Shown: piece by piece, positions 1 through 64,000 of the stretch | Position numbering within the stretch: the first letter of the stretch is position 1 | Layout: every line of letters starts with the position of its first letter | Assembly (NCBI GenBank): GCA_963756875.1 | Contig: CAVWPA010000003.1 | Coordinates: 1,216,001 to 1,280,000, forward strand | Source: an uncultured Verrucomicrobiae bacterium | Lineage (GTDB): Bacteria > Verrucomicrobiota > Verrucomicrobiia > Chthoniobacterales > UBA10450 | Reading direction: 5' to 3' | DNA: 64,000 nt | Notes under the pieces: model-generated | What the model was told of the DNA's origin: nothing | Database searches by the model: none | Seen by the model: the letters and a program-made list of their open reading frames with translations, nothing else | Position numbers and translations under genes: made by a program

Positions 1-637
1 AGAAATCGAGCTTGTTCGGAAAGGGCTCTGGGAAGTTGTCAATGAAGATGGCGGCACGGGTGGCCGCGTCCGCATGAAAGACGTGCAGGTCGCTGGCAAA
101 ACCGGCACGGCGCAGGCTTCGGATCACGGGCATGATGCAAATATCGGGTGGTTTGCGTGTTTTGCGCCGTTCGATCATCCGAAATATGTGGTCGTGGTGA
201 TGGTGGAGGCCGGACAGGGCGGGGGACACGGCGGCAGTGTCGCAGGCCCGATCGCGGCCCGTATCCTCCAGAGGACGCTGGCGATGGACGACGGAAAGTT
301 CGACATGCCGGTGGCGTGGCTGGCGCCGGCGCACAAGGCCAATCCATTCCAAACGATTAAAGAAGTCGACTACGGTACCGGTGGCAATCTCAATACGGAC
401 GAAGAGAATGCCGATAATTCGCAAAACGCGGACGCTCAAATGGCGAGCGCGGGCGGTGCGCCGGATGTCGAGCCCGAGGCGGATGCCCAGGGCCGAGTTT
501 CAAAACGGGCTCACGTCGCACGGGCCGTTCCGGTCGCGACGCCGCGTCCTCGTAACTTTTTCGAACGGCTTTTTGGAGTACGGCACGAACCGACTCCGCA
601 ACCCACCCGGCCACCACGCCGGGGCAGACCGAGATGA
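1..637 (+). CDS. mrdA: Penicillin-binding protein (PBP2/MrdA-like) transpeptidase C-terminus, 5'-truncated by window
   Basis: AGKTGTAQ (KTG) motif followed by WFACFAPFDHPKYVVVVMVE and GGSVAGPIA; adjacent to an Rne/Rng gene. Confidence 0.8.
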   Translation, partial: EIELVRKGLWEVVNEDGGTGGRVRMKDVQVAGKTGTAQASDHGHDANIGWFACFAPFDHPKYVVVVMVEAGQGGGHGGSVAGPIAARILQRTLAMDDGKFDMPVAWLAPAHKANPFQTIKEVDYGTGGNLNTDEENADNSQNADAQMASAGGAPDVEPEADAQGRVSKRAHVARAVPVATPRPRNFFERLFGVRHEPTPQPTRPPRRGRPR

Positions 638-712
638 ATTATCAACCGTGTTTAGTAACGAGTGGGACGAGCAGCATGGCTGACTTCCGGCTCATTCCAA
701 TTCTTCAAGTTT

Positions 713-2284
713 ATGTTAGACAAAGTAAAAAAATTTCTTCGCCTTCCTCCACGCAAGACCGACAACAAGCTCGTTTTGAGCGTCGAAAAACTCGAGCGCC
801 GGGTTGCCTTACTCGAGAACGGCCAGCTCGAAGAATATAGCGTCGAGCGGAGCGGCTCGCGCAACATCGTCGGCAGCGTTTACAAGGGCCGGGTCAAGAA
901 CATCGAGATGGGCCTGAAGGCGATGTTTGTCGACATCGGCCTGGAAAAGAACGCCTTTCTGCATTTTTGGGACGCACTTCCGGCAGCGCTGGACAGCGGT
1001 ATCGAAGAAATCGACCGGCCATCGAAGAAGCAGCGCAAACGAATAACGGCCAAGGATATTCCTAACATCTACCCGGTCGGCTCGGAAGTCATTGTCCAGG
1101 TCACGAAGGGCCCGATCGGAACGAAAGGTCCGCGGGTCACGACGAATCTGAGCTTTGCGGGTCGTTATCTCGTCTTAATGCCGTTCAGCGACCGCAGCGG
1201 CATTTCCCGGAAAATCGAGAACCCGAGAGAGCGCGACCGGTTGCGAAAAATCCTGCGCGAGCTCGATATTCCCGACGGTATCGGCGTAATTATTCGTACG
1301 GTTGGGGAAGGACAGCGCGCGCGCTATTTTGTGCGCGATCTCCGTTTTCTCATCGACCAATGGGCCAAGGTGGAACAACTGATCCGCGATCAACCAGCGC
1401 CGAGCTGCGTTTTTGAGGAACCGGATTTGGTCGAGCGCACCGTGCGAGATTTCTTGACGGAAGAAATCGACGAGGTGCTATGCGACGATCGCGCATCGCT
1501 GGAGCGCATGCGCGAACTGGTGGGCCATATTTCGCGGCGCGCAGGCAAGCGCATGAAGTTCTACGAAAGTGCCACGCCTATTTTTGAAGCACTCGGTATC
1601 CAGAAGCAGATCGACGATGCATTTCATCGGCAGGTCTGGCTCAGATGCGGAGGGTACATTGTGATCGATGAGACGGAGGCGCTGGTGGCGATCGACGTGA
1701 ATACGGGAAGGAACAAGGGCGGACGGGACGTCGAGAAAACGATTTTGCAAACAAATCTGGAGGCAGCCGACGAGATCGCGCGGCAGCTGCGCCTGCGCAA
1801 TATCGGCGGGCTGATTATCGGCGACTTTATCGACATGAAGAGCCGGAAAGATCAGCAAATGGTTTACAGCTTGATGAAGGAACGGCTCAAGCGCGACAAG
1901 GCCAAGACACACGTTCTGCCGATCTCTCAGCTCGGCTTGATGGAAATGACGCGCCAGCGCGCGCAAGAGAGCCTGAGCGACACGATTTACGAAAACTGCC
2001 CCTACTGCGGCGGTCGTGGCATTGTGAAAACTTCCATGACTACGAGTGTCGAACTGCATCGCACGCTCAATACGGTCATGCGCAAGTATGAGGACAGCGT
2101 GCACGATTTCCGCGTTATCTTGAATCCGGACGTGCTCAAACGGCTAAAGGAAGAAGACGAGGAATTGCTCATCGAACTGGAGCGGCGCTACGCGAGCAGG
2201 CTCATGTTTCGCGGCGACCCGGGCTATCATCACGAGAAATTTGTCATTACCGATGCAAATACAGGGGCCGAGTTGAAGCCGTAA
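713..2284 (+). CDS. Rne/Rng family ribonuclease
   Basis: S1 domain (GSVYKGRVKNI..AMFVDIGLEKNAFL), IDVNTG and DFIDM catalytic motifs, CPYCGGRG Zn-link. Confidence 0.95.
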   Translation: MLDKVKKFLRLPPRKTDNKLVLSVEKLERRVALLENGQLEEYSVERSGSRNIVGSVYKGRVKNIEMGLKAMFVDIGLEKNAFLHFWDALPAALDSGIEEIDRPSKKQRKRITAKDIPNIYPVGSEVIVQVTKGPIGTKGPRVTTNLSFAGRYLVLMPFSDRSGISRKIENPRERDRLRKILRELDIPDGIGVIIRTVGEGQRARYFVRDLRFLIDQWAKVEQLIRDQPAPSCVFEEPDLVERTVRDFLTEEIDEVLCDDRASLERMRELVGHISRRAGKRMKFYESATPIFEALGIQKQIDDAFHRQVWLRCGGYIVIDETEALVAIDVNTGRNKGGRDVEKTILQTNLEAADEIARQLRLRNIGGLIIGDFIDMKSRKDQQMVYSLMKERLKRDKAKTHVLPISQLGLMEMTRQRAQESLSDTIYENCPYCGGRGIVKTSMTTSVELHRTLNTVMRKYEDSVHDFRVILNPDVLKRLKEEDEELLIELERRYASRLMFRGDPGYHHEKFVITDANTGAELKP

Positions 2285-2502
2285 TTCAAAATATGAGCGG
2301 GATTTGTTAGTCAGAGATGTTAGTCCATCGAGCCGCTAAGGAAGACTGTGCGACGAAATCCGACATAAATTTCTCTTGCATCCTATCGATATCTGGCGAA
2401 TCCACTTCGGTGCGGGAATTCGTATCTTTCTAAGGGCGTTATTAGGCTTCCCTGAGGAGTGCGAAAACATGTTAAATTAACGATAAGGAAAAGAGAAATA
2501 GT

Positions 2503-3231
2503 ATGAAGAAATTGGTATTGAGCTTGTTCGCAATGGGTGCGTTGGCCGCGGTGGCTTTCGCAGGGACGGAGAGTTATTCGGGCAAGGAAATGAAACAGGT
2601 GGCTCCGATGCCGCCACCGTGTCCGCAATGGTTTGCCGATAACGAATGGGACATCAGCCTCTGGGGCACGTACGCGTTTACTGGAACCGAGAGCAATCGG
2701 ACCGATGCGGAATACACGGAAGACCGTCGCATCTATGGCACCTACGACCGGTTCCTGGGCGACGATCATGCCTGGGGCGGCGGTGTTGATGCGAAATACT
2801 TTTTCCGTCGCTACTTTGGCGTCGGCATCGAGGGCTTCGCTTTGGACGGCAAGGGAAGCCACATCACCGCGGAAGAGAACCCTATTGACGAGCATGCGTC
2901 CCCACGTGATCACACAGTCGGCGCCGTTCTGGGCACACTGACTCTGCGATATCCGATTCCTTGCACGCGCTTTGCGCCGTATATCTGGGCGGGTGGTGGC
3001 GGTATTTTCGGTGGCAGGAATGACCGGCCGACGGTGGAACTTGTCAATAATGAGCCCTTCTTCACCGTGAAGGACCAAAGCGAGACCCGTGGTATTGGGC
3101 AATTTGGAGGCGGCATGGAAGTCCGCATTACTCCGCACATCGGCTGGATCAGCGACTTCAGCTGGAACGTCGTGGATGGGCCGCATAACAATTTCGGAAT
3201 GGCCCGGACCGGGATTAATTTCGCATTCTAA
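2503..3231 (+). CDS. Small outer-membrane beta-barrel protein
   Basis: Signal peptide, SGKEMKQVAP N-terminal motif, alternating amphipathic strands, C-terminal aromatic (GINFAF). Confidence 0.8.
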   Translation: MKKLVLSLFAMGALAAVAFAGTESYSGKEMKQVAPMPPPCPQWFADNEWDISLWGTYAFTGTESNRTDAEYTEDRRIYGTYDRFLGDDHAWGGGVDAKYFFRRYFGVGIEGFALDGKGSHITAEENPIDEHASPRDHTVGAVLGTLTLRYPIPCTRFAPYIWAGGGGIFGGRNDRPTVELVNNEPFFTVKDQSETRGIGQFGGGMEVRITPHIGWISDFSWNVVDGPHNNFGMARTGINFAF

Positions 3232-3253
3232 GATCGGTTTCTGTATTTAAACG

Positions 3254-3296
3254 AAACGCCGGAACGCCTGGTGCGCGTTTCCGGCGTTTTTCTTTT
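3254..3296 (+). terminator. Rho-independent terminator
   Basis: AAACGCCGGAA...TTCCGGCGTTT stem followed by TTTTCTTTT just after the OMP stop. Confidence 0.75.
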
Positions 3297-3410
3297 ATCC
3301 CGGTCTGGCTCCTCTTCCGCGATGGAAGGAATTGCGTTGCGTAATGGCCGATCATTCTAAAAAGCCGATTCACAATTTGCGAAGCCGTCGGTCGCGATGA
3401 CATTAACCTG

Positions 3411-4535
3411 ATGTCTTTTGCAAACGCGCTCGATAATTTGCTGCTTGAAGAATCTCCTCTGGTGCGCGGATTTGGACAGCTGATTGCGCCGAGCTCGGAT
3501 GAGGAACTCGAAGCGATGGCGCAAAAATCCCGCGCGCTAACCCTGCGAAACTTTGGCCGGACGATGCGGTTGTTTGCTCCGCTTTATCTTTCCAACGAGT
3601 GCGTCAATAATTGCCGTTACTGCGGTTTTTCGCGCGATAATCCCATTTTGCGCGTGACGCTTGGTGTCGATGAGGTGGCCGCTGAAGCGCGGTATCTCTC
3701 CCAGGCGGGGTTTCGGCAGGTCCTCCTTGTTGCCGGCGAACACCCAAAATTTGTGAGTCGCGATTATCTGGCTGACTGCGTTCGCGCTCTGGCGCCTGAC
3801 TTCGCATCGATCGCAATCGAGGTAGGTCCAATGGAAACAAAGGATTATATTCCAATTGTCGATGCCGGCGCGGAGGGACTGGTTGTTTATCAGGAGACCT
3901 ATAACCGGGCCGTTTATTCTGAGCTCCACACCGCCGGCCCCAAGCGCGATTTCGATTTTCGTCTCGATTGCGCGGAGCGTGGGTACCGGGCTGGATTCCG
4001 CCGCATTGGAATCGGCGCGCTCTTTGGGCTGTGGCGCTGGCAGGATGAAGCGATCGCTCTGGCTGCGCATTTGGAATATCTGTTCAAGCGCTGCTGGCAG
4101 GCCCAAATCAGCGTGAGCCTGCCGAGATTGCGCCCGGCTGCCGGCGGATTCAGACCGCCGTTTTCAATGAGCGACCGGGAACTGGCGCAACTGGTTTGCG
4201 CGTTGCGTATCACGTTCCCCCAAGTGGGAATTGTCCTGAGTACGCGCGAAGGTCCGGCTTTGCGCGATTCGCTCATTCCATTAGGCGTGACCATGATGAG
4301 CGCCGGAAGCCATACGGAACCGGGCGGCTACACGCGCCAGGGGGGCGAACATTTGCATCGGACAACGCGTGGCCGAATCGTCCCGCCCGATTTTGAGGAC
4401 GGAGAAGACCAACTCGCTACGGGACAGTTCGAAATCAGTGATGAACGCTCCCCGTCCGAAATCGCAAATCTGTTGCGTCGCCACGGACTTGAGCCGGTTT
4501 GGAAGGACTGGGACCAGGCTCTTTGCGGCGTATGA
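3411..4535 (+). CDS. thiH: 2-iminoacetate synthase (radical SAM)
   Basis: FAPLYLSNECVNNCRYCGFS (CxxxCxxC), YQETY, SLPRLRP, QFEISDERS, EPVWKDWD; coupled to thiS. Confidence 0.95.
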   Translation: MSFANALDNLLLEESPLVRGFGQLIAPSSDEELEAMAQKSRALTLRNFGRTMRLFAPLYLSNECVNNCRYCGFSRDNPILRVTLGVDEVAAEARYLSQAGFRQVLLVAGEHPKFVSRDYLADCVRALAPDFASIAIEVGPMETKDYIPIVDAGAEGLVVYQETYNRAVYSELHTAGPKRDFDFRLDCAERGYRAGFRRIGIGALFGLWRWQDEAIALAAHLEYLFKRCWQAQISVSLPRLRPAAGGFRPPFSMSDRELAQLVCALRITFPQVGIVLSTREGPALRDSLIPLGVTMMSAGSHTEPGGYTRQGGEHLHRTTRGRIVPPDFEDGEDQLATGQFEISDERSPSEIANLLRRHGLEPVWKDWDQALCGV

Positions 4536-4732
4536 CGCTTTCTCTCAATGGCGAAAAGACCGACGCGCGTGGCGCGAAAACGGTCGCCGAATTGATGGAA
4601 CGATACGAACTGCCGCCACAGACAATTCTGGTAGAACATAATGGCCTTGCATTGCATCGGCATGAATGGCCGCAGCGAACATTGAGTGAAGGCGACCGAA
4701 TCGAATTAGTCCGGGTCGTGGCCGGCGGCTAG
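4532..4732 (+). CDS. thiS: Sulfur carrier protein
   Basis: 66 aa ubiquitin-like protein, LNGE...VEHNG...GDRIELVRVVAGG with C-terminal GG; ATGA overlap with thiH. Confidence 0.95.
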   Translation: MTLSLNGEKTDARGAKTVAELMERYELPPQTILVEHNGLALHRHEWPQRTLSEGDRIELVRVVAGG

Positions 4733-4749
4733 AAAGCCCGCCGCTCCTT

Positions 4750-6258
4750 TTAAACGCTCGCTTTTACGACGACGCGCATCCCGTCGGTTTGCACGACTGT
4801 GATTGGCGTACCGGGCGCTACGAATTCTCCCTCCGTTACCACATCAACGATATGGCCGGTAAAGCGGGCCTTGCCGCTCGGTCGCAACATGGACAGCGAA
4901 ACGCCCTGCATTCCCGGTGATAAATGGAGAGGCGTTACGAATTCGCGAGGCGCTCCGGCCAGCGAGGGTCCGGGTGGATTGGAAGTCGTGAGAGCAAAAC
5001 GCCGGTAAAAACTCGTGCGCGGCAAGTAGCGGGCCAACACGACGATTAGGATTGCGGCGCAGACGATCGCCAGAAGAAGATTCAACAGCGGGATCGCGAG
5101 CATCCGGCCCGTCGGAAAGAATGTTTCACCCGGATACCGATCGATCATAGCCCAGAGGAGAGAGGCCAGCATAAGGAAGACGCCGACTACGCCGAAGACG
5201 ATCGTGGAATGAGCGAAAAACAGAATTTCGATCAAGACCAAAACCAGACCCAGGACAAAGAGGCCGACCACTTCCCAACCGGCAAGGCCAGCCAGGTAAT
5301 GGCCGAGGAAAAAAAACGCGAAGCAAATCGCAGAAATCACCCCTGGCAATGTGGCCCCCGGAATTTTGAACTCAAGATACGCGCCGATGATGCCGCCAAG
5401 CAAAAGCAAGGGTGCCAGCTCGGTGATCCAAAACGCCAGCTTCTCAAAGCCTGTCGGATCAAGCGTAACGGCTCTTCCTTTCAGCCCGGCTTTCTGCATG
5501 AGATCCGGTATCGAATCAGCGATGCCGTCGGCCAGCAGCGGTTTGCCATTAATTTTCTCGGTTGCCTCCTGTGCGTTGAGGGTGAGCACGGTTCCTTTCG
5601 GGTGAATCACTCGCTTCCCGATCTTGACCGCCTTGTCCTTGTTCATGAACGCCTCGCCGATATCGGGATTGTGTCCGTTTCGGATAGCTGTGCCGCGAAC
5701 AAGGGCGGACCAGTATGAGATTGTCTTCTCGCGTTCGGTTGCTGGAAGATCCTGGCCGCCCGCGAGGACGGGCGCCGCGGCGCCGATCGCGCTGACCGGC
5801 GCCATGTAAATATGCTGGGTGGCCAGCGCGATCAGCGAGCCGGCCGATCCCGCATTGGAATTGATGTACGTGTAAGTGGGAATCGTCGCGTGGTTCAGAA
5901 CGTTCGTGATATCCTCTGCGGCGTCGAGCCGTCCGCCATACGTATTCATTTCAAAGATAATCGCCGACGCTCCGTTGCTCTCCGCCTCCTTCTCGGCCCG
6001 GCGCAAAAACATAAAAAGCGAAGGCGAGATCTCGCCGCGCAACGGGACCACCACCACCTCGCCCTTATGAATGATCTCGCGTGCCTGCGCAGTTGTCGGC
6101 GTTGCGAGCAACATCGCAGCTGCGCCAAGCGCGAGGGCAAACTGGAGGGACGACCTCTCTCCGAGCCGGAGGCTCATCCGAGCCAGAGGCCGTGTCGTCC
6201 CATTATTTTTGGGACGCACCGGAGTGCCTCTCTCCAACATCGACATTAATTTTTTCAT
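4750..6258 (-). CDS. NfeD family membrane-bound serine protease (ClpP-like)
   Basis: NTYGG, AGSAGSLIALA, IGAAAPV, membrane block, C-terminal LRPSGKARF..VDVVTEGEFV OB-fold; signal region carries a palindromic repeat. Confidence 0.9.
   Translation of the reverse strand: MKKLMSMLERGTPVRPKNNGTTRPLARMSLRLGERSSLQFALALGAAAMLLATPTTAQAREIIHKGEVVVVPLRGEISPSLFMFLRRAEKEAESNGASAIIFEMNTYGGRLDAAEDITNVLNHATIPTYTYINSNAGSAGSLIALATQHIYMAPVSAIGAAAPVLAGGQDLPATEREKTISYWSALVRGTAIRNGHNPDIGEAFMNKDKAVKIGKRVIHPKGTVLTLNAQEATEKINGKPLLADGIADSIPDLMQKAGLKGRAVTLDPTGFEKLAFWITELAPLLLLGGIIGAYLEFKIPGATLPGVISAICFAFFFLGHYLAGLAGWEVVGLFVLGLVLVLIEILFFAHSTIVFGVVGVFLMLASLLWAMIDRYPGETFFPTGRMLAIPLLNLLLAIVCAAILIVVLARYLPRTSFYRRFALTTSNPPGPSLAGAPREFVTPLHLSPGMQGVSLSMLRPSGKARFTGHIVDVVTEGEFVAPGTPITVVQTDGMRVVVKASV
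6143..6236. repeat. REP-like palindrome family B (TGGAGGGAC...TCCA), in-frame in nfeD N-terminus
   Basis: Shares TGGAGGGACGACCTC / CGTGTCGTCCCA / GGGACGC with the intergenic copy at 34614-34674. Confidence 0.8.
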
Positions 6259-6327
6259 TGTTTGGAAACCGCCGCGGCGCCGGGTAAGTTTGACATCGCT
6301 TCCCAAATCAAACGAGCGGAAAATCCA

Positions 6328-8151
6328 TTGGGCAAGATCCCTTCAGATAACATAGAGCAAATCGCCGCGGCGAACGATATCGTTGAGGTGATCGGTTCGT
6401 ATTTTCCGCTCAAGCGCGCCGGGGCGAATTTCAAGGCGCTTTGCCCGTTTCACCAGGAAAAGACGCCCTCATTTCATGTCAGCCCCCAGCGGCAAACATT
6501 CCATTGCTTTGGCTGCGGGGTGGGAGGGAGCGTTTTCCGCTTCGTCATGGAATACGAGCATGTCGATTTCCCTGCCGCGGTACGCAAACTGGCTGCCCGC
6601 GTGGGCATTCCAGTCATCGAGGAGCGAGGGGCCGGCGATGAAGACCGGCAGAATGAGGCGCGGCGCATCCTGCTGCGGTTGCACGCAGAAGCGGCGGAAT
6701 GGTTTCACGAGAACCTGTTGAAGAAGGATTTTGCAAAGCCCGCGCGCGAATATTTGAAAAAGCGCGGCATCGAAAACAAGATCGCGAAAAGCTGGCGGCT
6801 TGGCTATGCGCCGGATAGTTGGGACGCATTTTTGAAATGGGGGCTTGGTCGCGGCTATTCACGCGGGGAGCTTCTGCAAAGCGGACTGGTCAAACTGCGG
6901 GATGAAGAGCGTCCGCAGAGCGACGTATACGACCGTTTCCGCGGGCGCGTCATGTTTCCGATCTGCAACGACGTGGGCGAAGTGATCGCGTTTAGCGGGC
7001 GGCTCCTGCAGAGCGACGCCGAAGCTGCGAAGTACGTGAACTCGCCGGAAACGCCGCTTTTTCGCAAAGGCAAGGTGCTTTTTGGCCTGCACAAAACGAA
7101 ACGCGCTCTGATCGACGCCAACTGCGCCATCGTTTGCGAAGGGCAGCTCGACTTAATCACCCTTTTCGAGGCCGGAATTACCAATGTCGTCGCTCCGCAG
7201 GGGACTGCCTTCACCGAAGATCAGGCGCGCCTGCTCAAGCGCTTCGTCGACGAAGCGGTGCTCTGTTTCGATGCGGACGAAGCCGGGCAGAAGGCGGCTG
7301 AACGCTCGCTTGGCGCCCTTCTCGAGAATGATTTGATTGTGCGCGTCATTGAGATGCCGCGGGGCGAAGATCCCGATTCGCTGGTTCGTCGCGATGGGAA
7401 AGAGGAATTTGAAAAGCGGGTCGTCGCGGCGCGCGATTTCTTCGATTATTGGATTGAGCGCGAAGTGGCGAATGTCGATTTGAATTCGTTGGGCGCGAAG
7501 ATGCAGGTGGCGGGCAGATTGGCGGAAACCGCATCGCGAGTTCACGACCAGCTCATGCGAGGCGAAATCGTAAACAAGGCGAGCGCGCGTCTGGGCGTTC
7601 CAGCAAGAGATTTCGAGGCACTGGTCGCCAAACAAATGCGCGAGGCGCGGCCAGGAACTTCAGCCGGAGCCGCGGGGCGCAGGGGACCGGAACCCGGTTT
7701 GTTGCCGCGGCATGATACCGCGATGCTTTGCCTGCTGGCGTTGAGGGATGAGGCGGCGCGCTCCTTTCTGCTCGAACAAACTTGGCGCGAAGTCCTCGAG
7801 CAAACTCCGGGATCGGACCTGCTTATCCGCATCCTGGAGAGCGACTTGCGCACGGAGAATCCGAGCTCGCTTAATGCTTTCATGGCCACCCTCTCACCGG
7901 AAGACGAAGGCCTGGTTTCTTCGTGGCTCCTGCAAAAGATGCCGCCGAATGCCGTGGATGTGGCGATGAGTTGGTGGACCGGTCTGCGGCAGGCGGCACT
8001 TCGACGCCAATTGGCCGTGGCGGAGGCACGAATGAAGCTTCCTCAGCTGAGCACGGGGGAAATAGTGAATTTACAGAAACAAATCCTTGACCTGCGAGGC
8101 CAACTCCACGAACTTTCGCAGTTTTCGTCTGCCCGCAAGATTGGCAGTTGA
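6328..8151 (+). CDS. dnaG: DNA primase
   Basis: CPFHQEKTPSF...CFGCG Zn finger, KYVNSPETPLF, CEGQLD, FDADEAG Toprim; TTG start inferred. Confidence 0.97.
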   Translation: MGKIPSDNIEQIAAANDIVEVIGSYFPLKRAGANFKALCPFHQEKTPSFHVSPQRQTFHCFGCGVGGSVFRFVMEYEHVDFPAAVRKLAARVGIPVIEERGAGDEDRQNEARRILLRLHAEAAEWFHENLLKKDFAKPAREYLKKRGIENKIAKSWRLGYAPDSWDAFLKWGLGRGYSRGELLQSGLVKLRDEERPQSDVYDRFRGRVMFPICNDVGEVIAFSGRLLQSDAEAAKYVNSPETPLFRKGKVLFGLHKTKRALIDANCAIVCEGQLDLITLFEAGITNVVAPQGTAFTEDQARLLKRFVDEAVLCFDADEAGQKAAERSLGALLENDLIVRVIEMPRGEDPDSLVRRDGKEEFEKRVVAARDFFDYWIEREVANVDLNSLGAKMQVAGRLAETASRVHDQLMRGEIVNKASARLGVPARDFEALVAKQMREARPGTSAGAAGRRGPEPGLLPRHDTAMLCLLALRDEAARSFLLEQTWREVLEQTPGSDLLIRILESDLRTENPSSLNAFMATLSPEDEGLVSSWLLQKMPPNAVDVAMSWWTGLRQAALRRQLAVAEARMKLPQLSTGEIVNLQKQILDLRGQLHELSQFSSARKIGS

Positions 8152-8231
8152 TCCCGAGGCAGTTCAGGGGTTGATTTGCCATCCGGCGGGCGAAATCGAA
8201 CGTCCCAGTCCAATCCCTTAACCGTATCATC

Positions 8232-10073
8232 TTGGCCAGGCATTCGAAACGAAAGGCACGCATTCGCCGGTCACCGGCGAAGCGGCCGAAGCTCAAGCGC
8301 GCCCAGCGAAATGGGGCGATAAAATCTCGCGGCTCACGGCTTAAAGTGAGGCGGCCTCTGAGAATCGCGGCGTTTAAACCCAAACGCATCACTGCTCTGG
8401 TGCGTGCGCGGCGAAAATCGGGCCGCGATCTGTCGAAGCGAAAATCGGATTCCCTCCCGCAAATGCCGACTGAAGCCGACGTCCAGGTGCGCATTCGAGA
8501 ACTGATCAAGCTGGCAAAGGAGCAGGGCCATCTTACTTTTGATGATCTGAACGAAGCGTTGCCGGAGGGTGTGGCCGGAGCCGATGAGCTCGACGCCATT
8601 CTGATACGGCTGCGCCGGATGGAGATCGACATCATCGAAGCATCGGAGGTCGATCGCCACAAAGACGGAAAAAAGGACGTCGAGGAAGAAGAAGAAGAGA
8701 AAACCGAAACGAAGCTCGATATTCTGGATGACCCCGTCCGGATGTATCTGAAGCAGATGGGCCAGGTGCCATTGCTCACGCGCGAACAGGAAGTCGAGAT
8801 TTCCAAGCGGATCGAGGAAGCGGAGAACATGGTGCAGCGGCATATCAATCGATTTGGCTTCACCGCTCGCGCCCATCTCGATCTCGCCGAGAAGCTTGCG
8901 CAGGGACGGGAGCGATTTGACCGGGTGATTCTCGACAAAAAGATCGAGAGCCGTGAGCGCTACATGAAGATGTTGCCGAAGTTGTGCAAGCGGGTCGGAA
9001 AGCTAAGCGCTTCCATCACGCAGCAGTACGCCAAGCTGAATCCGGCAAAGAAGGGGAACAAGAAACTCAAGGTATTTCAACGGTCTCTCAACGGTTTACA
9101 GCGCCTCTATCCAAAATTTTATTTCAAACAGAAAGTTACTGAGGAATTCGTTCATCTGGCCGATGAATATTACCGCACACTGGTGCAGTTGCAGAATGAG
9201 ATGGCCAAGCATCGCCGGGGATCCGGCATGCGGTCGCCTCTCACTGCAAGAGCGCACGACCTGGAAAAAACAGTGTGGCTCACGGTGGATGAATACGCCG
9301 AGCAATACCAGGCCTTGAAAGGCTGGTTGCGCAAAGCGCTTAAAGCCAAGACCGAAATGGTCGAAGCCAATCTGCGTCTGGTCATCTCGATCGCGAAGAA
9401 ATATACCAACCGCGGCCTCTCATTTCTCGATCTCATCCAGGAGGGCAACATGGGCCTGATGAAAGCCGTCGAGAAGTTTGAGTATCGCCGCGGTTACAAG
9501 TTCTCCACCTATGCCACCTGGTGGATCCGCCAGGCGATTACCCGTTCCATCGCCGATCAGGCCCGGACGATTCGTATTCCCGTGCATATGATTGAGACGA
9601 TCAACAAGCTGATGCGCGTGCAGAAACAGCTTGTCCAGGAGTACGGGCGCGAACCTACGCCGGAGGAGGTGGCGGAAGAAATTCTCCTGCCGGTGGATCG
9701 CGTTCGAGCGGTCCTAAAAATGGCGCAACAACCGATCTCGCTCCAGTCGCCAATCGGCGAAAGTGAGGAGACAAACTTCGGCGATTTTATTGAAGATAAA
9801 GGCGCGGAGAATCCCAGCGACATGACGGCCATCGTTTTGTTGAAGGAGAAAATCAAGGATGTGCTTGAGACTTTGACCGAACGCGAGCGCCAGGTGCTGG
9901 AACAACGATTTGGACTCGTCGATGGCTATAGCCGGACGCTTGAAGAAGTCGGGCGCCAGTTTCGGGTTACCCGAGAGCGAATTCGACAAATCGAGGCCAA
10001 GGCGTTGCGCAAAATGCGCCATCCAACGCGCATCCGGCAGTTGGAGGGATTTCTGGAAGCGGCCGAAGCCTAG
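8232..10073 (+). CDS. rpoD: RNA polymerase primary sigma factor
   Basis: [62 protein letters not shown]; start uncertain (8232 TTG or 8463 ATG). Confidence 0.97.
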
Positions 10074-10139
10074 CAAGGCCGGTTTTGACAGCCTCCCGGG
10101 CGCAACTTTTTGCCGTGCAGCCGGTTAAATTTTGCGACG

Positions 10140-10499
10140 ATGAGACGCGATGACGACCATGATTTGTGGGATCTTTTGGGCAAGGCTGCCCAGCCACAGC
10201 TTTCGGACTTTTTTGCCCGTGACGTAGTTCGGCGAATTCGGCAACAACCGACCGGACTTGAGTGGGCAAGGAACTGGTTCAGTTTGCGCCGGCTTATTCC
10301 CGCATCGGGCCTGGCGGTGGCCATGGCCATCGCGCTTATCCTCGCGGGGCAACATCCAAGGTCGCGGCCGGTAGCCGCCGATAGCGAGCCTGAGGTGGTG
10401 GCAAAGGTCGACCCTCAGGACTATGAGGTCGTTGCGGATCTGGATGAACTGCTCGCTGTGGACGAGAGTAGCTTGTGGGACGACAATCAAACATTGTAA
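10140..10499 (+). CDS. Small single-pass membrane protein, anti-sigma-like architecture
   Basis: LWDLLG..PQLSDFFARDVVRRIR cytoplasmic part, one hydrophobic helix, acidic tail. Confidence 0.6.
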   Translation: MRRDDDHDLWDLLGKAAQPQLSDFFARDVVRRIRQQPTGLEWARNWFSLRRLIPASGLAVAMAIALILAGQHPRSRPVAADSEPEVVAKVDPQDYEVVADLDELLAVDESSLWDDNQTL

Positions 10500-11092
10500 C
10501 AACGCTCGCCGCGTTGTCGGTTTTGTTGACCTGCGGCCTGTCTCAAGCGCAGCCGCCACGGTCGGGCGGGCACGGCGCGGGCGGGCGTGGCGCCGGCATG
10601 GGTGGACATGGTGGCCCAGCCGGGTATGGCGCGGGTATGGGCGGCCACGGTGCGAGCGGTCAGGGCGCGGCGCATATTCGGAGTACGCCCAGACTCCAAA
10701 GCATGCAGCAGCGCTGGCATTCGCTTTCTCCAGAAGAGCGACAGATATTCCGCCGCAACGCCGAGCGGTGGATGCAGATGACTCCGGCCGAACGAAAGGT
10801 GATGCGCGAGCGTGAGAAGGCGCACCGCGAAAAGCTTAAGAGCGAAGCCGACACAATCTTGCGCCAGGAAGGCCTGCACCTCGATCAGGAAAAGCAGCAA
10901 CGATTTGAGCAACGTTACATTCAGGAGCGTCGCAAAATCGAGCGGGCATTGCACCAGGAAGTCGAAGCGAAGCGGAAAGAGGAGTTGCCCGCGTTAAACG
11001 AGCGGCTGAAAAAGGAGTTTGAGAAGTCCTCGAGCGCGACGCGTAAATCAATCTCACCCACTCCGGCGGCCTCTGCGAAGCAGGGCCACTAG
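10475..11092 (+). CDS. Secreted helical protein, DUF3106-like
   Basis: Signal peptide, Gly/His-rich linker, WHSLSPEERQ / WMQMTPAERK repeats. Confidence 0.6.
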   Translation: MGRQSNIVTTLAALSVLLTCGLSQAQPPRSGGHGAGGRGAGMGGHGGPAGYGAGMGGHGASGQGAAHIRSTPRLQSMQQRWHSLSPEERQIFRRNAERWMQMTPAERKVMREREKAHREKLKSEADTILRQEGLHLDQEKQQRFEQRYIQERRKIERALHQEVEAKRKEELPALNERLKKEFEKSSSATRKSISPTPAASAKQGH

Positions 11093-11137
11093 GGGTTTCC
11101 TTCCGGAAAGCCGGTTAACCAGCGCCCGGGCGAGGAG

Positions 11138-11178
11138 AAAAAGAGTGAGCTGGCCCGCCGCTCGGCGAACCAGCTCAA
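11138..11178. terminator. Hairpin between convergent genes, probable terminator
   Basis: GAGCTGG...CCAGCTC stem with an A-run on the left (U-run on the minus strand). Confidence 0.5.
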
Positions 11179-11196
11179 GAGTTTGAGCGCTTTAGT

Positions 11197-11487
11197 TTAC
11201 CGCCGATGACGACCGTAGTGACGGTGCGAGTAATACGCCCGATGTCCGTAGTGCCGGTAATATACCGGGCGACCGACGCGGTACGACCCGTAGTAATGTG
11301 GCCGGTAGTATCCGTATCCGTAGTAAGGATAACCGTAAGGATATGCATAACCATAGTATGGATACGGATACGCGAGGGGAAATCCGATCCCGATACCTAC
11401 CGAAACCCCCGCATTGGAGCGAGGGGCCGAAGCGAATGCAAAACCGCCGGCTACGAGCGCGATCAATAAAAACTTTTTCCAATTCAT
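11197..11487 (-). CDS. Secreted Tyr/Pro/Gly/Arg-rich small protein
   Basis: Signal peptide, then GVSVGIGIG and YPYPYYGY low-complexity repeats. Confidence 0.7.
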   Translation of the reverse strand: MNWKKFLLIALVAGGFAFASAPRSNAGVSVGIGIGFPLAYPYPYYGYAYPYGYPYYGYGYYRPHYYGSYRVGRPVYYRHYGHRAYYSHRHYGRHRR

Positions 11488-11550
11488 GGCTTCAACCTCC
11501 GAAAGACTTCCTAACATTTAACTCTAGATGAGACGCAAAGTTTCTCAAAA

Positions 11551-12594
11551 TTATTCGACGACACTGGCCGGCGCGTATCTCGGATAGCCGATAACGCAGA
11601 GATCCCGGCCAAGGCGTTGATACTGCACTCTTTCCAAAAGCGCTCCATTGCCGGGAGAATTCGCTCCACGGCCCGCGAAGGCGACGACGGGGCCCCCCGA
11701 GAAGATCGGGCCGAGATAGATTTGCACCTTGTCGATGATTTTTTCATCCAGTGCCCGCCCCAAAACATCACCACCCCCCTCGATCAACAAGCTGGTCACT
11801 TCTTTTTTGCCTAGATCGCGCAACACGGAGCTCATCGATTTACGCCGGTAAATCACCGTCCGTTCGGCAAAGCGATCGCTAAAGAGCCGGGCGCGACGCG
11901 GTAAATTTCCGGAGCGGGTGATTACGACTCGCAGGGGAGGCCTTGTCCGCCCCTGGCCGCGCACGGTCAGTCGCGGGTCGTCTTTACGCACAGTTTCTGC
12001 ACCGATAAGAATCGCATCTACACTGGCTCGCAGGGCGTGTGCGTGGTGTCTGGCTGCGGCGCTCGTGATCCATCGCGATTCTTTTGGCGGCCTTGTCAGT
12101 CGTCCGTCCAGGCTCATGCCGCACTTGGCGGTCACAAACGGCCTGCCGGTTACGATCCATTTGTTGAAGGCTTCGTTTAACAACGCACACTGGCCGGCCA
12201 GGATGCCGGTGCGCACCTCGATCCCCGCTTGTCGCAGAAGATCAATCCCGTGCCCGGCATGGCGCGGATTCACATCGATGGCGCCGATCACAACCTTTTT
12301 CACTCCGGATTTGATGATTGCATCCGTGCACGCCGGTGTCCGACCGACAGTCGAGCAGGGTTCCAGTGTCACGTATAAAGTCGCTTCCGAATGGACGGCG
12401 CGTCCGAAGGCGCCGAGACATTCCACTTCCGCATGCGGCCGGCCGGCTTGCCGATGCCGACCACGGGCGACGATGCGGCCGCGGATTACAAGAAGTGCGC
12501 CGACGGCTGGGTTTGGGCTGGTTTGGCCCAATGACTCGCGCGCTTCCTGCAGCGCGGCGCGCATAAAGAGTTCGTCATTCTGCGCTGGCAACAT
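11551..12594 (-). CDS. ribD: Riboflavin biosynthesis deaminase/reductase
   Basis: TSPNPAVGA, HAEV, TLEPC..C, SLDG, DAILIGAETVRKDDPRLTVR, LLIEGGG. Confidence 0.97.
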   Translation of the reverse strand: MLPAQNDELFMRAALQEARESLGQTSPNPAVGALLVIRGRIVARGRHRQAGRPHAEVECLGAFGRAVHSEATLYVTLEPCSTVGRTPACTDAIIKSGVKKVVIGAIDVNPRHAGHGIDLLRQAGIEVRTGILAGQCALLNEAFNKWIVTGRPFVTAKCGMSLDGRLTRPPKESRWITSAAARHHAHALRASVDAILIGAETVRKDDPRLTVRGQGRTRPPLRVVITRSGNLPRRARLFSDRFAERTVIYRRKSMSSVLRDLGKKEVTSLLIEGGGDVLGRALDEKIIDKVQIYLGPIFSGGPVVAFAGRGANSPGNGALLERVQYQRLGRDLCVIGYPRYAPASVVE

Positions 12595-12700
12595 TCAGGC
12601 ACGAATATTAGTCGGCAGGCAATTTCAGCAAATGATTTTGCCTGAGCGGAAATGCCGACTGATGTTGTTACCCTGTTGGTAGCTGGGGCCGTGGTCCCTC

Positions 12701-12779
12701 TGGAGGGGCGATCTCTGTGTCATCCCATTCATTGATTTGTGGATCGCAATTGAGGGACGGGACAGAGCCCGTCCCTCCA
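12701..12779. repeat. REP-like palindrome family B, intergenic
   Basis: TGGAGGGGCG...GTCATCCC...GGGACGGGACAGAGCCCGTCCCTCCA. Confidence 0.8.
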
Positions 12780-12888
12780 AGGGACGCGCGTGCCTTTGCT
12801 TTTGCAACGCGTGGCGCGACTTCAAGCGTCGTCGTTTTGCTTTTCTGCTTGGCGAACGGCATCCGTGGCTTTACCTAGGGGATTCATC

Positions 12889-13926
12889 ATGGCGACTAAA
12901 ACCGAAGAAAAAACAGCCGAGAGCAAAGTAACGGCGGCGCGGAACAAGAATCTCGACCTCGCGATTCAACAAATTGCAAAAGACTACGGCGAGGGCGCAA
13001 TCATGCGGCTGGGGGACGAAAAGGTCGTCGACATCGACGTGATCCCGACGGGAAATATTTTGATCGATCGCGCATTGGGGGTGGGGGGATTTCCCCGAGG
13101 GCGGGTAGTCGAAGTCTATGGACCGGAATCGTCGGGCAAAACAACGCTAACGTTGACTGTCATTGCCCAGGCACAAAAGCGCGGAGGATTGGCCGCATTT
13201 ATCGACGTCGAACATGCGCTTGATCCGCAATACGCCAGAAAACTCGGGGTGAATCTGGACGACTTGCTCGTTTCTCAACCAAGTTCGGGCGAGGAAGCGC
13301 TGCGCATTTGTGAAACTCTCGTTCGCTCGAACGCTCTGGATGTGATCGTGCTGGATTCAGTCGCCGCGCTGGTGACCAGAGCCGAGTTAGAAGGCGAAAT
13401 TGGCGATGTCACGGTGGGCGCGCAAGCGCGACTGATGAGTGCAGCTTTGCGCAAACTGACTTCGCTCATCTCGAAGGCGCGCACCTGCTGTATCTTTACA
13501 AACCAAATCCGCGAGAAGATCGGCGTCATGTTCGGTAACCCGGAAACCACGCCGGGTGGCAAAGCCCTGAAATTTTACGCGAGCATGCGCGTGGACATTC
13601 GCCGCATCGGCGCCATTAAACAGACGGATGGCGTCGTTACCGGCAATCGCACCCGGATCAAAATCGTAAAGAACAAGGTGGCGCCGCCGTTCACAGAAGC
13701 GGAGTTCGACATCATGTATAACGAAGGGATTTCCTCGGTGGGCGCGCTGCTGGATGTGGCGCTGGAAAAACAGATCATCGAAAAACGTGGATCGTGGATG
13801 AACTACAAAGGGACGCAGCTTGCGCAAGGCCGCGACGCTGCCAAGGAGGTGCTGAGAAACGATTCGGCTCTTTACCAGGAAATCGAGACGGCGGTAAAGG
13901 CCAAGCTGGACGAGGAGAAAGAATAG
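12889..13926 (+). CDS. recA: Recombinase A
   Basis: GPESSGKTT Walker [38 protein letters not shown]. Confidence 0.99.
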
Positions 13927-14073
13927 ACCCGGAATCGAGGTGCGCGGCGAGGTTTGGCGCATCCCTACCTGTTCCAGATTCGGGAATCGCGACGATTGCT
14001 GACCGGCAGGAATCAACGCTCCAAAAATTGGATCGTGTAAAATACGACGCGGCCCTGTCGATCTGAGTACGGT

Positions 14074-14200
14074 TTAAAAGAAAAGCAGAGTTAGTAACCC
14101 GCAGAACAAAGTCGTCAGGCGCAAAACCGCGACGCTCGATCCGAAAAGGGCGAAGGCTGGTATGAGCATCCAGCTTTTCAACGCTCCAAGATAAAACTGA
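14074..14200 (-). pseudogene. Possible remnant of a membrane glycosyltransferase (ArnT/GT39-like)
   Basis: Isolated segment YLGALKSWMLIPAFALFGSSVAVLRLTTLFCGLLTLLFF resembles the ArnT-type FG-x-S-x-x-x-LRL motif; no full ORF. Confidence 0.3.
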
Positions 14201-14321
14201 ACAAGTTCCGCTCGGCATTTTGGACCTGCCGCAGCATGACCGGGACAGAGCGACATTTCTAGTTGGAAATCTGCGCACGCACCGTCAATTTTCCGCTATC
14301 GTAATGCCGAGGAGAGGTGAC

Positions 14322-14432
14322 ATGACGAAGCACGAATGCCGAATGACGAAGGAAGCTGAAAGCCCGAATGACCACGCGTTCCCGCACGGGGCCTGTTTCT
14401 TCGCCTTGGGCTTCGTCATTCATTCGTCATTT
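14322..14432. repeat. Heptamer-like tandem repeats in inverted arrangement (GAATGAC / GTCATTC)
   Basis: ATGACGAAGCACGAATGCCGAATGACGAA ... TTCGTCATTCATTCGTCAT. Confidence 0.7.
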
Positions 14433-14437
14433 GCCCC

Positions 14438-17368
14438 GTGATGACATCCGCGCAGATCAGACAATCGTTCCTCGATTTCTTTCGCGGGAAGGGGCACACG
14501 ATCGTGCCTTCGTCCCCGCTGATGCCCGATTCGCCGAATCTGCTTTTCACCAACGCCGGCATGAACCAGTTCGTTCCGATTTTTCTCGGACAACAAAAGC
14601 CGCCCTGGACTCCACCGCGCGTGGTCGACACCCAAAAGTGTATCCGCGCGGGCGGCAAACATAACGATCTCGAAGACGTCGGGCTCGACACGTATCACCA
14701 CACGTTCTTCGAGATGCTCGGCAACTGGAGCTTCGGCGATTATTTCAAGAAGGAAGCGATTGAATGGGCGTGGGAACTGGTGGTCGATCGCTGGGAATTT
14801 CCGGCGCAACGTCTTTACGCCACCGTTTACAAACCCGGCGCCGGTGAACCAAGCGAATTCGATCAGGAAGCGCACGATTGTTGGGCCCGATTGTTTCGCG
14901 ACGCCGATCTCGATCCGGCCGTTCACATCGTAAACGGCGGCAAAGCCGACAATTTCTGGATGATGGGCGATACCGGACCGTGTGGTCCATGCTCAGAGGT
15001 ACACGTCGATCTTACGCCGGAGGGCGACACGCGCGGCGCGCTGGTGAACAAGAACGATCCGCGCTGCATTGAGATTTGGAACCTGGTTTTCATCCAGTTC
15101 AACGCTCAACCTGTAGCCGGGGTTGGTGACCCCGGCCGGGTCGAGTATGTCCCGCTGGGGGCGCGGCACGTCGATACCGGGATGGGTTTCGAGCGGGTCA
15201 CCGCGATCGTTCAAGGCACAAAAAACCTCAGCGATTTTTCCGGCACAATTTCCAATTACGAAACGGACATCTTCCGTCCGATTTTCGACGAGTTGGAAAA
15301 ACTCAGTGGGAAGAAATATGCAAGCACGCTGCCTGATTCTCCGGATCGGGGAGCGCACGCGCCCTCGCGTGCAGCGGTTGGCGCCTCGCCAAGCGCATCC
15401 GGCGAGGCGCCGGATGCAACACCCGAGGCGGGTGTGCTCCCCAGAAACGAGCAGGAAAAGATCGACGTGGCGTTTCGCGTGATCGCCGATCACATCCGCG
15501 CGCTCAGTTTCGCGATTGCCGATGGAATTATTCCTTCGAACGAAGGGCGCGGCTATGTTTTGCGCCGGATCCTGCGCCGCGCGGTCCGCTATGGCCGCAC
15601 CCTCGGGTTTCACGAGCCGTTCTTTTTCAAACTGGTCGACACTGTGGCAAAAACAATGGGCGACGTTTTTCCGGAGGTCCGCGCCAAACGAAACACGATT
15701 AAGGAGGCAATTCACCGTGAGGAAGAAGCGTTTAACAGAACGCTGGATGAGGGGATTCACATGTTCGATGCGGCGATGGTGTTCGATGCGGAGAAGGCAA
15801 AGACGGGGCTTTCAGTTGAGAAAGCCGTTTCTGGCGAGTTCGCTTTCAAACTCTACGATACCTACGGATTTCCTCTGGATTTGACGGAACTGATGGCGCG
15901 GGAGCGCGGGCTTACTGTCGACGTGGTCGGCTTTGAGAGACTGATGGAAGAACAGCGCGAACGCGCGCGCAAAGCCCAGAAGAAGGAGGCGATCAGCGTT
16001 GAGCAGGGGAAGTTGACGGCGGCTCCGACGAAATTCCTTGGCTACGATTTTCTCGAGACTGAGGCTGTCGTGGAGACAGTTTTGTCCGGGAAAAAGCCCG
16101 ACGAGGTGAACGTTGTTCTCGATCAAACGCCGCTCTATGCGGAGATGGGCGGACAGGTCGGCGACCGCGGTTTGCTTCATGTCCCAGGACACGATCGCAC
16201 CGAAGTCGGTCAACTTCGCGTCATCGATACGCAAAAACGAGGCGACGTTTTTGTTCATCGAGCGACGCTGACCAAGGGGCGCGCGCCGGAGCCGGGTGAA
16301 GCGGTGCGGGTCTCGGTCGATGCCGAACGACGCCGCGTGATTCAAGGACATCATACGGTCACGCATCTGTTGCATTGGGCGCTGCACGAAGTCGTCTCGC
16401 GCGACGCCGTGCAAAAGGGGAGTTACGTCGGTCCTGACAAGTTGACGTTCGATTTCAGCAGTGCGCCCCTCACGCCGCAACAGAAGCGTGACGTGGAAAG
16501 ATTGGTGAACGAGAGAATCCGCGACGGTGCGCCGGTTTCATGGACCGAGATCCCGTACAAGGAAGCGAAACAGCGCAAGGACATCATCCAATTTTTCGGC
16601 GAAAAATACGGAGATACGGTCCGCGTATTGCAAATCGGCGGGACACCTCGCGAACTGGACGGTTATTCGATGGAGTTATGTGGTGGAACGCATGTGAGAT
16701 CGACAAACGAAATTGGGCCGTTCCGGATCGTGAAGGAAGAAGCGATCGCCGCGGGAATTCGCCGGATCGAAGCGGTCGCGGGCGAGGCGACGCGTGCGTG
16801 GGCCAGACAGGAAGCGGCTCGGCAAGAGGAGAGGTTCGAAACGCTAAGGCGCAAAAAGACCGATTTGCCGCCGATGCCCGGTTTTATGGATGAAGCGGAA
16901 ACATCTGTGATGCTGGAACAGATTGATGCGCGAGCGGCACATTTGGGAAAAGCAGATCTCGATGTCCGCGAGTGGGAAAAGAAGACTGCCAAAGCGAGCG
17001 AGGCAGACCTGAGAAGCCGCGCCGCTGAGATCGCAAGCGAACTGGCGTCGTCGCATGCTGGAAAACATTCATTAGTGGCAGAAGTGCCGGACGGAAACGG
17101 CAAGTTGCTTCAGGCGATTGCCGACGTGCTGAAGTCGCAATTCAAGGGACCGATTTTTCTTGCCGGCGCGGCGGAAGGTCGGGCGGCGTTAGTCGTCGTG
17201 GTTCCAAAAGAGCTCACGTCGAAGTTTCAAGCGAACAAGATTATTCAGGCGGTTGCGCCAATTGTTGGCGGCAAAGGCGGTGGCCGGCCGGAAAACGCTC
17301 AAGGCGGCGGCACCGACACGAGCAAGATCGCGGAAGCATTGGCGAAAGTGCGGGAGCTGTTGCGCTGA
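14438..17368 (+). CDS. alaS: Alanine--tRNA ligase
   Basis: LLFTNAGMNQF, HHTFFEMLGNWSFGDYFK, VDTGMGFER, HTVTHLLHWAL, ELCGGTHV, GGKGGGRP; carries two in-frame palindromic inserts. Confidence 0.99.
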   Translation: MMTSAQIRQSFLDFFRGKGHTIVPSSPLMPDSPNLLFTNAGMNQFVPIFLGQQKPPWTPPRVVDTQKCIRAGGKHNDLEDVGLDTYHHTFFEMLGNWSFGDYFKKEAIEWAWELVVDRWEFPAQRLYATVYKPGAGEPSEFDQEAHDCWARLFRDADLDPAVHIVNGGKADNFWMMGDTGPCGPCSEVHVDLTPEGDTRGALVNKNDPRCIEIWNLVFIQFNAQPVAGVGDPGRVEYVPLGARHVDTGMGFERVTAIVQGTKNLSDFSGTISNYETDIFRPIFDELEKLSGKKYASTLPDSPDRGAHAPSRAAVGASPSASGEAPDATPEAGVLPRNEQEKIDVAFRVIADHIRALSFAIADGIIPSNEGRGYVLRRILRRAVRYGRTLGFHEPFFFKLVDTVAKTMGDVFPEVRAKRNTIKEAIHREEEAFNRTLDEGIHMFDAAMVFDAEKAKTGLSVEKAVSGEFAFKLYDTYGFPLDLTELMARERGLTVDVVGFERLMEEQRERARKAQKKEAISVEQGKLTAAPTKFLGYDFLETEAVVETVLSGKKPDEVNVVLDQTPLYAEMGGQVGDRGLLHVPGHDRTEVGQLRVIDTQKRGDVFVHRATLTKGRAPEPGEAVRVSVDAERRRVIQGHHTVTHLLHWALHEVVSRDAVQKGSYVGPDKLTFDFSSAPLTPQQKRDVERLVNERIRDGAPVSWTEIPYKEAKQRKDIIQFFGEKYGDTVRVLQIGGTPRELDGYSMELCGGTHVRSTNEIGPFRIVKEEAIAAGIRRIEAVAGEATRAWARQEAARQEERFETLRRKKTDLPPMPGFMDEAETSVMLEQIDARAAHLGKADLDVREWEKKTAKASEADLRSRAAEIASELASSHAGKHSLVAEVPDGNGKLLQAIADVLKSQFKGPIFLAGAAEGRAALVVVVPKELTSKFQANKIIQAVAPIVGGKGGGRPENAQGGGTDTSKIAEALAKVRELLR
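15348..15442. repeat. REP-like palindrome family A, in-frame in alaS
   Basis: GGGGAGCGCACGCG...GGCGCCTCGCC...GGCGAGGCGCC...GTGCTCCCC; same termini as the intergenic copy 52335-52497. Confidence 0.85.
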
Positions 17369-17381
17369 ATCGCGCTCGAAA

Positions 17382-17585
17382 TTACGGAGCGCTTACGCTT
17401 GGAGTGCGAGCGTGTTTGGCAATGAGTTTCGGATGCCAGCTTAAAGGCGTGTGGTAAAGCGACGGCTCATTTTCGTGCTCGCCCTGAATGACGCAAAGGA
17501 ATTCGTCATTCGTAAGCCAGCAAGGGTCCCGGGCGAAATCGTTCTTCCCGGTTATGCGCACCGCCTTTTCCGTTGCCTTTTTCAT
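17382..17585 (-). pseudogene. Orphan C-terminal fragment paralogous to the adjacent TolB-like protein
   Basis: AVRITGKNDFARDPCWLTNDEFL..SLY..KLIAKHARTPSV aligns by eye with GVRITRPTIFGWSGCWIDNDNVL..SIY..KRLIKNALFPTV. Confidence 0.6.
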
Positions 17586-17636
17586 GACAGGAGAATTTCA
17601 GTTCGATTCGAGGTTAACAGATTTTGCGATGACGCG

Positions 17637-18521
17637 TCAGTTCACTGTCGGAAAGAGCGCGTTTTTGATCAGTCGCTTCAGGTTCTTGCCGTCGATGGAT
17701 ATTCGATAAATGGACGCGGATTTTTCTCCGGAGGGTTGAGATAGGAAAAGGACGTTGTCATTATCGATCCAACAGCCGCTCCAGCCGAAAATCGTCGGAC
17801 GTGTGATGCGCACGCCTCTACCCGTCGCGATGTCGAGTGTCCAAAGCGCGGGCGGCGGGCCATCCCAATCAGTGCGAGTCGCTTTCTCGGCCATATCCAC
17901 CGAAAGAAGCAGGCGCTTCCCATCGGGCGAAGCAGCGATGCGCCCATCCGCGTTCATTCCGCCGCCCGGTATGATCTTCTCGATTTTCCATTGCGCGACC
18001 ACAGTTCCGTCGAGGCCGATTTGATAGATATTGGTCGTATCCTGGCAAAAAATCGATTGCCCATTACGGGCCCAACAAGGCGAGTAAAGAGTTGCCTGGT
18101 GTTGTGCGCCTCTTTTCAGGATTTGGAAATCGGTCCCGTTCGCAGCGATTGTAGCAAGGTTCCAAACATCATTTTGCCGCAGCATAAAGAGAATGCGTTT
18201 TCCGTCGGGCGCCCAGGCTGGATAATAAGAGTTATCGCCCGGTATTGTTGTAACGATTGCCGTTTCGCCAGTTGCCACATCTGCGACAGCGATGTGTTGT
18301 TCATAAGTAGTCGGCGATTTCTCCACGGTGGTGAACGCTACCTGCGTTCCATCCGGTGAAATCGCCGGGAAAATTCCATCGGCAATTTTTTTCTCGCCGG
18401 TTCCATCGAGATTTGCCACCCAGACGGCATCATTGCGCTGGAACGCGACGAGAGATGCAGCGCCCGATGCGTCAACCAGGGAAGCGACCAGGATCGAAAT
18501 CCAGAATGCTCTTTTGTTCAT
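17637..18521 (-). CDS. Secreted TolB-like (PD40) beta-propeller protein
   Basis: Signal peptide; PAISPDGTQVAF, PAWAPDGKRILF, SPDGKRLL repeats. Confidence 0.85.
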   Translation of the reverse strand: MNKRAFWISILVASLVDASGAASLVAFQRNDAVWVANLDGTGEKKIADGIFPAISPDGTQVAFTTVEKSPTTYEQHIAVADVATGETAIVTTIPGDNSYYPAWAPDGKRILFMLRQNDVWNLATIAANGTDFQILKRGAQHQATLYSPCWARNGQSIFCQDTTNIYQIGLDGTVVAQWKIEKIIPGGGMNADGRIAASPDGKRLLLSVDMAEKATRTDWDGPPPALWTLDIATGRGVRITRPTIFGWSGCWIDNDNVLFLSQPSGEKSASIYRISIDGKNLKRLIKNALFPTVN

Positions 18522-19627
18522 GGCAGGGCCAGCGTGACAAAGAGAGTGGTGACTACCGCCATCGTCAGGACGATCACGTAAACAAACCCGCCGAACAGGA
18601 ACTTGGCAACGCTGATAAACCAGCCCTGTCGATAAACACGGCGGATTGAAATAAAAATTTCAATCAAGGCTGCCAGGCTAAGGATATTGCAGACGGGCGC
18701 TGTAAGATTCGGCGCGCTCTGGTTAAGCCCCATTCCGATCAGGGTGATCAGGATGACGTAGAGATAAGCGAAGCTGTGAATATGCAGCGCGTAGATCAGG
18801 TGATCGATGTAGAAAATGCGTCGCCGGATATAGAGAATCTTAAGCACGAAAGCGAAGAGCGGGATGCAGCACAGCATCATGTAAGGCAGATTGCTGATCA
18901 CCGTAATAAGGAACAACTGCGCGTTGCTCCCATGCTCGCCGATCTTCTCCTTGGCACGGGCCTCGATCCACTTCTCAAAAGGAGTTGAAGAAGTTTCACG
19001 GCCAAATTGCACGATTGGTTCCCCGGCTTGAGCTGATTTCTCGTTCGGGGTTGGTGAAGCTTTTCCGACGGGTTGACCTGTTGGCACAGGCGCGGGGCTG
19101 TTCAGGTCCAGTGCTCGTTTAATCTTGGCGCGCGCCTCCGGAGGCAGATTCTCGTTTTTAAGTTCTGCCTGGAGCTCGGCGCGGTCCTTCTTCGACATCT
19201 TACCCGGTTCAAGGTGAATTGATTTCGCCCAAAAATTTACGGCAAAGAAAAAGAGAACGCTCGCGAGCAAATAAACCCGCAGCGGATGCACGTAACGCAC
19301 GCGCCGGCCCGCAACGAATTCATTCGTAAGTTTCCAGGGCCTCGTTAGAAGCAGCCCGATCGTCGCGAAAAATTTTGAGTCCCAGTTCAGGAACTCATCG
19401 AGTAGATCGACAAGTACATGACGAATCGACCGGCGGTAATCGATTGCGGGCTGCCCGCACTTTGCGCAGTAGTGGCCGTGTAGCAGGGCGCCGCAATTCT
19501 CGCAGTGCGTCGGCGGCGGTGATTGGCGATTCTTCCGGCGGCGGAACAAGCCTTTCCGGCCTTCCGACTGTTCAATCAGAGAGATCGCCGTGTCACCGAG
19601 AATGATTTTCGCAGGGTCGTCGGCCAT
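18518..19627 (-). CDS. DUF3667-like membrane protein with N-terminal Zn ribbon
   Basis: CENCGA..GHYCAKCGQ, L.EF..GRRVRYVHPLRVYL, C-terminal TM helices with HLIYALH. Confidence 0.8.
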   Translation of the reverse strand: MADDPAKIILGDTAISLIEQSEGRKGLFRRRKNRQSPPPTHCENCGALLHGHYCAKCGQPAIDYRRSIRHVLVDLLDEFLNWDSKFFATIGLLLTRPWKLTNEFVAGRRVRYVHPLRVYLLASVLFFFAVNFWAKSIHLEPGKMSKKDRAELQAELKNENLPPEARAKIKRALDLNSPAPVPTGQPVGKASPTPNEKSAQAGEPIVQFGRETSSTPFEKWIEARAKEKIGEHGSNAQLFLITVISNLPYMMLCCIPLFAFVLKILYIRRRIFYIDHLIYALHIHSFAYLYVILITLIGMGLNQSAPNLTAPVCNILSLAALIEIFISIRRVYRQGWFISVAKFLFGGFVYVIVLTMAVVTTLFVTLALP

Positions 19628-19730
19628 GCCGCCGCGAGATTACGAAAATGCAAATGGGACGTCCACTTGGAAGAAGACCGCTTCTCTTGAGGCCGCTTGC
19701 CGCAGTGAAGTTTCCACCCCCGTCGTTATT

Positions 19731-19961
19731 TCACTCGCGCACAAGGAAGAGAATACCCGTGCCCACGACGCCGGCGGCGTACATGGCTGTGGTGTTCGCG
19801 ATGAAATAGGGGACAATCATGAGCGCCAATCCGCAGAATATCGGTTTCCACAGATGCATCCGCTTGCCGTATACGAAAGCGACGAGACCGATGGAGCTGA
19901 AGACGAACCCGCCGATCAAATTCGCAGCGCCGAAATTGAAAATGCTGGACATGCCGGGCAT
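19731..19961 (-). CDS. Small membrane protein
   Basis: Three hydrophobic segments, FSSIG..AFVYGKR...LMIVPYF pattern. Confidence 0.65.
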   Translation of the reverse strand: MPGMSSIFNFGAANLIGGFVFSSIGLVAFVYGKRMHLWKPIFCGLALMIVPYFIANTTAMYAAGVVGTGILFLVRE

Positions 19962-20100
19962 GTCGATCTTTGCAGCTAAATGCGCGCCACGTCCGCAACC
20001 TTCCGCCAAGGATGGGGCGCACCAGAAGATCGCCTAGAAACTTAAGGTTGACCGCCAAGATCGGACAATGCCACGATTCGCGACGGCAAAAGCCATCCGG

Positions 20101-21722
20101 ATGCCTTCCAAACTTTTCCAAACCAAAAGTCCAGAGCTTCTGATTCGCGAATCGCAGCAGGCCGATCGCAGGATGAAGCGCTCACTCAACGTGCTGGATC
20201 TTACCTGCCTTGGCATCGGCGCGATCATCGGCGCGGGCATCTTCGCGCTTGCCGGCACCGCTGCGGCGGGCGAGGCCGCGCAAGTCGGCGAATCCATTGT
20301 CAAAACGCCGGTGCTCAATTTTATCATCGCATTTCTTCACCATAGCGACCTCGTCTTCGGCCGGCCTGCGGCGGGACCGGCGGTTGCCGTTTCGTTCGTT
20401 GTGGCCGCCATTGCGTGTGGCTTTGCCGCGCTTTGTTACAGCGAGCTCGCGGCCATGATTCCCGTTTCCGGGTCGGCTTACACTTACTCGTATGCCACGC
20501 TCGGCGAGATTATCGCCTGGATCATCGGCTGGGATTTGATTCTGGAATATGCGGTCGGAAACATGGCCGTGGCGAAAGGGTGGTCGGATTATTTTGTAAA
20601 ACTGCTCTACAGCTTGAGCCACGGCGCCATCAGGCTTCCTCTTTGGCTCGTGACGGACCCGTCCACGGCTGCAACCAAGCTTTCCCAAGGCGGTGAAGCT
20701 ATTCAGGTACTATTCGCCGTCCGCCCTGCCGCATATCTTCGGATATCCCATCGCTCTCGATCTTCCCGCATTGCTGATCGTAGCCGCGGTAACAGTTCTT
20801 CTCATCTACGGCATTCGCGAAAGCGCTACGACGAACACGACGATCGTGTTGATCAAGGTCGCTGTGGTGGTTTTCGTCATTGCCTTTGGAGCCTTCATGG
20901 TCCACCCGACAAACTGGCGTCCGTTTGCTCCCAGTGGATTTGGCGGCGTTATGAGTGGTGCCGCGATCGTCTTTTTTGCGTTCATCGGATTCGATGCGAT
21001 TTCGACTACCGCCGAGGAAACCAAGAATCCGCAACGCGATTTACCGATCGGGATGATTGTCGAGTCTCATCATCTGTACCGTGCTCTATGTGCTCATGGC
21101 CGCGGTGCTTACCGGCATCAAAAAATATACCGTCTATCTTGGGGACTCTGCTGCGGTGGCGACCGCGTTCGCCAGCAAACCATGGGCGCAGGCGCTTGTC
21201 AGCGCCGGTGCGCTTGCCGGCCTCAGCTCTGTCCTGCTCGTCTTTCAGCTTGGTCAGCCCCGCATTTTCATGGCGATGGGGCGCGACGGTCTGCTCCCGC
21301 AATATTTTTCGCGCATTCATCCACGCTACCGCACGCCGTATATCACTACGATCTGGACTGGCGTTGTGGTGGGCGGAGTTGCCATGTTGACCGATATCGG
21401 TTCGTTGGCCGACCTAACGAATATCGGAACACTTTTCGCGTTTGTGCTGGTTTGCGCCGGTGTGATTGTCCTGCGCCGCAAGGATCCGGCCCGCCCGAGG
21501 CCGTTTCGTGTTCCGTTCGTTCCAGTTTTCCCGGTGCTCGGCGTGATATTTTGCGTTGCCCTGATGCTCAGCCTGCCGTTGGAAACATGGTTCCGATTCT
21601 TTGGCTGGCTGGTTATCGGCTTGTTGATTTATTTTCTCTACAGCGTCCGGCACAGCAAACTTCGCCTCGGCATTGATGCCGGCCCGACCGAAGACGTTTC
21701 TCCGCCGATCATCAAACCATAG
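20101..21722 (+). CDS. APC family amino acid permease (two apparent frameshifts near 20705 and 21062)
   Basis: GIGAIIGAGIF, SGSAYTYSY, FFAFIGFDAISTTAEETKNPQRDLP, GQPRIFMAMGRDGLLP, NIGTLFAF lie in three successive frames. Confidence 0.85.
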
Positions 21723-21937
21723 AATCGGCGGTCCGCGGAGAATTGACCGGCTTCTTCGTTGGTCAAAATGCTCAAATAAGTAAGCAGGCAATCCGATAAC
21801 CTGTTCGAGGAATCAGCTGGGAATTCTACCAGAGTTATCCCACTTAGAGCGCGCTTTCGACACCGATTAATATAGGGATGAAAGACCGGGGATTGGTGAT
21901 TGCAGGGGTGATCGCCGCAATAAAACCTGGCAACAGT

Positions 21938-23888
21938 TCAGCGGGATCCTGAATTTGTGCCGGGGGAATTGCCCGACGTGGATGGATGCAAATGTTGATC
22001 GAGAAATTTTTCCATGGCCTGGTAGAAATCGAATCGATTTTCTTCGTTGTGGAATCCGTGGCCCTCGTTTTCCTTGACCATGTATTCAACGTCCACGCCC
22101 CGTTTTCTCAGGCTCGCCACCATCTGATCGGACTCCGCTTTGTTCACCCGCGGGTCTTGCGCGCCCTGTGCAACAAAAAGGGGCGTCTTGATTCGGTCGG
22201 AATGTAATACCGGCGACTCCGACGCGAGCAGCGCTTTGTCTTTCTCCGGATTTCCAACCATGACGTACATCTCCTCGAGAAACGGCTTCCAGTACGGCGG
22301 AATCGTTTTCATGAACGTAAACATGTTGGAGGGGCCGACGTAGTCGACCGCTGCCGCGTAGAGATCGGGTGTGAACGTCACCCCGGCGAGAGTGGCGTAG
22401 CCGCCGTAGCTGCCACCGTAAATCGCGATACGTTTGGGATCGGCAACGCCCTGCTTGATCAACCATTGGACGCCATCGGTGATATCGTCCTGCATTTTCT
22501 TGCCCCATTGCTTGAAGGACGTTTCCCAGAATTTTCGTCCGTAGCCAGTCGAGCCGCGGAAATTCATTTGCAGAACGGCGTAGCCGCGGTTGGCGAGAAA
22601 TTGAACTTCCGGGTCATAACCCCACTCATCGCGCGCCCACGGACCACCGTGCGGATTCACCACGACCGGCAAATTTTTCGGTTCTCGTCCCAGTGGCAAC
22701 GTGAGATAGCCGTGAATTGTCAGCCCATCGCGGCTCTTGTATTCAATCGGCTTCATAGGCGCCAGTTCGCTCTCTTTCAACCACGGCTTGACGTCTGCGA
22801 GCTTTGTCAGTTCGCCGCTCTTCACGTTGAACAGATACCGTGAGCCCGGCGTACGGTCGCTTGTCGTCGCGATGATGAACTGGTCCTCGTCGTGATCGGT
22901 ATCAACCGCGTCAATCTGATAACCGGGCAGTTTCTGCTCGATGGTTGCGAACATTTTTTCGGCTTGTGGATCTAGATATTTCCGTTGCTCTTTCCAGGTG
23001 GTATAGCCGGCGTAAAGAAGGACTTTTCGCTTCTTCGAATAGGCGAGCCCGTCAACATCCACATTGGGATTCTGATAAATCATACTGGTCTCTTTGCCTG
23101 TAGCGGGATCAATTATGACCGCCGCACCCTTATCGCGGCCAATGTTGGAGACTGCGTACAATTGCTTGTTATCGAACGTGTAAAATTCGACGTCGAGATG
23201 CTCGCGGAAATTGGTCGTCAGCACTTTTTTAAACGGCGACTTCTCGTCGGGCCGCGTTAACAATGTGGCGTTCACCCCATCCGTTTCCGTCGCGGCCAGA
23301 ATTCGCCCCTTATGATCGGTCACCCAGTGATCGACATGTCCGGGATTCTGCGCGGCCATCGTAATCTCGCCGGTTGGAACGTTCAGCCGGTACACGTCGA
23401 ATAATTCCGGGTTGCGCTTGTTGTCCTGGATTAAAACCTCTGTGGGAGAGACATCTTCAAGGTCGTCGACCAGCTCCGCGCGCACTTTTGGAAAAGGCGT
23501 CAGATCTTTGATCTCATTTGTCTTCAGGTTCACCCGGAAAAGATGAAAATTTTCGTCGCCCTTATTGTCCTGTGCATAGATGACGAAATTGTTTCCCTTC
23601 CAGAAATAACCGCGAATGTCGCGGTCTTTTTCCGATGTGATCCGTTTCGCCTCGCCCCCTGCGGTCGGGCGAAGCCAGATGTTCATGCGCGACTCCCAGG
23701 GCGCGAGGTAAGACAACGTGTTACCGTCGGGCGAGAGCTGATAACCGCTGCTTTCCGGATTCCTGAAGAAATCGCGCAGTGGGATCTTTGGCGGCACTGC
23801 GACCGGAGTGGATGCAGCGGGCTGCTCCGCTCCAGCGATAGAAAGGATGGCAATTAAACAGGTACCAGAATGCGAGCAATGATTTCAT
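21938..23888 (-). CDS. S9 family serine peptidase (frameshift in signal region near 23858)
   Basis: PHGGPW, NFRGSTGYG, GGSYGGY nucleophile, DPRV, EGHGF; N-terminal propeller. Confidence 0.92.
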
Positions 23889-24002
23889 AAGTGGTCTCTT
23901 CGATAGGATGCGGTCCGCCTGTCGAGCGGATTCAAATTTTGTATTTATAAACACGAACGGGCCTGGCTGTGGCCTCAAGGGCTCTGATCGGGTTGCGTTG
24001 TT

Positions 24003-24458
24003 TTAAGGCGCTGCGTGCGCGTGACAGGCTTTGTCGTCAGCTTCCAGCCAGGTAAACGTGGTCGTCTTTGTTGGATCGAGCCCGAGTTCCTTGCATCCTT
24101 TGACGAAGTAATCGCGCTTCTCCGGAACGTTGTAGAGGCTGCTCGCTTCGGTTTCGTCGCTCCAGCGTTTGATTTCGTCCGGTGTTCTCTTTATGCCGTT
24201 TTGATCCAGCCATTCCGCCATCTGTTGGTCGCTTGCGCCTTGCTCGATTTCCGCCTTGAAATCGTCGCCTTTCACACCTTTGAAACCGAAAAGTGTGTTG
24301 TCCAGCGCGCAATCGAAGTGGTATTCGCCAAGGTCCCCCGCAACCAAGGCGCGACATTTGTCGATGGTGCGCCCGAGAATGGCATAGCCACCAATGCGTA
24401 TTCGCGGACTGCGCGGCGCTTCCCTGGTCAGGTCCTTCCCGGTAACACTTTTATGCAT
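24003..24458 (-). CDS. DUF5069-like protein
   Basis: PRSPR.RIGGY..L.RTIDKCRA...GEYHFDC.LD..LF.FKG pattern. Confidence 0.7.
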   Translation of the reverse strand: MHKSVTGKDLTREAPRSPRIRIGGYAILGRTIDKCRALVAGDLGEYHFDCALDNTLFGFKGVKGDDFKAEIEQGASDQQMAEWLDQNGIKRTPDEIKRWSDETEASSLYNVPEKRDYFVKGCKELGLDPTKTTTFTWLEADDKACHAHAAP

Positions 24459-24586
24459 ATATCACGCTAGTGCGAAAGGGAGGGGCCGCAAGATCGAGAA
24501 TCGCTCTTGCCTGTAGCGGGGCTCCATGAGCGTCGTATTATTTCCCTTTCAGCGACCCCGAAAGCTTTTGCGGCCGCTACAGAAGA

Positions 24587-25669
24587 ATGAAGAAGATCAT
24601 ATATCGATCTTTGGTCGCGCTTTGCTATATCGCGCAGGTCCATGCAGAGGCCCCACGCGTCGCCGTGCCTCCTGCGGGTAGACTCTATCACGGACTTTAT
24701 TGGGGCGGCGTTGGCACGGATACTCACGATCCGACCGAGCACGATGTCACGCCCGCGGACGTCGCCCGTTATGAAAAAGCTGTCGGTAAGCAGGCGGCCT
24801 GGGTCTATTTTTCCGATAACTGGTTCGAATCGCGGAAATTTCCGGCCACGATGTGCGGATGGATCCGCGATCTCGGAAAGGTTCCTTATGTTCGTTTGAT
24901 GCTCCGCTCAGATGTCGATCAGCGTCACGCGGAGAAAGAATTCTCACTCCAAAAGATCATTGCAGGAGAGTTCGACGCCGATCTTCGCGAATGGGCGCGT
25001 GACGCCACACAATTTGGGTCGCCGATTCTGATCGAATGGGGGACGGAACCCAACGGAAGCTGGTTCAGCTGGAACGGCAAATGGAACGGCGGCGCGGGCG
25101 AGGGGCCGCGGCGCTACATTGCTGCGTATCGGCACATTGTGGATGTGATGCGCGCGGAAGGAGCGGCGAACCTGCAATGGGTCTGGCACGTGAACTGGTT
25201 CGACGAACCCGAGCGAAAATGGAACGCATTCGAGAATTATTTTCCAGGCGACAATTACTGCGACTGGGTCGCGCTAAGCGCTTACGGGCCGACCACACCG
25301 CGGATGCATGACGGCACCGAGAGTTTCGCATTCAAAATGCGCGAAGCCTATCCACGCCTGACAAAAATCGCCCCCGGCAAACCGATCATTGTTGCCGAAT
25401 TCGGGTGCGATCTACACAACCGCCGTGTGGACGTCGCGCGATGGGCGAAAAGCGCTCTGGCAGATTTATTGTCAAATCGATGGCCGGCAGTGATCGGATT
25501 CTGCTGGTGGAACGAGGGCTGGCAAAATGACGACATCAAAAAACACGATACCGACATGATCGTTCTCCACGATGCCAATCTGACCCGCGTTTTTCGGGAT
25601 GAATTCGCGAAGTATGCCGACAAAATTCAGGAGACGCCGATTATCAAAGCCACAGATGAACACAGATGA
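24587..25669 (+). CDS. Secreted glycoside hydrolase family 26-like protein
   Basis: IIAGEFDA, EPNGSWFSW acid/base motif, YFPGDNYCDWV, KPIIVAEFG nucleophile. Confidence 0.85.
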   Translation: MKKIIYRSLVALCYIAQVHAEAPRVAVPPAGRLYHGLYWGGVGTDTHDPTEHDVTPADVARYEKAVGKQAAWVYFSDNWFESRKFPATMCGWIRDLGKVPYVRLMLRSDVDQRHAEKEFSLQKIIAGEFDADLREWARDATQFGSPILIEWGTEPNGSWFSWNGKWNGGAGEGPRRYIAAYRHIVDVMRAEGAANLQWVWHVNWFDEPERKWNAFENYFPGDNYCDWVALSAYGPTTPRMHDGTESFAFKMREAYPRLTKIAPGKPIIVAEFGCDLHNRRVDVARWAKSALADLLSNRWPAVIGFCWWNEGWQNDDIKKHDTDMIVLHDANLTRVFRDEFAKYADKIQETPIIKATDEHR

Positions 25670-25724
25670 AACACTGATTTATCGTTTCGGTCTGAATCTG
25701 TGAAAATCTGTGGTAATCTGTGGC
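25649..25724. repeat. Inverted 9-10-mer tandem repeat hairpin (CACAGAT / ATCTGTG)
   Basis: GCCACAGATGAACACAGATGAAACACTGATTT ... AATCTGTGAAAATCTGTGGTAATCTGTGGC; overlaps the GH26 stop. Confidence 0.75.
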
Positions 25725-25733
25725 TGAAAATCC

Positions 25734-26144
25734 ATGGTCCAAGTTTCGATCAAATACACTGGCGACCTGCATTGCGATGCCACGCACGGCCCGTCGCAAT
25801 CGACGATTGCTACGGATGCGCCGACTGATAACAAGGGAAAGGGTGAATCGTTTTCACCCACTGATCTTGTGGCAACTGCGCTCGCAACCTGCATCAGCAC
25901 GACCATGGGAATCAAGGCGGAGACGCTTGGGGTTGATCTCAAAGGGATGACCGTCGATGTGACGAAGGAAATGTCCAAGGACGCGCCACGCCGCATCGTG
26001 GGCCTGCCGTCCGAAGTGCACATTCCGCTTCCCGCCGATTGCGAGCATCGCGAACTGCTCGAGCAGACGGCTCTCAATTGTCCGGTGCACAAAAGCCTTC
26101 CGCCCGAGATCAACCGCCCGACGAAATTCTTCTGGGAAGGTTGA
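25734..26144 (+). CDS. OsmC family protein
   Basis: TDAPTDNKGKGESFSPTDL..ALATC...CPVHKSL. Confidence 0.92.
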   Translation: MVQVSIKYTGDLHCDATHGPSQSTIATDAPTDNKGKGESFSPTDLVATALATCISTTMGIKAETLGVDLKGMTVDVTKEMSKDAPRRIVGLPSEVHIPLPADCEHRELLEQTALNCPVHKSLPPEINRPTKFFWEG

Positions 26145-26214
26145 CCGCCGTAGCCGCTTGCGAAGCGCGGCACTGGCATGGTCAGGCTCGCGCGCTCAAT
26201 CTCACGACGGCCCT

Positions 26215-26352
26215 TGTCATTCCCAGCGGAGTCGAGGAATGGAGCGAGCTGGGAAGCCGCGACATAGACGGGCAGACCGAGAGGTCGAGCGAGCGGGGAC
26301 CGAGCGAGTCAATCTCTTACTGTTATCCCAAAAACAATGAGAGATGTCTCGA
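26215..26352. repeat. Degenerate GTCATTCC..AGCGGAGTCGAGGAAT-type palindromic repeat
   Basis: TGTCATTCCCAGCGGAGTCGAGGAAT...ATCTCT...AGAGATGTCTCGA; no convincing ORF. Confidence 0.5.
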
Positions 26353-26540
26353 GGTTCTTCCGGAAAAACACCGAGGCGTTCGCAGCGACTATTTCTTCGA
26401 CTTTTCGCTTCTTGCTTCGGCCGCTTGCTGCCTTGGATTTTCGGTCGCCCAATTCTTGATCTTCATAATGAAGATTGGAGTTCGCCGGCCGCGGGCTCGT
26501 TCAAAATCGCCTCGTCACCTGTCAGGCGATCCCCCGCATC

Positions 26541-27497
26541 TCAGCTCCGGCTTTTGTTTTCCGGATACAACCACTTCACGTAGTCGGCCACGCCGCGTTC
26601 AAGGGAAAACCGCGGCTCGTAACCGAGCGCATCGTGCGCCCTGGTCAGATCGGCCTCGGTAAAGTTTTGATAATGCGCGTGCGGGTTGTCGATGTAGTCG
26701 GGCTGGAACTTTGTGCCGAGAGATTTGTTCAGGATGTCGATCAGCTCGTTGAACGAGCGGGCTTTGCCGGAACCGAGATTGTAAATTCCGCTTTGTTTTG
26801 CTTTCAGCGCACTGATGCTTCCTTCGACTGCATCTCTTACATAAACGAAGTCGCGTTTCTGCTCCCCTTGCTTGAAGATGCGTGGCCGCTGTCCCGCCTT
26901 CATCTGTTTCGACAAATGGTAGATCATGCTCGCGGGGACGCCTTTATGCGCTTCGCGTGGGCCGTAGACATTGAAATACCGCAGGCCGACAATGACCCAG
27001 TCGGAAAATTCCTCCGCTTCGCGCGTGGCGATATTGTCCATGATCGCCTTCGAAAATGCATAGACGTTTGCCGGCGCGGCCCCGTTGGATTCCACGCTGG
27101 CCTCTGTCGCTGGCCCGTAGGTCGCTGCAGAGGACGCATAAATAATCCGCGTTCTGTTCGGTTGTGCGAAATTCAGAATGCGCCGGAAACTTTCGACGTT
27201 GTCGTGCACCTGCTCGAATTGGTCGTGGTTGGTCGTGTCGGTAATGGACGCGAGATGAAAGATGGCGTCGAAAGCGTTGTCTCCGAATTGTTCGCGCCAA
27301 TCGAGCGTGGCCAGGTTTTGCGCCACGAGATCGCCGCGGTACCCAACGAGGTTCTTGAAGTCGCCGGAACGAAAATCGTCGATCACGGTCAGGCGCGCGT
27401 CAGGGAACTTTTCCTGCAGCGCAAGAGTAAGATTGGAGCCGATAAAACCGGCGCCGCCCGTGACGACAAAATTAGGAGCAGAATCTGACAAGGACAC
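26541..27497 (-). CDS. hldD: ADP-L-glycero-D-manno-heptose 6-epimerase
   Basis: VTGGAGFIGSNL, YASSAATYG, YAFSK, GLRYFNVYGPREAHKG, RDFVYV, YQNFTEAD. Confidence 0.9.
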   Translation of the reverse strand: MSLSDSAPNFVVTGGAGFIGSNLTLALQEKFPDARLTVIDDFRSGDFKNLVGYRGDLVAQNLATLDWREQFGDNAFDAIFHLASITDTTNHDQFEQVHDNVESFRRILNFAQPNRTRIIYASSAATYGPATEASVESNGAAPANVYAFSKAIMDNIATREAEEFSDWVIVGLRYFNVYGPREAHKGVPASMIYHLSKQMKAGQRPRIFKQGEQKRDFVYVRDAVEGSISALKAKQSGIYNLGSGKARSFNELIDILNKSLGTKFQPDYIDNPHAHYQNFTEADLTRAHDALGYEPRFSLERGVADYVKWLYPENKSRS

Positions 27498-27590
27498 AGT
27501 GAAAGTTTGCTGGCTTGATTAAATAAGTCTTGAGCGGCCAAGCGCAAGCAGCTACTTATCGAGCCGGTTCTTTGCGAGCTTAAAAAAAGA

Positions 27591-27891
27591 GTGGAGCGGC
27601 GCGAGAAATCCCGTGCGAATCGGGAGCAGTTGCGCTGCTGTAACTGGATACGACTTCCCAGGGCCAATCGTTGTAGTGGCAGGCGTGACGCCTGCCACAC
27701 TCTGGCAGTGCCCCGAAAGCATTCGGGGCGGCCACAGAAGAGCGGTGAAGGCGGGAAGAAGGTGAAAGTTAGTTGAGGGTTGAGTGTTGAGAGTTGAGAG
27801 AAGGCGGAAAGCTGTCTTTGGCTCTCATCTTTCAACTAAAGACTCTCAACTTCTTCGAAAGCCAGGAGCCAGAATATTCGACCGTTTCCAC
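27591..27891 (+). promoter_or_regulatory. Cobalamin riboswitch
   Basis: TCCCG-TGCGAAT-CGGGA T-loop, GCTGTAA, GCCAC..GGGAAG, GAGCCAGAATA B12-box variant; P1 GTGGAGCGG/CCGTTTCCAC; upstream of a BtuB-like receptor. Confidence 0.75.
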
Positions 27892-28058
27892 CTCATTCGC
27901 CAGCGTGACGCTGGACCCGGATCTGAACGATTTGGGTTCGCCGTGTCGCTGCAACCGATTCCGGAATCCGCCAGTCCGGCTCGGACCGCGAAAAAACTTC
28001 TTCGCAAAAAGAAGAATGAGAGCTGGGCGATGCGCCCCGCCTCGGCGGGACAAACAAG

Positions 28059-28080
28059 TCCGACTCTCGGAGTTGGAGGA
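28059..28080 (+). promoter_or_regulatory. SD-sequestering hairpin (probable riboswitch expression platform)
   Basis: TCCGACTC-TCG-GAGTTGGA stem overlaps GGAGGA, which lies 8 nt before ATG 28089. Confidence 0.55.
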
Positions 28081-28088
28081 AACTTGTT

Positions 28089-30164
28089 ATGCAAAATCGT
28101 CCAGGATCTGTTTTTGTCCGGGGGAGCGCGCGCGTCTCGCGTGCTGGTTTTGGCCTCTGGCCAAAACATACTTTGCTTGTGCCAGCAATGCGGTCGCGCA
28201 CGCATTTATTGCGCGGTACCGTTTTTAGAAAGTTCGTTTCGGCGCGACGCCGAAACCAGCACGCGGGACGCGTGCGCTACCCAAAGATCGGGAACACGAT
28301 CTCTCTCGGTTTAGCGTTCGTCGCCGTTACCGGGGCGTTGCACTGCATCGCGCAGCAGCCGTCGCCATCGCCAGGCGAAGCCCAGGCCGAGCCGGTCGTT
28401 GTTTCGGCAACCAGATTCGACATTCCGCTCGATCAGTCGCCCGCATCGATCAGCGTTGTCAGTTCCCAGGATCTCGATCAAAGGCAGATCGATCGCGTGG
28501 CGGACGCGTTGCGCGAAGTGCCCGGGCTTTCGGTCGTTCAAACTGGAACACAAGGCCAGCTCACTTCCGTTTTCATGCGCGGACTTCCGAGTGAAGATCT
28601 GCAGGTTCTGCTCGACGGCATACCGATTAATCAGGGCCTGTCGGGGGCGTTTAATTTTGCCGACCTGACAATTGACGATATCGACCGCATTGAAGTTGCG
28701 CGGGGTCCGCAAAGTACGCTCTACGGACCGCGCTCGCTCGCGGGGGTCATTCAACTTTTTACGAGGCAAGGCACCGGAACACCCAGTGTTACTCTGAGCA
28801 CCGAGGCAGGAAGCTACGATACATTCCGCGAAGCGCTCCAGAGCGACGGGAGAATCGGCGATTTCGATTACGCGCTAGGGGCGAGTCGCATCGACACGGA
28901 TAACGCGCGGCCGAATAACGACTATCGCAACAGCGCGGCCACTGCGGACGTAGGCTGGTCGCCTGACGCACATCTGCGAATTGGAAGTTTGTTCGTCTAT
29001 TCGGAAAGCGAAACCGGAAACCCGAATTCGATCTTCGATCCGAAGCCGATCGATCATTTTTTGACCGAGCATTGGCTGATTGGGCCGCATTTCGATGTTC
29101 GGATCGCGGATTGGTGGGATCACAAGTTGATTTTCGATTACGATCACGAACGCCAGGTAAACAACCCAAACCAGGATGGATTCGTCGGACCTACGCGGGC
29201 CCTTTTTGAACGCACAACAATCGATTATCAAAACAACCTGCGGCCCACCTCGTGGCTCACGCTTACCAGCGGGCTGTTTTACAACACGATCAAGGCCGGG
29301 CAGGAACGTCCATTTGTCTCGCAAGCATTTGGACCGCAGCCAAAGTTCATTGGCGACGAGGTTCAAGAGAATGCGGTTTTTGCCCAGGCTACGGTGAATA
29401 TTCGGAATTTTATTCTCGTAACGGGCGGGCGCCTCGATGAGTTCAATCAGTTCGGCGATGTTTGGACGTATCGAGTTGCGACCAGCTACAAAATCGACAG
29501 AACAAACACCACGTTGCATTCAAGTGTCGCCACCGGATTCAGTCCGCCGAGCAGTCAGGACAAGATTTTTGGCAACAACTTCAATCTCAAGCCTGAAAAG
29601 GATTTTGGCTGGGACATGGGATTCGAACAGCGACTCTGGGAGAACAGGGTGATCGCCGGGGCCACATATTTTCACAATGATTTGTCGAACGTTATTGGGT
29701 TTAACGGCCAGTTTAAAACGCTCAACCTTGGCGCGGCCGAAACTCAGGGCTTGGAGACGGAATTACGCGTCCAGCCGACTCCCGATGTTACGCTGAAAGC
29801 GAGCTACACTTATCTCGAAGCTGAGAAAACATCCCTGGCGGATATTTCGCAGTTGCAGGGCGCGCGTTTGCCGCGGCGGCCGAGAAATGAAGTTTATGTA
29901 TCCGCGTCGTATCTTTGGTGCAAGAAACTGCGCACCACCATCGAGGCCAAATGGGTCAACGCGCGCGAGGAACTGAATTTCGGCGGACCGAATTTCGACA
30001 TCGAGGACTACAACTTCGTCAATTTCGCTTCGGAATATGAAATCAACTCGCACTTCTCCGTCTTCGGCCGGATCGACAATCTGACGAACGAGCATTACGC
30101 GGAGGTGTTCGGATTTCCCGCGCCAGGCCGCGCCGCGTACGCGGGAGTAAAGCTGCGGTTTTGA
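28089..30164 (+). CDS. btuB: TonB-dependent receptor, probable cobalamin transporter
   Basis: VVVSATR TonB box, DALREVPG, VLLDGIPIN, IDRIEVARGPQSTLYG, RIDNLTNEHY, terminal F; B12 riboswitch upstream. Confidence 0.85.
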   Translation: MQNRPGSVFVRGSARVSRAGFGLWPKHTLLVPAMRSRTHLLRGTVFRKFVSARRRNQHAGRVRYPKIGNTISLGLAFVAVTGALHCIAQQPSPSPGEAQAEPVVVSATRFDIPLDQSPASISVVSSQDLDQRQIDRVADALREVPGLSVVQTGTQGQLTSVFMRGLPSEDLQVLLDGIPINQGLSGAFNFADLTIDDIDRIEVARGPQSTLYGPRSLAGVIQLFTRQGTGTPSVTLSTEAGSYDTFREALQSDGRIGDFDYALGASRIDTDNARPNNDYRNSAATADVGWSPDAHLRIGSLFVYSESETGNPNSIFDPKPIDHFLTEHWLIGPHFDVRIADWWDHKLIFDYDHERQVNNPNQDGFVGPTRALFERTTIDYQNNLRPTSWLTLTSGLFYNTIKAGQERPFVSQAFGPQPKFIGDEVQENAVFAQATVNIRNFILVTGGRLDEFNQFGDVWTYRVATSYKIDRTNTTLHSSVATGFSPPSSQDKIFGNNFNLKPEKDFGWDMGFEQRLWENRVIAGATYFHNDLSNVIGFNGQFKTLNLGAAETQGLETELRVQPTPDVTLKASYTYLEAEKTSLADISQLQGARLPRRPRNEVYVSASYLWCKKLRTTIEAKWVNAREELNFGGPNFDIEDYNFVNFASEYEINSHFSVFGRIDNLTNEHYAEVFGFPAPGRAAYAGVKLRF
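28120..28282. repeat. REP-like palindrome family A, in-frame in btuB N-terminus
   Basis: GGGGAGCGCGCGCGTCTCGCGTGCTGGTTT...AAACCAGCACGCGGGACGCGTGCGCTACCC. Confidence 0.8.
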
Positions 30165-30166
30165 GC

Positions 30167-30274
30167 TGGAGGGACACGCGCTGTCGTGTCCCAAATATTC
30201 GGGCGCCTACAGCGCGTCGCTCTCCGGCAACGGCCGGCGAATTCGACGGCCGCCCCCGGAGGTGCGTCCCTACC
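30167..30274. repeat. REP-like palindrome family B cluster, intergenic
   Basis: TGGAGGGACACGCGCTGTCGTGTCCC...GCGTCGCTCTCC...GCGTCCCTACC. Confidence 0.7.
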
Positions 30275-30317
30275 TTTGCTTGAATTCCGTGCAACATCGC
30301 TTAATCACGAGAAAGAA

Positions 30318-31343
30318 ATGAGTCCGCTGGTATACGTCCTTATCGGTATCACGCTGCTGGGCGTGGTGGCGGTCCTTTTCGTCTTGATCGGAGATCGAAG
30401 GAAGATGCAGGGACCCGATCAAAGCATGTTGATGTTGCAGCAGCACCTCAATGCACTTCAACAGAGACTGGACGCCTTCGGGCAGACCGTCAGCGAAAAT
30501 CTCCAGCAATCGACAGCGTCAATGAATACGCGGCTCGATAAGGCCGCCGAAGTGGTCGGCGACTTGCGAGAGAAAGTTGGACAGATTCACGAAGTAGGCA
30601 AAGCGGCGCAGGAATTGGTTAACATCATGCGTGCTCCAAAACTTCGTGGCGGAATGAGTGAATTTTTTCTGGGTGACTTGCTTGCCCAAATTCTGCCTCA
30701 GGAGCACTTCACTTTGCAGTATCGCTTTAAGAGCGGCGAGGCCGTTGACGCTGTAATTCGGATCGGTCCGAAATTGGTGTGTGCCGACGCGAAATTTCCG
30801 TATGAAAACTTCAAGCGTGTCATCGACGCTCCGACGGAGGCTGACCGGGTCGCTGCGCGCAAGCAATTCCTGCGGGATGTAAAAAAGCACGTGGACGCAA
30901 TTGCGACCAAATACATTCTGCCGGACGAGGGGACATATGACTTCGCGCTTATGTACATCCCGGCCGAGAACGTTTATTATGAGACGATCATCAAGGAGGA
31001 TGTGGGCGAGGACCGTCAGCTTTTCAGTTATGCGCTTGCCAAACGCGTGATTCCTGTTTCGCCGAACAGTTTTTACGCGTACGTGCAGACTATTCTACTG
31101 GGTTTGCGCGGAATGAAAGTTGAAGAGCGCGCGCAGGAAATTCTGGGGGAATTGTCGCGCCTGCGCGGTGATTTCGAGAAAATCCAGGAGAGCTTTCGCA
31201 TTCTGGGGCGTCACCTGACTAATGCCAGCGGCAGCTATGCGGAGACCGAAAAAACAATGACCAAGCTTGATGCCAAGCTCAGCCAGATCGAGCAGCCGCC
31301 TGTGCGCACAGAGAACGCGCAACAGCCTTCACTTCCGGCTTAG
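30318..31343 (+). CDS. rmuC: DNA recombination protein RmuC family
   Basis: N-terminal TM, PKLRG, DAKFP, KYILPDEGTYDFALMYIPAENVYYE, VSPNSF. Confidence 0.92.
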   Translation: MSPLVYVLIGITLLGVVAVLFVLIGDRRKMQGPDQSMLMLQQHLNALQQRLDAFGQTVSENLQQSTASMNTRLDKAAEVVGDLREKVGQIHEVGKAAQELVNIMRAPKLRGGMSEFFLGDLLAQILPQEHFTLQYRFKSGEAVDAVIRIGPKLVCADAKFPYENFKRVIDAPTEADRVAARKQFLRDVKKHVDAIATKYILPDEGTYDFALMYIPAENVYYETIIKEDVGEDRQLFSYALAKRVIPVSPNSFYAYVQTILLGLRGMKVEERAQEILGELSRLRGDFEKIQESFRILGRHLTNASGSYAETEKTMTKLDAKLSQIEQPPVRTENAQQPSLPA

Positions 31344-31386
31344 GATGGGTCCGAACTCGACGCGAAGAGAACCGGGTTGATGGAGT

Positions 31387-31440
31387 AATTGTGGGGCGTT
31401 TCCGCGAAACGCCACGGCGTCTGACACAGACGCCCTATAA
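31387..31440. repeat. REP-like palindrome family C (AATTGTRGGGC...GCCCTAYAA)
   Basis: AATTGTGGGGCGTTTCCGCGAAACGCC..GGCGTCTGACACAGACGCCCTATAA; contains the stop codon of the DUF885 gene. Confidence 0.75.
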
Positions 31441-33201
31441 CACGTCGTCCCACTTGCTCTTGTCCTTGAGCATGATTTCGCGCAGCAGGCGAATGGGCGG
31501 CATCCCGTGGTTGAGGAGTTTGTTGTGAAATTCCTGCAGCGAGAACTTGTCACCCTCCTGTGCCTTGTAATCGGCGCGTAGTTTCAGGATCTCCAGTTTG
31601 CCCAGGCTGTAATTGAGATAGAGGGGATCGAACGTCCCTCGCATGGCCTCGGCGTGCGCCGGTTTCTGCTCGTAATAACAATTGTCCTGAAAGAACTTGG
31701 TGGCTTCATCCATGGTCATTTTCTGAGTGTGCATCTTGATTGCAACGCACAGCCGGCATAAACGCAGCATTGCTTCGTCGGTCTGGGCCATGCGATATTT
31801 CGCCGCGCGTTTCAACTCTTCATCGGTGGGCTTGTCGCTGGTTGGGCCGCCATAGCCTTCGTCGATCATCATTTGCTCGCAGTAATGCGCCCAGCCTTCA
31901 ATGAATGCGTAACTGCCGAAAATCTTTTCCACCTTGCTCGCAGGCGATGCGTTCAAGCGCAGGAACTGGACGTAATGTCCGGGGTAAACCTCGTGGATCG
32001 AAATCACATCCGCCGTGTAGTAGTTAAAGGCGGTCAGCCATTCTTCCTTTTGTTTCTCCGGCCAATTGCTCTCCGGCGGCGTGACATAATAATACGCTTC
32101 GGTTGCGCGCTTTTCGAACGCGCCCGGCGCGTCCATTGAGGCGAACGAAGTCGCGCGGCGATACAAGGGCGTCTCCTTCACGTGGGCGCGCACTTCGGAA
32201 GGAATCGTGACCAGCTTATGGCTGGTAACGAATTTTCGGATCTGCTCGAGATCCTTCGCGATGTCGGGCAATAAAGTTTGCGCCGTTGGATGCTCGGTTT
32301 GGATCTGTTTGAAAACTTCAACAGGCGACTTGGTCGGATCGATAATTTTGGCTGCGGCGGCAAAAGCGTCCTGCTCCTTCTTTAGCTCGCTCATTCCAAG
32401 CTCGAGGATTTTTTCGGGGGGCAAATTGACAAGTTCCGTTTCCGAAAGCAGGCGACGGAATTTTTCTTCGCCCAGAGCGAAGTCGGCCGTCGCCTTTGGC
32501 AATCTTTCGCGCTCCAGCCAGCCGGCATAATCAGAAAGCGCGGCTGCTGCCTTGCGGTTGGATTCTTGAAACTCGCCGTTGAGGCGATCGTCTTTCAATC
32601 CGGCAATCGCTTCGACCAGATTCTTTCGCAGAAAATCGGCCGAAGCTTTTGCGATCTGGATGGCGAGCTGGACGTACGGCCGGGGGAGCACTGGATCGAG
32701 ATTGGTCTTGGCCGCAATCACGATATTGGGCACCTGCGATTCGATCGCTACGATGCCGCGAACGCGGTCCTCAAGCGGAGCGAAGTTGCGTTTGACGTAA
32801 ATATTCACGTCCGCGGCGCGCGCATAGACCATGGGATTGCGCTCGTAGATCGCCATGTCCTGGCGTTGAAAAATTTCCTTTTCAATTGCGGCTCGCAGGA
32901 TTCGGAGGTCGATGGACTGGCGCTGGCTCAATTTACTGAGATCGAATTTTGCGAGCCGGTCATCAAAGCGTTTCAACCGGAAAAGCTCGGCTTCGAGAGC
33001 GAGCCGATTGTAATCGGTGATTTTGCCGTCGTATTCATGAAGTCCGATGGCGGTGCCAAGCAGCGGACGCGCTGCGAAATAACCCTTGATGTATTCTTCG
33101 GCTACCGCTTCGTATTCCGAATCCGGGGTTTGCAGCGCAAAGTTGACCGCTCCCGGCAGAAAGATGACGGCGGTGATAAGAAACAGGCGAACAAACTTCA
33201 T
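31435..33201 (-). CDS. DUF885 family protein (putative metallopeptidase-like)
   Basis: Signal peptide, HEVYPGHYVQ, FIEGWAHYCE, YSLGKLEILKLR, FHNKLL..G. Confidence 0.9.
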   Translation of the reverse strand: MKFVRLFLITAVIFLPGAVNFALQTPDSEYEAVAEEYIKGYFAARPLLGTAIGLHEYDGKITDYNRLALEAELFRLKRFDDRLAKFDLSKLSQRQSIDLRILRAAIEKEIFQRQDMAIYERNPMVYARAADVNIYVKRNFAPLEDRVRGIVAIESQVPNIVIAAKTNLDPVLPRPYVQLAIQIAKASADFLRKNLVEAIAGLKDDRLNGEFQESNRKAAAALSDYAGWLERERLPKATADFALGEEKFRRLLSETELVNLPPEKILELGMSELKKEQDAFAAAAKIIDPTKSPVEVFKQIQTEHPTAQTLLPDIAKDLEQIRKFVTSHKLVTIPSEVRAHVKETPLYRRATSFASMDAPGAFEKRATEAYYYVTPPESNWPEKQKEEWLTAFNYYTADVISIHEVYPGHYVQFLRLNASPASKVEKIFGSYAFIEGWAHYCEQMMIDEGYGGPTSDKPTDEELKRAAKYRMAQTDEAMLRLCRLCVAIKMHTQKMTMDEATKFFQDNCYYEQKPAHAEAMRGTFDPLYLNYSLGKLEILKLRADYKAQEGDKFSLQEFHNKLLNHGMPPIRLLREIMLKDKSKWDDVL

Positions 33202-33300
33202 ATGCGTCTCTTAGCTTGATTGCGCGGCGCGAAACTTAGCCGACGGTTTGCGTATTGCCAAAAATTTCCGATGAGCGATTGTCCCATTCGGGCCAGACTC

Positions 33301-34605
33301 ATGAGATCGTTTCTTTTTCGCGTCTTGGTTTGCCTTCTTCTTTCGGTCGCTGTTGGGCGCGGCCAATCGCAAGCCGAACAAACCGACCAGACCAGGGACC
33401 AGCAGGATGACGGCTACTCGCAGATATCCATTTTCGCCAAAGCGATCGAGCTCCTTCGTCAGGATTATGTGGATGCAAATAAGACCAGTTATCACGACCT
33501 GATTGAGGCAGCAATGAAAGGCATGCTCTCCTCTCTGGATCCGCACAGCCAATACATGGATCCGAACGATTTCCGCGACATGCAGGACGACACCCGCAGT
33601 CGTTTTAACGGCCTGGGCATCGAAGTTTCGACGAAAAACGGCCTGCCCACCATCGTCGCGCCAATGGAGGACACGCCCGCCGCAAGGGCCGGTATTCTTG
33701 CCGGCGACCAAATCCTCAAGATTAACGGAGTTTCTACAGAGAAGATGGATTTGCAGGGAGTGATCGATCATTTGCGCGGGCCTTTGGGCCAGAAGATCAC
33801 GCTCACGTTGTTGCGGCCATCGACCAAGGAGATCAGGGATTTCACGATTGAGCGGGCTGAAATCAAAATCCAGAGCGTGAAAGATGCGCGGTTGCTCGAT
33901 CCCGATCTGACCGGCGCATTCAAAATTGGGTACGTTCGATTGATTCAGTTTAACGAGCCGACGGCCGACGATCTGTCGAAGGCGCTCGATGGATTGCAGA
34001 AGCAAGGAATGCAGGCGCTGATTCTCGATCTGCGTAACAACCCCGGTGGGTTGTTGAGCAGCGCCGTGGACGTCTGCGCGCAGTTTGTTCCGCGAAGCAC
34101 CAAGGTGGTTTCCACGCAGGGCCGGGTGACCTCTCAGGAACGCGTCTATTCGACATCCGGCGCCAGCGAGGAACGTCCGCGTTTTCCCATGGCGGTTCTG
34201 GTTAACGAAGGGAGCGCCAGCGGTGCCGAAATCGTCGCCGGCGCGCTGAAGGATTTGCATCGTGCCGTTTTGGTTGGTGAGACAACGTTCGGAAAGGGCT
34301 CCGTGCAAAACGTGATGCAGCTGCCTGACGGCTCGGCGCTCCGGTTTACGACCGCAAAATATTATACGCCCGGCAAGCAGGTCATTCAGGGAAACGGCGT
34401 GACGCCGAACATTCGTGTCCCCATGACTCCGGAGCAGGAGCGTGCGCTTTTTATGTTGCGTAACGCGGGAAGCATTTCCGCCAGGGACGAGACCAGGTTT
34501 ATCAAGACCAAAGATCCCCAAATGCTGCGCGCTATCGACGCACTGAAGGGCGTGATGATCTACGCGGAAAGAAACGCGCCGAAAACAGGCGCGATAAAGA
34601 AGTAA
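33301..34605 (+). CDS. ctpA: S41 carboxy-terminal processing protease
   Basis: LDPHSQY, GLGIEV PDZ, LDLRNNPGGLL, SASGAEIVAGAL, TFGKGSVQ, TTAKYYTP. Confidence 0.93.
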   Translation: MRSFLFRVLVCLLLSVAVGRGQSQAEQTDQTRDQQDDGYSQISIFAKAIELLRQDYVDANKTSYHDLIEAAMKGMLSSLDPHSQYMDPNDFRDMQDDTRSRFNGLGIEVSTKNGLPTIVAPMEDTPAARAGILAGDQILKINGVSTEKMDLQGVIDHLRGPLGQKITLTLLRPSTKEIRDFTIERAEIKIQSVKDARLLDPDLTGAFKIGYVRLIQFNEPTADDLSKALDGLQKQGMQALILDLRNNPGGLLSSAVDVCAQFVPRSTKVVSTQGRVTSQERVYSTSGASEERPRFPMAVLVNEGSASGAEIVAGALKDLHRAVLVGETTFGKGSVQNVMQLPDGSALRFTTAKYYTPGKQVIQGNGVTPNIRVPMTPEQERALFMLRNAGSISARDETRFIKTKDPQMLRAIDALKGVMIYAERNAPKTGAIKK

Positions 34606-34613
34606 TGTGGATC

Positions 34614-34674
34614 TGGAGGGACGACCTCCGTGTCGTCCCAAAACTAATGGGACGCGACAGAGCGCATCCCTCCA
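34614..34674. repeat. REP-like palindrome family B, intergenic
   Basis: TGGAGGGACGACCTCCGTGTCGTCCC...GGGACGCGACAGAGCGCATCCCTCCA. Confidence 0.85.
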
Positions 34675-34677
34675 TTC

Positions 34678-35748
34678 GTGATGACAATCCTCGCTCTCGA
34701 AACCTCCTGTGACGAAACCGCGGTCGCAATTCTGCGCGACGCGGGCGGCCCGTCTGCGCCGGAGCTGCTTGCCAGCGAAGTCGCGTCGCAAGTCTCCGAG
34801 CACGAGAAATACGGTGGCGTGGTTCCGGAGATTGCCTCGCGCAACCATCTCGTGCACGCCCCGCGTCTGCTCGAACGAGTGACCCAGACGGCAGGAGTCG
34901 ACCTGGCAAATGTCGATGCATTCGCGGCGACGAGCGGACCGGGGCTGGCCAGCTCGCTCATGATTGGCGCCTCCATCGCCAAAGGTCTCTCCATCGGTTT
35001 TGGCAAACATTACCTTGCCATCAACCATCTTGAGGGCCATTTGCTCTCGCCGTTTTTCGGAAGTGGCATCGGCTTCCAGCCGATGTCCGGAAGATCGGCT
35101 GGAAGCCGATGCCACGTGTCGCTGATCGCAAGCGGCGGACATACCATGTCGATCTTGGTTCGTGGCGTCTGTGATTACGAAGTGATCGGCCGGACTGTGG
35201 ACGACGCCGCGGGAGAAGCCTTTGATAAAGTGGCCAAGCTTCTCGGGCTCGGTTATCCGGGCGGCCCGGAGATTGAAAGACTCGCGCGCGATGGCGACTC
35301 AAAGCGCTTCGATCTTCCGCGCAGTATGCTCGATTCGCAGAATTTCAGCTTCAGCGGACTAAAAACAGCGGTGCGATATCTGTTGCCGAAAATTGTGGGG
35401 CGTCCGTGGCGGACGCCCTACAAACTGGCAGAGAAGGACCTTGCTGATCTCTGCGCGTCATTTCAACAAGCGATCGTGGACGTGCTCGTGCGCAAAACAA
35501 TTGCCGCGGCTAAAAAATGTGGCGTCGATCTCGTAACGGTGAGCGGCGGCGTCAGTTGCAATCAGGAACTGCGCCGGCAAATGCACGACGCTTGCAAACG
35601 TGAAGGGTTCGAATTCAAAAGCGCGGAACCATGGCTCTGCACGGATAACGCCGCGATGATTGCTTTCGCCGCGTGGCTGCGAGTGCAAAACGGCTTCGAG
35701 TCGAGTGTGACCGACGAAATCGATCCGAATCTCGCGCTGGCGCTGTAG
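34678..35748 (+). CDS. tsaD: tRNA threonylcarbamoyladenosine biosynthesis protein
   Basis: LETSCDETAVA, GGVVPEIASRNH, NHLEGH, SGGHT, DDAAGEAFDKVA, FSFSGLKT, CTDNAAMI; two in-frame palindromes. Confidence 0.97.
   Translation: MMTILALETSCDETAVAILRDAGGPSAPELLASEVASQVSEHEKYGGVVPEIASRNHLVHAPRLLERVTQTAGVDLANVDAFAATSGPGLASSLMIGASIAKGLSIGFGKHYLAINHLEGHLLSPFFGSGIGFQPMSGRSAGSRCHVSLIASGGHTMSILVRGVCDYEVIGRTVDDAAGEAFDKVAKLLGLGYPGGPEIERLARDGDSKRFDLPRSMLDSQNFSFSGLKTAVRYLLPKIVGRPWRTPYKLAEKDLADLCASFQQAIVDVLVRKTIAAAKKCGVDLVTVSGGVSCNQELRRQMHDACKREGFEFKSAEPWLCTDNAAMIAFAAWLRVQNGFESSVTDEIDPNLALAL
35063..35115. repeat. Palindrome in-frame in tsaD
   Basis: GTGGCATCGGCTTCCAGCCGAT...ATCGGCTGGAAGCCGATGCCAC, 22-bp perfect inverted arms. 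Confidence 0.85.
35391..35424. repeat. Family C palindrome in-frame in tsaD
   Basis: AATTGTGGGGCGTCCGTGGCGGACGCCCTACAAA. Confidence 0.8.
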
Positions 35749-35804
35749 CGGTTTTGCTTCGCGAAACGCAACGTCTGCAACTGGCACTCCGTGGTTGCGG
35801 TGGG

Positions 35805-35855
35805 GTAGGGACGCCGCGCTGCGGCGTCCGGGTGGCGCAGCGCGCCGCCCCTGCC
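35805..35855. repeat. GGTAGGGACG-type REP-like palindrome between tsaD and ispA
   Basis: GGTAGGGACGCCGCGCTGCGGCGTCC...GCCCCTGCC. Confidence 0.65.
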
Positions 35856-35859
35856 ATTT

Positions 35860-36742
35860 TCAGGTACTCGCGCTCGAGGAGATAATTTGCCAGCGCATGC
35901 AGCGGTTCGGCTTTCGGTCCGAAGATCGACAACGCGTTGTGCGCCCGCTTTGTTAGGCGACGCGCCTCAGCGCGCGATTTTTCCAGGCCAATCACGGCCG
36001 GGTAGGTTGCCTTTTTCGCTGCAATATCTTTTCCCGCGCTCTTCCCAAGCTTCTCACTCGTTTGCGTAACATCGAGAATGTCGTCGATGACCTGGAATGC
36101 GAGGCCCAGCGCCCGGCCAAATCTCGTAATCGCGCCGAGCTTTTTTTGGCTGGCGTTGGCGCTCATCGCTCCGAGCCGGACTGACGTTGTTAGAATAGCA
36201 GCCGTCTTATTTTCGTGAATATAGCGAAGCTGCGCGCGGTTCGCGTGGCCCCCTTCCGCTTCGAGATCGGCCACCTGGCCGGCAATCAGTTTTTGGCTGC
36301 CTGCGGCGATTGCGACTTCGCGCAGCAGGATCTGCATGTTGTAGCGCGGCGCGGGCTGGGCGCGCGAGACAATCTCGAACGCAATCGTCAACAATGCGTC
36401 GCCGGCAAGCACAGCGATGCCGTCGCCGAATACCTTGTGGCAGGTCGGGCGACCGCGCCGGAAATCGTCGTTGTCCATGCTTGGGAGGTCATCGTGGACA
36501 AGCGAATAGGTATGAATGCATTCCATGGCACAGGCGAGCGGCATCGCCTTGTCGGTTTTGCCGCCGCAGGTTTCGGCTGCCGCGAGACAGAGGATGGGCC
36601 GCAACCGTTTTCCGCCGGCGAACAAGCTGTAGCGCATCGCCTTGTGGATCGTTGCGGGCCTGGTCTTTTCTTTTGGCAGATAACGGTCCAGAGCGCGATC
36701 GATCAGTTTCTGGCGCGAGCGGAGATAGGTTTTGAGATTCAT
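35860..36742 (-). CDS. ispA: Polyprenyl (farnesyl/geranylgeranyl) diphosphate synthase; true stop probably near 35860
   Basis: GGKRLRP, SLVHDDLPSMDNDDFRRG, AFQVIDDILD, GKSAGKD; homology ends at LEREY, where GAGTACCTGA is one base off a TGA. Confidence 0.9.
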
Positions 36743-36749
36743 GAACCCG

Positions 36750-36832
36750 ACACTGGATACTTGATTCTAGATGCTGGATAACGGAAATCGCGCGCCAATA
36801 TCAAGCATCCAGTATCCGGAATCCAGTATCTG
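36750..36832. repeat. Inverted heptamer tandem repeats (CTGGATA / TATCCAG)
   Basis: CTGGATACTTGATTCTAGATGCTGGATA ... ATCAAGCATCCAGTATCCGGAATCCAGTATC. Confidence 0.75.
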
Positions 36833-36836
36833 CGCC

Positions 36837-37809
36837 TCAGATATTCTCCGCCGTTTCGGCTGTCGCCACCGGCTTGGTCCGCATCGCCAAAAAGGCGCCG
36901 AGGAGCAAAATCGCCGCGCTCCAAATTTGTGCGCGGGATAGGTGTTCGTGAAAGATCCAGGCGGAAAGTGCGACGGCTCCCAGTGGGCAAAGCAGTTGCA
37001 GCGTTTGGGAGAGCGCGACGCCGATCTCCTGGATCGCCACATAATATAAGACATGAGCAAGGGTGATACAGCTGACGGCGGAAATGATCAGGATCACGTT
37101 GACGTGGAGTCCCACTTGAAGCGGCGCGCCGATATTTCCAAAGGCAACCGTGAGCGGGAGCAACAAAGCCGATGTGATGAAACTGATCAGCCCGAAACTA
37201 CGGATGGGGCCGAGTTGAGCGGAAGGCCGCTTGACCAGGACACCGTAAAGCGCCCAACAAAACGTGGCGGTGAAGGCAATGAAGAGTCCGGGCAGGGCGA
37301 TGTGTTTCTCTTGCCCGTTGGATTGGAACCAGATCACACCGAAAGCGCCAACCAGGCCGAGAAAGGTTCCAGCTTGAAACTGCCACTGCCGGATGATGCG
37401 GCGTTCTTCAGGAAAAAAGGCAAGCGCGAGCAGGGAGGTAAAAATTACAGATGAGCGGGTGAAGACGGCATAGACACCGGGGCCCACGTAAAAAAGAGCG
37501 ACCACCTGGGTGACCTGGTGCACGACATTGGGCAAACACGGCCAGAGACAGGCGAGAAACGCGGCTCGATTGAGTGGTGGTCCGCCGCGATGAAGACGAT
37601 AAAAAAACAAAGGCGCGATGGCGAGGCAGGCGACGGAGTAACGATAAAAATTTTGCGCCCAGGGATCGTAATAACGAATGAGATAGAATTGAAAGAGCGA
37701 CGGCAGGGACCAGAGTGACGATGGTGCCGGAAAGAGCTGCGTATCCTCTGGAACGGCTGGCGCCGGAGTCCGGCGCAACGGCGGTTCGTACGGGATCTGG
37801 TTGTTTCAT
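36837..37809 (-). CDS. DMT/EamA family transporter (frameshift near 37715)
   Basis: About ten hydrophobic helices in two EamA-like halves (FFPEER; WIFHEHLS); N-terminus in an adjacent frame. Confidence 0.85.
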
Positions 37810-37900
37810 GAAGCCGGGTCTGGTATGACTGGACGTATTAATTTGCTGGCTTACCAGCGATTAATTGCGCAAAAAGCATGTGAGCAAGGAGAAAAGCGAT

Positions 37901-38842
37901 ATGACTACGACACGAATAATTATCCTCATGGTGGCCGTCGCATTTGTCGGCCTGCCTAGCGACGCCCCGGCGAAAAAGCGAAGGGGTGGCGGAGGGGGCG
38001 GCGGCGGTGAAGGGGGAGGAGCAAGCGAATTCAACAAGGGCAACAAGCTTTTCGAACAACAGCAATACGAAAAGGCGCTGGAGGAGTACACAAAAGCAAT
38101 TCAAGCCGGCGGTAATCAGGCTGGGTATTACGAAAACCGCGGGATGACCTATTTGGCGCTGGAAAGAGGATCGGATGCGGTGGCTGATTTTTTCAAAGCC
38201 ATTGATCTGGCACCGAACGACGAGCGCGGTTACATCGGACGCGCCCAGGCCTACCTGTTGCAAAGGAAATACGAGCAAGCGCTGGCCGATGCGGACAAAG
38301 CAATCCAGCTCAAGCCGGAAGACGCATTTGCCTACAAATTCCGGGGTTTTGCTGATCTTGGACTCGCCCAGTGGGACAGGGCTATTGCAGATTTCAACGC
38401 GGCGATCCAAAGAAACCCAAACGACCCGCAGCTTTACGAGCGGCAGGCATGGGCCTACCGCAATTTGAAAAACAACGAGGCGGCCATTGCCAATTACACG
38501 ACAGCGATTGCGAAAAAACCGAACGACGGCGACCTCTGGACCAAGCGTGGCTACACCTACAGCTTAACGGGCCAGTTTCAGAAGGCGATCGCCGATTATG
38601 GACAGGCGATGAAGCTGAATCCAAACGACACCGAGACGCCGGAACGGTTGCAATATGCCCGCAACATGCTGGCTGCCCAAAATGCGCCGCCGCCTACGCC
38701 TACGCCTACGCCGGTGCCAGCCCCGAGCATATTTTCTCCGGTCAACATTGGAATTGGGATCGTCGTGATAATTATTATCGCGGTGGTGGTCCGGCTGATG
38801 ACCCGGGGCAAAGCCGAGGTGACAAGCTCGCGTATCCGGTAA
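37901..38842 (+). CDS. Tetratricopeptide repeat protein with signal peptide and C-terminal TM anchor
   Basis: Repeated A..DF.KAI.L.P.D...Y..RG units, PT linker, hydrophobic tail. Confidence 0.9.
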   Translation: MTTTRIIILMVAVAFVGLPSDAPAKKRRGGGGGGGGEGGGASEFNKGNKLFEQQQYEKALEEYTKAIQAGGNQAGYYENRGMTYLALERGSDAVADFFKAIDLAPNDERGYIGRAQAYLLQRKYEQALADADKAIQLKPEDAFAYKFRGFADLGLAQWDRAIADFNAAIQRNPNDPQLYERQAWAYRNLKNNEAAIANYTTAIAKKPNDGDLWTKRGYTYSLTGQFQKAIADYGQAMKLNPNDTETPERLQYARNMLAAQNAPPPTPTPTPVPAPSIFSPVNIGIGIVVIIIIAVVVRLMTRGKAEVTSSRIR

Positions 38843-39036
38843 ATGGGGAGCGCCGATCCTGCGGAGATGCCTCGGCGATCTGTAATTTGACGTTGAACGT
38901 TGAGCGCCTGCTCGCGAAGGCCGTCGGAGTCGAGCGCCTGTTCGCGAAGGCCTTCGGCGTCGGGCGTTTGCCGTTGGATCCAATAGCTGGTTCGGCCTCT
39001 CTCCCAGCGTGGCGCTTCTTTCGGAAAGAAATTTCT

Positions 39037-39064
39037 TTGACAGGCCTCGGGCCGCTGTTAGCTT
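39037..39064 (+). promoter_or_regulatory. Sigma70-type promoter for tRNA-Thr/tuf
   Basis: TTGACA-16 bp-TAGCTT with a TGn extended -10. Confidence 0.6.
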
Positions 39065-39175
39065 GCGGACGCTTTTTGCTGGACGAGGCGGTCCCATGGT
39101 CGTTCAAATGCAAATTTGACGCGGCTCTGGGACTTTTGGCTCTCTAACGAAAGGCGAAAACCGGGCCGTCGGGCC

Positions 39176-39251
<76 letters not shown>

Positions 39252-39310
39252 AAGCTTGCGACCGGTTATTACATGGTAAAGATGCAGTTTAATTAAAAAG
39301 AAAGATCGAC

Positions 39311-40495
39311 ATGGCAAAGGAAGCATTTAAACGCGACAAGCCGCACTTGAACGTCGGCACGATCGGTCACGTGGACCACGGCAAGACCACGCTTACGGCT
39401 GCAATCACCAGCGTGCTTGCCAAAAAAGGCATGGCCGAAGTTCGTGCGTACGAATCAATCGATAACGCGCCCGAGGAGAAAGAGCGCGGCATTACCATTA
39501 ACACGGCGCACGTGGAGTACCAGAGCGACAAGCGTCATTACGCGCACGTCGATTGTCCGGGCCACGCCGATTACGTGAAGAACATGATCACCGGTGCCGC
39601 GCAAATGGACGGTGCCATTCTGGTCGTCTCGGCCGCCGATGGCCCCATGCCCCAGACTCGCGAACATATTCTGCTCGCGCGCCAGGTCGGTGTGCCGTCG
39701 ATTGTTGTTTTCCTTAACAAAACGGACATGGTCGACGACCCGGAGCTTCTGGATCTTGTGGAGATGGAAGTTCGCGATCTGCTCACGCAATATGAATTTC
39801 CGGGAGATAAAATCCCGATCGTCAAAGGCAGCGCGCTCAAGGCGTTGAACGGCGATGCCGAGGCGGAGAAGCAGATTCTCGCGCTGGTGCAAGCCATCGA
39901 CGATTACATTCCGGTGCCGGAACGTCCCATCGATCAGCCGTTCCTGATGCCGGTCGAAGACGTATTCAACATTGAAGGCCGTGGCACGGTGGCCACTGGA
40001 CGCGTCGAGCGCGGCGTCCTCAAGAAAATGGAGGAAGTGGAGATTGTCGGCATCAAACCGACGGCCAAGACGGTTGCCACCGACATCGAAATGTTTCGCA
40101 AGCTTCTTGATGAAGCGCGCGCCGGCGACAACGTTGGCGTGCTGCTGCGCGGTGTGAAGAAGGAAGATGTCGAGCGCGGTCAGGTCATCGCAAAGCCGGG
40201 TTCGATCACTCCGCACAAGAAATTCAAGGCGGAAGTCTACGTGTTGAGTAAGGAGGAAGGCGGCCGTCACACGCCGTTCTTCAGCAACTACCGGCCGCAA
40301 TTTTATTTTCGTACCACCGATGTTACTGGCACGGTGAAATTGCCCGCCGGCGTGGAAATGGTCATGCCGGGCGACAACGTTTCCATCGAAGTGGAGTTGA
40401 TTACTCCCATTGCGATGGAAAAAACAATTCGTTTCGCTATTCGCGAAGGAGGCAAGACCGTCGGCGCGGGTCGCGTCGCCGAGATCTTGGATTAA
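39311..40495 (+). CDS. tuf: Elongation factor Tu
   Basis: [45 protein letters not shown]. Confidence 0.99.
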
Positions 40496-40581
40496 GTTAA
40501 ATCTTACTCTTTCTCATGCTCATGCTCTTGATCGACAAGAGGTGAGCAAGATTAGGAGCAGGAGCAGGAGTTTAAAAGCTT

Positions 40582-40654
40582 ACGCCAGTAGCTCAATTGG
40601 TAGAGTAGCGGTCTCCAAAACCGTCGGTTGGGGGTTCGAGTCCCTCCTGGCGTG
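40582..40654 (+). tRNA. tRNA-Trp(CCA)
   Basis: ACGCCAG/CTGGCGT acceptor, GCGGT-CTCCAAA-ACCGT anticodon arm, GGTTCGAGTCC; usual position before secE. Confidence 0.97.
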
Positions 40655-40667
40655 TTCAAAAATATGC

Positions 40668-40750
40668 AAACGCCGAACGCCCAACGCCGAATTTCGAACC
40701 CAGCCCAAACAATTGGACGTTGGGCGTTGAGCGTTGGATGTTGGACGTTG
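40668..40750. repeat. Inverted heptamer tandem repeats (AACGCCS / GRCGTTG)
   Basis: AACGCCGAACGCCCAACGCCGAA ... TTGGACGTTGGGCGTTGAGCGTTGGATGTTGGACGTT. Confidence 0.8.
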
Positions 40751-40767
40751 TCTTAATGTAAATGTAA

Positions 40768-40986
40768 ATGATCGCACAGACGAAGAAGTTCTTTAACGAG
40801 GTGATGGTCGAGTTGCGCAAAGCTTCCTGGCCGTGGGATCCCAAGGAAAAGGGCTTTCGCCGCTACAGAGAGCTGTTCGACGACACCGTGCTGGTCGTCA
40901 TCGCCATGCTCCTCCTTGGCGGGTACGTGGCGCTCTTCGATTTTGTTTTGATCAACGTCATCCATTTCTTTACCAAGCTGCACTGA
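40768..40986 (+). CDS. secE: Preprotein translocase subunit SecE
   Basis: FFNEVMVELRKASWP plus a single TM; between tRNA-Trp and nusG. Confidence 0.92.
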   Translation: MIAQTKKFFNEVMVELRKASWPWDPKEKGFRRYRELFDDTVLVVIAMLLLGGYVALFDFVLINVIHFFTKLH

Positions 40987-40988
40987 TT

Positions 40989-41558
40989 ATGGCACAGACA
41001 CTCGCGGGAAAAGATCAATGGTTCGTGGTCCATGTGCTTTCCGGCCAGGAAAACAAGGTGCGCGACAACATTCTGAAACGCATCAAGACCGAGGAGATGG
41101 GCGATCTGGTTTACGAAGTGCTCGTGCCGACCGAGCGCGTCTCCGAAATCAAGAAGGGCAAGAAAAGCGAAACGACGCGGAAGTTTTTCCCCGGTTATCT
41201 GATTGTGAACATGCACCTGCTCGATGAGAACAACCAGCTCGTCGGCCGCACCTGGTATTTCGTTCGTGATACACCCGGTGTGATCGGCTTCGCCGGCACA
41301 AAGGATAAGCCGATCCCGATGCGCCAGTCGGAAGTAGACAGCATGCTCGCGCAAATGAAGGAGCGCGAAGAGAAAGTAAAACCGAAGGTCAGCTTCGAAG
41401 TTGGCGAGACGGTGAAAGTCGCCGACGGCCCATTCCAGAACCAAAACGGGATCGTTGAAGAAATCGATCCCGAGCGCGGCAAACTGCGCGTCTCCGTTAC
41501 GATTTTCGGCCGCGCCACTCCGGTCGAGCTTGAATACTGGCAGGTGGAACGCGGCTAA
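40989..41558 (+). CDS. nusG: Transcription termination/antitermination factor
   Basis: [53 protein letters not shown]. Confidence 0.98.
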
Positions 41559-41599
41559 ACAGTCTCTCAACTCTCAACCAAGAACTCTCAACTTTTCCA

Positions 41600-42025
41600 A
41601 TGGCCAAAGAAATCGTCGCACATGTTAAGCTGCAAATTCCAGCAGGGCAGGCGAACCCTGCGCCCCCGGTTGGCACCGCACTCGGACCGCGCGGTGTGAA
41701 CATCATGGCGTTCTGCAAGGAATTTAACGCGGCTACCCAGAAACAAGCCGGCGACATTCTGCCGGTCGTGATCACGGTTTTTAAAGACAAGTCGTTTACC
41801 TTTATCACCAAAAGCCCGCCTGCCGCGATCCTGTTGAAGAAAGCGGCCAACATCGCCGCCGGTTCAAAGGAACCCAACAAAACGAAGGTGGGCACGGTCA
41901 CGCGCAAACAGGTCATGGACATCGTAAAAACGAAGGCCAAAGACCTGAACGCGCGTAACGACGAAGCCGCTTTCCGCATCATCGCCGGCACCGCCCGCCA
42001 AATGGGCCTCGAAATCGTCGACTGA
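41600..42025 (+). CDS. rplK: 50S ribosomal protein L11
   Basis: [36 protein letters not shown]. Confidence 0.99.
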
Positions 42026-42030
42026 TTTCA

Positions 42031-42220
42031 ACCGCGGATTACGCGGATTTCCCGGATGGGGAGCGCACGCTCCTGAGTGCGGTTTCGGCGCCTCGCGAAT
42101 CACGCGAATTTACGCGAAAGATTCAGAGCCGCCGGACATGCTTTGCATTAGCGTCAATTGGCGTGTTTAGCGGATCCTCTTCCCTCCATTTTCCGCGTCA
42201 GCATTCGCGTGATTCGCGGG
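42031..42220. repeat. Composite repeat cluster (9-mer CGCGGATT / CGCGAAT units plus a partial family A palindrome)
   Basis: ACCGCGGATTACGCGGATTTCCCGGAT, GGGGAGCGCACGC..GGCGCCTCGC, CGCGAATCACGCGAATTTACGCGAA ... ATTCGCGTGATTCGCG. Confidence 0.7.
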
Positions 42221-42227
42221 CCGAGAA

Positions 42228-43919
42228 CTACTTCGGAAGCTCGTTAGTCTTTCCGAAGTACTCCCACTGCTGCAACGCGATCGGGATGTTCCCGTTCTTC
42301 CAGAGGAAATCGTGGAAGTTGCGGAGACTGAATTTGTCGCCCTGCTGCATCCGCGCTTCGGCGAGAAACTTCAAGATTTGGAGTTTTCCGATCTGATAGG
42401 TGAAGGCCTGGCCAGGCCCGGTTGAGAAGGCGATGGCTTCGCTGCGCGCGGTCTGTGCGTCCATTGGCACCTTGTCCCGTAAGTATTTTGCAGCCTGCTC
42501 GAGCGTGAACTGGCCGAGGGCGAGTTTTACGTCTACCTCCACGCGCAGCGCGCGCAGGCGCATGAAGTTGTAAATGATCTCGCGCGTGTGCGGGCTGTCG
42601 TCGAACAAACCGGCTTGCAACATCATCTCCTCGGCGTAGAAACCGATCCCTTCGTTCGCAGTCGAGTCGTAGTAATGACGCCGGATCGGGTCCTCCTGTT
42701 TCCAGGAAAGACAGAGCTGGAAGTAATGTCCGGGAATTCCTTCATGAACGGTGAGCGGCCGCGGGTCCTGCGCGGTGGCCCTGAAAAAGTAACCGAGCTT
42801 TGGTGAAGGTTCAGTGACGTATCGGACGCAATTTTCATTCAGCCGCGATGGCGAAGTAAAGTCGTCCATCTCGCCGAAGCCTTGCAAGACCTGCAAATAT
42901 TCCGGCATCGGCCGTAAGATGTAATGCCGAAGCCAGTCCGGGACGGTGAGAATGCGTTGCGTTGTGAGAAAGTCGCGGATCTGCAGTTCTTTCGCCGCTG
43001 CGTCCTTGATCCATTCATCGATGCTGGTCGCGAACTTCAATGGCGGCACATTTCGGTTTCGCTGCTTCTCGATCGCCTCGAACGCCACGGCGCGGTTCCA
43101 TTCCTGGCGGCCCATCGCCAAAAGTTCTTCAGGCGAATAGGGGAGGAGTGCGACATGCTTTATAAAGAAGAGATAGGCGTCGCGGCCGAGCGCTGTTTCT
43201 TGCGGTAGCGCCGGTAATTTCTTCTGAAGCCACTGTCGAAATTTCTCGAGCGCATCTGCCGCCCGATCGGTTGCAGCATTCAACTCCTCTGCTTTGAGAG
43301 TTGTCGACGGCTGCAACGCGGCGGCCATCTGGTGCAGGCGCGGCCGAATGTTTTCCAGCGCCTGGATCGCTACGCTCGCGAACGGGGCAGGCGGGTTCGT
43401 GAGGTTGCCTTCGGCTTCCTTCAGAATCGCCGGGATATTTTCAATGCGCGTCAAAATCTCGCGACTGCTTTGGTCGTTGTAAGGTCCGGGCACGTCGAGC
43501 GCTTCGACGATTGGCGTGAGGGTCTGTTCGATGTAAAAATTCGGGTCGCGCTTCCAGCGCGGGTTGACCTGCAATTCCCATTGCACCCGCGCCAGGGCCG
43601 AGCCGATCAGCCGGTAATCGACCTGCTTTGGAACAGGCCATTTGCTGGAATCGATCTTTTTCCAGCGCGCTTCGAATTCCTCCAGATCTGTTCGGCGCTT
43701 CTCGATGCTGGCCAACGACCAGTCGCGAACTCCGCCGGGACGCTCCATTCTATTCACATCGTCCCCAGTGAATGGTGCATTTGCCGCGCGCCAGCTCCAA
43801 AAATCAGCGGCCAGTTTTTCCAGCGGTTCCGTCGCCGACTTCCCGGGTTGCGTCTGGCAATGAATGTTCGCCGGCAAGGCAAGCAGAACGAAAAGAAGCG
43901 TTCTCTGGAAATTTTTCAT
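42228..43919 (-). CDS. DUF885 family protein
   Basis: Signal peptide, HEGIPGHYFQ, NEGIGFYAEE, YQIGKLQI, FHDFLWKNG. Confidence 0.88.
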   Translation of the reverse strand: MKNFQRTLLFVLLALPANIHCQTQPGKSATEPLEKLAADFWSWRAANAPFTGDDVNRMERPGGVRDWSLASIEKRRTDLEEFEARWKKIDSSKWPVPKQVDYRLIGSALARVQWELQVNPRWKRDPNFYIEQTLTPIVEALDVPGPYNDQSSREILTRIENIPAILKEAEGNLTNPPAPFASVAIQALENIRPRLHQMAAALQPSTTLKAEELNAATDRAADALEKFRQWLQKKLPALPQETALGRDAYLFFIKHVALLPYSPEELLAMGRQEWNRAVAFEAIEKQRNRNVPPLKFATSIDEWIKDAAAKELQIRDFLTTQRILTVPDWLRHYILRPMPEYLQVLQGFGEMDDFTSPSRLNENCVRYVTEPSPKLGYFFRATAQDPRPLTVHEGIPGHYFQLCLSWKQEDPIRRHYYDSTANEGIGFYAEEMMLQAGLFDDSPHTREIIYNFMRLRALRVEVDVKLALGQFTLEQAAKYLRDKVPMDAQTARSEAIAFSTGPGQAFTYQIGKLQILKFLAEARMQQGDKFSLRNFHDFLWKNGNIPIALQQWEYFGKTNELPK

Positions 43920-43929
43920 CGCGATACGA

Positions 43930-44964
43930 TCAATCCGCGGTTTGCTTGATCGTGACGGCCACCGGTGTGCGGCCGGGCCGATACATCGACGCGCCGTAGC
44001 AAATCGCGGCGGTATTCGACCGCGCGTAGCGAACTTCGTTTAACTCCGCGTCCCAATGCTCCATGTAAGAGCAGTTCGCCGTCTTTTTACTGCCGGGGAT
44101 GGGGACATAACGATTTTCAACCAGCGAAAGAAAAGCCGATTCGCCAGGCAACGGAATCGGCGCGGCCCAGTTCGGCGAGAGCCGCACCAGTTTCGGTCCA
44201 TTCAGGTCGAGTGCAAAACAGGTATCGCCGTCGGTGCTGTTCAGATGCAATCCAAAGAACGCAAGGCGCAGCAGGCCGTCGAAAAGAAAGTGTCGATCGT
44301 TGTTCAGACTTTCATGCAGTAGCTCAAATACGCCGAAAAACCCGGGCAATTTACCGAACTCGGTTTCTGTGCCCGATTTCGGATAGCGCACCAGATAATG
44401 TTTGCCGTGGCCAGGACCGTCGACCTGATCGTCCGGATCGGATGCATCCTCGCGCAAAACCAATTCCACCGAGCCATCCGGCGCGGCGTAGCTCTTCGAT
44501 TCCGCGGAATTCTCGGGCGTCGAGCCCGGCGTTGGAGATCCTTCCGGCGAAGCACCGGCAGTCGGCGACGGCGATTGTTCCGGTGGCTTTTCGGGTTCGC
44601 GATTTGTAAAATAGCGCGAGTTTTTTGTTGCCGTGTACCAATCCGGCGCTGCATCCAGTTTCTTCAAGCCGCTCCCGAGCGGACTCACGCTCCAGAACTC
44701 GAGCGGATTTCCGCTCTTTTCGCGCGTGAAAACGATCGTCTCGCCGTCCGGCGCGAAGATCGGATCGACATCCTGCCCCTCGTTTACATTGGTGAGCTGT
44801 CGCAAAAATTTGCCGTCTTCGCGATACAAATAAAGATGCGAATGACTTGCTCCTTCCGCTTGCAGATAACGGATGGCGAGAACGATCTCCGAGGCAGCCA
44901 GCATCTGCGAGGCGGTCGATAGGAGCACCGCAAGGAAAATCAAGCTTCCGAACATCTGTCGCAT
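43930..44964 (-). CDS. Secreted protein with a PD40/TolB-like repeat
   Basis: Signal peptide, RQLT..DVDPIFAPDGETIVFTR, Pro/Ser/Thr linker. Confidence 0.7.
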   Translation of the reverse strand: MRQMFGSLIFLAVLLSTASQMLAASEIVLAIRYLQAEGASHSHLYLYREDGKFLRQLTNVNEGQDVDPIFAPDGETIVFTREKSGNPLEFWSVSPLGSGLKKLDAAPDWYTATKNSRYFTNREPEKPPEQSPSPTAGASPEGSPTPGSTPENSAESKSYAAPDGSVELVLREDASDPDDQVDGPGHGKHYLVRYPKSGTETEFGKLPGFFGVFELLHESLNNDRHFLFDGLLRLAFFGLHLNSTDGDTCFALDLNGPKLVRLSPNWAAPIPLPGESAFLSLVENRYVPIPGSKKTANCSYMEHWDAELNEVRYARSNTAAICYGASMYRPGRTPVAVTIKQTAD

Positions 44965-44996
44965 GATGGCCGGTTTGCCGGAAATAATTCGCGTTG

Positions 44997-46376
44997 TCAA
45001 TTTCTGGTTCTGCGGATTCGCCAAAACAGATACGCCGGCAAACCGGTCAGCATGATGCCGAGGCCGATCAGGCTGTTGTGCGGGTAACGGCGCACCGTGC
45101 TGAAGACCACGGCGCAACAGGCGACAATGAAGAAGAGCGTGGTATATGGGTGGCCCGGCACGCGAAAGATATCGGCCTTGTCCTGGGCCGCCTCTTTCCG
45201 GCGTCTGAACACGAAGATGCAGGCCGCAGTGAGCGCGAAGAAGAGCGCGTCCACGGACTCGACGTAGTTTAGAATCTGTTCGTAGCGGCCCCAGAGCGCG
45301 ATGACGATGGCCAGCGCGCCTTGCAGCGCGATCGCAAACGCCGGCACATGTGCGCGGTTTACGCGCGCCAGCCGGGCAAAGAACAAGCCGTCCTCAGCCA
45401 TGGCAAAATAAACCCGCGGCGCGGTCAGCATGCTTTGGCTGAGAAATCCCAGAGTGGAGACGGCAATGCCGGCCGCAATAATTCGCGCGCCGTTCTCGCC
45501 GAGCGCCAGGCGCATCACCGCCGAGGCCGGCGTTTTCGTTTCTGCCAGACCTTGTGGTCCCAACCCGTGCACACAAACGAAATTCACCGACAGATAAACC
45601 AGAATTACGCCGAGCACTCCCAGCAATAACCCCCGCGGGAGATTTTTGCGCGGTTCGCGCACTTCGCCGGCCACGAAACAGGCCGTCTGCCAGCCGCCGT
45701 AAGCGAACGCGACAGGAATGAGCGCCGCGCCGAAAGCGGTCAACGAATTCCAAATTGTCGGCGGCAACGCTTCCGGGATTGCGGCTTGAGAGCTTTGCGG
45801 CGCACCGGTTAGCCTCAGCCCGAACACGACCAGGACCGCAATTGCGACCAACTTTAGGATCATAAACAAGTTTTGGGTCGTGCTGCCGGCGCGCACTCCG
45901 AGGCAATTGATGGCCGTCAACAGCGCGAGTGCGATCGCTGCGAGCCCCGCCGCGGCGGTGTCGCTGGCCTGTCCCCCGCCGATCGCGCAGACGTACTTGG
46001 CAAATGTCACTGCGACGGCCGCCATTCCGCCGGTTTGGATGACAAGCAGCAGCGCCCAGCCGTAAACGAACGCGAGTGACGGATGGAAAGCGTCGCGCAG
46101 ATAAACGTATTGCCCGCCGCTAACCGACGTTTGCGACGAAAGCTCCGCGTAAATGAAAGCTCCCGCCAATGCAATCAATCCGCCAGCCGCCCACGCGCCG
46201 AGAATCAACGCAGTCGAAGGCACCTCTTGCGCGACCACGTACGGATTGATGAAAATGCCCGAGCCGATGATCCCGCCCATCACGATCATCGTGGTGTCGA
46301 ACAACCCAAGCCGCCGCGCCAGCTGCGACTCCGCCGATTTGTCAGGAGCGTTGCTAATGCGTGTTAGAATCAGCAA
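44997..46376 (-). CDS. APC family amino acid permease
   Basis: GGIIGSGIF, GGQYVYL, FAYGGWQ..GEVREPRKNLP, PRVYFAMAEDGLF, FRVPGHP. Confidence 0.92.
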   Translation of the reverse strand: MLILTRISNAPDKSAESQLARRLGLFDTTMIVMGGIIGSGIFINPYVVAQEVPSTALILGAWAAGGLIALAGAFIYAELSSQTSVSGGQYVYLRDAFHPSLAFVYGWALLLVIQTGGMAAVAVTFAKYVCAIGGGQASDTAAAGLAAIALALLTAINCLGVRAGSTTQNLFMILKLVAIAVLVVFGLRLTGAPQSSQAAIPEALPPTIWNSLTAFGAALIPVAFAYGGWQTACFVAGEVREPRKNLPRGLLLGVLGVILVYLSVNFVCVHGLGPQGLAETKTPASAVMRLALGENGARIIAAGIAVSTLGFLSQSMLTAPRVYFAMAEDGLFFARLARVNRAHVPAFAIALQGALAIVIALWGRYEQILNYVESVDALFFALTAACIFVFRRRKEAAQDKADIFRVPGHPYTTLFFIVACCAVVFSTVRRYPHNSLIGLGIMLTGLPAYLFWRIRRTRN

Positions 46377-46474
46377 TCGCGGTGGCCATTATCAATCCCA
46401 AAGCCAACCTTACCCTCTGCCCGGCGCAGCCTTTGGCGAAGGCGAGACCTCCGATCGCTGATCTTCGTGGCGAT

Positions 46475-46546
46475 CGTTCCCGGGGAGAATCGAACTCCCA
46501 TTTAAGGTTTAGGAAACCTCCGTTCTATCCGTTGAACTACGGGGAC
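46475..46546 (-). tRNA. tRNA-Arg(CCT), hybrid gene at the element junction
   Basis: Minus strand GTCCCCGTAGTTCAACGGATAGAACG-GAGGT-TTCCTAA-ACCTT-AAAT-GGGAGTTCGATTCTCCC-CGGGAAC-G; C3.A70 mismatch. Confidence 0.93.
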
Positions 46547-46565
46547 AAATGGCGATTTTTCTTGG

Positions 46566-46589
46566 TTGTGTCACCCGTTTGTGTCACCC
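46566..46589 (+). repeat. Tandem TTGTGTCACCC x2, candidate integrase arm sites (left)
   Basis: Identical 11-mers at 46566 and 46579. Confidence 0.8.
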
Positions 46590-46599
46590 TGGCTTTCCG

Positions 46600-47725
46600 A
46601 TGGCCAAAAAGGCGGCGAGTCATAACGGGAAAAACGGTTCAAGAAGGTCGGGCCGAATCTATATCGAGATGCAGCCGGTCGTTATTATCTGCTCGTCAAA
46701 AAGAGCGGCAAGCAGTTTCGCCGGAGCCTAAAGACGAAGGACCCTGCGCTAGCGAAACGGCGATTGCGGGAATTTCAGGACCGGGCGGGCCGACTAAATA
46801 CGGATGGAACCAATAGTTCGATCCGATTTGATGACTTCGCAGAGATGGCTCGCAGCCAAGACGGCTGAACTTAAAGCATCCTCAGCGTATCGACGTGCAA
46901 GCGTACTTAAAGCAACTCGGCCGTTTTTCAACGGCCGTTTGGTGCGAGCGATCGGCGCGAAGGAGATCGAAGCATGGAAGATTAAACGTGGAGCAACGAT
47001 TTCCGCTCGCAGTTGGAATATCGAAGTCGAGACGCTGAAACAAATTTTCGCGTACGCAAAGGACACGTTGCGAATTATCCTGGATAATCCTGCACGATTG
47101 TTGAAGCGAAAGAAAGAACCGAAAGCGGGAATTGTTATTCCGTCGAAAGAACAATTCCGCGCTTTGGTGAATGAGCTGCGGACCGGCCATCGGCAACTGG
47201 AGAAGCGGCGGATTCGTGGAATTCCTGGCATACTCGGGATGTCGGCAAGGCAAGCGAAACACGTCCGGTGGCGCGATATCAAACGAACTTGGGACGTTGC
47301 TAATTACAGGCGGCGAAACTGGAACAAAGAATTATGAGGCGCGAACGATTCCATTATTCGCTCCTCTTGCGTCGACTTGTTGGAGTCAATGAGGACGCGA
47401 AAAACGATTGGACACTGATGACGCATGAATTTTCCAGATTGGAGATGCACGGCTTCAAATCATCCGAGCATGTGAACGTCTCGGATTGCCTCGCTTTGGT
47501 CATCATACAATGCGCCATTTTTTTTGTTCGAACGCAATCGAAGCGGGATGTGATTTCAAGGTTATTGCCGGTTGGCTTGGACATAAAGACGGGGGAGTGC
47601 TGGTCGCGATGACATACGGTCACCTTCGAAGCGAACACAGTGCTGCGATGGCGAAGCGAATTACCTTCGACGCCGTATCAGACGAACCTGACACCGATCG
47701 TTCGATCATTCCTCTGCCCGTATGA
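46600..47725 (+). pseudogene. Tyrosine recombinase/integrase with several frameshifts
   Basis: Pieces in successive frames: KVGPNLYR..YYLLVK..QFRRSLKT (arm-binding), FLAYSGCRQG (R), GTKN (K), HTMRHFF (HxxR), WLGHKDGG...TYGH (H, Y). Confidence 0.88.
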
Positions 47726-48563
47726 GTGAAGGCAGGGAGTTGATGGAGTGGATTCGCGGCAAGTGGTATGAGCCGATCATCCGACGCGTTGAGACGTTCG
47801 AGGACGAATCGGAGGTTTTTCAGGAAGTCGAGTCGGTAACTCGAGACCTGACTCTGCGGAATGGGCTTTCGAATGCGTTATAAGGGGAGTGCGTCCATTT
47901 GGCGAAGCTAGCGGGGATTCCCTTTAGCGGCACCTTCGGCGCGAAGGAAGTGGGGGCCATTAATTGGTTCAAAGACTGCGATCTGTAAAGCGATGGCGGA
48001 AATCATAGGGTGACTCAAAGCTGGACGCCCGCAGATTGGGAGAAGTTCGTAGATGCTTGGGAGAAAGGAGGTCGATTGAATACGCGCAAAGGACGTGGAA
48101 GAGGTTCGCCGACAAATTGCATCCGGAGTTTGAGGCAATTCGGAAGTTCGCCGTGACTGAGGCGGCTAAGCAAAGCTATCTCGAAGACCTTCAATTCATC
48201 ACTGGGTTGCAAAAGGGAATGACGCTCATGGTTGAGCTGCGGAAGACAATACGTAAAGCCGTAACGAAGAGCTGGAATTCGACACCCAGAAACGGATGGC
48301 GGTTTATCTGTTTGCGATGTGCGAATGGGAGGCTATCGAAGCGAGGACGTGGGGAGTTTAGTTGGCCGGAACTGTCGGAAGCCTTCTCTGAGGCTTTCGA
48401 TCATCGGATCGAAATCGACGAAGACGCGTTCAAGAAGATACTGCAACGGTGCGGCCTTGGCGTGGGCAAAGCCTGGGCGGAAGATTCCTCTGAGGTAGTA
48501 AATCGGGACAGCGGACCGGCGTCCATGTCCTTAGTGCGCCTGCAAAGATGGGCGCATGAATGA
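47722..48563 (+). pseudogene. Hypothetical element protein, frameshifted
   Basis: ATGA overlap with the integrase stop; coding-like pieces continue across frames up to the HTH gene. Confidence 0.45.
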
Positions 48564-48763
48564 ACAGACAAAACTAATACAAACTCCGAAGTTCGCGCTT
48601 AATCGCGTGGAAGCGGCGGAGGCGCTAAGCGTAAGTCCGGCGACATTAGATCGCTTGGCGAATCGAGGTCTGATCCTGCCGTGTCGAGCGACAGGGCGGC
48701 CTCGTATCGATCAAGGAGATCGAAAGGTTCCTCAGCTCAACAACGCTCTTGGGCGAACTGTGA
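48556..48763 (+). CDS. Excisionase-like HTH protein (frameshift near 48700)
   Basis: LNRVEAAEALSVSPATLDRLANRGLI; natural ending SIKEIERFL..GEL-TGA is in another frame. Confidence 0.75.
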
Positions 48764-49746
48764 GCGCGGAACAGGGGCCAGTTGGAAGGCGGGAGAGCTC
48801 GGATGCCGCCGCGTCAGCGGCGGCGCCGAGCCTTCCTTGTCTTAAGAAGGATAACTGCATCGTTAATGGCAGATATCGAGCTGTCTTTGTGGCACAGGAA
48901 AACATTCGTCTCTACATCTGGAAGTTCGGAGAGCAGAACGTTGGGTCATTGACTGTTACAGCTGCGGACTGCTTGGAGTCTTCAGAGTTTCAAGAAAAAT
49001 GGCATTCGTATCTGAATCCGTTGAAAAAACTGTTTCCAACGGGCATGTGGACACGGGAGCGGCAGCCGCGAAGCGGTAACTGGCACGCGCACGCGATTGT
49101 AAATGTCGGATGGGATATCAAGACGAATTTTCCGCGGGACCAGGTTGAGCGGCGGTTCTATGCGAACGTCAATCCGCGGTTGAGGGAATTGTGGAAGGAT
49201 CTGCGAAAGACCGCGCTATCACATGGCCTCGGTCGCGTGGAGTTGTTACCGTTGAAATACGGCGGCGATGCTTGCGCTCGTTATTTTACCAAATACCTAA
49301 CAAAAGCTCTCGGTTCGGAAAAAGCGGTTGGAGAAGAGAAGTGCAGGCTTTTCAGTGTTTGGGGCGGCGTTCGGTTTGTTCATTCGCGGTTCAGCTTTCT
49401 TTCGTCGCGCATTATTCAAAAGCGAAAGCAATGGCTCACCGAGCAGTTGGGATATTCTGATACATCGGAGTTAAAAAAGCTTTCGCAGCATTGGTGGTTT
49501 CATTACGGCAAGGCTTTGTGCGACGTGATTATGCCGGAGGATTTTTACAAAGTTGGACCGCCGGGCAATCGCCAGTTTGATGATGTGGGGTTGCGTGCCT
49601 GGGAGCGCGATTGGGCGGCTTGGCCCGGAGAACCTTCAGCGGACGTGGTGACGCGATCACAATTCAACTTGTTCTATGATATTGGTTTGCGTCTGTTCGG
49701 CCGGAAATCCAGGCAGGCTTTGCAATTACGCGATGTATTTCTTTGA
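48760..49746 (+). CDS. HUH-superfamily rolling-circle replication initiator
   Basis: Motif I LTVT, motif II ERQPRSGNWHAHAIV, motif III YFTKYLTK; GTGA overlap with the HTH stop. Confidence 0.8.
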   Translation: MSAEQGPVGRRESSDAAASAAAPSLPCLKKDNCIVNGRYRAVFVAQENIRLYIWKFGEQNVGSLTVTAADCLESSEFQEKWHSYLNPLKKLFPTGMWTRERQPRSGNWHAHAIVNVGWDIKTNFPRDQVERRFYANVNPRLRELWKDLRKTALSHGLGRVELLPLKYGGDACARYFTKYLTKALGSEKAVGEEKCRLFSVWGGVRFVHSRFSFLSSRIIQKRKQWLTEQLGYSDTSELKKLSQHWWFHYGKALCDVIMPEDFYKVGPPGNRQFDDVGLRAWERDWAAWPGEPSADVVTRSQFNLFYDIGLRLFGRKSRQALQLRDVFL

Positions 49747-49837
49747 GAAGCGGTAGCCCGGCAAATGAATGAGGCGCATGTTATAGAGCGTGAGGTCAAC
49801 GCATCTGAACAGCTGTTCCCGCCTAGATTTTTTGGCT

Positions 49838-49872
49838 ACACCTTCTTTGGGCGATGCCAAAAAGGTGTTTTT
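49838..49872 (+). terminator. Terminator after rep
   Basis: ACACCTTCTTTGG...CCAAAAAGGTGT stem followed by TTTT. Confidence 0.6.
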
Positions 49873-49895
49873 ATTACGGCTCGCTTACGCTTTTT

Positions 49896-50093
49896 TTAAA
49901 GTTCTAGCACTTTCTTAGCTTTCGCTACATCAGCGTCTGAGCCTTCAATCACCAATGTTGAGTCGCGGTTGATCGCGATTTTTAGATTGCTTAATCCAGC
50001 GCCGGTGAGCTGAGAGCGAATTTGTTCTTCCAACTGTTCGTACATTGCCCGCTCAAAATCGCCGGAGTTAAAATCCATTGAGAACGTAATCAT
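49896..50093 (-). CDS. Small hypothetical protein (65 aa), element cargo
   Basis: Clean ORF 8 nt downstream of the 157 aa gene; mixed alpha/beta-looking sequence. Confidence 0.55.
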   Translation of the reverse strand: MITFSMDFNSGDFERAMYEQLEEQIRSQLTGAGLSNLKIAINRDSTLVIEGSDADVAKAKKVLEL

Positions 50094-50101
50094 GGACAGG
50101 A

Positions 50102-50575
50102 TTACCTTTTCTTCGCTTCCCGCACAAGTTCCCGCACAGCCGGAAGACGCGGAACCTTTCCAGTGGATTCAAGTATCTTTTCCACCTTCCGACGAACTTT
50201 GTCTCGCTTGCGCTCATCGGGAATCGACAAAATTTCCTCGGCATGCGAATCGGGTATGCGATCTAGGCGTTCTCCTTTGGTATAGTACTTGGCAAAACTA
50301 CGCGCGTTGTCGCAACTCTTACGACTCGCCAAGCCTTTCAAGGCTAGGGTGCTGACCAGTCCGTTGAGCAATCTAGATTTTCCAAATTTCTTTTCGTATT
50401 CAATCAGCAGATCCCCTAGGCGGCTTCGGGTGTGGTCTTTTGCGCGACAGAACTCACATACAGCTTCGATAAAGTCGCCCTCCGAAATCGACTGATCGTG
50501 GAGCTGAATGAAGGTGTTCGCTACAATAAACTTGGACCACAGTATGTTTTTGACTGGCGGGTTGTTGTTTTTCAT
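50102..50575 (-). CDS. Hypothetical DNA-binding protein, weakly LmbU/ParB-HTH-like
   Basis: RLGDLLIEYEKKFG...NARSFAKYY...R...SHAEEI...VRELVRE pattern; basic. Confidence 0.6.
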   Translation of the reverse strand: MKNNNPPVKNILWSKFIVANTFIQLHDQSISEGDFIEAVCEFCRAKDHTRSRLGDLLIEYEKKFGKSRLLNGLVSTLALKGLASRKSCDNARSFAKYYTKGERLDRIPDSHAEEILSIPDERKRDKVRRKVEKILESTGKVPRLPAVRELVREAKKR

Positions 50576-50663
50576 TTCCCGGTAACGGTATCCCGTTGAC
50601 GGGGAAACGTCAAGTGGGCTTTCGGGATTCGGTTACATATCACAAATTCTTTGCGCCGTAGTT

Positions 50664-50686
50664 TTGTGTCACCCTTTGTGTCACCC
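50664..50686 (+). repeat. Tandem TTGTGTCACCC x2, candidate integrase arm sites (right)
   Basis: Identical 11-mers at 50664 and 50676. Confidence 0.8.
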
Positions 50687-50813
50687 GGTGGGAAAAAACA
50701 GCCGATTCCTGATTATTGCTGAGGACGCTGATCGGTTTGTAAGTGTCAAGCGAGTGCGGGCTTGCGTATGCATGATGATGCCTAACGAATCCTGCAAAAA
50801 CGGCCGTTTCGCC

Positions 50814-50851
50814 TTAGGAAACCTCCGTTCTATCCGTTGAACTACGGGAAC
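50814..50851 (-). repeat. Displaced 5' half of tRNA-Arg (att site)
   Basis: Minus strand GTTCCCGTAGTTCAACGGATAGAACGGAGGTTTCCTAA; identity ends exactly at the anticodon loop. Confidence 0.92.
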
Positions 50852-50997
50852 TGTTCCAGTTATCGGTTATCAGTTATCAGATATCGGAGGTCGGATTTCA
50901 AATTCGGATTGCGGATTCGCAATTGTCGATCTTAGCAGCGCAGGAAACAATCCGCGAAATCCGTGTAATCCGCGGTTAAGCTTCTGATCTCTGAACT

Positions 50998-51721
50998 ATG
51001 CGCGTTTTCGTAATTACCGGCGCGGGCGTTTCCGCTGAAAGCGGGATCCCGACTTTTCGCGGCAAGGACGGTTACTGGCGGAATCTCGATCCGATGACAA
51101 CTGGCAACGCCGGAAGCGTTTGCGCGCGATCCGCAACTAGTCTGGGAATGGTACAGCGAACGCCGCGACAAAATTCGCGCGGCGAAACCGAATGCCGCGC
51201 ATCAGGCGATCGTGAGATTATCGACTCTCGCGCGCGAGTTCCTGCTTTTGACGCAGAACGTTGATGATCTGCACGCGCGCGCTGGGTTCGAAGGCAAAAA
51301 GATTCCGAAAGAACAGATCGTGCAGATTCATGGCGATATTTTTGTCACTCGATGTTCGCGATGTGAATTGGAGAGGGAGGATCATGATCATGATCATGAG
51401 CAAGATCATGAGGGGGTGCCGACGTGCTCCGAGTGCGGAGGGGTGATGAGGCCGGGAGTGGTTTGGTTTGGCGAGCAATTGGATCCTAAAAAGATTGGGA
51501 GGGTGGAAACTTATCTGGGCCGGGGTCCATGTGATCTGGTGATGGTCATCGGCACGACGGCGCTTTTTGGTTACATTGTCGATTGGGCGATGCGGGCGCG
51601 CGGGAAACATGGCGAGCTCATTGAAGTAAATCCGAGCGAGACACCGATATCGTCGTTCGCGACGCGACTGGTGCGCGAACCTGCGGCAGTGGCGTTGCCG
51701 CGTATCGTTTCCGAATTGTAG
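50998..51721 (+). CDS. cobB: NAD-dependent deacylase, sirtuin (frameshift near 51100)
   Basis: [36 protein letters not shown]...[20 protein letters not shown]. Confidence 0.9.
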
Positions 51722-51787
51722 GGCAAGCGCATCGCTTGTCGCTTGCCACATTCTGGTTCGGCAACCGGAGCGGTCGCCCTACAATTC
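51713..51787. repeat. Family C palindrome providing both convergent stop codons
   Basis: GAATTGTAGGGC...GCCCTACAATTC. Confidence 0.85.
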
Positions 51788-52207
51788 GCGTCGATTTGTT
51801 AATTCGCGAAAATATTCCGCGACATTCGGTTTTAAATAAAAATACCAGGCCGAAAGGCAGCCGGCGACGGTCGCGTTCACGATGGCGCGCCACATGATAA
51901 TTGGCCGAATTAGATTCAACGCGCCCATTGCGATGCCATAAACCGCGATCAGACCAAACATCGTAATTACGAGATGACGCGACCATGTTTTTTGTGTGGC
52001 GAATCCGTACGAAATGAGCGCCATCAGGATTCCAATGACAGCGACGAGCGGCGCGGCAATATGCAGCCATTCCGCACGCGTGACGCGTTCGCCGCCCATG
52101 ATCGCCGGGCCAGTTCCGGAATAGACGAGCAGGATCGAGAAATACATTCCGGCGGACGCGAGGGTGGCAAGCCAGATCAGGATTCGGATCACGAACGGTT
52201 TCTTCAT
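51779..52207 (-). CDS. Hypothetical membrane protein (4 TM)
   Basis: Four hydrophobic helices, WYFYLKPNVAEYF tail. Confidence 0.7.
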   Translation of the reverse strand: MKKPFVIRILIWLATLASAGMYFSILLVYSGTGPAIMGGERVTRAEWLHIAAPLVAVIGILMALISYGFATQKTWSRHLVITMFGLIAVYGIAMGALNLIRPIIMWRAIVNATVAGCLSAWYFYLKPNVAEYFRELTNRREL

Positions 52208-52334
52208 CTCGGAATCAAGATCTCACGTGACAGAGTTTTTTACAGGGGAAAGCAGTTTGCTTTCATCCGAGCTGGACTGGCATTGCGAGACCCTGGTGCG
52301 TGAGTAGTCCCCCACGTGAACCGCGAGGCTCTCT

Positions 52335-52497
52335 GGGGAGCGCACGCGCCTCGCGTGCTAACGCGAGTCCGGCTCGGACCGATGGCGCCCTCGCCGTCGC
52401 GAACTTTCCCCCCTTTTCCGCTCGAGTCTTGCAGGTATCCCGCAGAGTTCGTTGCGGCGAGGCGCCGCAACCAGCACGCGAGGCGCGTGCGCTCCCC
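52335..52497. repeat. REP-like palindrome family A, intergenic full-length copy
   Basis: GGGGAGCGCACGCGCCTCGCGTGCT ... AGCACGCGAGGCGCGTGCGCTCCCC, 25-bp perfect inverted termini. Confidence 0.9.
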
Positions 52498-52675
52498 GGA
52501 GCTGAGCCGCTTTGCCTCGCTCTGTGGATGCGCTCCCTCGGGCGCCTAATCCATCACGGCGACAGCGCCTTTGCCTCGGCTACGGCGCGCCATGGACCGA
52601 CGTGGCTACAGCCGCAGCTAGGCCGACACCGCGTTCGAAATGATTACCCAGAGGATGAGGAACAGTGACATAACC

Positions 52676-53326
52676 TTACTCCTTTTGCCGGATCGATCCG
52701 GCGCCGCTGATATGTTTCTCGATGGTAGGCGGGTTGCCCGTGTAAGTGACCTTGCCCGCACCGGTGATGGAAACCTTTAAAGTCTCGGAAACCGCAACAT
52801 CGGCTTTGGCCGCGCCGCTGGTCGAAATTTGGACGGTCCTGGTTTGCAGATTGGCCGCGCTCAGTTTGCTGGCGCCGGTCGTTTCGGCCAGGAGCTCATC
52901 GACGTGCCCGTCGAGCGTCACCTTGGCCGCCCCTGTGCATTCCAAGGCGAACCTCGCACCCGTAAGCTGGCTCGCGGTCAACCGGCACGCGCCGGTGAGC
53001 TCAGCGGCGGACCGCGTCGGGCTGGAAATCACGACTTTGATGCTATCTGTCGGCCGCAGGTTATCGTGGGAACGCAGCCGCAGCCGATGATCGACGATTT
53101 TGTTGTCGATATGCTGCAGAAGATTCTCGTCGGTCGTAATGCTGAGAGCCGGCGGGCCACTGCGCCATTCGATATCAAACATGCCGTGTGCCTCAATTTC
53201 GGAGAAGTCCCCGACCGCCCGGTTGTTGGTGACAATGTGCCCGTTGCCCCGGATGCCCATCCAGTGTCCGCAACCGGTGAGAAAAAGGGCCGAAGCTGCA
53301 AGCGCTGCGATCGTGATTCTGTTCAT
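52676..53326 (-). CDS. Lipoprotein with head GIN (DUF2807) domain
   Basis: Lipobox FLTGC, IRGNGH, DENLL, repeated TGA/SGA beta-solenoid units, YTGNP. Confidence 0.85.
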   Translation of the reverse strand: MNRITIAALAASALFLTGCGHWMGIRGNGHIVTNNRAVGDFSEIEAHGMFDIEWRSGPPALSITTDENLLQHIDNKIVDHRLRLRSHDNLRPTDSIKVVISSPTRSAAELTGACRLTASQLTGARFALECTGAAKVTLDGHVDELLAETTGASKLSAANLQTRTVQISTSGAAKADVAVSETLKVSITGAGKVTYTGNPPTIEKHISGAGSIRQKE

Positions 53327-53479
53327 AATAACTGGTTCCTTTGATGAGATGCGTTGATTGGCGTGTTTGGATTCAATTTTTTGAGGTTTTACCGGCGTAC
53401 GACTTTGGGCTCGGCCGGAAGCCCATACCAGGAGGGGCCTTCGGGAGAGCAAAGATGCTGACCGACGGCGAATTGTGAC

Positions 53480-53971
53480 CTAGTCGCCGGTCTTCACGGC
53501 ATCTTCCCAGTGTTGCTGCCAGGCATCGAAATCAAAATCACTGTCGGGAGGAAGAATCGCCTCGACCATCTCTCCTACCTTGTCGGTGAGATCTTCTGTG
53601 ATCCTGCCTGGCACGTACAACCGGCCAATCGTCCCTTCGTCTTCACCGGTCGGGTTATCCAGCACTTGTTCGTCACGCGCCACTTTGTCGAGATCGTCAA
53701 AATATTGATCCAGGGCCTTTAAAGCTGCCGGTTTGTCCTTGTAGTAAGCTTTGACCAAATCGCGGAGCATTCCTTTGATTTGGTCGTTTAACTGGCCCGT
53801 CGCTTCGACCATGTTCGAGGTAACCCCGGTGTCCGCTTTTGAATGGAACTCCTTTTTGATTGCGGTCATTCGCTCCGGGAGCGCATTGATGAGTTGGAAA
53901 TCATCGGCAAGCGCGCTCAGGCCGGAGATTAGAAGCAACAGTGCGATCGATAGGTTCAATCTCATACGCAT
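53480..53971 (-). CDS. Secreted hypothetical protein
   Basis: Signal peptide (..SALA-DD), helical acidic body. Confidence 0.65.
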   Translation of the reverse strand: MRMRLNLSIALLLLISGLSALADDFQLINALPERMTAIKKEFHSKADTGVTSNMVEATGQLNDQIKGMLRDLVKAYYKDKPAALKALDQYFDDLDKVARDEQVLDNPTGEDEGTIGRLYVPGRITEDLTDKVGEMVEAILPPDSDFDFDAWQQHWEDAVKTGD

Positions 53972-54184
53972 ATGCTAACCGGACGAAGTCTGTTCGACGA
54001 GAACTTTGGCTTTTTGCCTTACTTCCTTTACCTGCCTCGCCGGCATCACGGCTTATGCTGGGGTTGTCGATCAAGCGGGGAGGTGCGCCAACGCACCCTT
54101 AAGCTGAGCGGTCGGCACTTTGAATGAATACCGTGGGATCGGCCACTTCGATTGCCGCGAATTCAAATCAGCGATGATTGAAAC

Positions 54185-55192
54185 CTACTTTGCGATTTTA
54201 ACCTTTACGGTCTCGGTGAGCGCGTCGTCGACGTAGAATTCCGCGCGGTAATTTCCCGGCAGCCAGCCATCTTTGGGGCGGGCCAGAGTAAAGATGCCGT
54301 GCGAGCCTGGCGTTTCGGCGACAGTAGAGGCTTCGTCGATCTGGTAGTCGGCCACGACGCCGGGAACGTTTTCCGCAATCCACACCATGCGAATATCCGC
54401 CTGTTTGCGCAGACCGCGCCCCTGCCACCGCGCATAAATGTTTGGCGTATCCGATGCAAAGATCGTGTTGAACTCTCCAATCGGGTTCTTCGATAGCCCG
54501 ACCGAGAGCTTTGGAGATTCGACTACCGGTTTCAGCCCGGGTGCAGCTGCGATTTTTGGCAATTGCTTGAGCTCCAGCGACGTTCGTTGCAACAAACCGC
54601 CCGCGGGCGCGCGGATGGTTGTCACGACTTTGACAAACCCGGTCCCGGGCACGAACCAGCGATCGATGCTGGCAGCGGTCGGCGCCGTTTGGTCGCAATG
54701 AATTCGCCATGCGCGAAATTTTCCGGCTGGTACATTCACGTTTTCCTGGCCGGTAACCTGGTATTGCTGACTTACCTTTGTATCGCCGATTTTTCCGGCG
54801 AAGCTCCAATTCGTTCCGATTTTCACCGGAGCTGCAAGCATCGTTTGCGGCGGATCGAACTTTACGATCGCGCCTTTTTCATTCATTCGCGCTGAGCAAA
54901 TCATTCCGCGCTTGTCGAACGTGATGAAGTCGGTGCTTGCAAGGGCATCGCCGCGGTACAGCTCGAGTTTCAGAAAATCTTTGCCGTCGAGCAATGCTTT
55001 GCCACCCATGCGATAGCTGACATCGAACCGACTCTTGTCAGGGCTCTCTTCCAAATCGAGCGTGGCATTGGCGGCGTTCTCCTGCGTCATCTGGTAAATC
55101 CAACTCATCCCTGCGTCTGTCGGGATCAGCGGCGCCGCCGCGAAGCAAATCAGCGGTGAGAGTGTGAACGCGACAGCGAGCGCGATTTTCAT
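54185..55192 (-). CDS. Secreted hypothetical protein
   Basis: Signal peptide; VNVPAGKFRA..WFVPGTGFVK domain plus C-terminal Ig-like WLPGNYRAEFYVD. Confidence 0.7.
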   Translation of the reverse strand: MKIALAVAFTLSPLICFAAAPLIPTDAGMSWIYQMTQENAANATLDLEESPDKSRFDVSYRMGGKALLDGKDFLKLELYRGDALASTDFITFDKRGMICSARMNEKGAIVKFDPPQTMLAAPVKIGTNWSFAGKIGDTKVSQQYQVTGQENVNVPAGKFRAWRIHCDQTAPTAASIDRWFVPGTGFVKVVTTIRAPAGGLLQRTSLELKQLPKIAAAPGLKPVVESPKLSVGLSKNPIGEFNTIFASDTPNIYARWQGRGLRKQADIRMVWIAENVPGVVADYQIDEASTVAETPGSHGIFTLARPKDGWLPGNYRAEFYVDDALTETVKVKIAK

Positions 55193-55300
55193 CTTCGGTC
55201 AGACCAAAAGTTTGCCGCAAACGTTCAAAAAGCTACGGCTCGACAAGCAGCCGCCTACGCTCATGCTACGGCGCGCCAAGGGGCGGGCGACGGCCACACC

Positions 55301-56896
55301 ATGACAAATTTTACTCAGACACCCTGTGATGAGCCGATGATCCGCTTCAAAGCGCCGTCAGCACCCTGTGCCAGGGCGTCGGGCCCATGGATTCTCGCGG
55401 CTACGATTCTCGGTTCGAGCATGGCGTTTATCGACGGGACCGTTGTGAACGTGGCGCTTCCCGCGTTGCAAAAAAGTCTGAATGCCAGCGTTGTCGATGT
55501 TCAATGGGTCGTTGAAGCCTATTCGCTGTTGCTCGCCGCCTTGCTGCTCGTGGGTGGTTCGTTAGGCGATCGCTATGGTCGGCGGCGCATCTTCATTCTT
55601 GGCGTGGCACTGTTTTCTCTCGCGTCGGCCTGGTGCGGATTTGCATCCGGCATTCGCCAGCTCGTTTTCGCGCGGGCACTGCAGGGCGCAGGTGGCGCGT
55701 TGCTCGTGCCGGGTAGCCTGGCCATCATCAGCGCGTCGTTCCGCGATGAAGATCGTGGCCGGGCGATTGGCACCTGGTCCGGCTTTACTGCCATCACCGC
55801 GGCGATCGGGCCGGTCGTTGGCGGTTGGTTGATCGAAACAATTTCCTGGCGCGCAGTGTTCTTCCTCAATCTGCCTCTGGCGATCGCCGTGTTGCTGATT
55901 TGTTTTCGCTTTGTGCCGGAGAGCCGGGATGAAGGCGAAAACGCGCGTCTCGATTGGTTCGGCGCCGCGCTGATCACCGTCGGCCTTGGATCGCTGGTGT
56001 ACGGTTTGATTGAATCGTCACAACTCGGCTTTGGTCATTCGACCGTACTGGCGACGCTAATCGCCGGGTCCATGGTGCTGATCGTGTTCCTGTTTGTTGA
56101 AACGCGCGTCCACAATCCCATGTTGCCACTCGAACTATTTCGCTCGCGTGACTTTTTCGGCGCGAATTTGCTGACACTGCTTCTTTACGGCGCACTGGGT
56201 GGAACGTTTTTTTTCCTGCCATTGAATTTGATTCAGGTGCAAGGCTACACGGCGACAGCTGCTGGAGCGGCGTTACTCCCGTTTATCCTGCTCATGTTTT
56301 TCCTTTCTCGCTGGTCGGGCGGCCTGGTGGATCGATATGGCGCGAAGCGTCCACTGATCATCGGTCCGATCGTCGCTGCCGTCGGATTCGCTCTTTTTGC
56401 TGTGCCGGGAGTGGGAGCCGGCTACTGGACGAAATTTTTTCCGGCAACGGTCGTGCTCGGCCTGGGCATGGCCGTGAGCGTCGCTCCGCTCACCACCGCA
56501 GTCATGAACGCCGTTCCCGAAAATCGTGTCGGGATCGCCTCCGGAATTAACAATGCGGTGTCGCGCGCCGCGGGGCTGCTTGCGATCGCCGTGCTTGGTA
56601 TTGTGATGCTTGATGCGTTCAATCGCTCGCTCGATCGAAGTTTGTCTTCCGTAACATTGCCGGCCGCGTTGCGACAATCGGTGGAGGACCAACAGATCAA
56701 GTTGGCGGCGATCGAGCTTCCGAAAGATGTTGCGCCGGCGCAGCGCGAAGTGGTGAGGCAGGCGATCGACAAATCCTTCGTGGCCGGCTTTCGCCGCGTC
56801 ATGTTGATTGGCTCTGCACTCGCCTTAGCGAGCGGAATTGCGTCGTTAACATTTATCGGTGGTCGCAATCGCGCTTCACGATTTCGACAAACCTAA
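55301..56896 (+). CDS. MFS transporter, DHA2 (14-TM) family
   Basis: IDGTVVNVALP, GSLGDRYGRRR motif A, RALQGAG, IGPVVGG, VFFLNLP. Confidence 0.93.
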   Translation: MTNFTQTPCDEPMIRFKAPSAPCARASGPWILAATILGSSMAFIDGTVVNVALPALQKSLNASVVDVQWVVEAYSLLLAALLLVGGSLGDRYGRRRIFILGVALFSLASAWCGFASGIRQLVFARALQGAGGALLVPGSLAIISASFRDEDRGRAIGTWSGFTAITAAIGPVVGGWLIETISWRAVFFLNLPLAIAVLLICFRFVPESRDEGENARLDWFGAALITVGLGSLVYGLIESSQLGFGHSTVLATLIAGSMVLIVFLFVETRVHNPMLPLELFRSRDFFGANLLTLLLYGALGGTFFFLPLNLIQVQGYTATAAGAALLPFILLMFFLSRWSGGLVDRYGAKRPLIIGPIVAAVGFALFAVPGVGAGYWTKFFPATVVLGLGMAVSVAPLTTAVMNAVPENRVGIASGINNAVSRAAGLLAIAVLGIVMLDAFNRSLDRSLSSVTLPAALRQSVEDQQIKLAAIELPKDVAPAQREVVRQAIDKSFVAGFRRVMLIGSALALASGIASLTFIGGRNRASRFRQT

Positions 56897-56902
56897 AATT
56901 CC

Positions 56903-58609
56903 ATGCAACTTCCGCGCATGCCCAAAGCGTGTATCGCGACTCTGTCGCCGCTCCTTCTGGTGTGTTCGATACATTGCTGTCTGGCGACGGGGCCGGCGGT
57001 AGATCGGCATATTGTCATCGTGGCGTGGGATGGAATGCGTCCCGATTTTGTCAGCGAAGAGAATACGCCCACGCTTTGGAAGCTTGCGAGGGAAGGGGTC
57101 ATGTTTCGTAACCATCACGCGGTCTACTTGAGCGCGACCAATGTGAACGGCACGGCGATCGCGACCGGAGTTTACCCGGATCACAGCGGCATCATCGCCA
57201 ATCACGAATATCGCCCCGGGATCGACAGCAAGAAGCCGGTCGATATCGAAGCTGCGCCGGTCGTAACGAAGGGCGACAAAATTTCGAATGGAGAGTATAT
57301 CGCGGCACCGACGGTCTCAGAGCTGGTGCAGAAATCCGGCGGCCGCACCGTGATTGCTGCCAGCAAAACGGTCGGGCTCCTCGAAGATCGGGATGTGGAT
57401 GCTGGCAACGAACCACCCTCACCCGGCGCTTCGCGCTTGCCGAGCCGTAGGTCGCCGCGGCGACCGAAGGCTGGTCCTCCTCTCCCTCAGGGAGAGGGTA
57501 GGGTGAGGGTTCCGGACCGTGGCCAGACTAAAGGTTGCGTCACGTTATTTGCCGGCGTGGCTAAACCCGACGGCGCCCTTGCGCCAATTATTGCCGCGCG
57601 CGGCCCGTTTCCCGCCTCCTTTTTGCAGAGGGACTATTGGACAACGAAGGCTCTGACCGACGTGCTATGGAAGAATGGCGTCCCGGAATTTTCGCTTCTT
57701 TGGCTGGGTGAACCCGACCTGACGCAGCACGAGACCGCGCCGGGGGCGCCGGCGGCGCTAGATGCGATTAAATCCTCCGATTCAAACCTGGGGATCGTTT
57801 TGGCTGCGCTCGATCGAGAACATGCGCGCGAAACGACAGATGTGTTCGTCGTTTCCGATCATGGCTTTTCGACAATCTCACGGGAAGTGAATTTGCCGAA
57901 AATACTGGCTGCCGCGGGATTCGATGTCAGAACAGAATTCAAATCCAAGCCGAAACCGGGCGAAATCATGATGGTCGGTGGCGGCGGCAGTGTCCTTTTT
58001 TATGTGACAGGAAATGAACCGGCGGTAATTCGCCGCCTCGTTGAGTTTCTTCAGCAATCCGATTACGCGGGCGTGATTTTCACGAAGAGCGCGATGCCGG
58101 GAACGTTCACGCTCGAGCAGGCGAAGATCGACAGTAAAGACGCGCCGGATGTGGTGATGTCGTTTCGCTGGAAAGGCGCGCTAAATCAGTTTGGCGTTCC
58201 GGGAATGATCGATGCCGACTGGCAGCGCGCGGCGGGGAAGGGGACGCACGCCACGCTAAGCCGATTTGACATGCACAACACGTTGATCGCAGCCGGCCCG
58301 GATTTTCGCCGCGGCGCGATGGACGATTTGCCGACCGGAAACGTCGATCTGGCGCCGACGATCCTCAAGATTCTTGAAATCCAAAACCCTCATCCGATGG
58401 ATGGCCGTGTTTTGTCAGAAGCGATGGTTGGGACAGATAAGGCAACGCCGGAATCGCAAACGACCACGATCGAAGCGACGAAAGAATTTCCATCGGTAAC
58501 CTGGCGTCAGACACTCCAGATCTCGCGTGTTGGATCCACGATCTATCTTGACGAAGGGAATGGCGAACCGCTTCCGGTCGAGAGAGTGGCGGCTGCGTCG
58601 CGTGATTGA
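56903..58609 (+). CDS. Alkaline phosphatase superfamily nucleotide pyrophosphatase/phosphodiesterase
   Basis: WDGMRPD, T nucleophile region SATNVN, EPDLTQH, VSDHGF, GTH, NVDLAPT; in-frame palindrome insert. Confidence 0.9.
   Translation: MQLPRMPKACIATLSPLLLVCSIHCCLATGPAVDRHIVIVAWDGMRPDFVSEENTPTLWKLAREGVMFRNHHAVYLSATNVNGTAIATGVYPDHSGIIANHEYRPGIDSKKPVDIEAAPVVTKGDKISNGEYIAAPTVSELVQKSGGRTVIAASKTVGLLEDRDVDAGNEPPSPGASRLPSRRSPRRPKAGPPLPQGEGRVRVPDRGQTKGCVTLFAGVAKPDGALAPIIAARGPFPASFLQRDYWTTKALTDVLWKNGVPEFSLLWLGEPDLTQHETAPGAPAALDAIKSSDSNLGIVLAALDREHARETTDVFVVSDHGFSTISREVNLPKILAAAGFDVRTEFKSKPKPGEIMMVGGGGSVLFYVTGNEPAVIRRLVEFLQQSDYAGVIFTKSAMPGTFTLEQAKIDSKDAPDVVMSFRWKGALNQFGVPGMIDADWQRAAGKGTHATLSRFDMHNTLIAAGPDFRRGAMDDLPTGNVDLAPTILKILEIQNPHPMDGRVLSEAMVGTDKATPESQTTTIEATKEFPSVTWRQTLQISRVGSTIYLDEGNGEPLPVERVAAASRD
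57416..57509. repeat. CCCTCACCC..CCTCTCCC..GGGAGAGGG-type palindrome in-frame in the phosphodiesterase
   Basis: CCCTCACCC / GGGTGAGGG termini, internal CCTCTCCCTCAGGGAGAGG and GGTCGCCGCGGCGACC hairpins. Confidence 0.8.
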
Positions 58610-58698
58610 CGGTTCAATTACGGAAATTATAACGGCAGGCTACTCGCTTGGGGATGAAATAGCTTGACCCTTTTGCCGATTTCGCTGAAAAGGGCGCA

Positions 58699-59472
58699 AT
58701 GAAACAGCTGTCTGGCCTAACCATCGCTTTGTTTGCTTGTATCGGACTGGCAATTACCGCCGTGGCCGGTCCTGAGGCGCTCCCGAGCGGCAAGGAAATG
58801 AAGGAAGTGGCCCCGTTGCCGCCGCCGCCGTCCTGTTGCAATTGGACAGGCTTTTATCTCGGTCTGCACGCCGGCGGTCAGTTTGGTCACAGCGAGGACA
58901 AAGATCTCGATTATTGGGATTATCCGGATCAGCCGTGGGGCTATAGCGAATCGGGTTTTGTAGGAGGCGGACAAGCCGGCTACAACTTTCAGTGGCGCTG
59001 GCTCGTTCTCGGACCCGAGTTTGATGCCGGCTACATGAACCTGAATGGACGCGGCTTGCAAAAAGGCACACCAAGCCTGATACAGACTCCCGACTACGGA
59101 TCGAGCGATAGCGATTTTTATACGACGTTTCGCGGACGCATCGGTGTTGCCTACGACTGCTGGTTGTTCTATGGCACGGCCGGCGGCATTGGCGTGAATT
59201 ACGAAACCCGGGATACCCAGTCATACCCTGCCATGGTTCCCAGCGGCACCTTTGATTTTGACGCCAACAAACAAGCTTTTGACTGGGGCTATACCGTTGG
59301 CGGAGGGATCGAACGCAAAATCGGCTGCCACTGGTCACTGAAGGTCGAATATCTTTATTTTGCTTTGGGTACTCAAAGATTCAGCGGTCTTGACGATCGA
59401 GAAAGTCGATATCGTTTCGACGCTGAAACCGCAGGGCATATCGTGCGAGGCGGTTTGAACTACCACTTCTAA
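58699..59472 (+). CDS. Outer-membrane beta-barrel protein, Omp25/RopB-like, copy 1
   Basis: WTGFYLG, GGGQAGYNFQ, RGRIGVA, GYTVGGGIE, WSLKVEYLY, VRGGLNYHF. Confidence 0.88.
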   Translation: MKQLSGLTIALFACIGLAITAVAGPEALPSGKEMKEVAPLPPPPSCCNWTGFYLGLHAGGQFGHSEDKDLDYWDYPDQPWGYSESGFVGGGQAGYNFQWRWLVLGPEFDAGYMNLNGRGLQKGTPSLIQTPDYGSSDSDFYTTFRGRIGVAYDCWLFYGTAGGIGVNYETRDTQSYPAMVPSGTFDFDANKQAFDWGYTVGGGIERKIGCHWSLKVEYLYFALGTQRFSGLDDRESRYRFDAETAGHIVRGGLNYHF

Positions 59473-59633
59473 ACGCACCACACTCGAAAAGAGCTTGGGA
59501 CTTTCTCCGCCGAGGTTGGGTTTACCTGGCCTCGGTGGATTAGCGTACGGGCGTTCTGTCGATGGCTTACTTTGGAGAAAGGGCGTTGATTTGGCGCTTG
59601 ACGAGTCCGCCCTTTTTTAAGAGGAAGCTATTT

Positions 59634-60437
59634 ATGAAGTCCTTAACTCGCCTAACCATCGCAATTTTCGCGAGCGCCTTGCTCGCGCTCACGGCTGTCG
59701 CCGGGACTGAGTCGCTCCCGAGTGGCAAGGAAATGAAGGAGGTGGCGCCGCTTCCGCCTCCGCCACTTTGCGACTGGGCAGGCTTTTACATTGGTGTCCA
59801 CGGTGGCGGCCAGTTCGGCCACAGCGAGACAAACGATTTGGATGAGTATTATTTCTTTGCTCACCATCACTTCGGTTACAGCGAGTCCGGCTTCATCGGC
59901 GGCGGCCAGGCCGGCTACAATTTTCAGTTCCGCAAAATTGTTTTTGGGCCGGAATTCGACCTTGGATACATGAACCTCGACGGCAGCGGCGACGAGCCAC
60001 AGCGTCAAATGTCTATCGGCACCGCGAGTGGAGAAACCGACAGTGATTTTTATGTCACCTTGAGAGGACGCGTCGGATACGCCCTGGATTGGCACGGGTG
60101 CTGGCTGCTTTACGCGACCGGCGGCGCAATTGGAGTCAATTACCACACCCGGTTCGTTGCCGAGCAACTAGGCATGGTCAACGGAACCGACGCATCGAAC
60201 AAGGAGTTTAATTGGGGTCCCACCGTTGGCGGCGGCATTGAGCGCCAGATTGGCCGGCGCTGGTCGATCAAGATTGAGTATCTTTATTTCACTCTCGGCG
60301 AACAGTCATTCAGCGGCGCCGAGGAACGGTTGCGGGTTCCCAACGCCGCCCTGCGACTTCCTTTGAGCGAAGTATATCGATTTGAAGGTGAAACCGCCGG
60401 CCACATCGTGCGCGCCGGCTTGAATTTCCATTTCTAA
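59634..60437 (+). CDS. Outer-membrane beta-barrel protein, Omp25/RopB-like, copy 2
   Basis: Same conserved blocks as copy 1; ends AGLNFHF. Confidence 0.88.
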   Translation: MKSLTRLTIAIFASALLALTAVAGTESLPSGKEMKEVAPLPPPPLCDWAGFYIGVHGGGQFGHSETNDLDEYYFFAHHHFGYSESGFIGGGQAGYNFQFRKIVFGPEFDLGYMNLDGSGDEPQRQMSIGTASGETDSDFYVTLRGRVGYALDWHGCWLLYATGGAIGVNYHTRFVAEQLGMVNGTDASNKEFNWGPTVGGGIERQIGRRWSIKIEYLYFTLGEQSFSGAEERLRVPNAALRLPLSEVYRFEGETAGHIVRAGLNFHF

Positions 60438-60555
60438 ATTAGACTTGGCAACGCGTTGAGGACAACGTGTTCCGCTTTGTTAACGGCCCGGTGGTCGAGC
60501 GCGATTTAGTGAGAACGCACTTGACGAGCCTGCATTTCTCATCCAAAACGAGCCC

Positions 60556-61335
60556 ATGAAACAGCTGTCCATTTTTGCCGTAGCCTTTTTAACTTGTTGC
60601 CTGCTGGCGCTCACCGTGGTCGCCGGGCCTGAGCCGCTTCCCAGCGGCAAGGAAATGAAGGAAGTCGTGCCACCGCCGCCTGAGTGCAATTGGACGGGCT
60701 TTTATCTTGGCTTAAACGCAGGCGGTCAGTTTGGTCATAGTGAAAATACCGACCTGGATGGATACAACACGGCCCCGGGACGTTCCTGGGGATATAGTGA
60801 ATCGGGCTTTAGCGGCGGCGCGCAAGTCGGTTACAACTGGCAATGGCGCTGGCTTGTTCTTGGGCCTGAGTTCGATGGCGGCTACATGAATTTGCATGGG
60901 AGCGGTCTCCAGACTGGTTCTCCTGGTGACACGCATGGAGAAAGCGACAGCGATCTTTTTACTACCTTGCGCGGGCGCATAGGTGTGGCGGTCGGCTGGC
61001 ATGGCCCGTGGTTACTCTATGCGACTGGTGGCGCCATTGGCGTTCACTATACGACCAGAGTGATCGACAACATCGCAATCAGTCCCCCGACCTCGGCCCT
61101 CGAAGATGGCCGGACGACAGATTTTAACTGGGGCTATACTGTTGGCGGCGGCATTGAAAGAAGGTTGGGCTGTCATTGGTCGCTCAAGTTGGAATATCTC
61201 TATTATAGTTTGGGCGATCAATCATTCACCGGACATGAAGCAGACGTCTTCTTCCATGAGGGGACCTTTACCACCGATTGGAGTGGCGAAACAACTGGTC
61301 ACATGGTCCGCGCCGGTTTGAATTTCCATTTCTAG
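60556..61335 (+). CDS. Outer-membrane beta-barrel protein, Omp25/RopB-like, copy 3
   Basis: Same conserved blocks as copy 1; ends AGLNFHF. Confidence 0.88.
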   Translation: MKQLSIFAVAFLTCCLLALTVVAGPEPLPSGKEMKEVVPPPPECNWTGFYLGLNAGGQFGHSENTDLDGYNTAPGRSWGYSESGFSGGAQVGYNWQWRWLVLGPEFDGGYMNLHGSGLQTGSPGDTHGESDSDLFTTLRGRIGVAVGWHGPWLLYATGGAIGVHYTTRVIDNIAISPPTSALEDGRTTDFNWGYTVGGGIERRLGCHWSLKLEYLYYSLGDQSFTGHEADVFFHEGTFTTDWSGETTGHMVRAGLNFHF

Positions 61336-61395
61336 GCGGGTCACGCGCCAGGATCTATTCCAGCGAAGTCGGGCCGGTGACCTGGTTCCGCTGGA

Positions 61396-61424
61396 TTGAC
61401 GTACGGGCGATCTTTCTCTAGCCT
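61396..61424 (+). promoter_or_regulatory. Sigma70-type promoter, probably giving a leaderless mRNA
   Basis: TTGACG-17 bp-TAGCCT, then GTG start 7 nt later. Confidence 0.65.
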
Positions 61425-61431
61425 CATAGGC

Positions 61432-61812
61432 GTGTTTCGAATTGCCGGTCGCGCGGTCACAATCTTCGCGCTTTGCTGCGCGATCGGGTTGCACTGGATC
61501 GCGCTTCAGTCGCTGGCATGGACCACCATGGTAGTTAAGTACGCGAAACAGGTGCCATTGCAGGAAGCGATCGCGAAAACGTTTGATGGCGCGCATCCCT
61601 GTTCGCTTTGTCATGCTGTGAACAAGGCGAGGAATTCCGAGAAGAAATCGAACTTGAAAATGCCTGCACCAAGGCTCGACATGATTTGTGTCGCGCGGAA
61701 ACCCCGCCTCGGTCCGCCTTTTGTTCCATTTCGTTATCCGGTTGCGAGTTTCTCAATTCTCTTTAGCGGCACGTCGCCGCCCGCGCCTCCTCCACGTTTG
61801 CTGCCGGGATAA
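61432..61812 (+). CDS. Small exported CXXC protein with C-terminal PPAPPPRL, CutF/CruR(DUF2946)-like leader
   Basis: Hydrophobic N-terminus, HPCSLCH, SPPAPPPRLLPG-stop; upstream of a barrel gene and copC. Confidence 0.7.
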   Translation: MFRIAGRAVTIFALCCAIGLHWIALQSLAWTTMVVKYAKQVPLQEAIAKTFDGAHPCSLCHAVNKARNSEKKSNLKMPAPRLDMICVARKPRLGPPFVPFRYPVASFSILFSGTSPPAPPPRLLPG

Positions 61813-61861
61813 TTCGCGCAAGTTAACCGCTGCTACTGTGGCTGCGGCACCGCGCGATTTC

Positions 61862-61930
61862 GAATTGTAGGGCGGGCGCTTCGCCTGCCAGACCAATTAG
61901 ACGGCAAGCGATGCGCTTGCCCTACAATTC
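61862..61930. repeat. Family C palindrome, intergenic
   Basis: GAATTGTAGGGC...GCCCTACAATTC. Confidence 0.85.
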
Positions 61931-61980
61931 CACGGCTACAGGTCAAATCGTCGTCGTTGTTATTATTTTTGAAGGAACCA

Positions 61981-62898
61981 ATGAAATATTTGCCTCTAGT
62001 TTTCTGGCTCGTTTGCGCCGTGTGCGCGCTGGGCGCGAGTAGCCGGGCTTACGGTCACGGCTTCGCCGGTCCACGCTTTTTTCCGGCCACCCTCTCCACC
62101 GACGACCCGTTTGTCGCCGACGAGCTTTCATTGCCAACCGTTTCCAGCATCGTCACGCCGGACGACGGCGGTACGCGCGACACGGAAATTTCGTCCGATA
62201 TCGCGCTGCGCATCACGCCGAACTGGGATATCGAGTTTGGCGAGACGTTCATCACGCTCAATCCTTCACAGGGCAGGGCGACGAACGGTTTCGACAATCT
62301 CTCCATCGGATCGAAATACGAGTTCTATAAGAACGACGACCACGAAGCCGTGGTCTCAATTGGCCTCGACATAGACGTTGGCGGCACCGGAAGCGATCAA
62401 GTAGCAGATCCTTTTACAACGTGGACGCCGGGCCTGTTCTTTGGCAAAGGCCTGGGCGATTTGCCGCAGGAATTGTCGTTGGTGAGACCGGTTGCAATCA
62501 CTGGTCTGGTTGGCGTCGCTATCCCGAGCAGTGCGAGCACGGATGGATCGCCAAACCCTGCTTCGTTGCAATTGGGCTTTGCCTTCGAATACAGCCTGAT
62601 TTACTTACAGGAACAGGTCAAAGACATCGGCCTGCGCGCCCCATTCGACCGCTTGATTCCACTCGTAGAGGTTGCCCTGGACGATCCAGTCAACCGCGGA
62701 CAGGACGGCCTCGTTACGGGCACGGTTAATCCAGGCGTTATCTGGTCTGGCAAATACTTTCAAGTCGGCGCCGAAGCGGTGATTCCCATCAATTCGCGCA
62801 CTGGCAACGACGTCGGATTTATTGCACAGCTGCACTTTTATCTGGACGACCTTTTCCCGCACAGCCTGGGCCGTCCGTTCTTCGAAGGAAACAAATGA
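61981..62898 (+). CDS. Putative outer-membrane beta-barrel, copper-associated
   Basis: Signal peptide ending AYG, then HGFAGPRFFPATL..DDPFVADE; GFDNLSIGSKYEF; amphipathic strands; ATGA overlap with copC. Confidence 0.7.
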   Translation: MKYLPLVFWLVCAVCALGASSRAYGHGFAGPRFFPATLSTDDPFVADELSLPTVSSIVTPDDGGTRDTEISSDIALRITPNWDIEFGETFITLNPSQGRATNGFDNLSIGSKYEFYKNDDHEAVVSIGLDIDVGGTGSDQVADPFTTWTPGLFFGKGLGDLPQELSLVRPVAITGLVGVAIPSSASTDGSPNPASLQLGFAFEYSLIYLQEQVKDIGLRAPFDRLIPLVEVALDDPVNRGQDGLVTGTVNPGVIWSGKYFQVGAEAVIPINSRTGNDVGFIAQLHFYLDDLFPHSLGRPFFEGNK

Positions 62899-63254
62899 AA
62901 CGGATTATCCTTAGCTTGTTTCTAATTATTCTCGCTGGCTCAGTTCGGCTTGAAGCGCACGCTTTTCTTAAAAGCGCGGAACCGCGGGTAGGCAGCAGGG
63001 TGCAGACATCGCCGAAAGAGATTCGAATTCGATTTACAGAAAATCTCAAACCAGCGTCAAGCAGGATCCGGGTCTTCAACGCTTCTGGGAATGAAGTGGA
63101 CAAGCGTGACGTGCATCTGGACCCGTCGGACCGCGCCCTGCTGCGCGTTTCTCTGCCACGTCTCGAAGCGGGAACTTACAAAGTCATCTGGCGGGCAGTC
63201 TCGATCGACGCGCACGTGACAAAAGGAAGCTTTACATTCCGGATCGTTCGTTAG
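62895..63254 (+). CDS. copC: Copper-binding periplasmic protein
   Basis: Signal, then HAFLKSAEP (His1), F.E, L..GTYKVIWRAVSIDAHVTKGSFTF. Confidence 0.93.
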   Translation: MKRIILSLFLIILAGSVRLEAHAFLKSAEPRVGSRVQTSPKEIRIRFTENLKPASSRIRVFNASGNEVDKRDVHLDPSDRALLRVSLPRLEAGTYKVIWRAVSIDAHVTKGSFTFRIVR

Positions 63255-63304
63255 GCTCCGGTGCTGGGTGGAACCAATGGGGGCGCCATTCAACGCTCGC
63301 GTCG

Positions 63305-64000
63305 CTACGGCGTGGTGACCTTCAGCCGCATGAAGCGAGCCTGTCCGGGACTGTTGGGATCGTATGGAACGGTGTCGCGCACTTCGACGGAGAAATTCGG
63401 CGCCACGCCGGTTTCACCGACAAAGCCGAGGCCTGTGGTCGGCGCACCATGGATACTCGTGCCCACGTCTGTCCATGAAAGAAGATCGCTTGAGACCTGC
63501 ACAGTATATGTCAGATCGATGGCGAGCGATGAGCGGTAGAACGTCATCGATAAATATTTCGTTCCGCTGTAATCCTTCAACGTCACCACCGGCAGCCCAT
63601 TCAAACTTGCGACCGTTGGATCCAGCCCGAGCGCGTATTCCATCAGATTGGTCAACCCGTCGTGATCGTAATCGTAGTTGAGCGCGGCGTCGCCTCCAGT
63701 CAGTCCGAAGCTTGCAATGTAATTGTCCGCGTGGGTTGCAGTCGTTAGGGAGAAAGTCTGCATCGCGTCCGGCAAGACGCCGTTGGTGGCAGTGACGGTA
63801 ATGTTCGAAAAGGTTCCCGTGCCGCCCGATTTTGCCGTTCCGGAGAGAACGCCAGCCGCCGAGAGAGAAAGACCGGATGGAAGAGATACCACCCGTTAGG
63901 CCGAAGATCGGTGTCGGATTGCCACCCGCAATAAACGTGAAACTATATGGTGAACCGACGATCACCGGAGATGGAGGCGGCCCGTTGAGAATGGCCGGCG
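63305..64000 (-). CDS. C-terminus of a large surface protein with putative Ig repeats (5' part outside window; frameshift near 63895)
   Basis: LPSGLSLSAAGVLSGT...ITVTATNG Ig unit; DYDHDGLTNLMEYALGLDP...YTVQVSSDLLSW...RFMRLKVT terminal domain. Confidence 0.75.

Follow-up and report, generated by a model that had tools for sequence, protein, structure and literature searches.

In-frame hairpin repeats of the REP/REPIN type in intact genes of a verrucomicrobial lineage

The palindromes of the window and their host genes

The window, i.e. the whole stretch of 64,000 nucleotides analysed here from an uncultured Verrucomicrobiae bacterium (genome G000), holds seven palindromes within protein genes: two in alaS, two in tsaD, and one each in nfeD, btuB and a phosphodiesterase gene. 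An earlier note had listed them from the letters alone, and all seven stand: each lies in an open frame and is absent from most orthologs. Four belong, as that note had it, to families also present between genes: the second alaS site and btuB to family A, nfeD to family B, the second tsaD site to family C. The intergenic copies it had named are in place, for A at 52331–52501, for B at 12700–12779, 30166–30226 and 34614–34674, and for C as a dimer at 51713–51787 with others at 31387–31440 and 61862–61930 (strands not assigned).

The alaS gene (14441–17368, + strand), single copy and intact (801 bits against a family cut-off of 457), carries a first insert at 15111–15135 (+), a single hairpin of the GTAG type read as the peptide VAGVGDPG; at this place the protein is 8 residues longer than in 27 of the 28 readable relatives. 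The second insert (15348–15442, +; residues ~303–335) is a family A element, made of two arms around a short spacer. This second site can be read in 25 relatives (4 of the 29 rows are unreadable): a palindrome is absent in 11, and by eye family A is found in 6, C in 1, a heptamer repeat in 5 and an F-like repeat in 2. Between G000 and its relative G016, the family A insert is identical at 92 of 98 bases, to be compared with 33–56% at nearby four-fold sites, so that pure neutrality and vertical descent are insufficient for it. Either a recent re-copying of a circulating variant, of whose right arm one intergenic copy exists, or a constraint on the DNA is needed.

In tsaD (34681–35748, +), also intact with a single match in the genome (366 bits against 296), site 1 (35063–35115, +) is an inverted pair of family F and site 2 (35391–35423, +) a family C hairpin, the collapsed form of a dimer present in two relatives. 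Between anchors, site 1 measures 40 residues (29–31 in 24 of 29 relatives) and site 2 measures 38 (27 in 16 of 29). Both are loops of an intact predicted fold, the former between helix 116–125 and strand 145–150 and the latter between helices 225–239 and 251–280, with pLDDT values of 40 and 69 for a mean of 85. Occupancy is patchy even among close relatives, in a way that speaks for independent filling: site 2 is filled in G101 and empty in its congeners G015 and G067 (clade support 100), filled in G080 and empty in G034 and G096, and site 1 is filled in G067 and empty in G015 and G101. Across relatives, site 2 is held by family C and by another, different family. Another variable loop of tsaD, the third, lies near residue 20 and shows by eye no palindrome.

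The phosphodiesterase gene (PF01663) contains a family G element with a nested hairpin (57414–57512, +), which brings 39 extra residues (64 residues, against 21–25 in 27 of 29 relatives). The btuB and nfeD cases are less certain, since both sit in signal-peptide regions. In btuB, which starts at 28089, the family A element (28121–28282, +) is preceded by a conserved ribosome-binding site and ATG and followed by the hydrophobic part of the signal peptide. In the N-terminal region of nfeD, the family B palindrome with its nested short module (6143–6236, - strand) follows closely on the start that relatives use (~6258); as it contains its own ATG, it may be partly untranslated. We do not count the C-terminal run-on of ispA through the repeat at 35803–35861, apparently caused by a single wrong base at the stop and not by an insert.

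Distribution over the genome and candidate enzymes

Over the whole genome, 94 called genes hold 117 repeat sites between them and 777 sites are intergenic (87%), which gives 55 sites per Mb inside genes and 1428 per Mb between genes, i.e. repeats are about 26-fold rarer in genes. This ratio is approximate, since genes were called with a purpose-made simple caller (80% coding); the 117 sites include some false or weak matches, e.g. in PlsX and an SDR, with no change in length, and the library, built from intergenic copies, favours intergenic matches. That the in-gene sites exceed chance is indicated by the search of the called genes with this library, which returned 165 sites, the reversed library giving 3. 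Overall the repeats follow the REP pattern: short palindromes, spread genome-wide, mostly intergenic.

Comparison with orthologs, where the inserts are missing from most and appear lineage-specific, was extended to the proteins of G017. It covered 46% of that genome (2.0 of 4.3 Mb), 45 of the 94 host genes falling outside the check, and in 39 genes it found 48 regions with repeats that are bounded by ortholog anchors and keep an open frame. Of the 32 places at which G000 exceeds G017 by 10 residues or more, 18 are due to repeats. Among 37 frame-changing junctions against G017 proteins, none falls at a repeat, nor does any of 7 internal stops. These 37 junctions, probably base errors in the assembly, could suggest that the inserts are artefacts or the genes decaying duplicates; we consider this scarcely credible, and largely refuted by the near-identical inserts found at the same sites in the independently assembled G033, G016 and G008. 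Besides, the genome has no second match to alaS, tsaD or metH, and the family cut-offs are passed; for these genes the non-functional duplicates that the earlier note had envisaged against its own reading are not what is found. The same zero counts bear on the idea that inserts are removed from RNA or protein, like introns or inteins, and absent from the mature enzyme. Their strong hairpin folding, and the large signal-peptide inserts that look hard to tolerate, would fit such a removal; on the other hand excision at the RNA level would free the inserts from frame and stop constraints, and the peptides vary with family and frame and share by eye no common splicing motif. We hold removal to be very improbable.

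The genes with in-gene copies include those for UvrA, UvrC, MutS, PcrA, DnaE2, FtsK, LigD, AlaS, IleS and LeuS, and further ArgS, SelA, TsaD, MiaB/RimO, RsmE and RNase R. This apparent richness in replication, repair and translation names, a bias also remarked in the accessible part of PMC3733652, together with insert DNA that can be better conserved than synonymous sites, could mean that the hairpins are kept because they are useful, e.g. as DNA or mRNA structures or as enzyme-binding sites. We find this improbable in view of the strong depletion of repeats in genes, their patchy presence among congeners and the interchangeability of families; moreover host genes are long (median 508 against 275 codons).

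The earlier note was right that no mobilising enzyme is encoded among the open reading frames of the window, and whole-genome Pfam and NCBIfam searches place all candidates outside it. The search it had suggested, for genes of REP-associated tyrosine transposases (RAYTs) flanked by the families, proved fruitful: the genome has nine, two flanked by A, two by B, two by C, two by other GTAG families and one by a rare repeat. By eye they have the HUH motif and the catalytic tyrosine; five of the nine pass the NF047646 cut-off, and the two genes of the A type reach 78 and 71 for a threshold of 80. A GTAG foot is seen in family C and in the first alaS insert, a TIR motif in family A, and neither in B and G. 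For families F and G, and for the exact subtype of the first alaS insert, this genome, which is 88% complete, yielded no cognate enzyme gene, and PF04480 detected no DUF559 gene; in relatives, family G flanks 11 of 12 DUF559 loci. Small GIY-YIG genes flanked by hairpins do occur in this genome, their families being other than those of the seven window cases.

These observations do not sustain the parallel with Rickettsia palindromic elements (RPE) drawn in the earlier note, as these are repeat families of the REP/REPIN or TIR type, which have RAYT genes of their own elsewhere in the genome, and most of their sites are intergenic. We think it probable instead that the inserts are REP/REPIN-type hairpin copies that occupy, in frame, loops, linkers and signal-peptide segments encoded by intact genes, likely copied there by enzymes and kept where tolerated. 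The hairpins would be copied into genes by hairpin-cutting enzymes whose own genes are flanked by the same repeats: RAYTs, acting through single-stranded hairpins, and for other families possibly small GIY-YIG, DUF559, GxxExxY or four-helix-bundle proteins. Insertion would be roughly blind, selection doing the filtering, so that a copy would probably survive only in places where it leaves the frame open and where the added loop is tolerated by the protein; the inserted segments would then be translated and nearly neutral. At the junctions host codons often look replaced and not duplicated, a state easier to reconcile with a nick-and-copy repair than with a cut-and-paste with target duplication; by eye no target-site duplication could be made out at the tsaD and alaS junctions, though relatives are only ~77% identical. 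To the eye, the unfilled sites of tsaD and alaS looked like element ends, but such target mimicry was rejected by a position-weight test at five sites: the fraction of equal windows scoring as high had cognate medians of 0.07, 0.78, 0.27, 0.32 and 0.32, and 0.05 for a non-cognate pair.

Reoccupied loops and RAYT cassettes in frame

The metH gene, a single match in the genome, holds in G000 at residues ~1176–1229 two family A arms and a short spacer. In G025, G127, G036, G030 and G114 the same place is occupied, in the same frame, by the arms plus a whole RAYT; this cassette falls in the linker that joins the methyltransferase domain to the pterin-binding one. Among 121 genomes of the family, 87 of 106 matches to the A-type RAYT clade lie in open frames of at least 400 residues, and the left arms of in-gene family A copies are mostly read in the frame of the cassette (GSAR...). 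For family A, and in addition to the copying proposed above, the in-gene elements might therefore be remnants of in-frame RAYT cassettes that lost their RAYT part, or docks for it. We give this somewhat less than an even chance: no whole RAYT is found at the second alaS site in the 25 readable relatives or at the btuB site in 24. Furthermore family E and the VAGV-type also favour one frame, with no known in-frame RAYT, so that peptide composition can explain the frame bias.

The recurrent filling of the same loops raises another possibility, that occupied sites are preferred targets and that other families insert into, or overwrite, a resident hairpin. The four repeat kinds seen by eye at the second alaS site and the two families at tsaD site 2 point this way, as do 18 regions that carry repeats in both G000 and G017, for 2.3 expected, in about six of which, by eye, the difference is a short hairpin lodged within an older element. 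However most of these 18 regions hold the same family, probably inherited, and only about three (two in UvrA, one in DnaE2) clearly hold different families by eye, so that co-occupancy was dropped as a proof of overwriting. In tsaD, empty loops were filled directly; empty sites generally do not resemble element ends, and a small number of tolerant loops per protein would also yield recurrent sites. We regard such landing pads as rather unlikely. Just as tentative is a wider scheme joining these two ideas, in which loops of essential proteins of this bacterial family would be shared docking sites where hairpins of one family overwrite those of another, and where a RAYT domain comes and goes between arms already in place. 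If true, this transposase lineage would exist for the most part as a domain, mobile and translated, of AlaS, MetH, RecG-like, CarB-like and ThrS-like proteins, leaving small peptide scars.

In-gene palindromes have been on record for two decades, to our knowledge with no mechanism to account for them. In this lineage, related genomes show one and the same codon position in its empty, small-element and whole-cassette states, with a candidate enzyme beside its repeat. The origin of such inserts, and a possible descent of REP-type elements from RAYT cassettes, thus become directly testable. As they explain over half of the larger length differences between orthologs here, the repeats rank among the main origins of new protein sequence within the group; in practice, both the inserts and the fused transposase domains will lead annotation and the choice of start sites astray.

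Comparison with known systems

In the literature searched, which left subscription papers largely outside, we found no account of in-gene repeats for Chthoniobacterales, no whole RAYT inside a housekeeping gene, no report of the same loops filled by different families in different relatives, and none of a small family A element facing a whole in-frame RAYT cassette at one MetH site; the accessible part of PMC5581495 gave no match to fusion terms.

RPEs are palindromic repeats in frame in housekeeping proteins, often in loops and N-termini (according to the part of PMC3733652 accessible). By description, the likeness is that of in-frame palindromes in conserved proteins, absent from orthologs. 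The difference lies in the cognate transposase genes, the mostly intergenic copies and a host which, by what its relatives show, is not a reduced intracellular genome. Ssn nucleases with their SRM/NTS hairpins (PMC11893778, where the accessible text mentions no in-frame or intragenic copies) recall the hairpin-flanked small GIY-YIG genes of this genome, whose hairpins also occur in genes, but not as the families of the seven cases.

The closest precedent is in the same phylum. In-gene REPs of verrucomicrobia are already known from Opitutus terrae, for which Di Nocera, De Gregorio and Rocco (2013, PMC3733652, as far as accessible) list the intragenic families GTAG-17, -18 and -19 in 70 in-gene rows, in frame in UvrA, DnaE2, DNA ligase, PurL, SucB and others, with insert sites that differ between species except in recB of Xanthomonas. 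Their GTAG-17 encodes VAGVGDPG, the very peptide of our first alaS insert, which has the same GTAG foot; this likeness is one of peptide and foot, and in both cases several families lie in frame. The earlier note had proposed several small non-autonomous elements writing peptides into tolerant loops: the lineage-specific, in-frame segments in intact single-copy genes hold good, while the novelty it implied gives way to the three O. terrae families. What differs here, against the accessible part of that paper, is that the same loops are refilled by different families, that TIR-type, DUF559-type and heptamer families take part, and that the RAYT cassette itself is in frame, no whole RAYT within a host gene appearing there.

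The nine RAYT genes, each with its own flanking repeat, resemble REPtrons and TIRtrons, i.e. RAYT/TnpA-REP genes flanked by REPs or by terminal inverted repeats (PMC3733652; Quentin et al., bioRxiv 10.1101/279083; both as far as accessible), and family A starts with GGGGWSAS, the motif reported for TIRtrons. As described in the accessible text of Quentin et al., unexpectedly long proteins were discarded as gene fusions or annotation errors. Theirs, in what could be consulted, are stand-alone genes, whereas here the A clade has 87 of its 106 matches in long host frames.

Seven in-frame palindromes and their host genes

The seven palindromes that the earlier note had placed inside genes, i.e. 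two each in alaS and tsaD and one each in nfeD, btuB and a phosphodiesterase gene (PF01663), were all found in the sequence; they form hairpins and leave the frame unbroken. When aligned to orthologs, each of six sites (all but nfeD) lacks the insert in some or most relatives, the nearest named relatives for tsaD being Chthoniobacterales and other Verrucomicrobiota. Two unpublished genomes enter these site counts, G007 through the alaS tables and G014 as one empty row for tsaD, and the conclusions are independent of both.

The first alaS site measures 37 residues from anchor to anchor; in 27 of 28 readable relatives it measures 29, and a near-identical insert is present in the relative G033. 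The second site holds the TIR-type family A in G000, the genome carrying the window; of the 29 relatives 4 are unreadable, and among the other 25 there are 11 with no palindrome of any kind, while the filled ones show family A (6), a heptamer repeat (5), an F-like element (2) or a C element (1), as assigned by eye. The first tsaD site is empty in 24 of 29 relatives and filled in 5, three of which carry F-like elements, in two frames. The second is empty with a constant length in 16 of 29 and longer in 13, with family C in three of the latter, another family in two or three and no family assigned in the others. The phosphodiesterase has at least 39 residues more than 27 of 29 relatives. In btuB the element comes after a conserved ribosome-binding site and start; family A lies at the same place in 5 of 24 relatives, and the congeners G036 and G001 differ in this, the element being present in one and absent from the other. 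In nfeD the element lies downstream of the relatives' start codon and holds its own ATG, so that read-through is the least certain of the seven.

Upstream of btuB, a cobalamin riboswitch (window 27551-27990) scores 22 bits (E 0.0015), under the Rfam gathering cut-off, because several repeat hairpins lie inside it; the hairpins of relatives at those positions differ.

The earlier note had considered that the hosts might be non-functional duplicates. Against this, alaS, tsaD and metH have one match each in the genome, and AlaS and TsaD are above their family cut-offs. In alignments to solved structures the gaps of both proteins fall at the inserts, and an AlphaFold model of TsaD (mean pLDDT 85) predicts both inserts as loops.

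Elsewhere in the window, a lower-GC stretch follows a tRNA-Arg gene (46474-50850), with a 38-base direct repeat of the tRNA end at its edges (46509 and 50814) and, by eye, a replication-protein-like ORF (48556-49746); it is likely a small integrated element. Three paralogous outer-membrane-protein-like genes stand in tandem at 58699-61335, and a fourth gene (2503-3231) shares their N-terminal motif.

Repeats inside genes across the genome

In-frame repeat insertion is real and widespread. The G000 genome (2.69 Mb, three contigs, 88% complete), in which the window is C3:1216001-1280000, was annotated with our own, crude caller (2182 genes, 80% coding). Between the genes there are 1311 repeat segments, which fall into about 40 clusters; a library of 1208 such segments gave 165 matches in called genes, against 3 for the reversed library. 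Of the 165, 117 are internal, spread over 94 genes, a list that contains a few false hits. The count inside versus outside coding sequence proposed in the earlier note thus places 13% of sites in genes, at a density of 55 per Mb within genes versus 1428 per Mb between them.

Orthologs were compared over 2.0 Mb (46%) of the comparison genome G017, giving 908 aligned pairs with a mean identity of 77%. After 88 of 816 variable regions were discarded as upstream of a start, 728 lie inside both called genes; a repeat is found in 48 on the G000 side, in 35 on that of G017 and in 18 on both (controls: 0 and 2 of 816). G000 is longer by at least 10 residues at 32 places, 18 of them with repeats. Relative to G017 there are 37 frame-changing junctions and 7 internal stops, and no repeat lies at any of them. 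Hosts identified through G017 orthologs include MutS, UvrA, UvrC, PcrA, DnaE2, FtsK, LigD, IleS, LeuS, ArgS, SelA, Dxr, SucA, SucB, NuoN and RNase R; SMC, MutL, UvrB, DnaE, DnaX, ThrS, ThiC and PurL were named by eye.

Five or six repeat inserts, from three families, lie in the uvrA gene (G000:C3:700925-705355), which also has a frame break close to its end, distant from these inserts. Within the window, an amino-acid permease gene (20068-21722) has two frame breaks and ispA has one at its stop (about 35860); these look like assembly base errors, since there are 37 such junctions relative to G017.

RAYT cassettes and candidate enzymes

Of the two A-type RAYTs (REP-associated tyrosine transposases) of G000, one is an in-frame part of the sole MetH, where it occupies the linker together with both arms. 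Its clade is present in 71 of 121 family genomes, where 87 of 106 matches fall within frames of at least 400 residues. The 54 loci inspected comprise AlaS near residue 445 (13), a RecG-like helicase (13), stand-alone genes (10), MetH site 1 (7), MetH site 2 (5), a CarB-like (5) and a ThrS-like protein (1), the "-like" names being given by eye. At MetH site 2, G000 has nothing but two arms and the short spacer between them, in the frame of the cassette, which indicates that a single position can hold either the small element or the cassette; no such alternation was seen at the family-A sites of the window itself. The ThrS-like site of G000 carries a heptamer repeat instead of the cassette. For RecG, tblastn of a relative's protein against G000 (88% complete) gave only the Mfd paralog.

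In G032:C11:8077-10932 and in G114:C150, both relatives, one open frame contains two RAYT domains, with both MetH sites apparently filled. Five other relatives (L012, L013, L024, L025 and L026) have, at the AlaS site near residue 445 used by the cassette elsewhere, unrelated inserts of ~50-120 residues with no obvious palindrome.

The families A, B and C of the earlier note each flank two of the nine RAYT genes of G000 (the second B case by eye); two other GTAG families flank one each and a rare repeat flanks the last. At G000:C3:1591886-1592281 the repeat flanking a RAYT is 56 bases long and has no sizeable family in the rest of the genome. Besides, hairpin, hexamer, heptamer and nonamer families of G000 flank small GIY-YIG, three four-helix-bundle and five GxxExxY genes. 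No DUF559 gene was found in G000; in relatives, 11 of 12 DUF559 loci are flanked by family G. No enzyme gene was seen flanking family F. Flanking is an association; the known behaviour of HUH enzymes suggests that these proteins may mobilise the repeats.

Mode of insertion and comparison with known systems

The best supported reading is that hairpin-recognising enzymes would copy the repeats blindly or with loose targeting, and that selection would then keep the copies with an open frame at a tolerant position. Among congeners, empty loops are freshly filled. Overwriting of occupied sites by other repeats is plausible: by eye, a nested hairpin distinguishes G000 from G017 at about six of the sites that they share, and at about three the family is not the same, although most of the shared sites are probably inherited. 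Empty sites showed no general resemblance to element ends that would make them mimics. One observation is hard to reconcile with neutrality: between G000 and its relative G016 the family-A insert of alaS is identical at 92 of 98 bases, four-fold sites being 33-56% identical.

In the literature, as partially covered, refilled loops and in-frame RAYT cassettes were not found for this group; Quentin et al. (bioRxiv 10.1101/279083), in the part available, put long fused forms aside. The accessible part of PMC3733652 has 70 rows of intragenic REPs in three families for Opitutus terrae, in host genes similar to those of G000; one entry encodes the same peptide as our first alaS insert, and family A begins with the motif of the TIR-flanked transposases described there. 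The core observation was thus already known in the phylum, although the inserts reported in that paper are mostly at different sites between species.

Follow-up and report, generated by a model that had tools for sequence, protein, structure and literature searches.

Analysis of the window, the whole 64,000-nt stretch of Verrucomicrobiota DNA examined here (genome G000), points with good probability to a small, reversed tyrosine-integrase element that occupies the anticodon loop of tRNA-Arg(CCT), supplies the 5' half of this tRNA and likely drives its transcription from an antisense promoter within its own integrase gene (int). Insertion that replaces the 5' part of the target is rare but known; what stands out more is the predicted promoter in int. 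For tRNA islands in reversed orientation, the question addressed is the transcription source of the rebuilt tRNA once its own promoter has been pushed away, and a base-level answer is offered in which two synonymous int positions would encode the G of the -35 and the A of the -10 element.

The rebuilt tRNA gene and the broken element

The element and its two junctions comprise the following features (coordinates of the window).

46475..46546, minus strand: rebuilt hybrid tRNA-Arg(CCT), detected by ARAGORN and by Rfam (61.4 bits)
46509..46546, minus strand: element-borne core copy, tRNA positions 1-38, GTCCCCG allele (direct repeat)
46567..46588, plus strand: integrase-side pair of arm-type repeats TGTGTCACC, starting at 46567 and 46580, putative Int arm sites
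46600..47725, plus strand: tyrosine integrase pseudogene, frameshifted by at least 7 indels and oriented head-to-head with the tRNA
46684..46711, minus strand: predicted sigma-70-type promoter TTGCCG-16-GATAAT, in integrase codons 28-37
46801..46825, plus strand: synonymously conserved inverted repeat, integrase codons 67-74
48036..48563, plus strand: conserved ORF between int and xis with no assigned family, matched by tblastn to L042, L044 and L046
48556..49746, plus strand: excisionase-like HTH (first ~49 aa) fused to a Rep (REP_ORF2-G2P-like)
49813..49869, plus strand: 57-nt conserved non-coding site after rep, 82-97% identical in many element loci
50102..50575, minus strand: familyless cargo ORF of 157 aa
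50665..50685, plus strand: two arm-type repeats TGTGTCACC on the far side, starting at 50665 and 50677
50814..50851, minus strand: displaced native 5' half, GTTCCCG allele (direct repeat)
50873..50923, minus strand: native promoter candidates beside the displaced half, TTGAAA-17-GATAAC (9.0 bits) and TTGCGA-16-TGAAAT (10.4 bits)

The original prediction described a duplication running from tRNA position 1 through the anticodon loop, and this is borne out by a 38-nt direct repeat (46509-46546 and 50814-50851, spacing 4,305, one mismatch) that covers tRNA positions 1-38 and ends at the final base of the loop TTCCTAA. A blastn search of the whole genome gives the repeat an E-value of 5e-10 and reveals no third copy. 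The tRNA at 46475-46546 takes its 5' half from the element and its 3' half from the host, with CCA not encoded, and is the sole AGG-reading Arg-CCT gene among the 39 tRNAs of an assembly that is 87.6% complete. This one complete tRNA lies at the junction of the 4.3-kb interval, with no tRNA gene within the element. Replacement of the 5' half with a crossover at the anticodon loop, also proposed at the outset, agrees with the same layout in relatives; the identity of the repeat ends at the end of the loop in G000 and in nearly all relatives listed, and the crossover would fall within the 7 nt of the loop. When the displaced half and its arm were considered as a structured RNA or pseudo-tRNA, Rfam matched nothing except tRNA.

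The 4.3-kb mobile element is broken and its integrase is a pseudogene. Integrase fragments match PF00589 (E 1.2e-5) and PF22022 (E 0.003), both under the Pfam gathering cut-off, and the pieces are 66-83% identical to the intact homologue P0001, itself a match to the phrog_1 integrase (E 1e-54). Arm-like sites had been noted upstream of the tRNA, and the copies at 46567 and 46580 indeed lie 21-42 nt away; their position is conserved across the clade, as is the spacing of the far-side repeats, ~130-150 nt from the core. The fused ORF at 48556..49746 matches HTH_17 (E 0.004) and PF23343 (E 1.9e-5), neither reaching the cut-off, as well as phrog_66 (E 0.004); the fusion is present in the G000 assembly, and in relatives the two parts occupy different frames. 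Pfam and PHROG searches gave no match for the ORF at 48036..48563 and no family for the 157-aa cargo ORF, which has no homologue in the element loci compared, and the 57-nt site after rep, with no match in Rfam, is a candidate rolling-circle origin. Five element ORFs searched gave no match to prophage or inovirus virion structural or morphogenesis genes, PHROG recognizing integrase and excisionase only, and the viral contigs searched contain no relative of the integrase. Because the integrase is broken and the assembly holds no other close homologue, the hybrid gene, together with its promoter, is probably fixed in place.

Layout in the integrase family and in known systems

The 5'-replacing layout is the rule for integrases of the G000 type: 111 of 120 homologues face the 5' end of a tRNA, their targets span at least 20 tRNA anticodon types, tRNA and int lie on opposite strands, and the gap from the core to the start of int is 53 nt in intact homologues. 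Locus L050, from a record titled Spartobacteria bacterium LR76, holds a family member at tRNA-Arg(TCT). Of the 37 Arg-CCT genes that abut an arm, 15 could be paired with a displaced 5' piece; many of the others lie on short contigs. Among distant short-gap members the figure is 9 of 16, in up to 20 kb of flanking sequence, and 8 of these 9 pieces stop at or near the loop end. The other 7 of the 16 gave no displaced half, nor did 9 further loci offering 3-11 kb of sequence or the long-gap loci tested (0/4).

A "reversed target orientation" of tDNA islands was reportedly described by Zhao & Williams in 2002, as cited in PMC6563490 and PMC1635311. The original prediction set 5' replacement apart from most tRNA-targeting elements; it is a minority class, with 159 of 3,919 islands in the available part of the Islander report (PMC4383910), but it is thereby already catalogued and not new. 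According to that part, the G000 element resembles the 5'-fragment islands in its tyrosine integrase, its anticodon-loop site, its upstream 5' fragment of like orientation and its rebuilt tRNA. It combines a tDNA and an end fragment with a length of 4,305 bp (Islander range 2-200 kb) and an integrase inside, albeit frameshifted, and the end of the repeat would place the crossover at Islander site A, at the anticodon loop. Whereas the 5'-fragment type is a 4% minority among those islands, it is the rule in the G000 integrase family, across at least 20 anticodon types. How the tRNAs of 5'-fragment islands get transcribed is not stated in the available part of PMC4383910.

The sources cited in this paragraph were likewise available in part. 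In the pTN3-like archaeal integrases, attB is a tRNA 5' half and the rebuilt tRNA is transcribed from an element promoter (PMC8371274). The G000 element has in common with them the target half and the element-borne promoter, here a candidate; however, the pTN3-like tRNA uses the integrase's own promoter, whereas int in G000 is encoded on the other strand, with the candidate promoter antisense inside it. SSV-type elements carry attP within int (PMC7253208), unlike the G000 core, which is outside int, 53 nt before its start in homologues. The dusA-associated integrases (PMC4482086) also replace the 5' end of their target, leave the old end as the far boundary and supply a putative -35/-10 promoter, all of which the G000 element shares, but their target is a protein gene (dusA/dusB) rather than a tRNA and their promoter lies upstream of dusA, with none described inside int. 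An integrase clade of Klebsiella islands inserts upstream of tRNA-Arg at the arg2 5' end (bioRxiv 10.1101/2020.11.02.365908); there the repeat ends at the D-loop, in contrast to the anticodon loop in G000, and the accessible text describes no replacement promoter. In tRNA-dependent lysogeny (PMC10865867), host tRNA supply depends on the element after integration, as it most likely does in G000, but there the core measures ~10 bp and the tRNA, which is not rebuilt, is complemented by a separate one from the phage, whereas G000 has a 38-nt core, a tRNA rebuilt at the junction and none inside the element. The literature covered by our search describes no int-embedded antisense tRNA promoter, with Williams 2002, Zhao & Williams 2002 and supplements outside its scope.

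A candidate antisense promoter inside int

Since the native promoter has remained beside the displaced half, expression of the rebuilt tRNA is most likely dependent on the element, as the original prediction held; the candidate promoter lies inside int, not in the region of the arm sites and the gap. The 53-nt gap with its arm sites contains no promoter-like site (-1.4 bits), and a promoter in the gap or from the arm repeats (GTGACA as a -35-like motif) was rejected on that score. Scores come from an in-house matrix trained on the upstream regions of the genome's other 39 tRNA/tmRNA genes, which is small, started from the sigma-70 consensus as its seed and detects a proximal site of at least 9 bits in only 20 of 40 own-genome genes. 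Such a proximal site is present in none of 38 arm-abutted genes, in 12 of 34 displaced halves and in 12 of 37 other complete genes. The long-gap group, which lacks the int site, has a proximal site instead (5/9 vs 3/79).

The int-internal site points at the tRNA, with its -10 end 137 nt before it, and scores 15.0 bits, the best in the window: of its 128,000 positions, 1 scores this high. The same codons hold the top antisense site of int in 34 of 35 close members. Codons 29-40 form the most synonymously conserved window of int in 31 sequences (matched by 0 of 2,000 permutations). Across 87 diverse short-gap integrases, G36 is GGC in 72/77 (background 43%), giving -33G, and Y29 is TAT in 69/79 (background 40%), giving -11A; these synonymous positions rank first and second for invariance among 108 columns, and Y28, the source of the free -8 base, is split 44:41. 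A site of at least 10 bits occurs in 79 of the 87 short-gap head-to-head integrases vs 0 of 16 others, at a cut-off picked after the scores were known (L218 scores 9.6) and against a small negative set of which 11 belong to one clade in a quick tree; the other 8 short-gap members fall below 10 bits. The site is kept in two remnants, one with only int codons 7-60 detected (L092) and one with arms and start codon deleted (L185). A third locus (L103), with an integrase that lacks codons 1-56, has no strong promoter nearby. A hairpin over the -35 is seen in 16 of 22 close members.

On this sequence evidence, the antisense promoter in codons 28-37 likely transcribes the rebuilt tRNA, and the precursor would carry a leader of ~130 nt, antisense to the start of int and both arm sites, for RNase P to trim. 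Separately, folding of the predicted precursor does not beat that of shuffled sequences (z -1.3), and the MFE structure is not the cloverleaf.

It is unlikely that the promoter is real but chiefly represses the integrase by antisense RNA, with the tRNA as a passenger or partly dispensable. The predicted leader does run across both arm sites and codons 1-26 of int, start codon included, and G000 has a tRNA-Arg(TCT), with AGG, readable by tRNA-Arg(UCU) through wobble, accounting for 4.7% of Arg codons. Yet the site is kept before normally indispensable tRNAs (Arg-TCT, Thr-TGT, Asn-GTT, Met-CAT, Ser-GCT and Val-TAC), is missing from same-direction integrases that would need repression equally (0/4 non-redundant), and survives in L185 where int has no start codon.

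Decidedly improbable is a role of the conserved codons as a protein-binding site or terminator, with the tRNA transcribed by read-through from the displaced native promoter or from another site of the element. Only 24 of 87 members would form a stable version of the terminator-like hairpin at 46723-46706 on the minus strand, and the terminator reading was rejected on this lack of conservation. Other minus-strand sites score 10.8 bits (49569) and 9-10 bits (native), but read-through would have to traverse 4-16 kb against int and rep. Codons 67-74 and 107-118 of int are also synonymously conserved, for no assigned reason; the invariant bases, however, fall exactly on -33G and -11A across subclades with differing arm repeats, and the Thr/Gln subclade has its promoter-like site moved by 8 nt.

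With an antisense tRNA promoter as the preferred reading, we lean slightly towards a phylum-wide generalization, in which Verrucomicrobiota integrases carry a portable tRNA front-end made of the attP 5' half and two fixed promoter-encoding codons. Such a module would allow the family to move between tRNA targets of at least 20 anticodon types, and would tie the supply of the host tRNA to antisense transcription across the arm sites and the start of int. It would also make the 5' end of int hard to delete, so that dead elements would persist as permanent host tRNA promoters. The recombinase gene would then be dual-coding, with a route for a dead element to become indispensable, and in these abundant, mostly uncultured hosts mobile elements could set both the sequence and the expression of a tRNA. 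Since the promoter bases would be encoded by two synonymous positions, the promoter should be removable without protein change.

Acceptor-stem alleles and relatives

Close homologues spanning the arm, the int start and the tRNA occur in 12 of the 300 family genomes besides G000, the sole member of its genus in that set. An empty site beside the sirtuin gene had been expected in relatives; none occurs among the matches listed from these genomes, a list that stops short of 89 weaker ones and in which the closest sirtuin-tRNA spacing is ~11.6 kb (G011). The permease downstream of the element is syntenic in G006.

The predicted contrast between a mismatched complete gene and a fully pairing distal copy is seen on both sides: the acceptor strands of the gene, GTCCCCG and CGGGAAC, leave C3·A70, and the displaced GTTCCCG pairs throughout with CGGGAAC, T3 with A70. 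Both alleles are native in relatives, each with a matching 3' strand, and GTCCCCG is the most frequent allele adjoining the integrase-side arm. The C3 allele would have been brought in by the element, from a host whose own acceptor strands read GTCCCCG/CGGGGAC. That the C/T difference is instead an assembly error or later point mutation, with no allele swap, is very improbable: the element and the adjoining sirtuin gene contain indels and two relatives (G087, G066) have the Arg-CCT gene as C3·G70, but the displaced T3 and the A70 of the gene compensate each other and together reproduce the native T3 + A70 allele of G011, G034 and G017, L149 independently repeats the C3·A70 hybrid, and frame changes are rare in the host genes tested (2 of 76). 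Though genuine, the acceptor mismatch is incidental, and the hybrid stem is a minor by-product, because mismatches of this type are no commoner in element-abutted genes (2/37) than in other genes (1/37); a designed feature was rejected on the same counts.

Displaced tRNA half and anatomy of the element

The element lies between the two copies of a 38-nt direct repeat (46509-46546 and 50814-50851, spacing 4,305, one mismatch), which corresponds to positions 1-38 of tRNA-Arg(CCT) and stops at the anticodon loop's final base. Among the 39 tRNAs of this 87.6%-complete assembly, the complete gene is the sole one for Arg-CCT; tRNA-Arg(ACG) and several other isotypes are absent from the same list and are probably unassembled. 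The acceptor stem of the complete gene opposes C3 to A70, and the displaced copy has T3, able to pair with A70. The original prediction described a repeat from tRNA position 1 to the loop end, a C3·A70 hybrid and a displaced half, and all these features are present in the sequence. A 17-nt inverted repeat on both host-side flanks (46446-46462 and 50876-50892) would lie on either side of the tRNA at an unoccupied site; its upstream copy belongs to a repeat occurring elsewhere in the genome.

Features of the region (window positions)
46475-46546, minus strand: complete tRNA-Arg(CCT) gene
46567 and 46580: two arm-type repeats, tRNA side
46600-47725: integrase (int) pseudogene, head-to-head with the tRNA
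46712-46684, minus strand: predicted promoter CTTGCCG-16-GATAAT, 15.0 bits, in int codons 28-37, 137 nt from the tRNA
49813-49869: conserved 57-nt non-coding site after rep
50665 and 50677: two more arm repeats, far side
Inside the element: conserved ORF with no assigned role
Inside the element: excisionase-like HTH fused to a Rep-like ORF
Inside the element: one cargo ORF

The 57-nt site, a candidate rolling-circle origin, is 82-97% identical across element loci (L040, L027, L140, L150, L157, L043), at times with two copies per element or outside any element. The Pfam matches of the element's own fragments fall below the gathering cut-offs, and the intact integrase homologue P0001 matches the phrog_1 integrase (E 1e-54). 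At least seven frameshifting indels in int are common to the alignments with most of 12 relatives, compared with frame changes in only 2 of 76 host genes tested (the neighboring sirtuin also has one), so int is probably truly decayed, a locally poor assembly being a less probable alternative. The sirtuin (SIR2) gene (50998-51721, plus strand) is split by a +1 frameshift near 51097, either an error or a sign of a pseudogene. No second close integrase homologue was found in the assembly; the closest ones lie in records labelled Chthoniobacterales, Spartobacteria or Verrucomicrobiota.

A match spanning the int start, arm and tRNA was found in 12 of the 300 family genomes besides the window's own. 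Among 120 integrase homologues (alignment start at or before residue 45, at least 250 aa, at least 200 nt upstream), 111 face the 5' end of a tRNA, 6 lie after a tRNA and run in its direction, and 3 are without a tRNA; this set drew partly on 60 of the 150 matches listed in one search, where fragments, most contig-edge matches and unpublished genomes were left out. Collapsing at 90% identity yielded 103 integrases. Of these, 87 face a tRNA head-to-head across no more than 110 nt (short-gap) and cover 20 anticodon types; a longer gap separates another 9 from the tRNA (long-gap), 4 run in the direction of the tRNA and 3 lack one. With up to 20 kb fetched, a displaced 5' piece was found in 9 of 16 distant short-gap members and stops at the loop end or close to it in 8 of the 9; 4 long-gap loci and 9 further loci having 3-11 kb of room yielded none. 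The layout, promoter, synonymous-site, mismatch and indel sets include one to three sequences from the unpublished genomes G007, G179 and G267, of which the conclusions are independent.

Stacked 5' halves at L043, L147, L148, L289 and L300 indicate that one tRNA received integrations more than once. At L027:9172 (minus) and L028:544 (plus), an orphan 5' half with a far arm lies inverted near the tRNA, suggesting rearrangement after integration. The integrases of L034 and L084 belong to a second subclade, ~35% identical and with other arm repeats; they lie head-to-head at the same tRNA-Arg(CCT) and carry the same embedded promoter-like site.

Predicted position of the tRNA promoter

A promoter matrix built from the 75-nt upstream regions of the 39 other tRNA/tmRNA genes in the genome has a consensus of roughly cTTGC(C/G)-16/17-(T/C/G)A(T/A)AAT. 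Of the arm-abutted genes, 0 of 38 have a proximal site of at least 9 bits (median -1.3); the displaced halves have one in 12 of 34 cases (median 7.4) and the other complete genes in 12 of 37 (median 6.6). These scores indicate that the native promoter remains with the displaced half.

The predicted promoter embedded in int is the best-scoring site of the window (15.0 bits, a score seen at one of 128,000 positions) and is untouched by the recurring indels; in 34 of 35 close members it ranks first among the antisense sites of int. A generic promoter scanner, whose 3 sites equal the chance expectation of 3.0, also reports it and is therefore no evidence on its own. At a 10-bit cut-off chosen after the scores were seen, the embedded site occurs in 79 of the 87 short-gap integrases and in 0 of the 16 others; in a Thr/Gln subclade the promoter-like site is displaced by 8 nt. 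The long-gap members lack the embedded site and instead have a proximal one of at least 9 bits in 5 of 9 cases, versus 3 of 79; they are a single clade, with a displaced half in 0 of 4 loci. Among complete Arg-CCT genes with 1.3 kb of upstream sequence, a distal site of at least 13.5 bits accompanies all 34 that have an int N-terminus, compared with 1 of 33 without int.

The embedded site is retained in the remnants L092, where codons 7-60 are all of int that was detected, and L185, which has lost the arms and the start codon. Locus L103 counts against the promoter model: codons 1-56 are missing from its int, and it has no strong site at either a distal or a proximal position. In integrase-less remnants (L023, L024, L025, L027, L029, L031, L095) the displaced half and far arm lie 1.5-12 kb upstream and the complete tRNA has host-like upstream DNA, with 45 nt upstream of the tRNA duplicated exactly along with the half in L024; this suggests that a promoter is regained once int is lost. 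On the plus strand, TTGAAC-16-GATTTT (46531-46560, 9.9 bits), whose -35 falls within the sequence antisense to the tRNA D-arm, shortly ahead of the arm sites, is a candidate int promoter under arm-site autoregulation.

Synonymous constraint and proposed mechanism

Codons 29-40 form the most synonymously conserved 12-codon stretch of int among 31 close members, which average 71% nucleotide identity, and contain 3 of the 6 fully invariant synonymous codons; their score was reached by 0 of 2,000 permutations, a procedure that takes no account of relatedness. Among the 87 short-gap integrases, with identities as low as ~31%, the two highest-ranking of 108 columns are G36 (GGC in 72 of 77, background 43%) and Y29 (TAT in 69 of 79, background 40%), whose synonymous positions give -33G and -11A. 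The free -8 base comes from Y28, which splits 44:41. Among the 16 other integrases, 2 of 12 use GGC for G36 and 3 of 16 have a T-ending codon at position 29. This codon usage indicates a constraint on the DNA sequence of int, beyond the protein. Codons 67-74 (46801-46825, plus strand) form a further synonymously conserved, imperfect inverted repeat, one half resembling the tRNA D-arm, which could be an operator or leader hairpin; codons 107-118 (~46915-46950) are another conserved block.

The overall explanation, which we consider quite probable, combines reversed integration in the anticodon loop with an antisense promoter in int driving the rebuilt tRNA; its duplication, geometry, hybrid, decay and sequence constraint are directly observed. 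Int would recombine inside the 7-nt anticodon loop, with attP supplying the tRNA's 5' half, and this integration step alone is almost certain. RNA polymerase would start near 46677, producing a transcript antisense to int codons 1-26, the start codon and both arm sites before reaching the tRNA; RNase P would remove the ~130-nt leader and CCA would be added enzymatically, with damping of int by the antisense RNA as a possible side effect.

Known systems and the hybrid acceptor stem

The 5'-fragment layout is an already known class, with 159 such islands among 3,919 in the Islander paper (PMC4383910), and the window element has the sequence features of that class. According to a review (PMC8371274), the promoter of a rebuilt bacterial tRNA is, in all but very few cases, the original one. 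The window element resembles pTN3-type elements and dusA islands in providing the front end and (predicted) promoter, without the defining features of either. No description of an antisense tRNA promoter inside int was found in the literature searched, two Williams papers lying outside that search.

GTCCCCG/CGGGGAC and GTTCCCG/CGGGAAC each occur as a native allele in relatives. A true acceptor mismatch occurs in 2 of 37 distinct arm-abutted Arg-CCT genes (the window's and L149, both C3·A70; the arm pattern differed slightly from that behind the 38 genes of the promoter count), compared with 1 of 37 other complete genes. The mismatch is thus an occasional by-product, arising when an element comes from a host that carries the other allele. 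A20, C35, U36 and G73, the principal identity elements of arginine tRNA, are all intact in the hybrid, so charging is probably kept. G·U pairs alone occur in 10 of the 37 arm-abutted genes. A displaced half is on the same locus for 15 of the 37, and in 7 of these 15 the nearest one, in some cases a stacked older half, differs from the element's half. Short copies of the tRNA 3' end lie ~120 nt downstream of the gene in L044, L056, L140, L144, L145, L147, L156 and L158.
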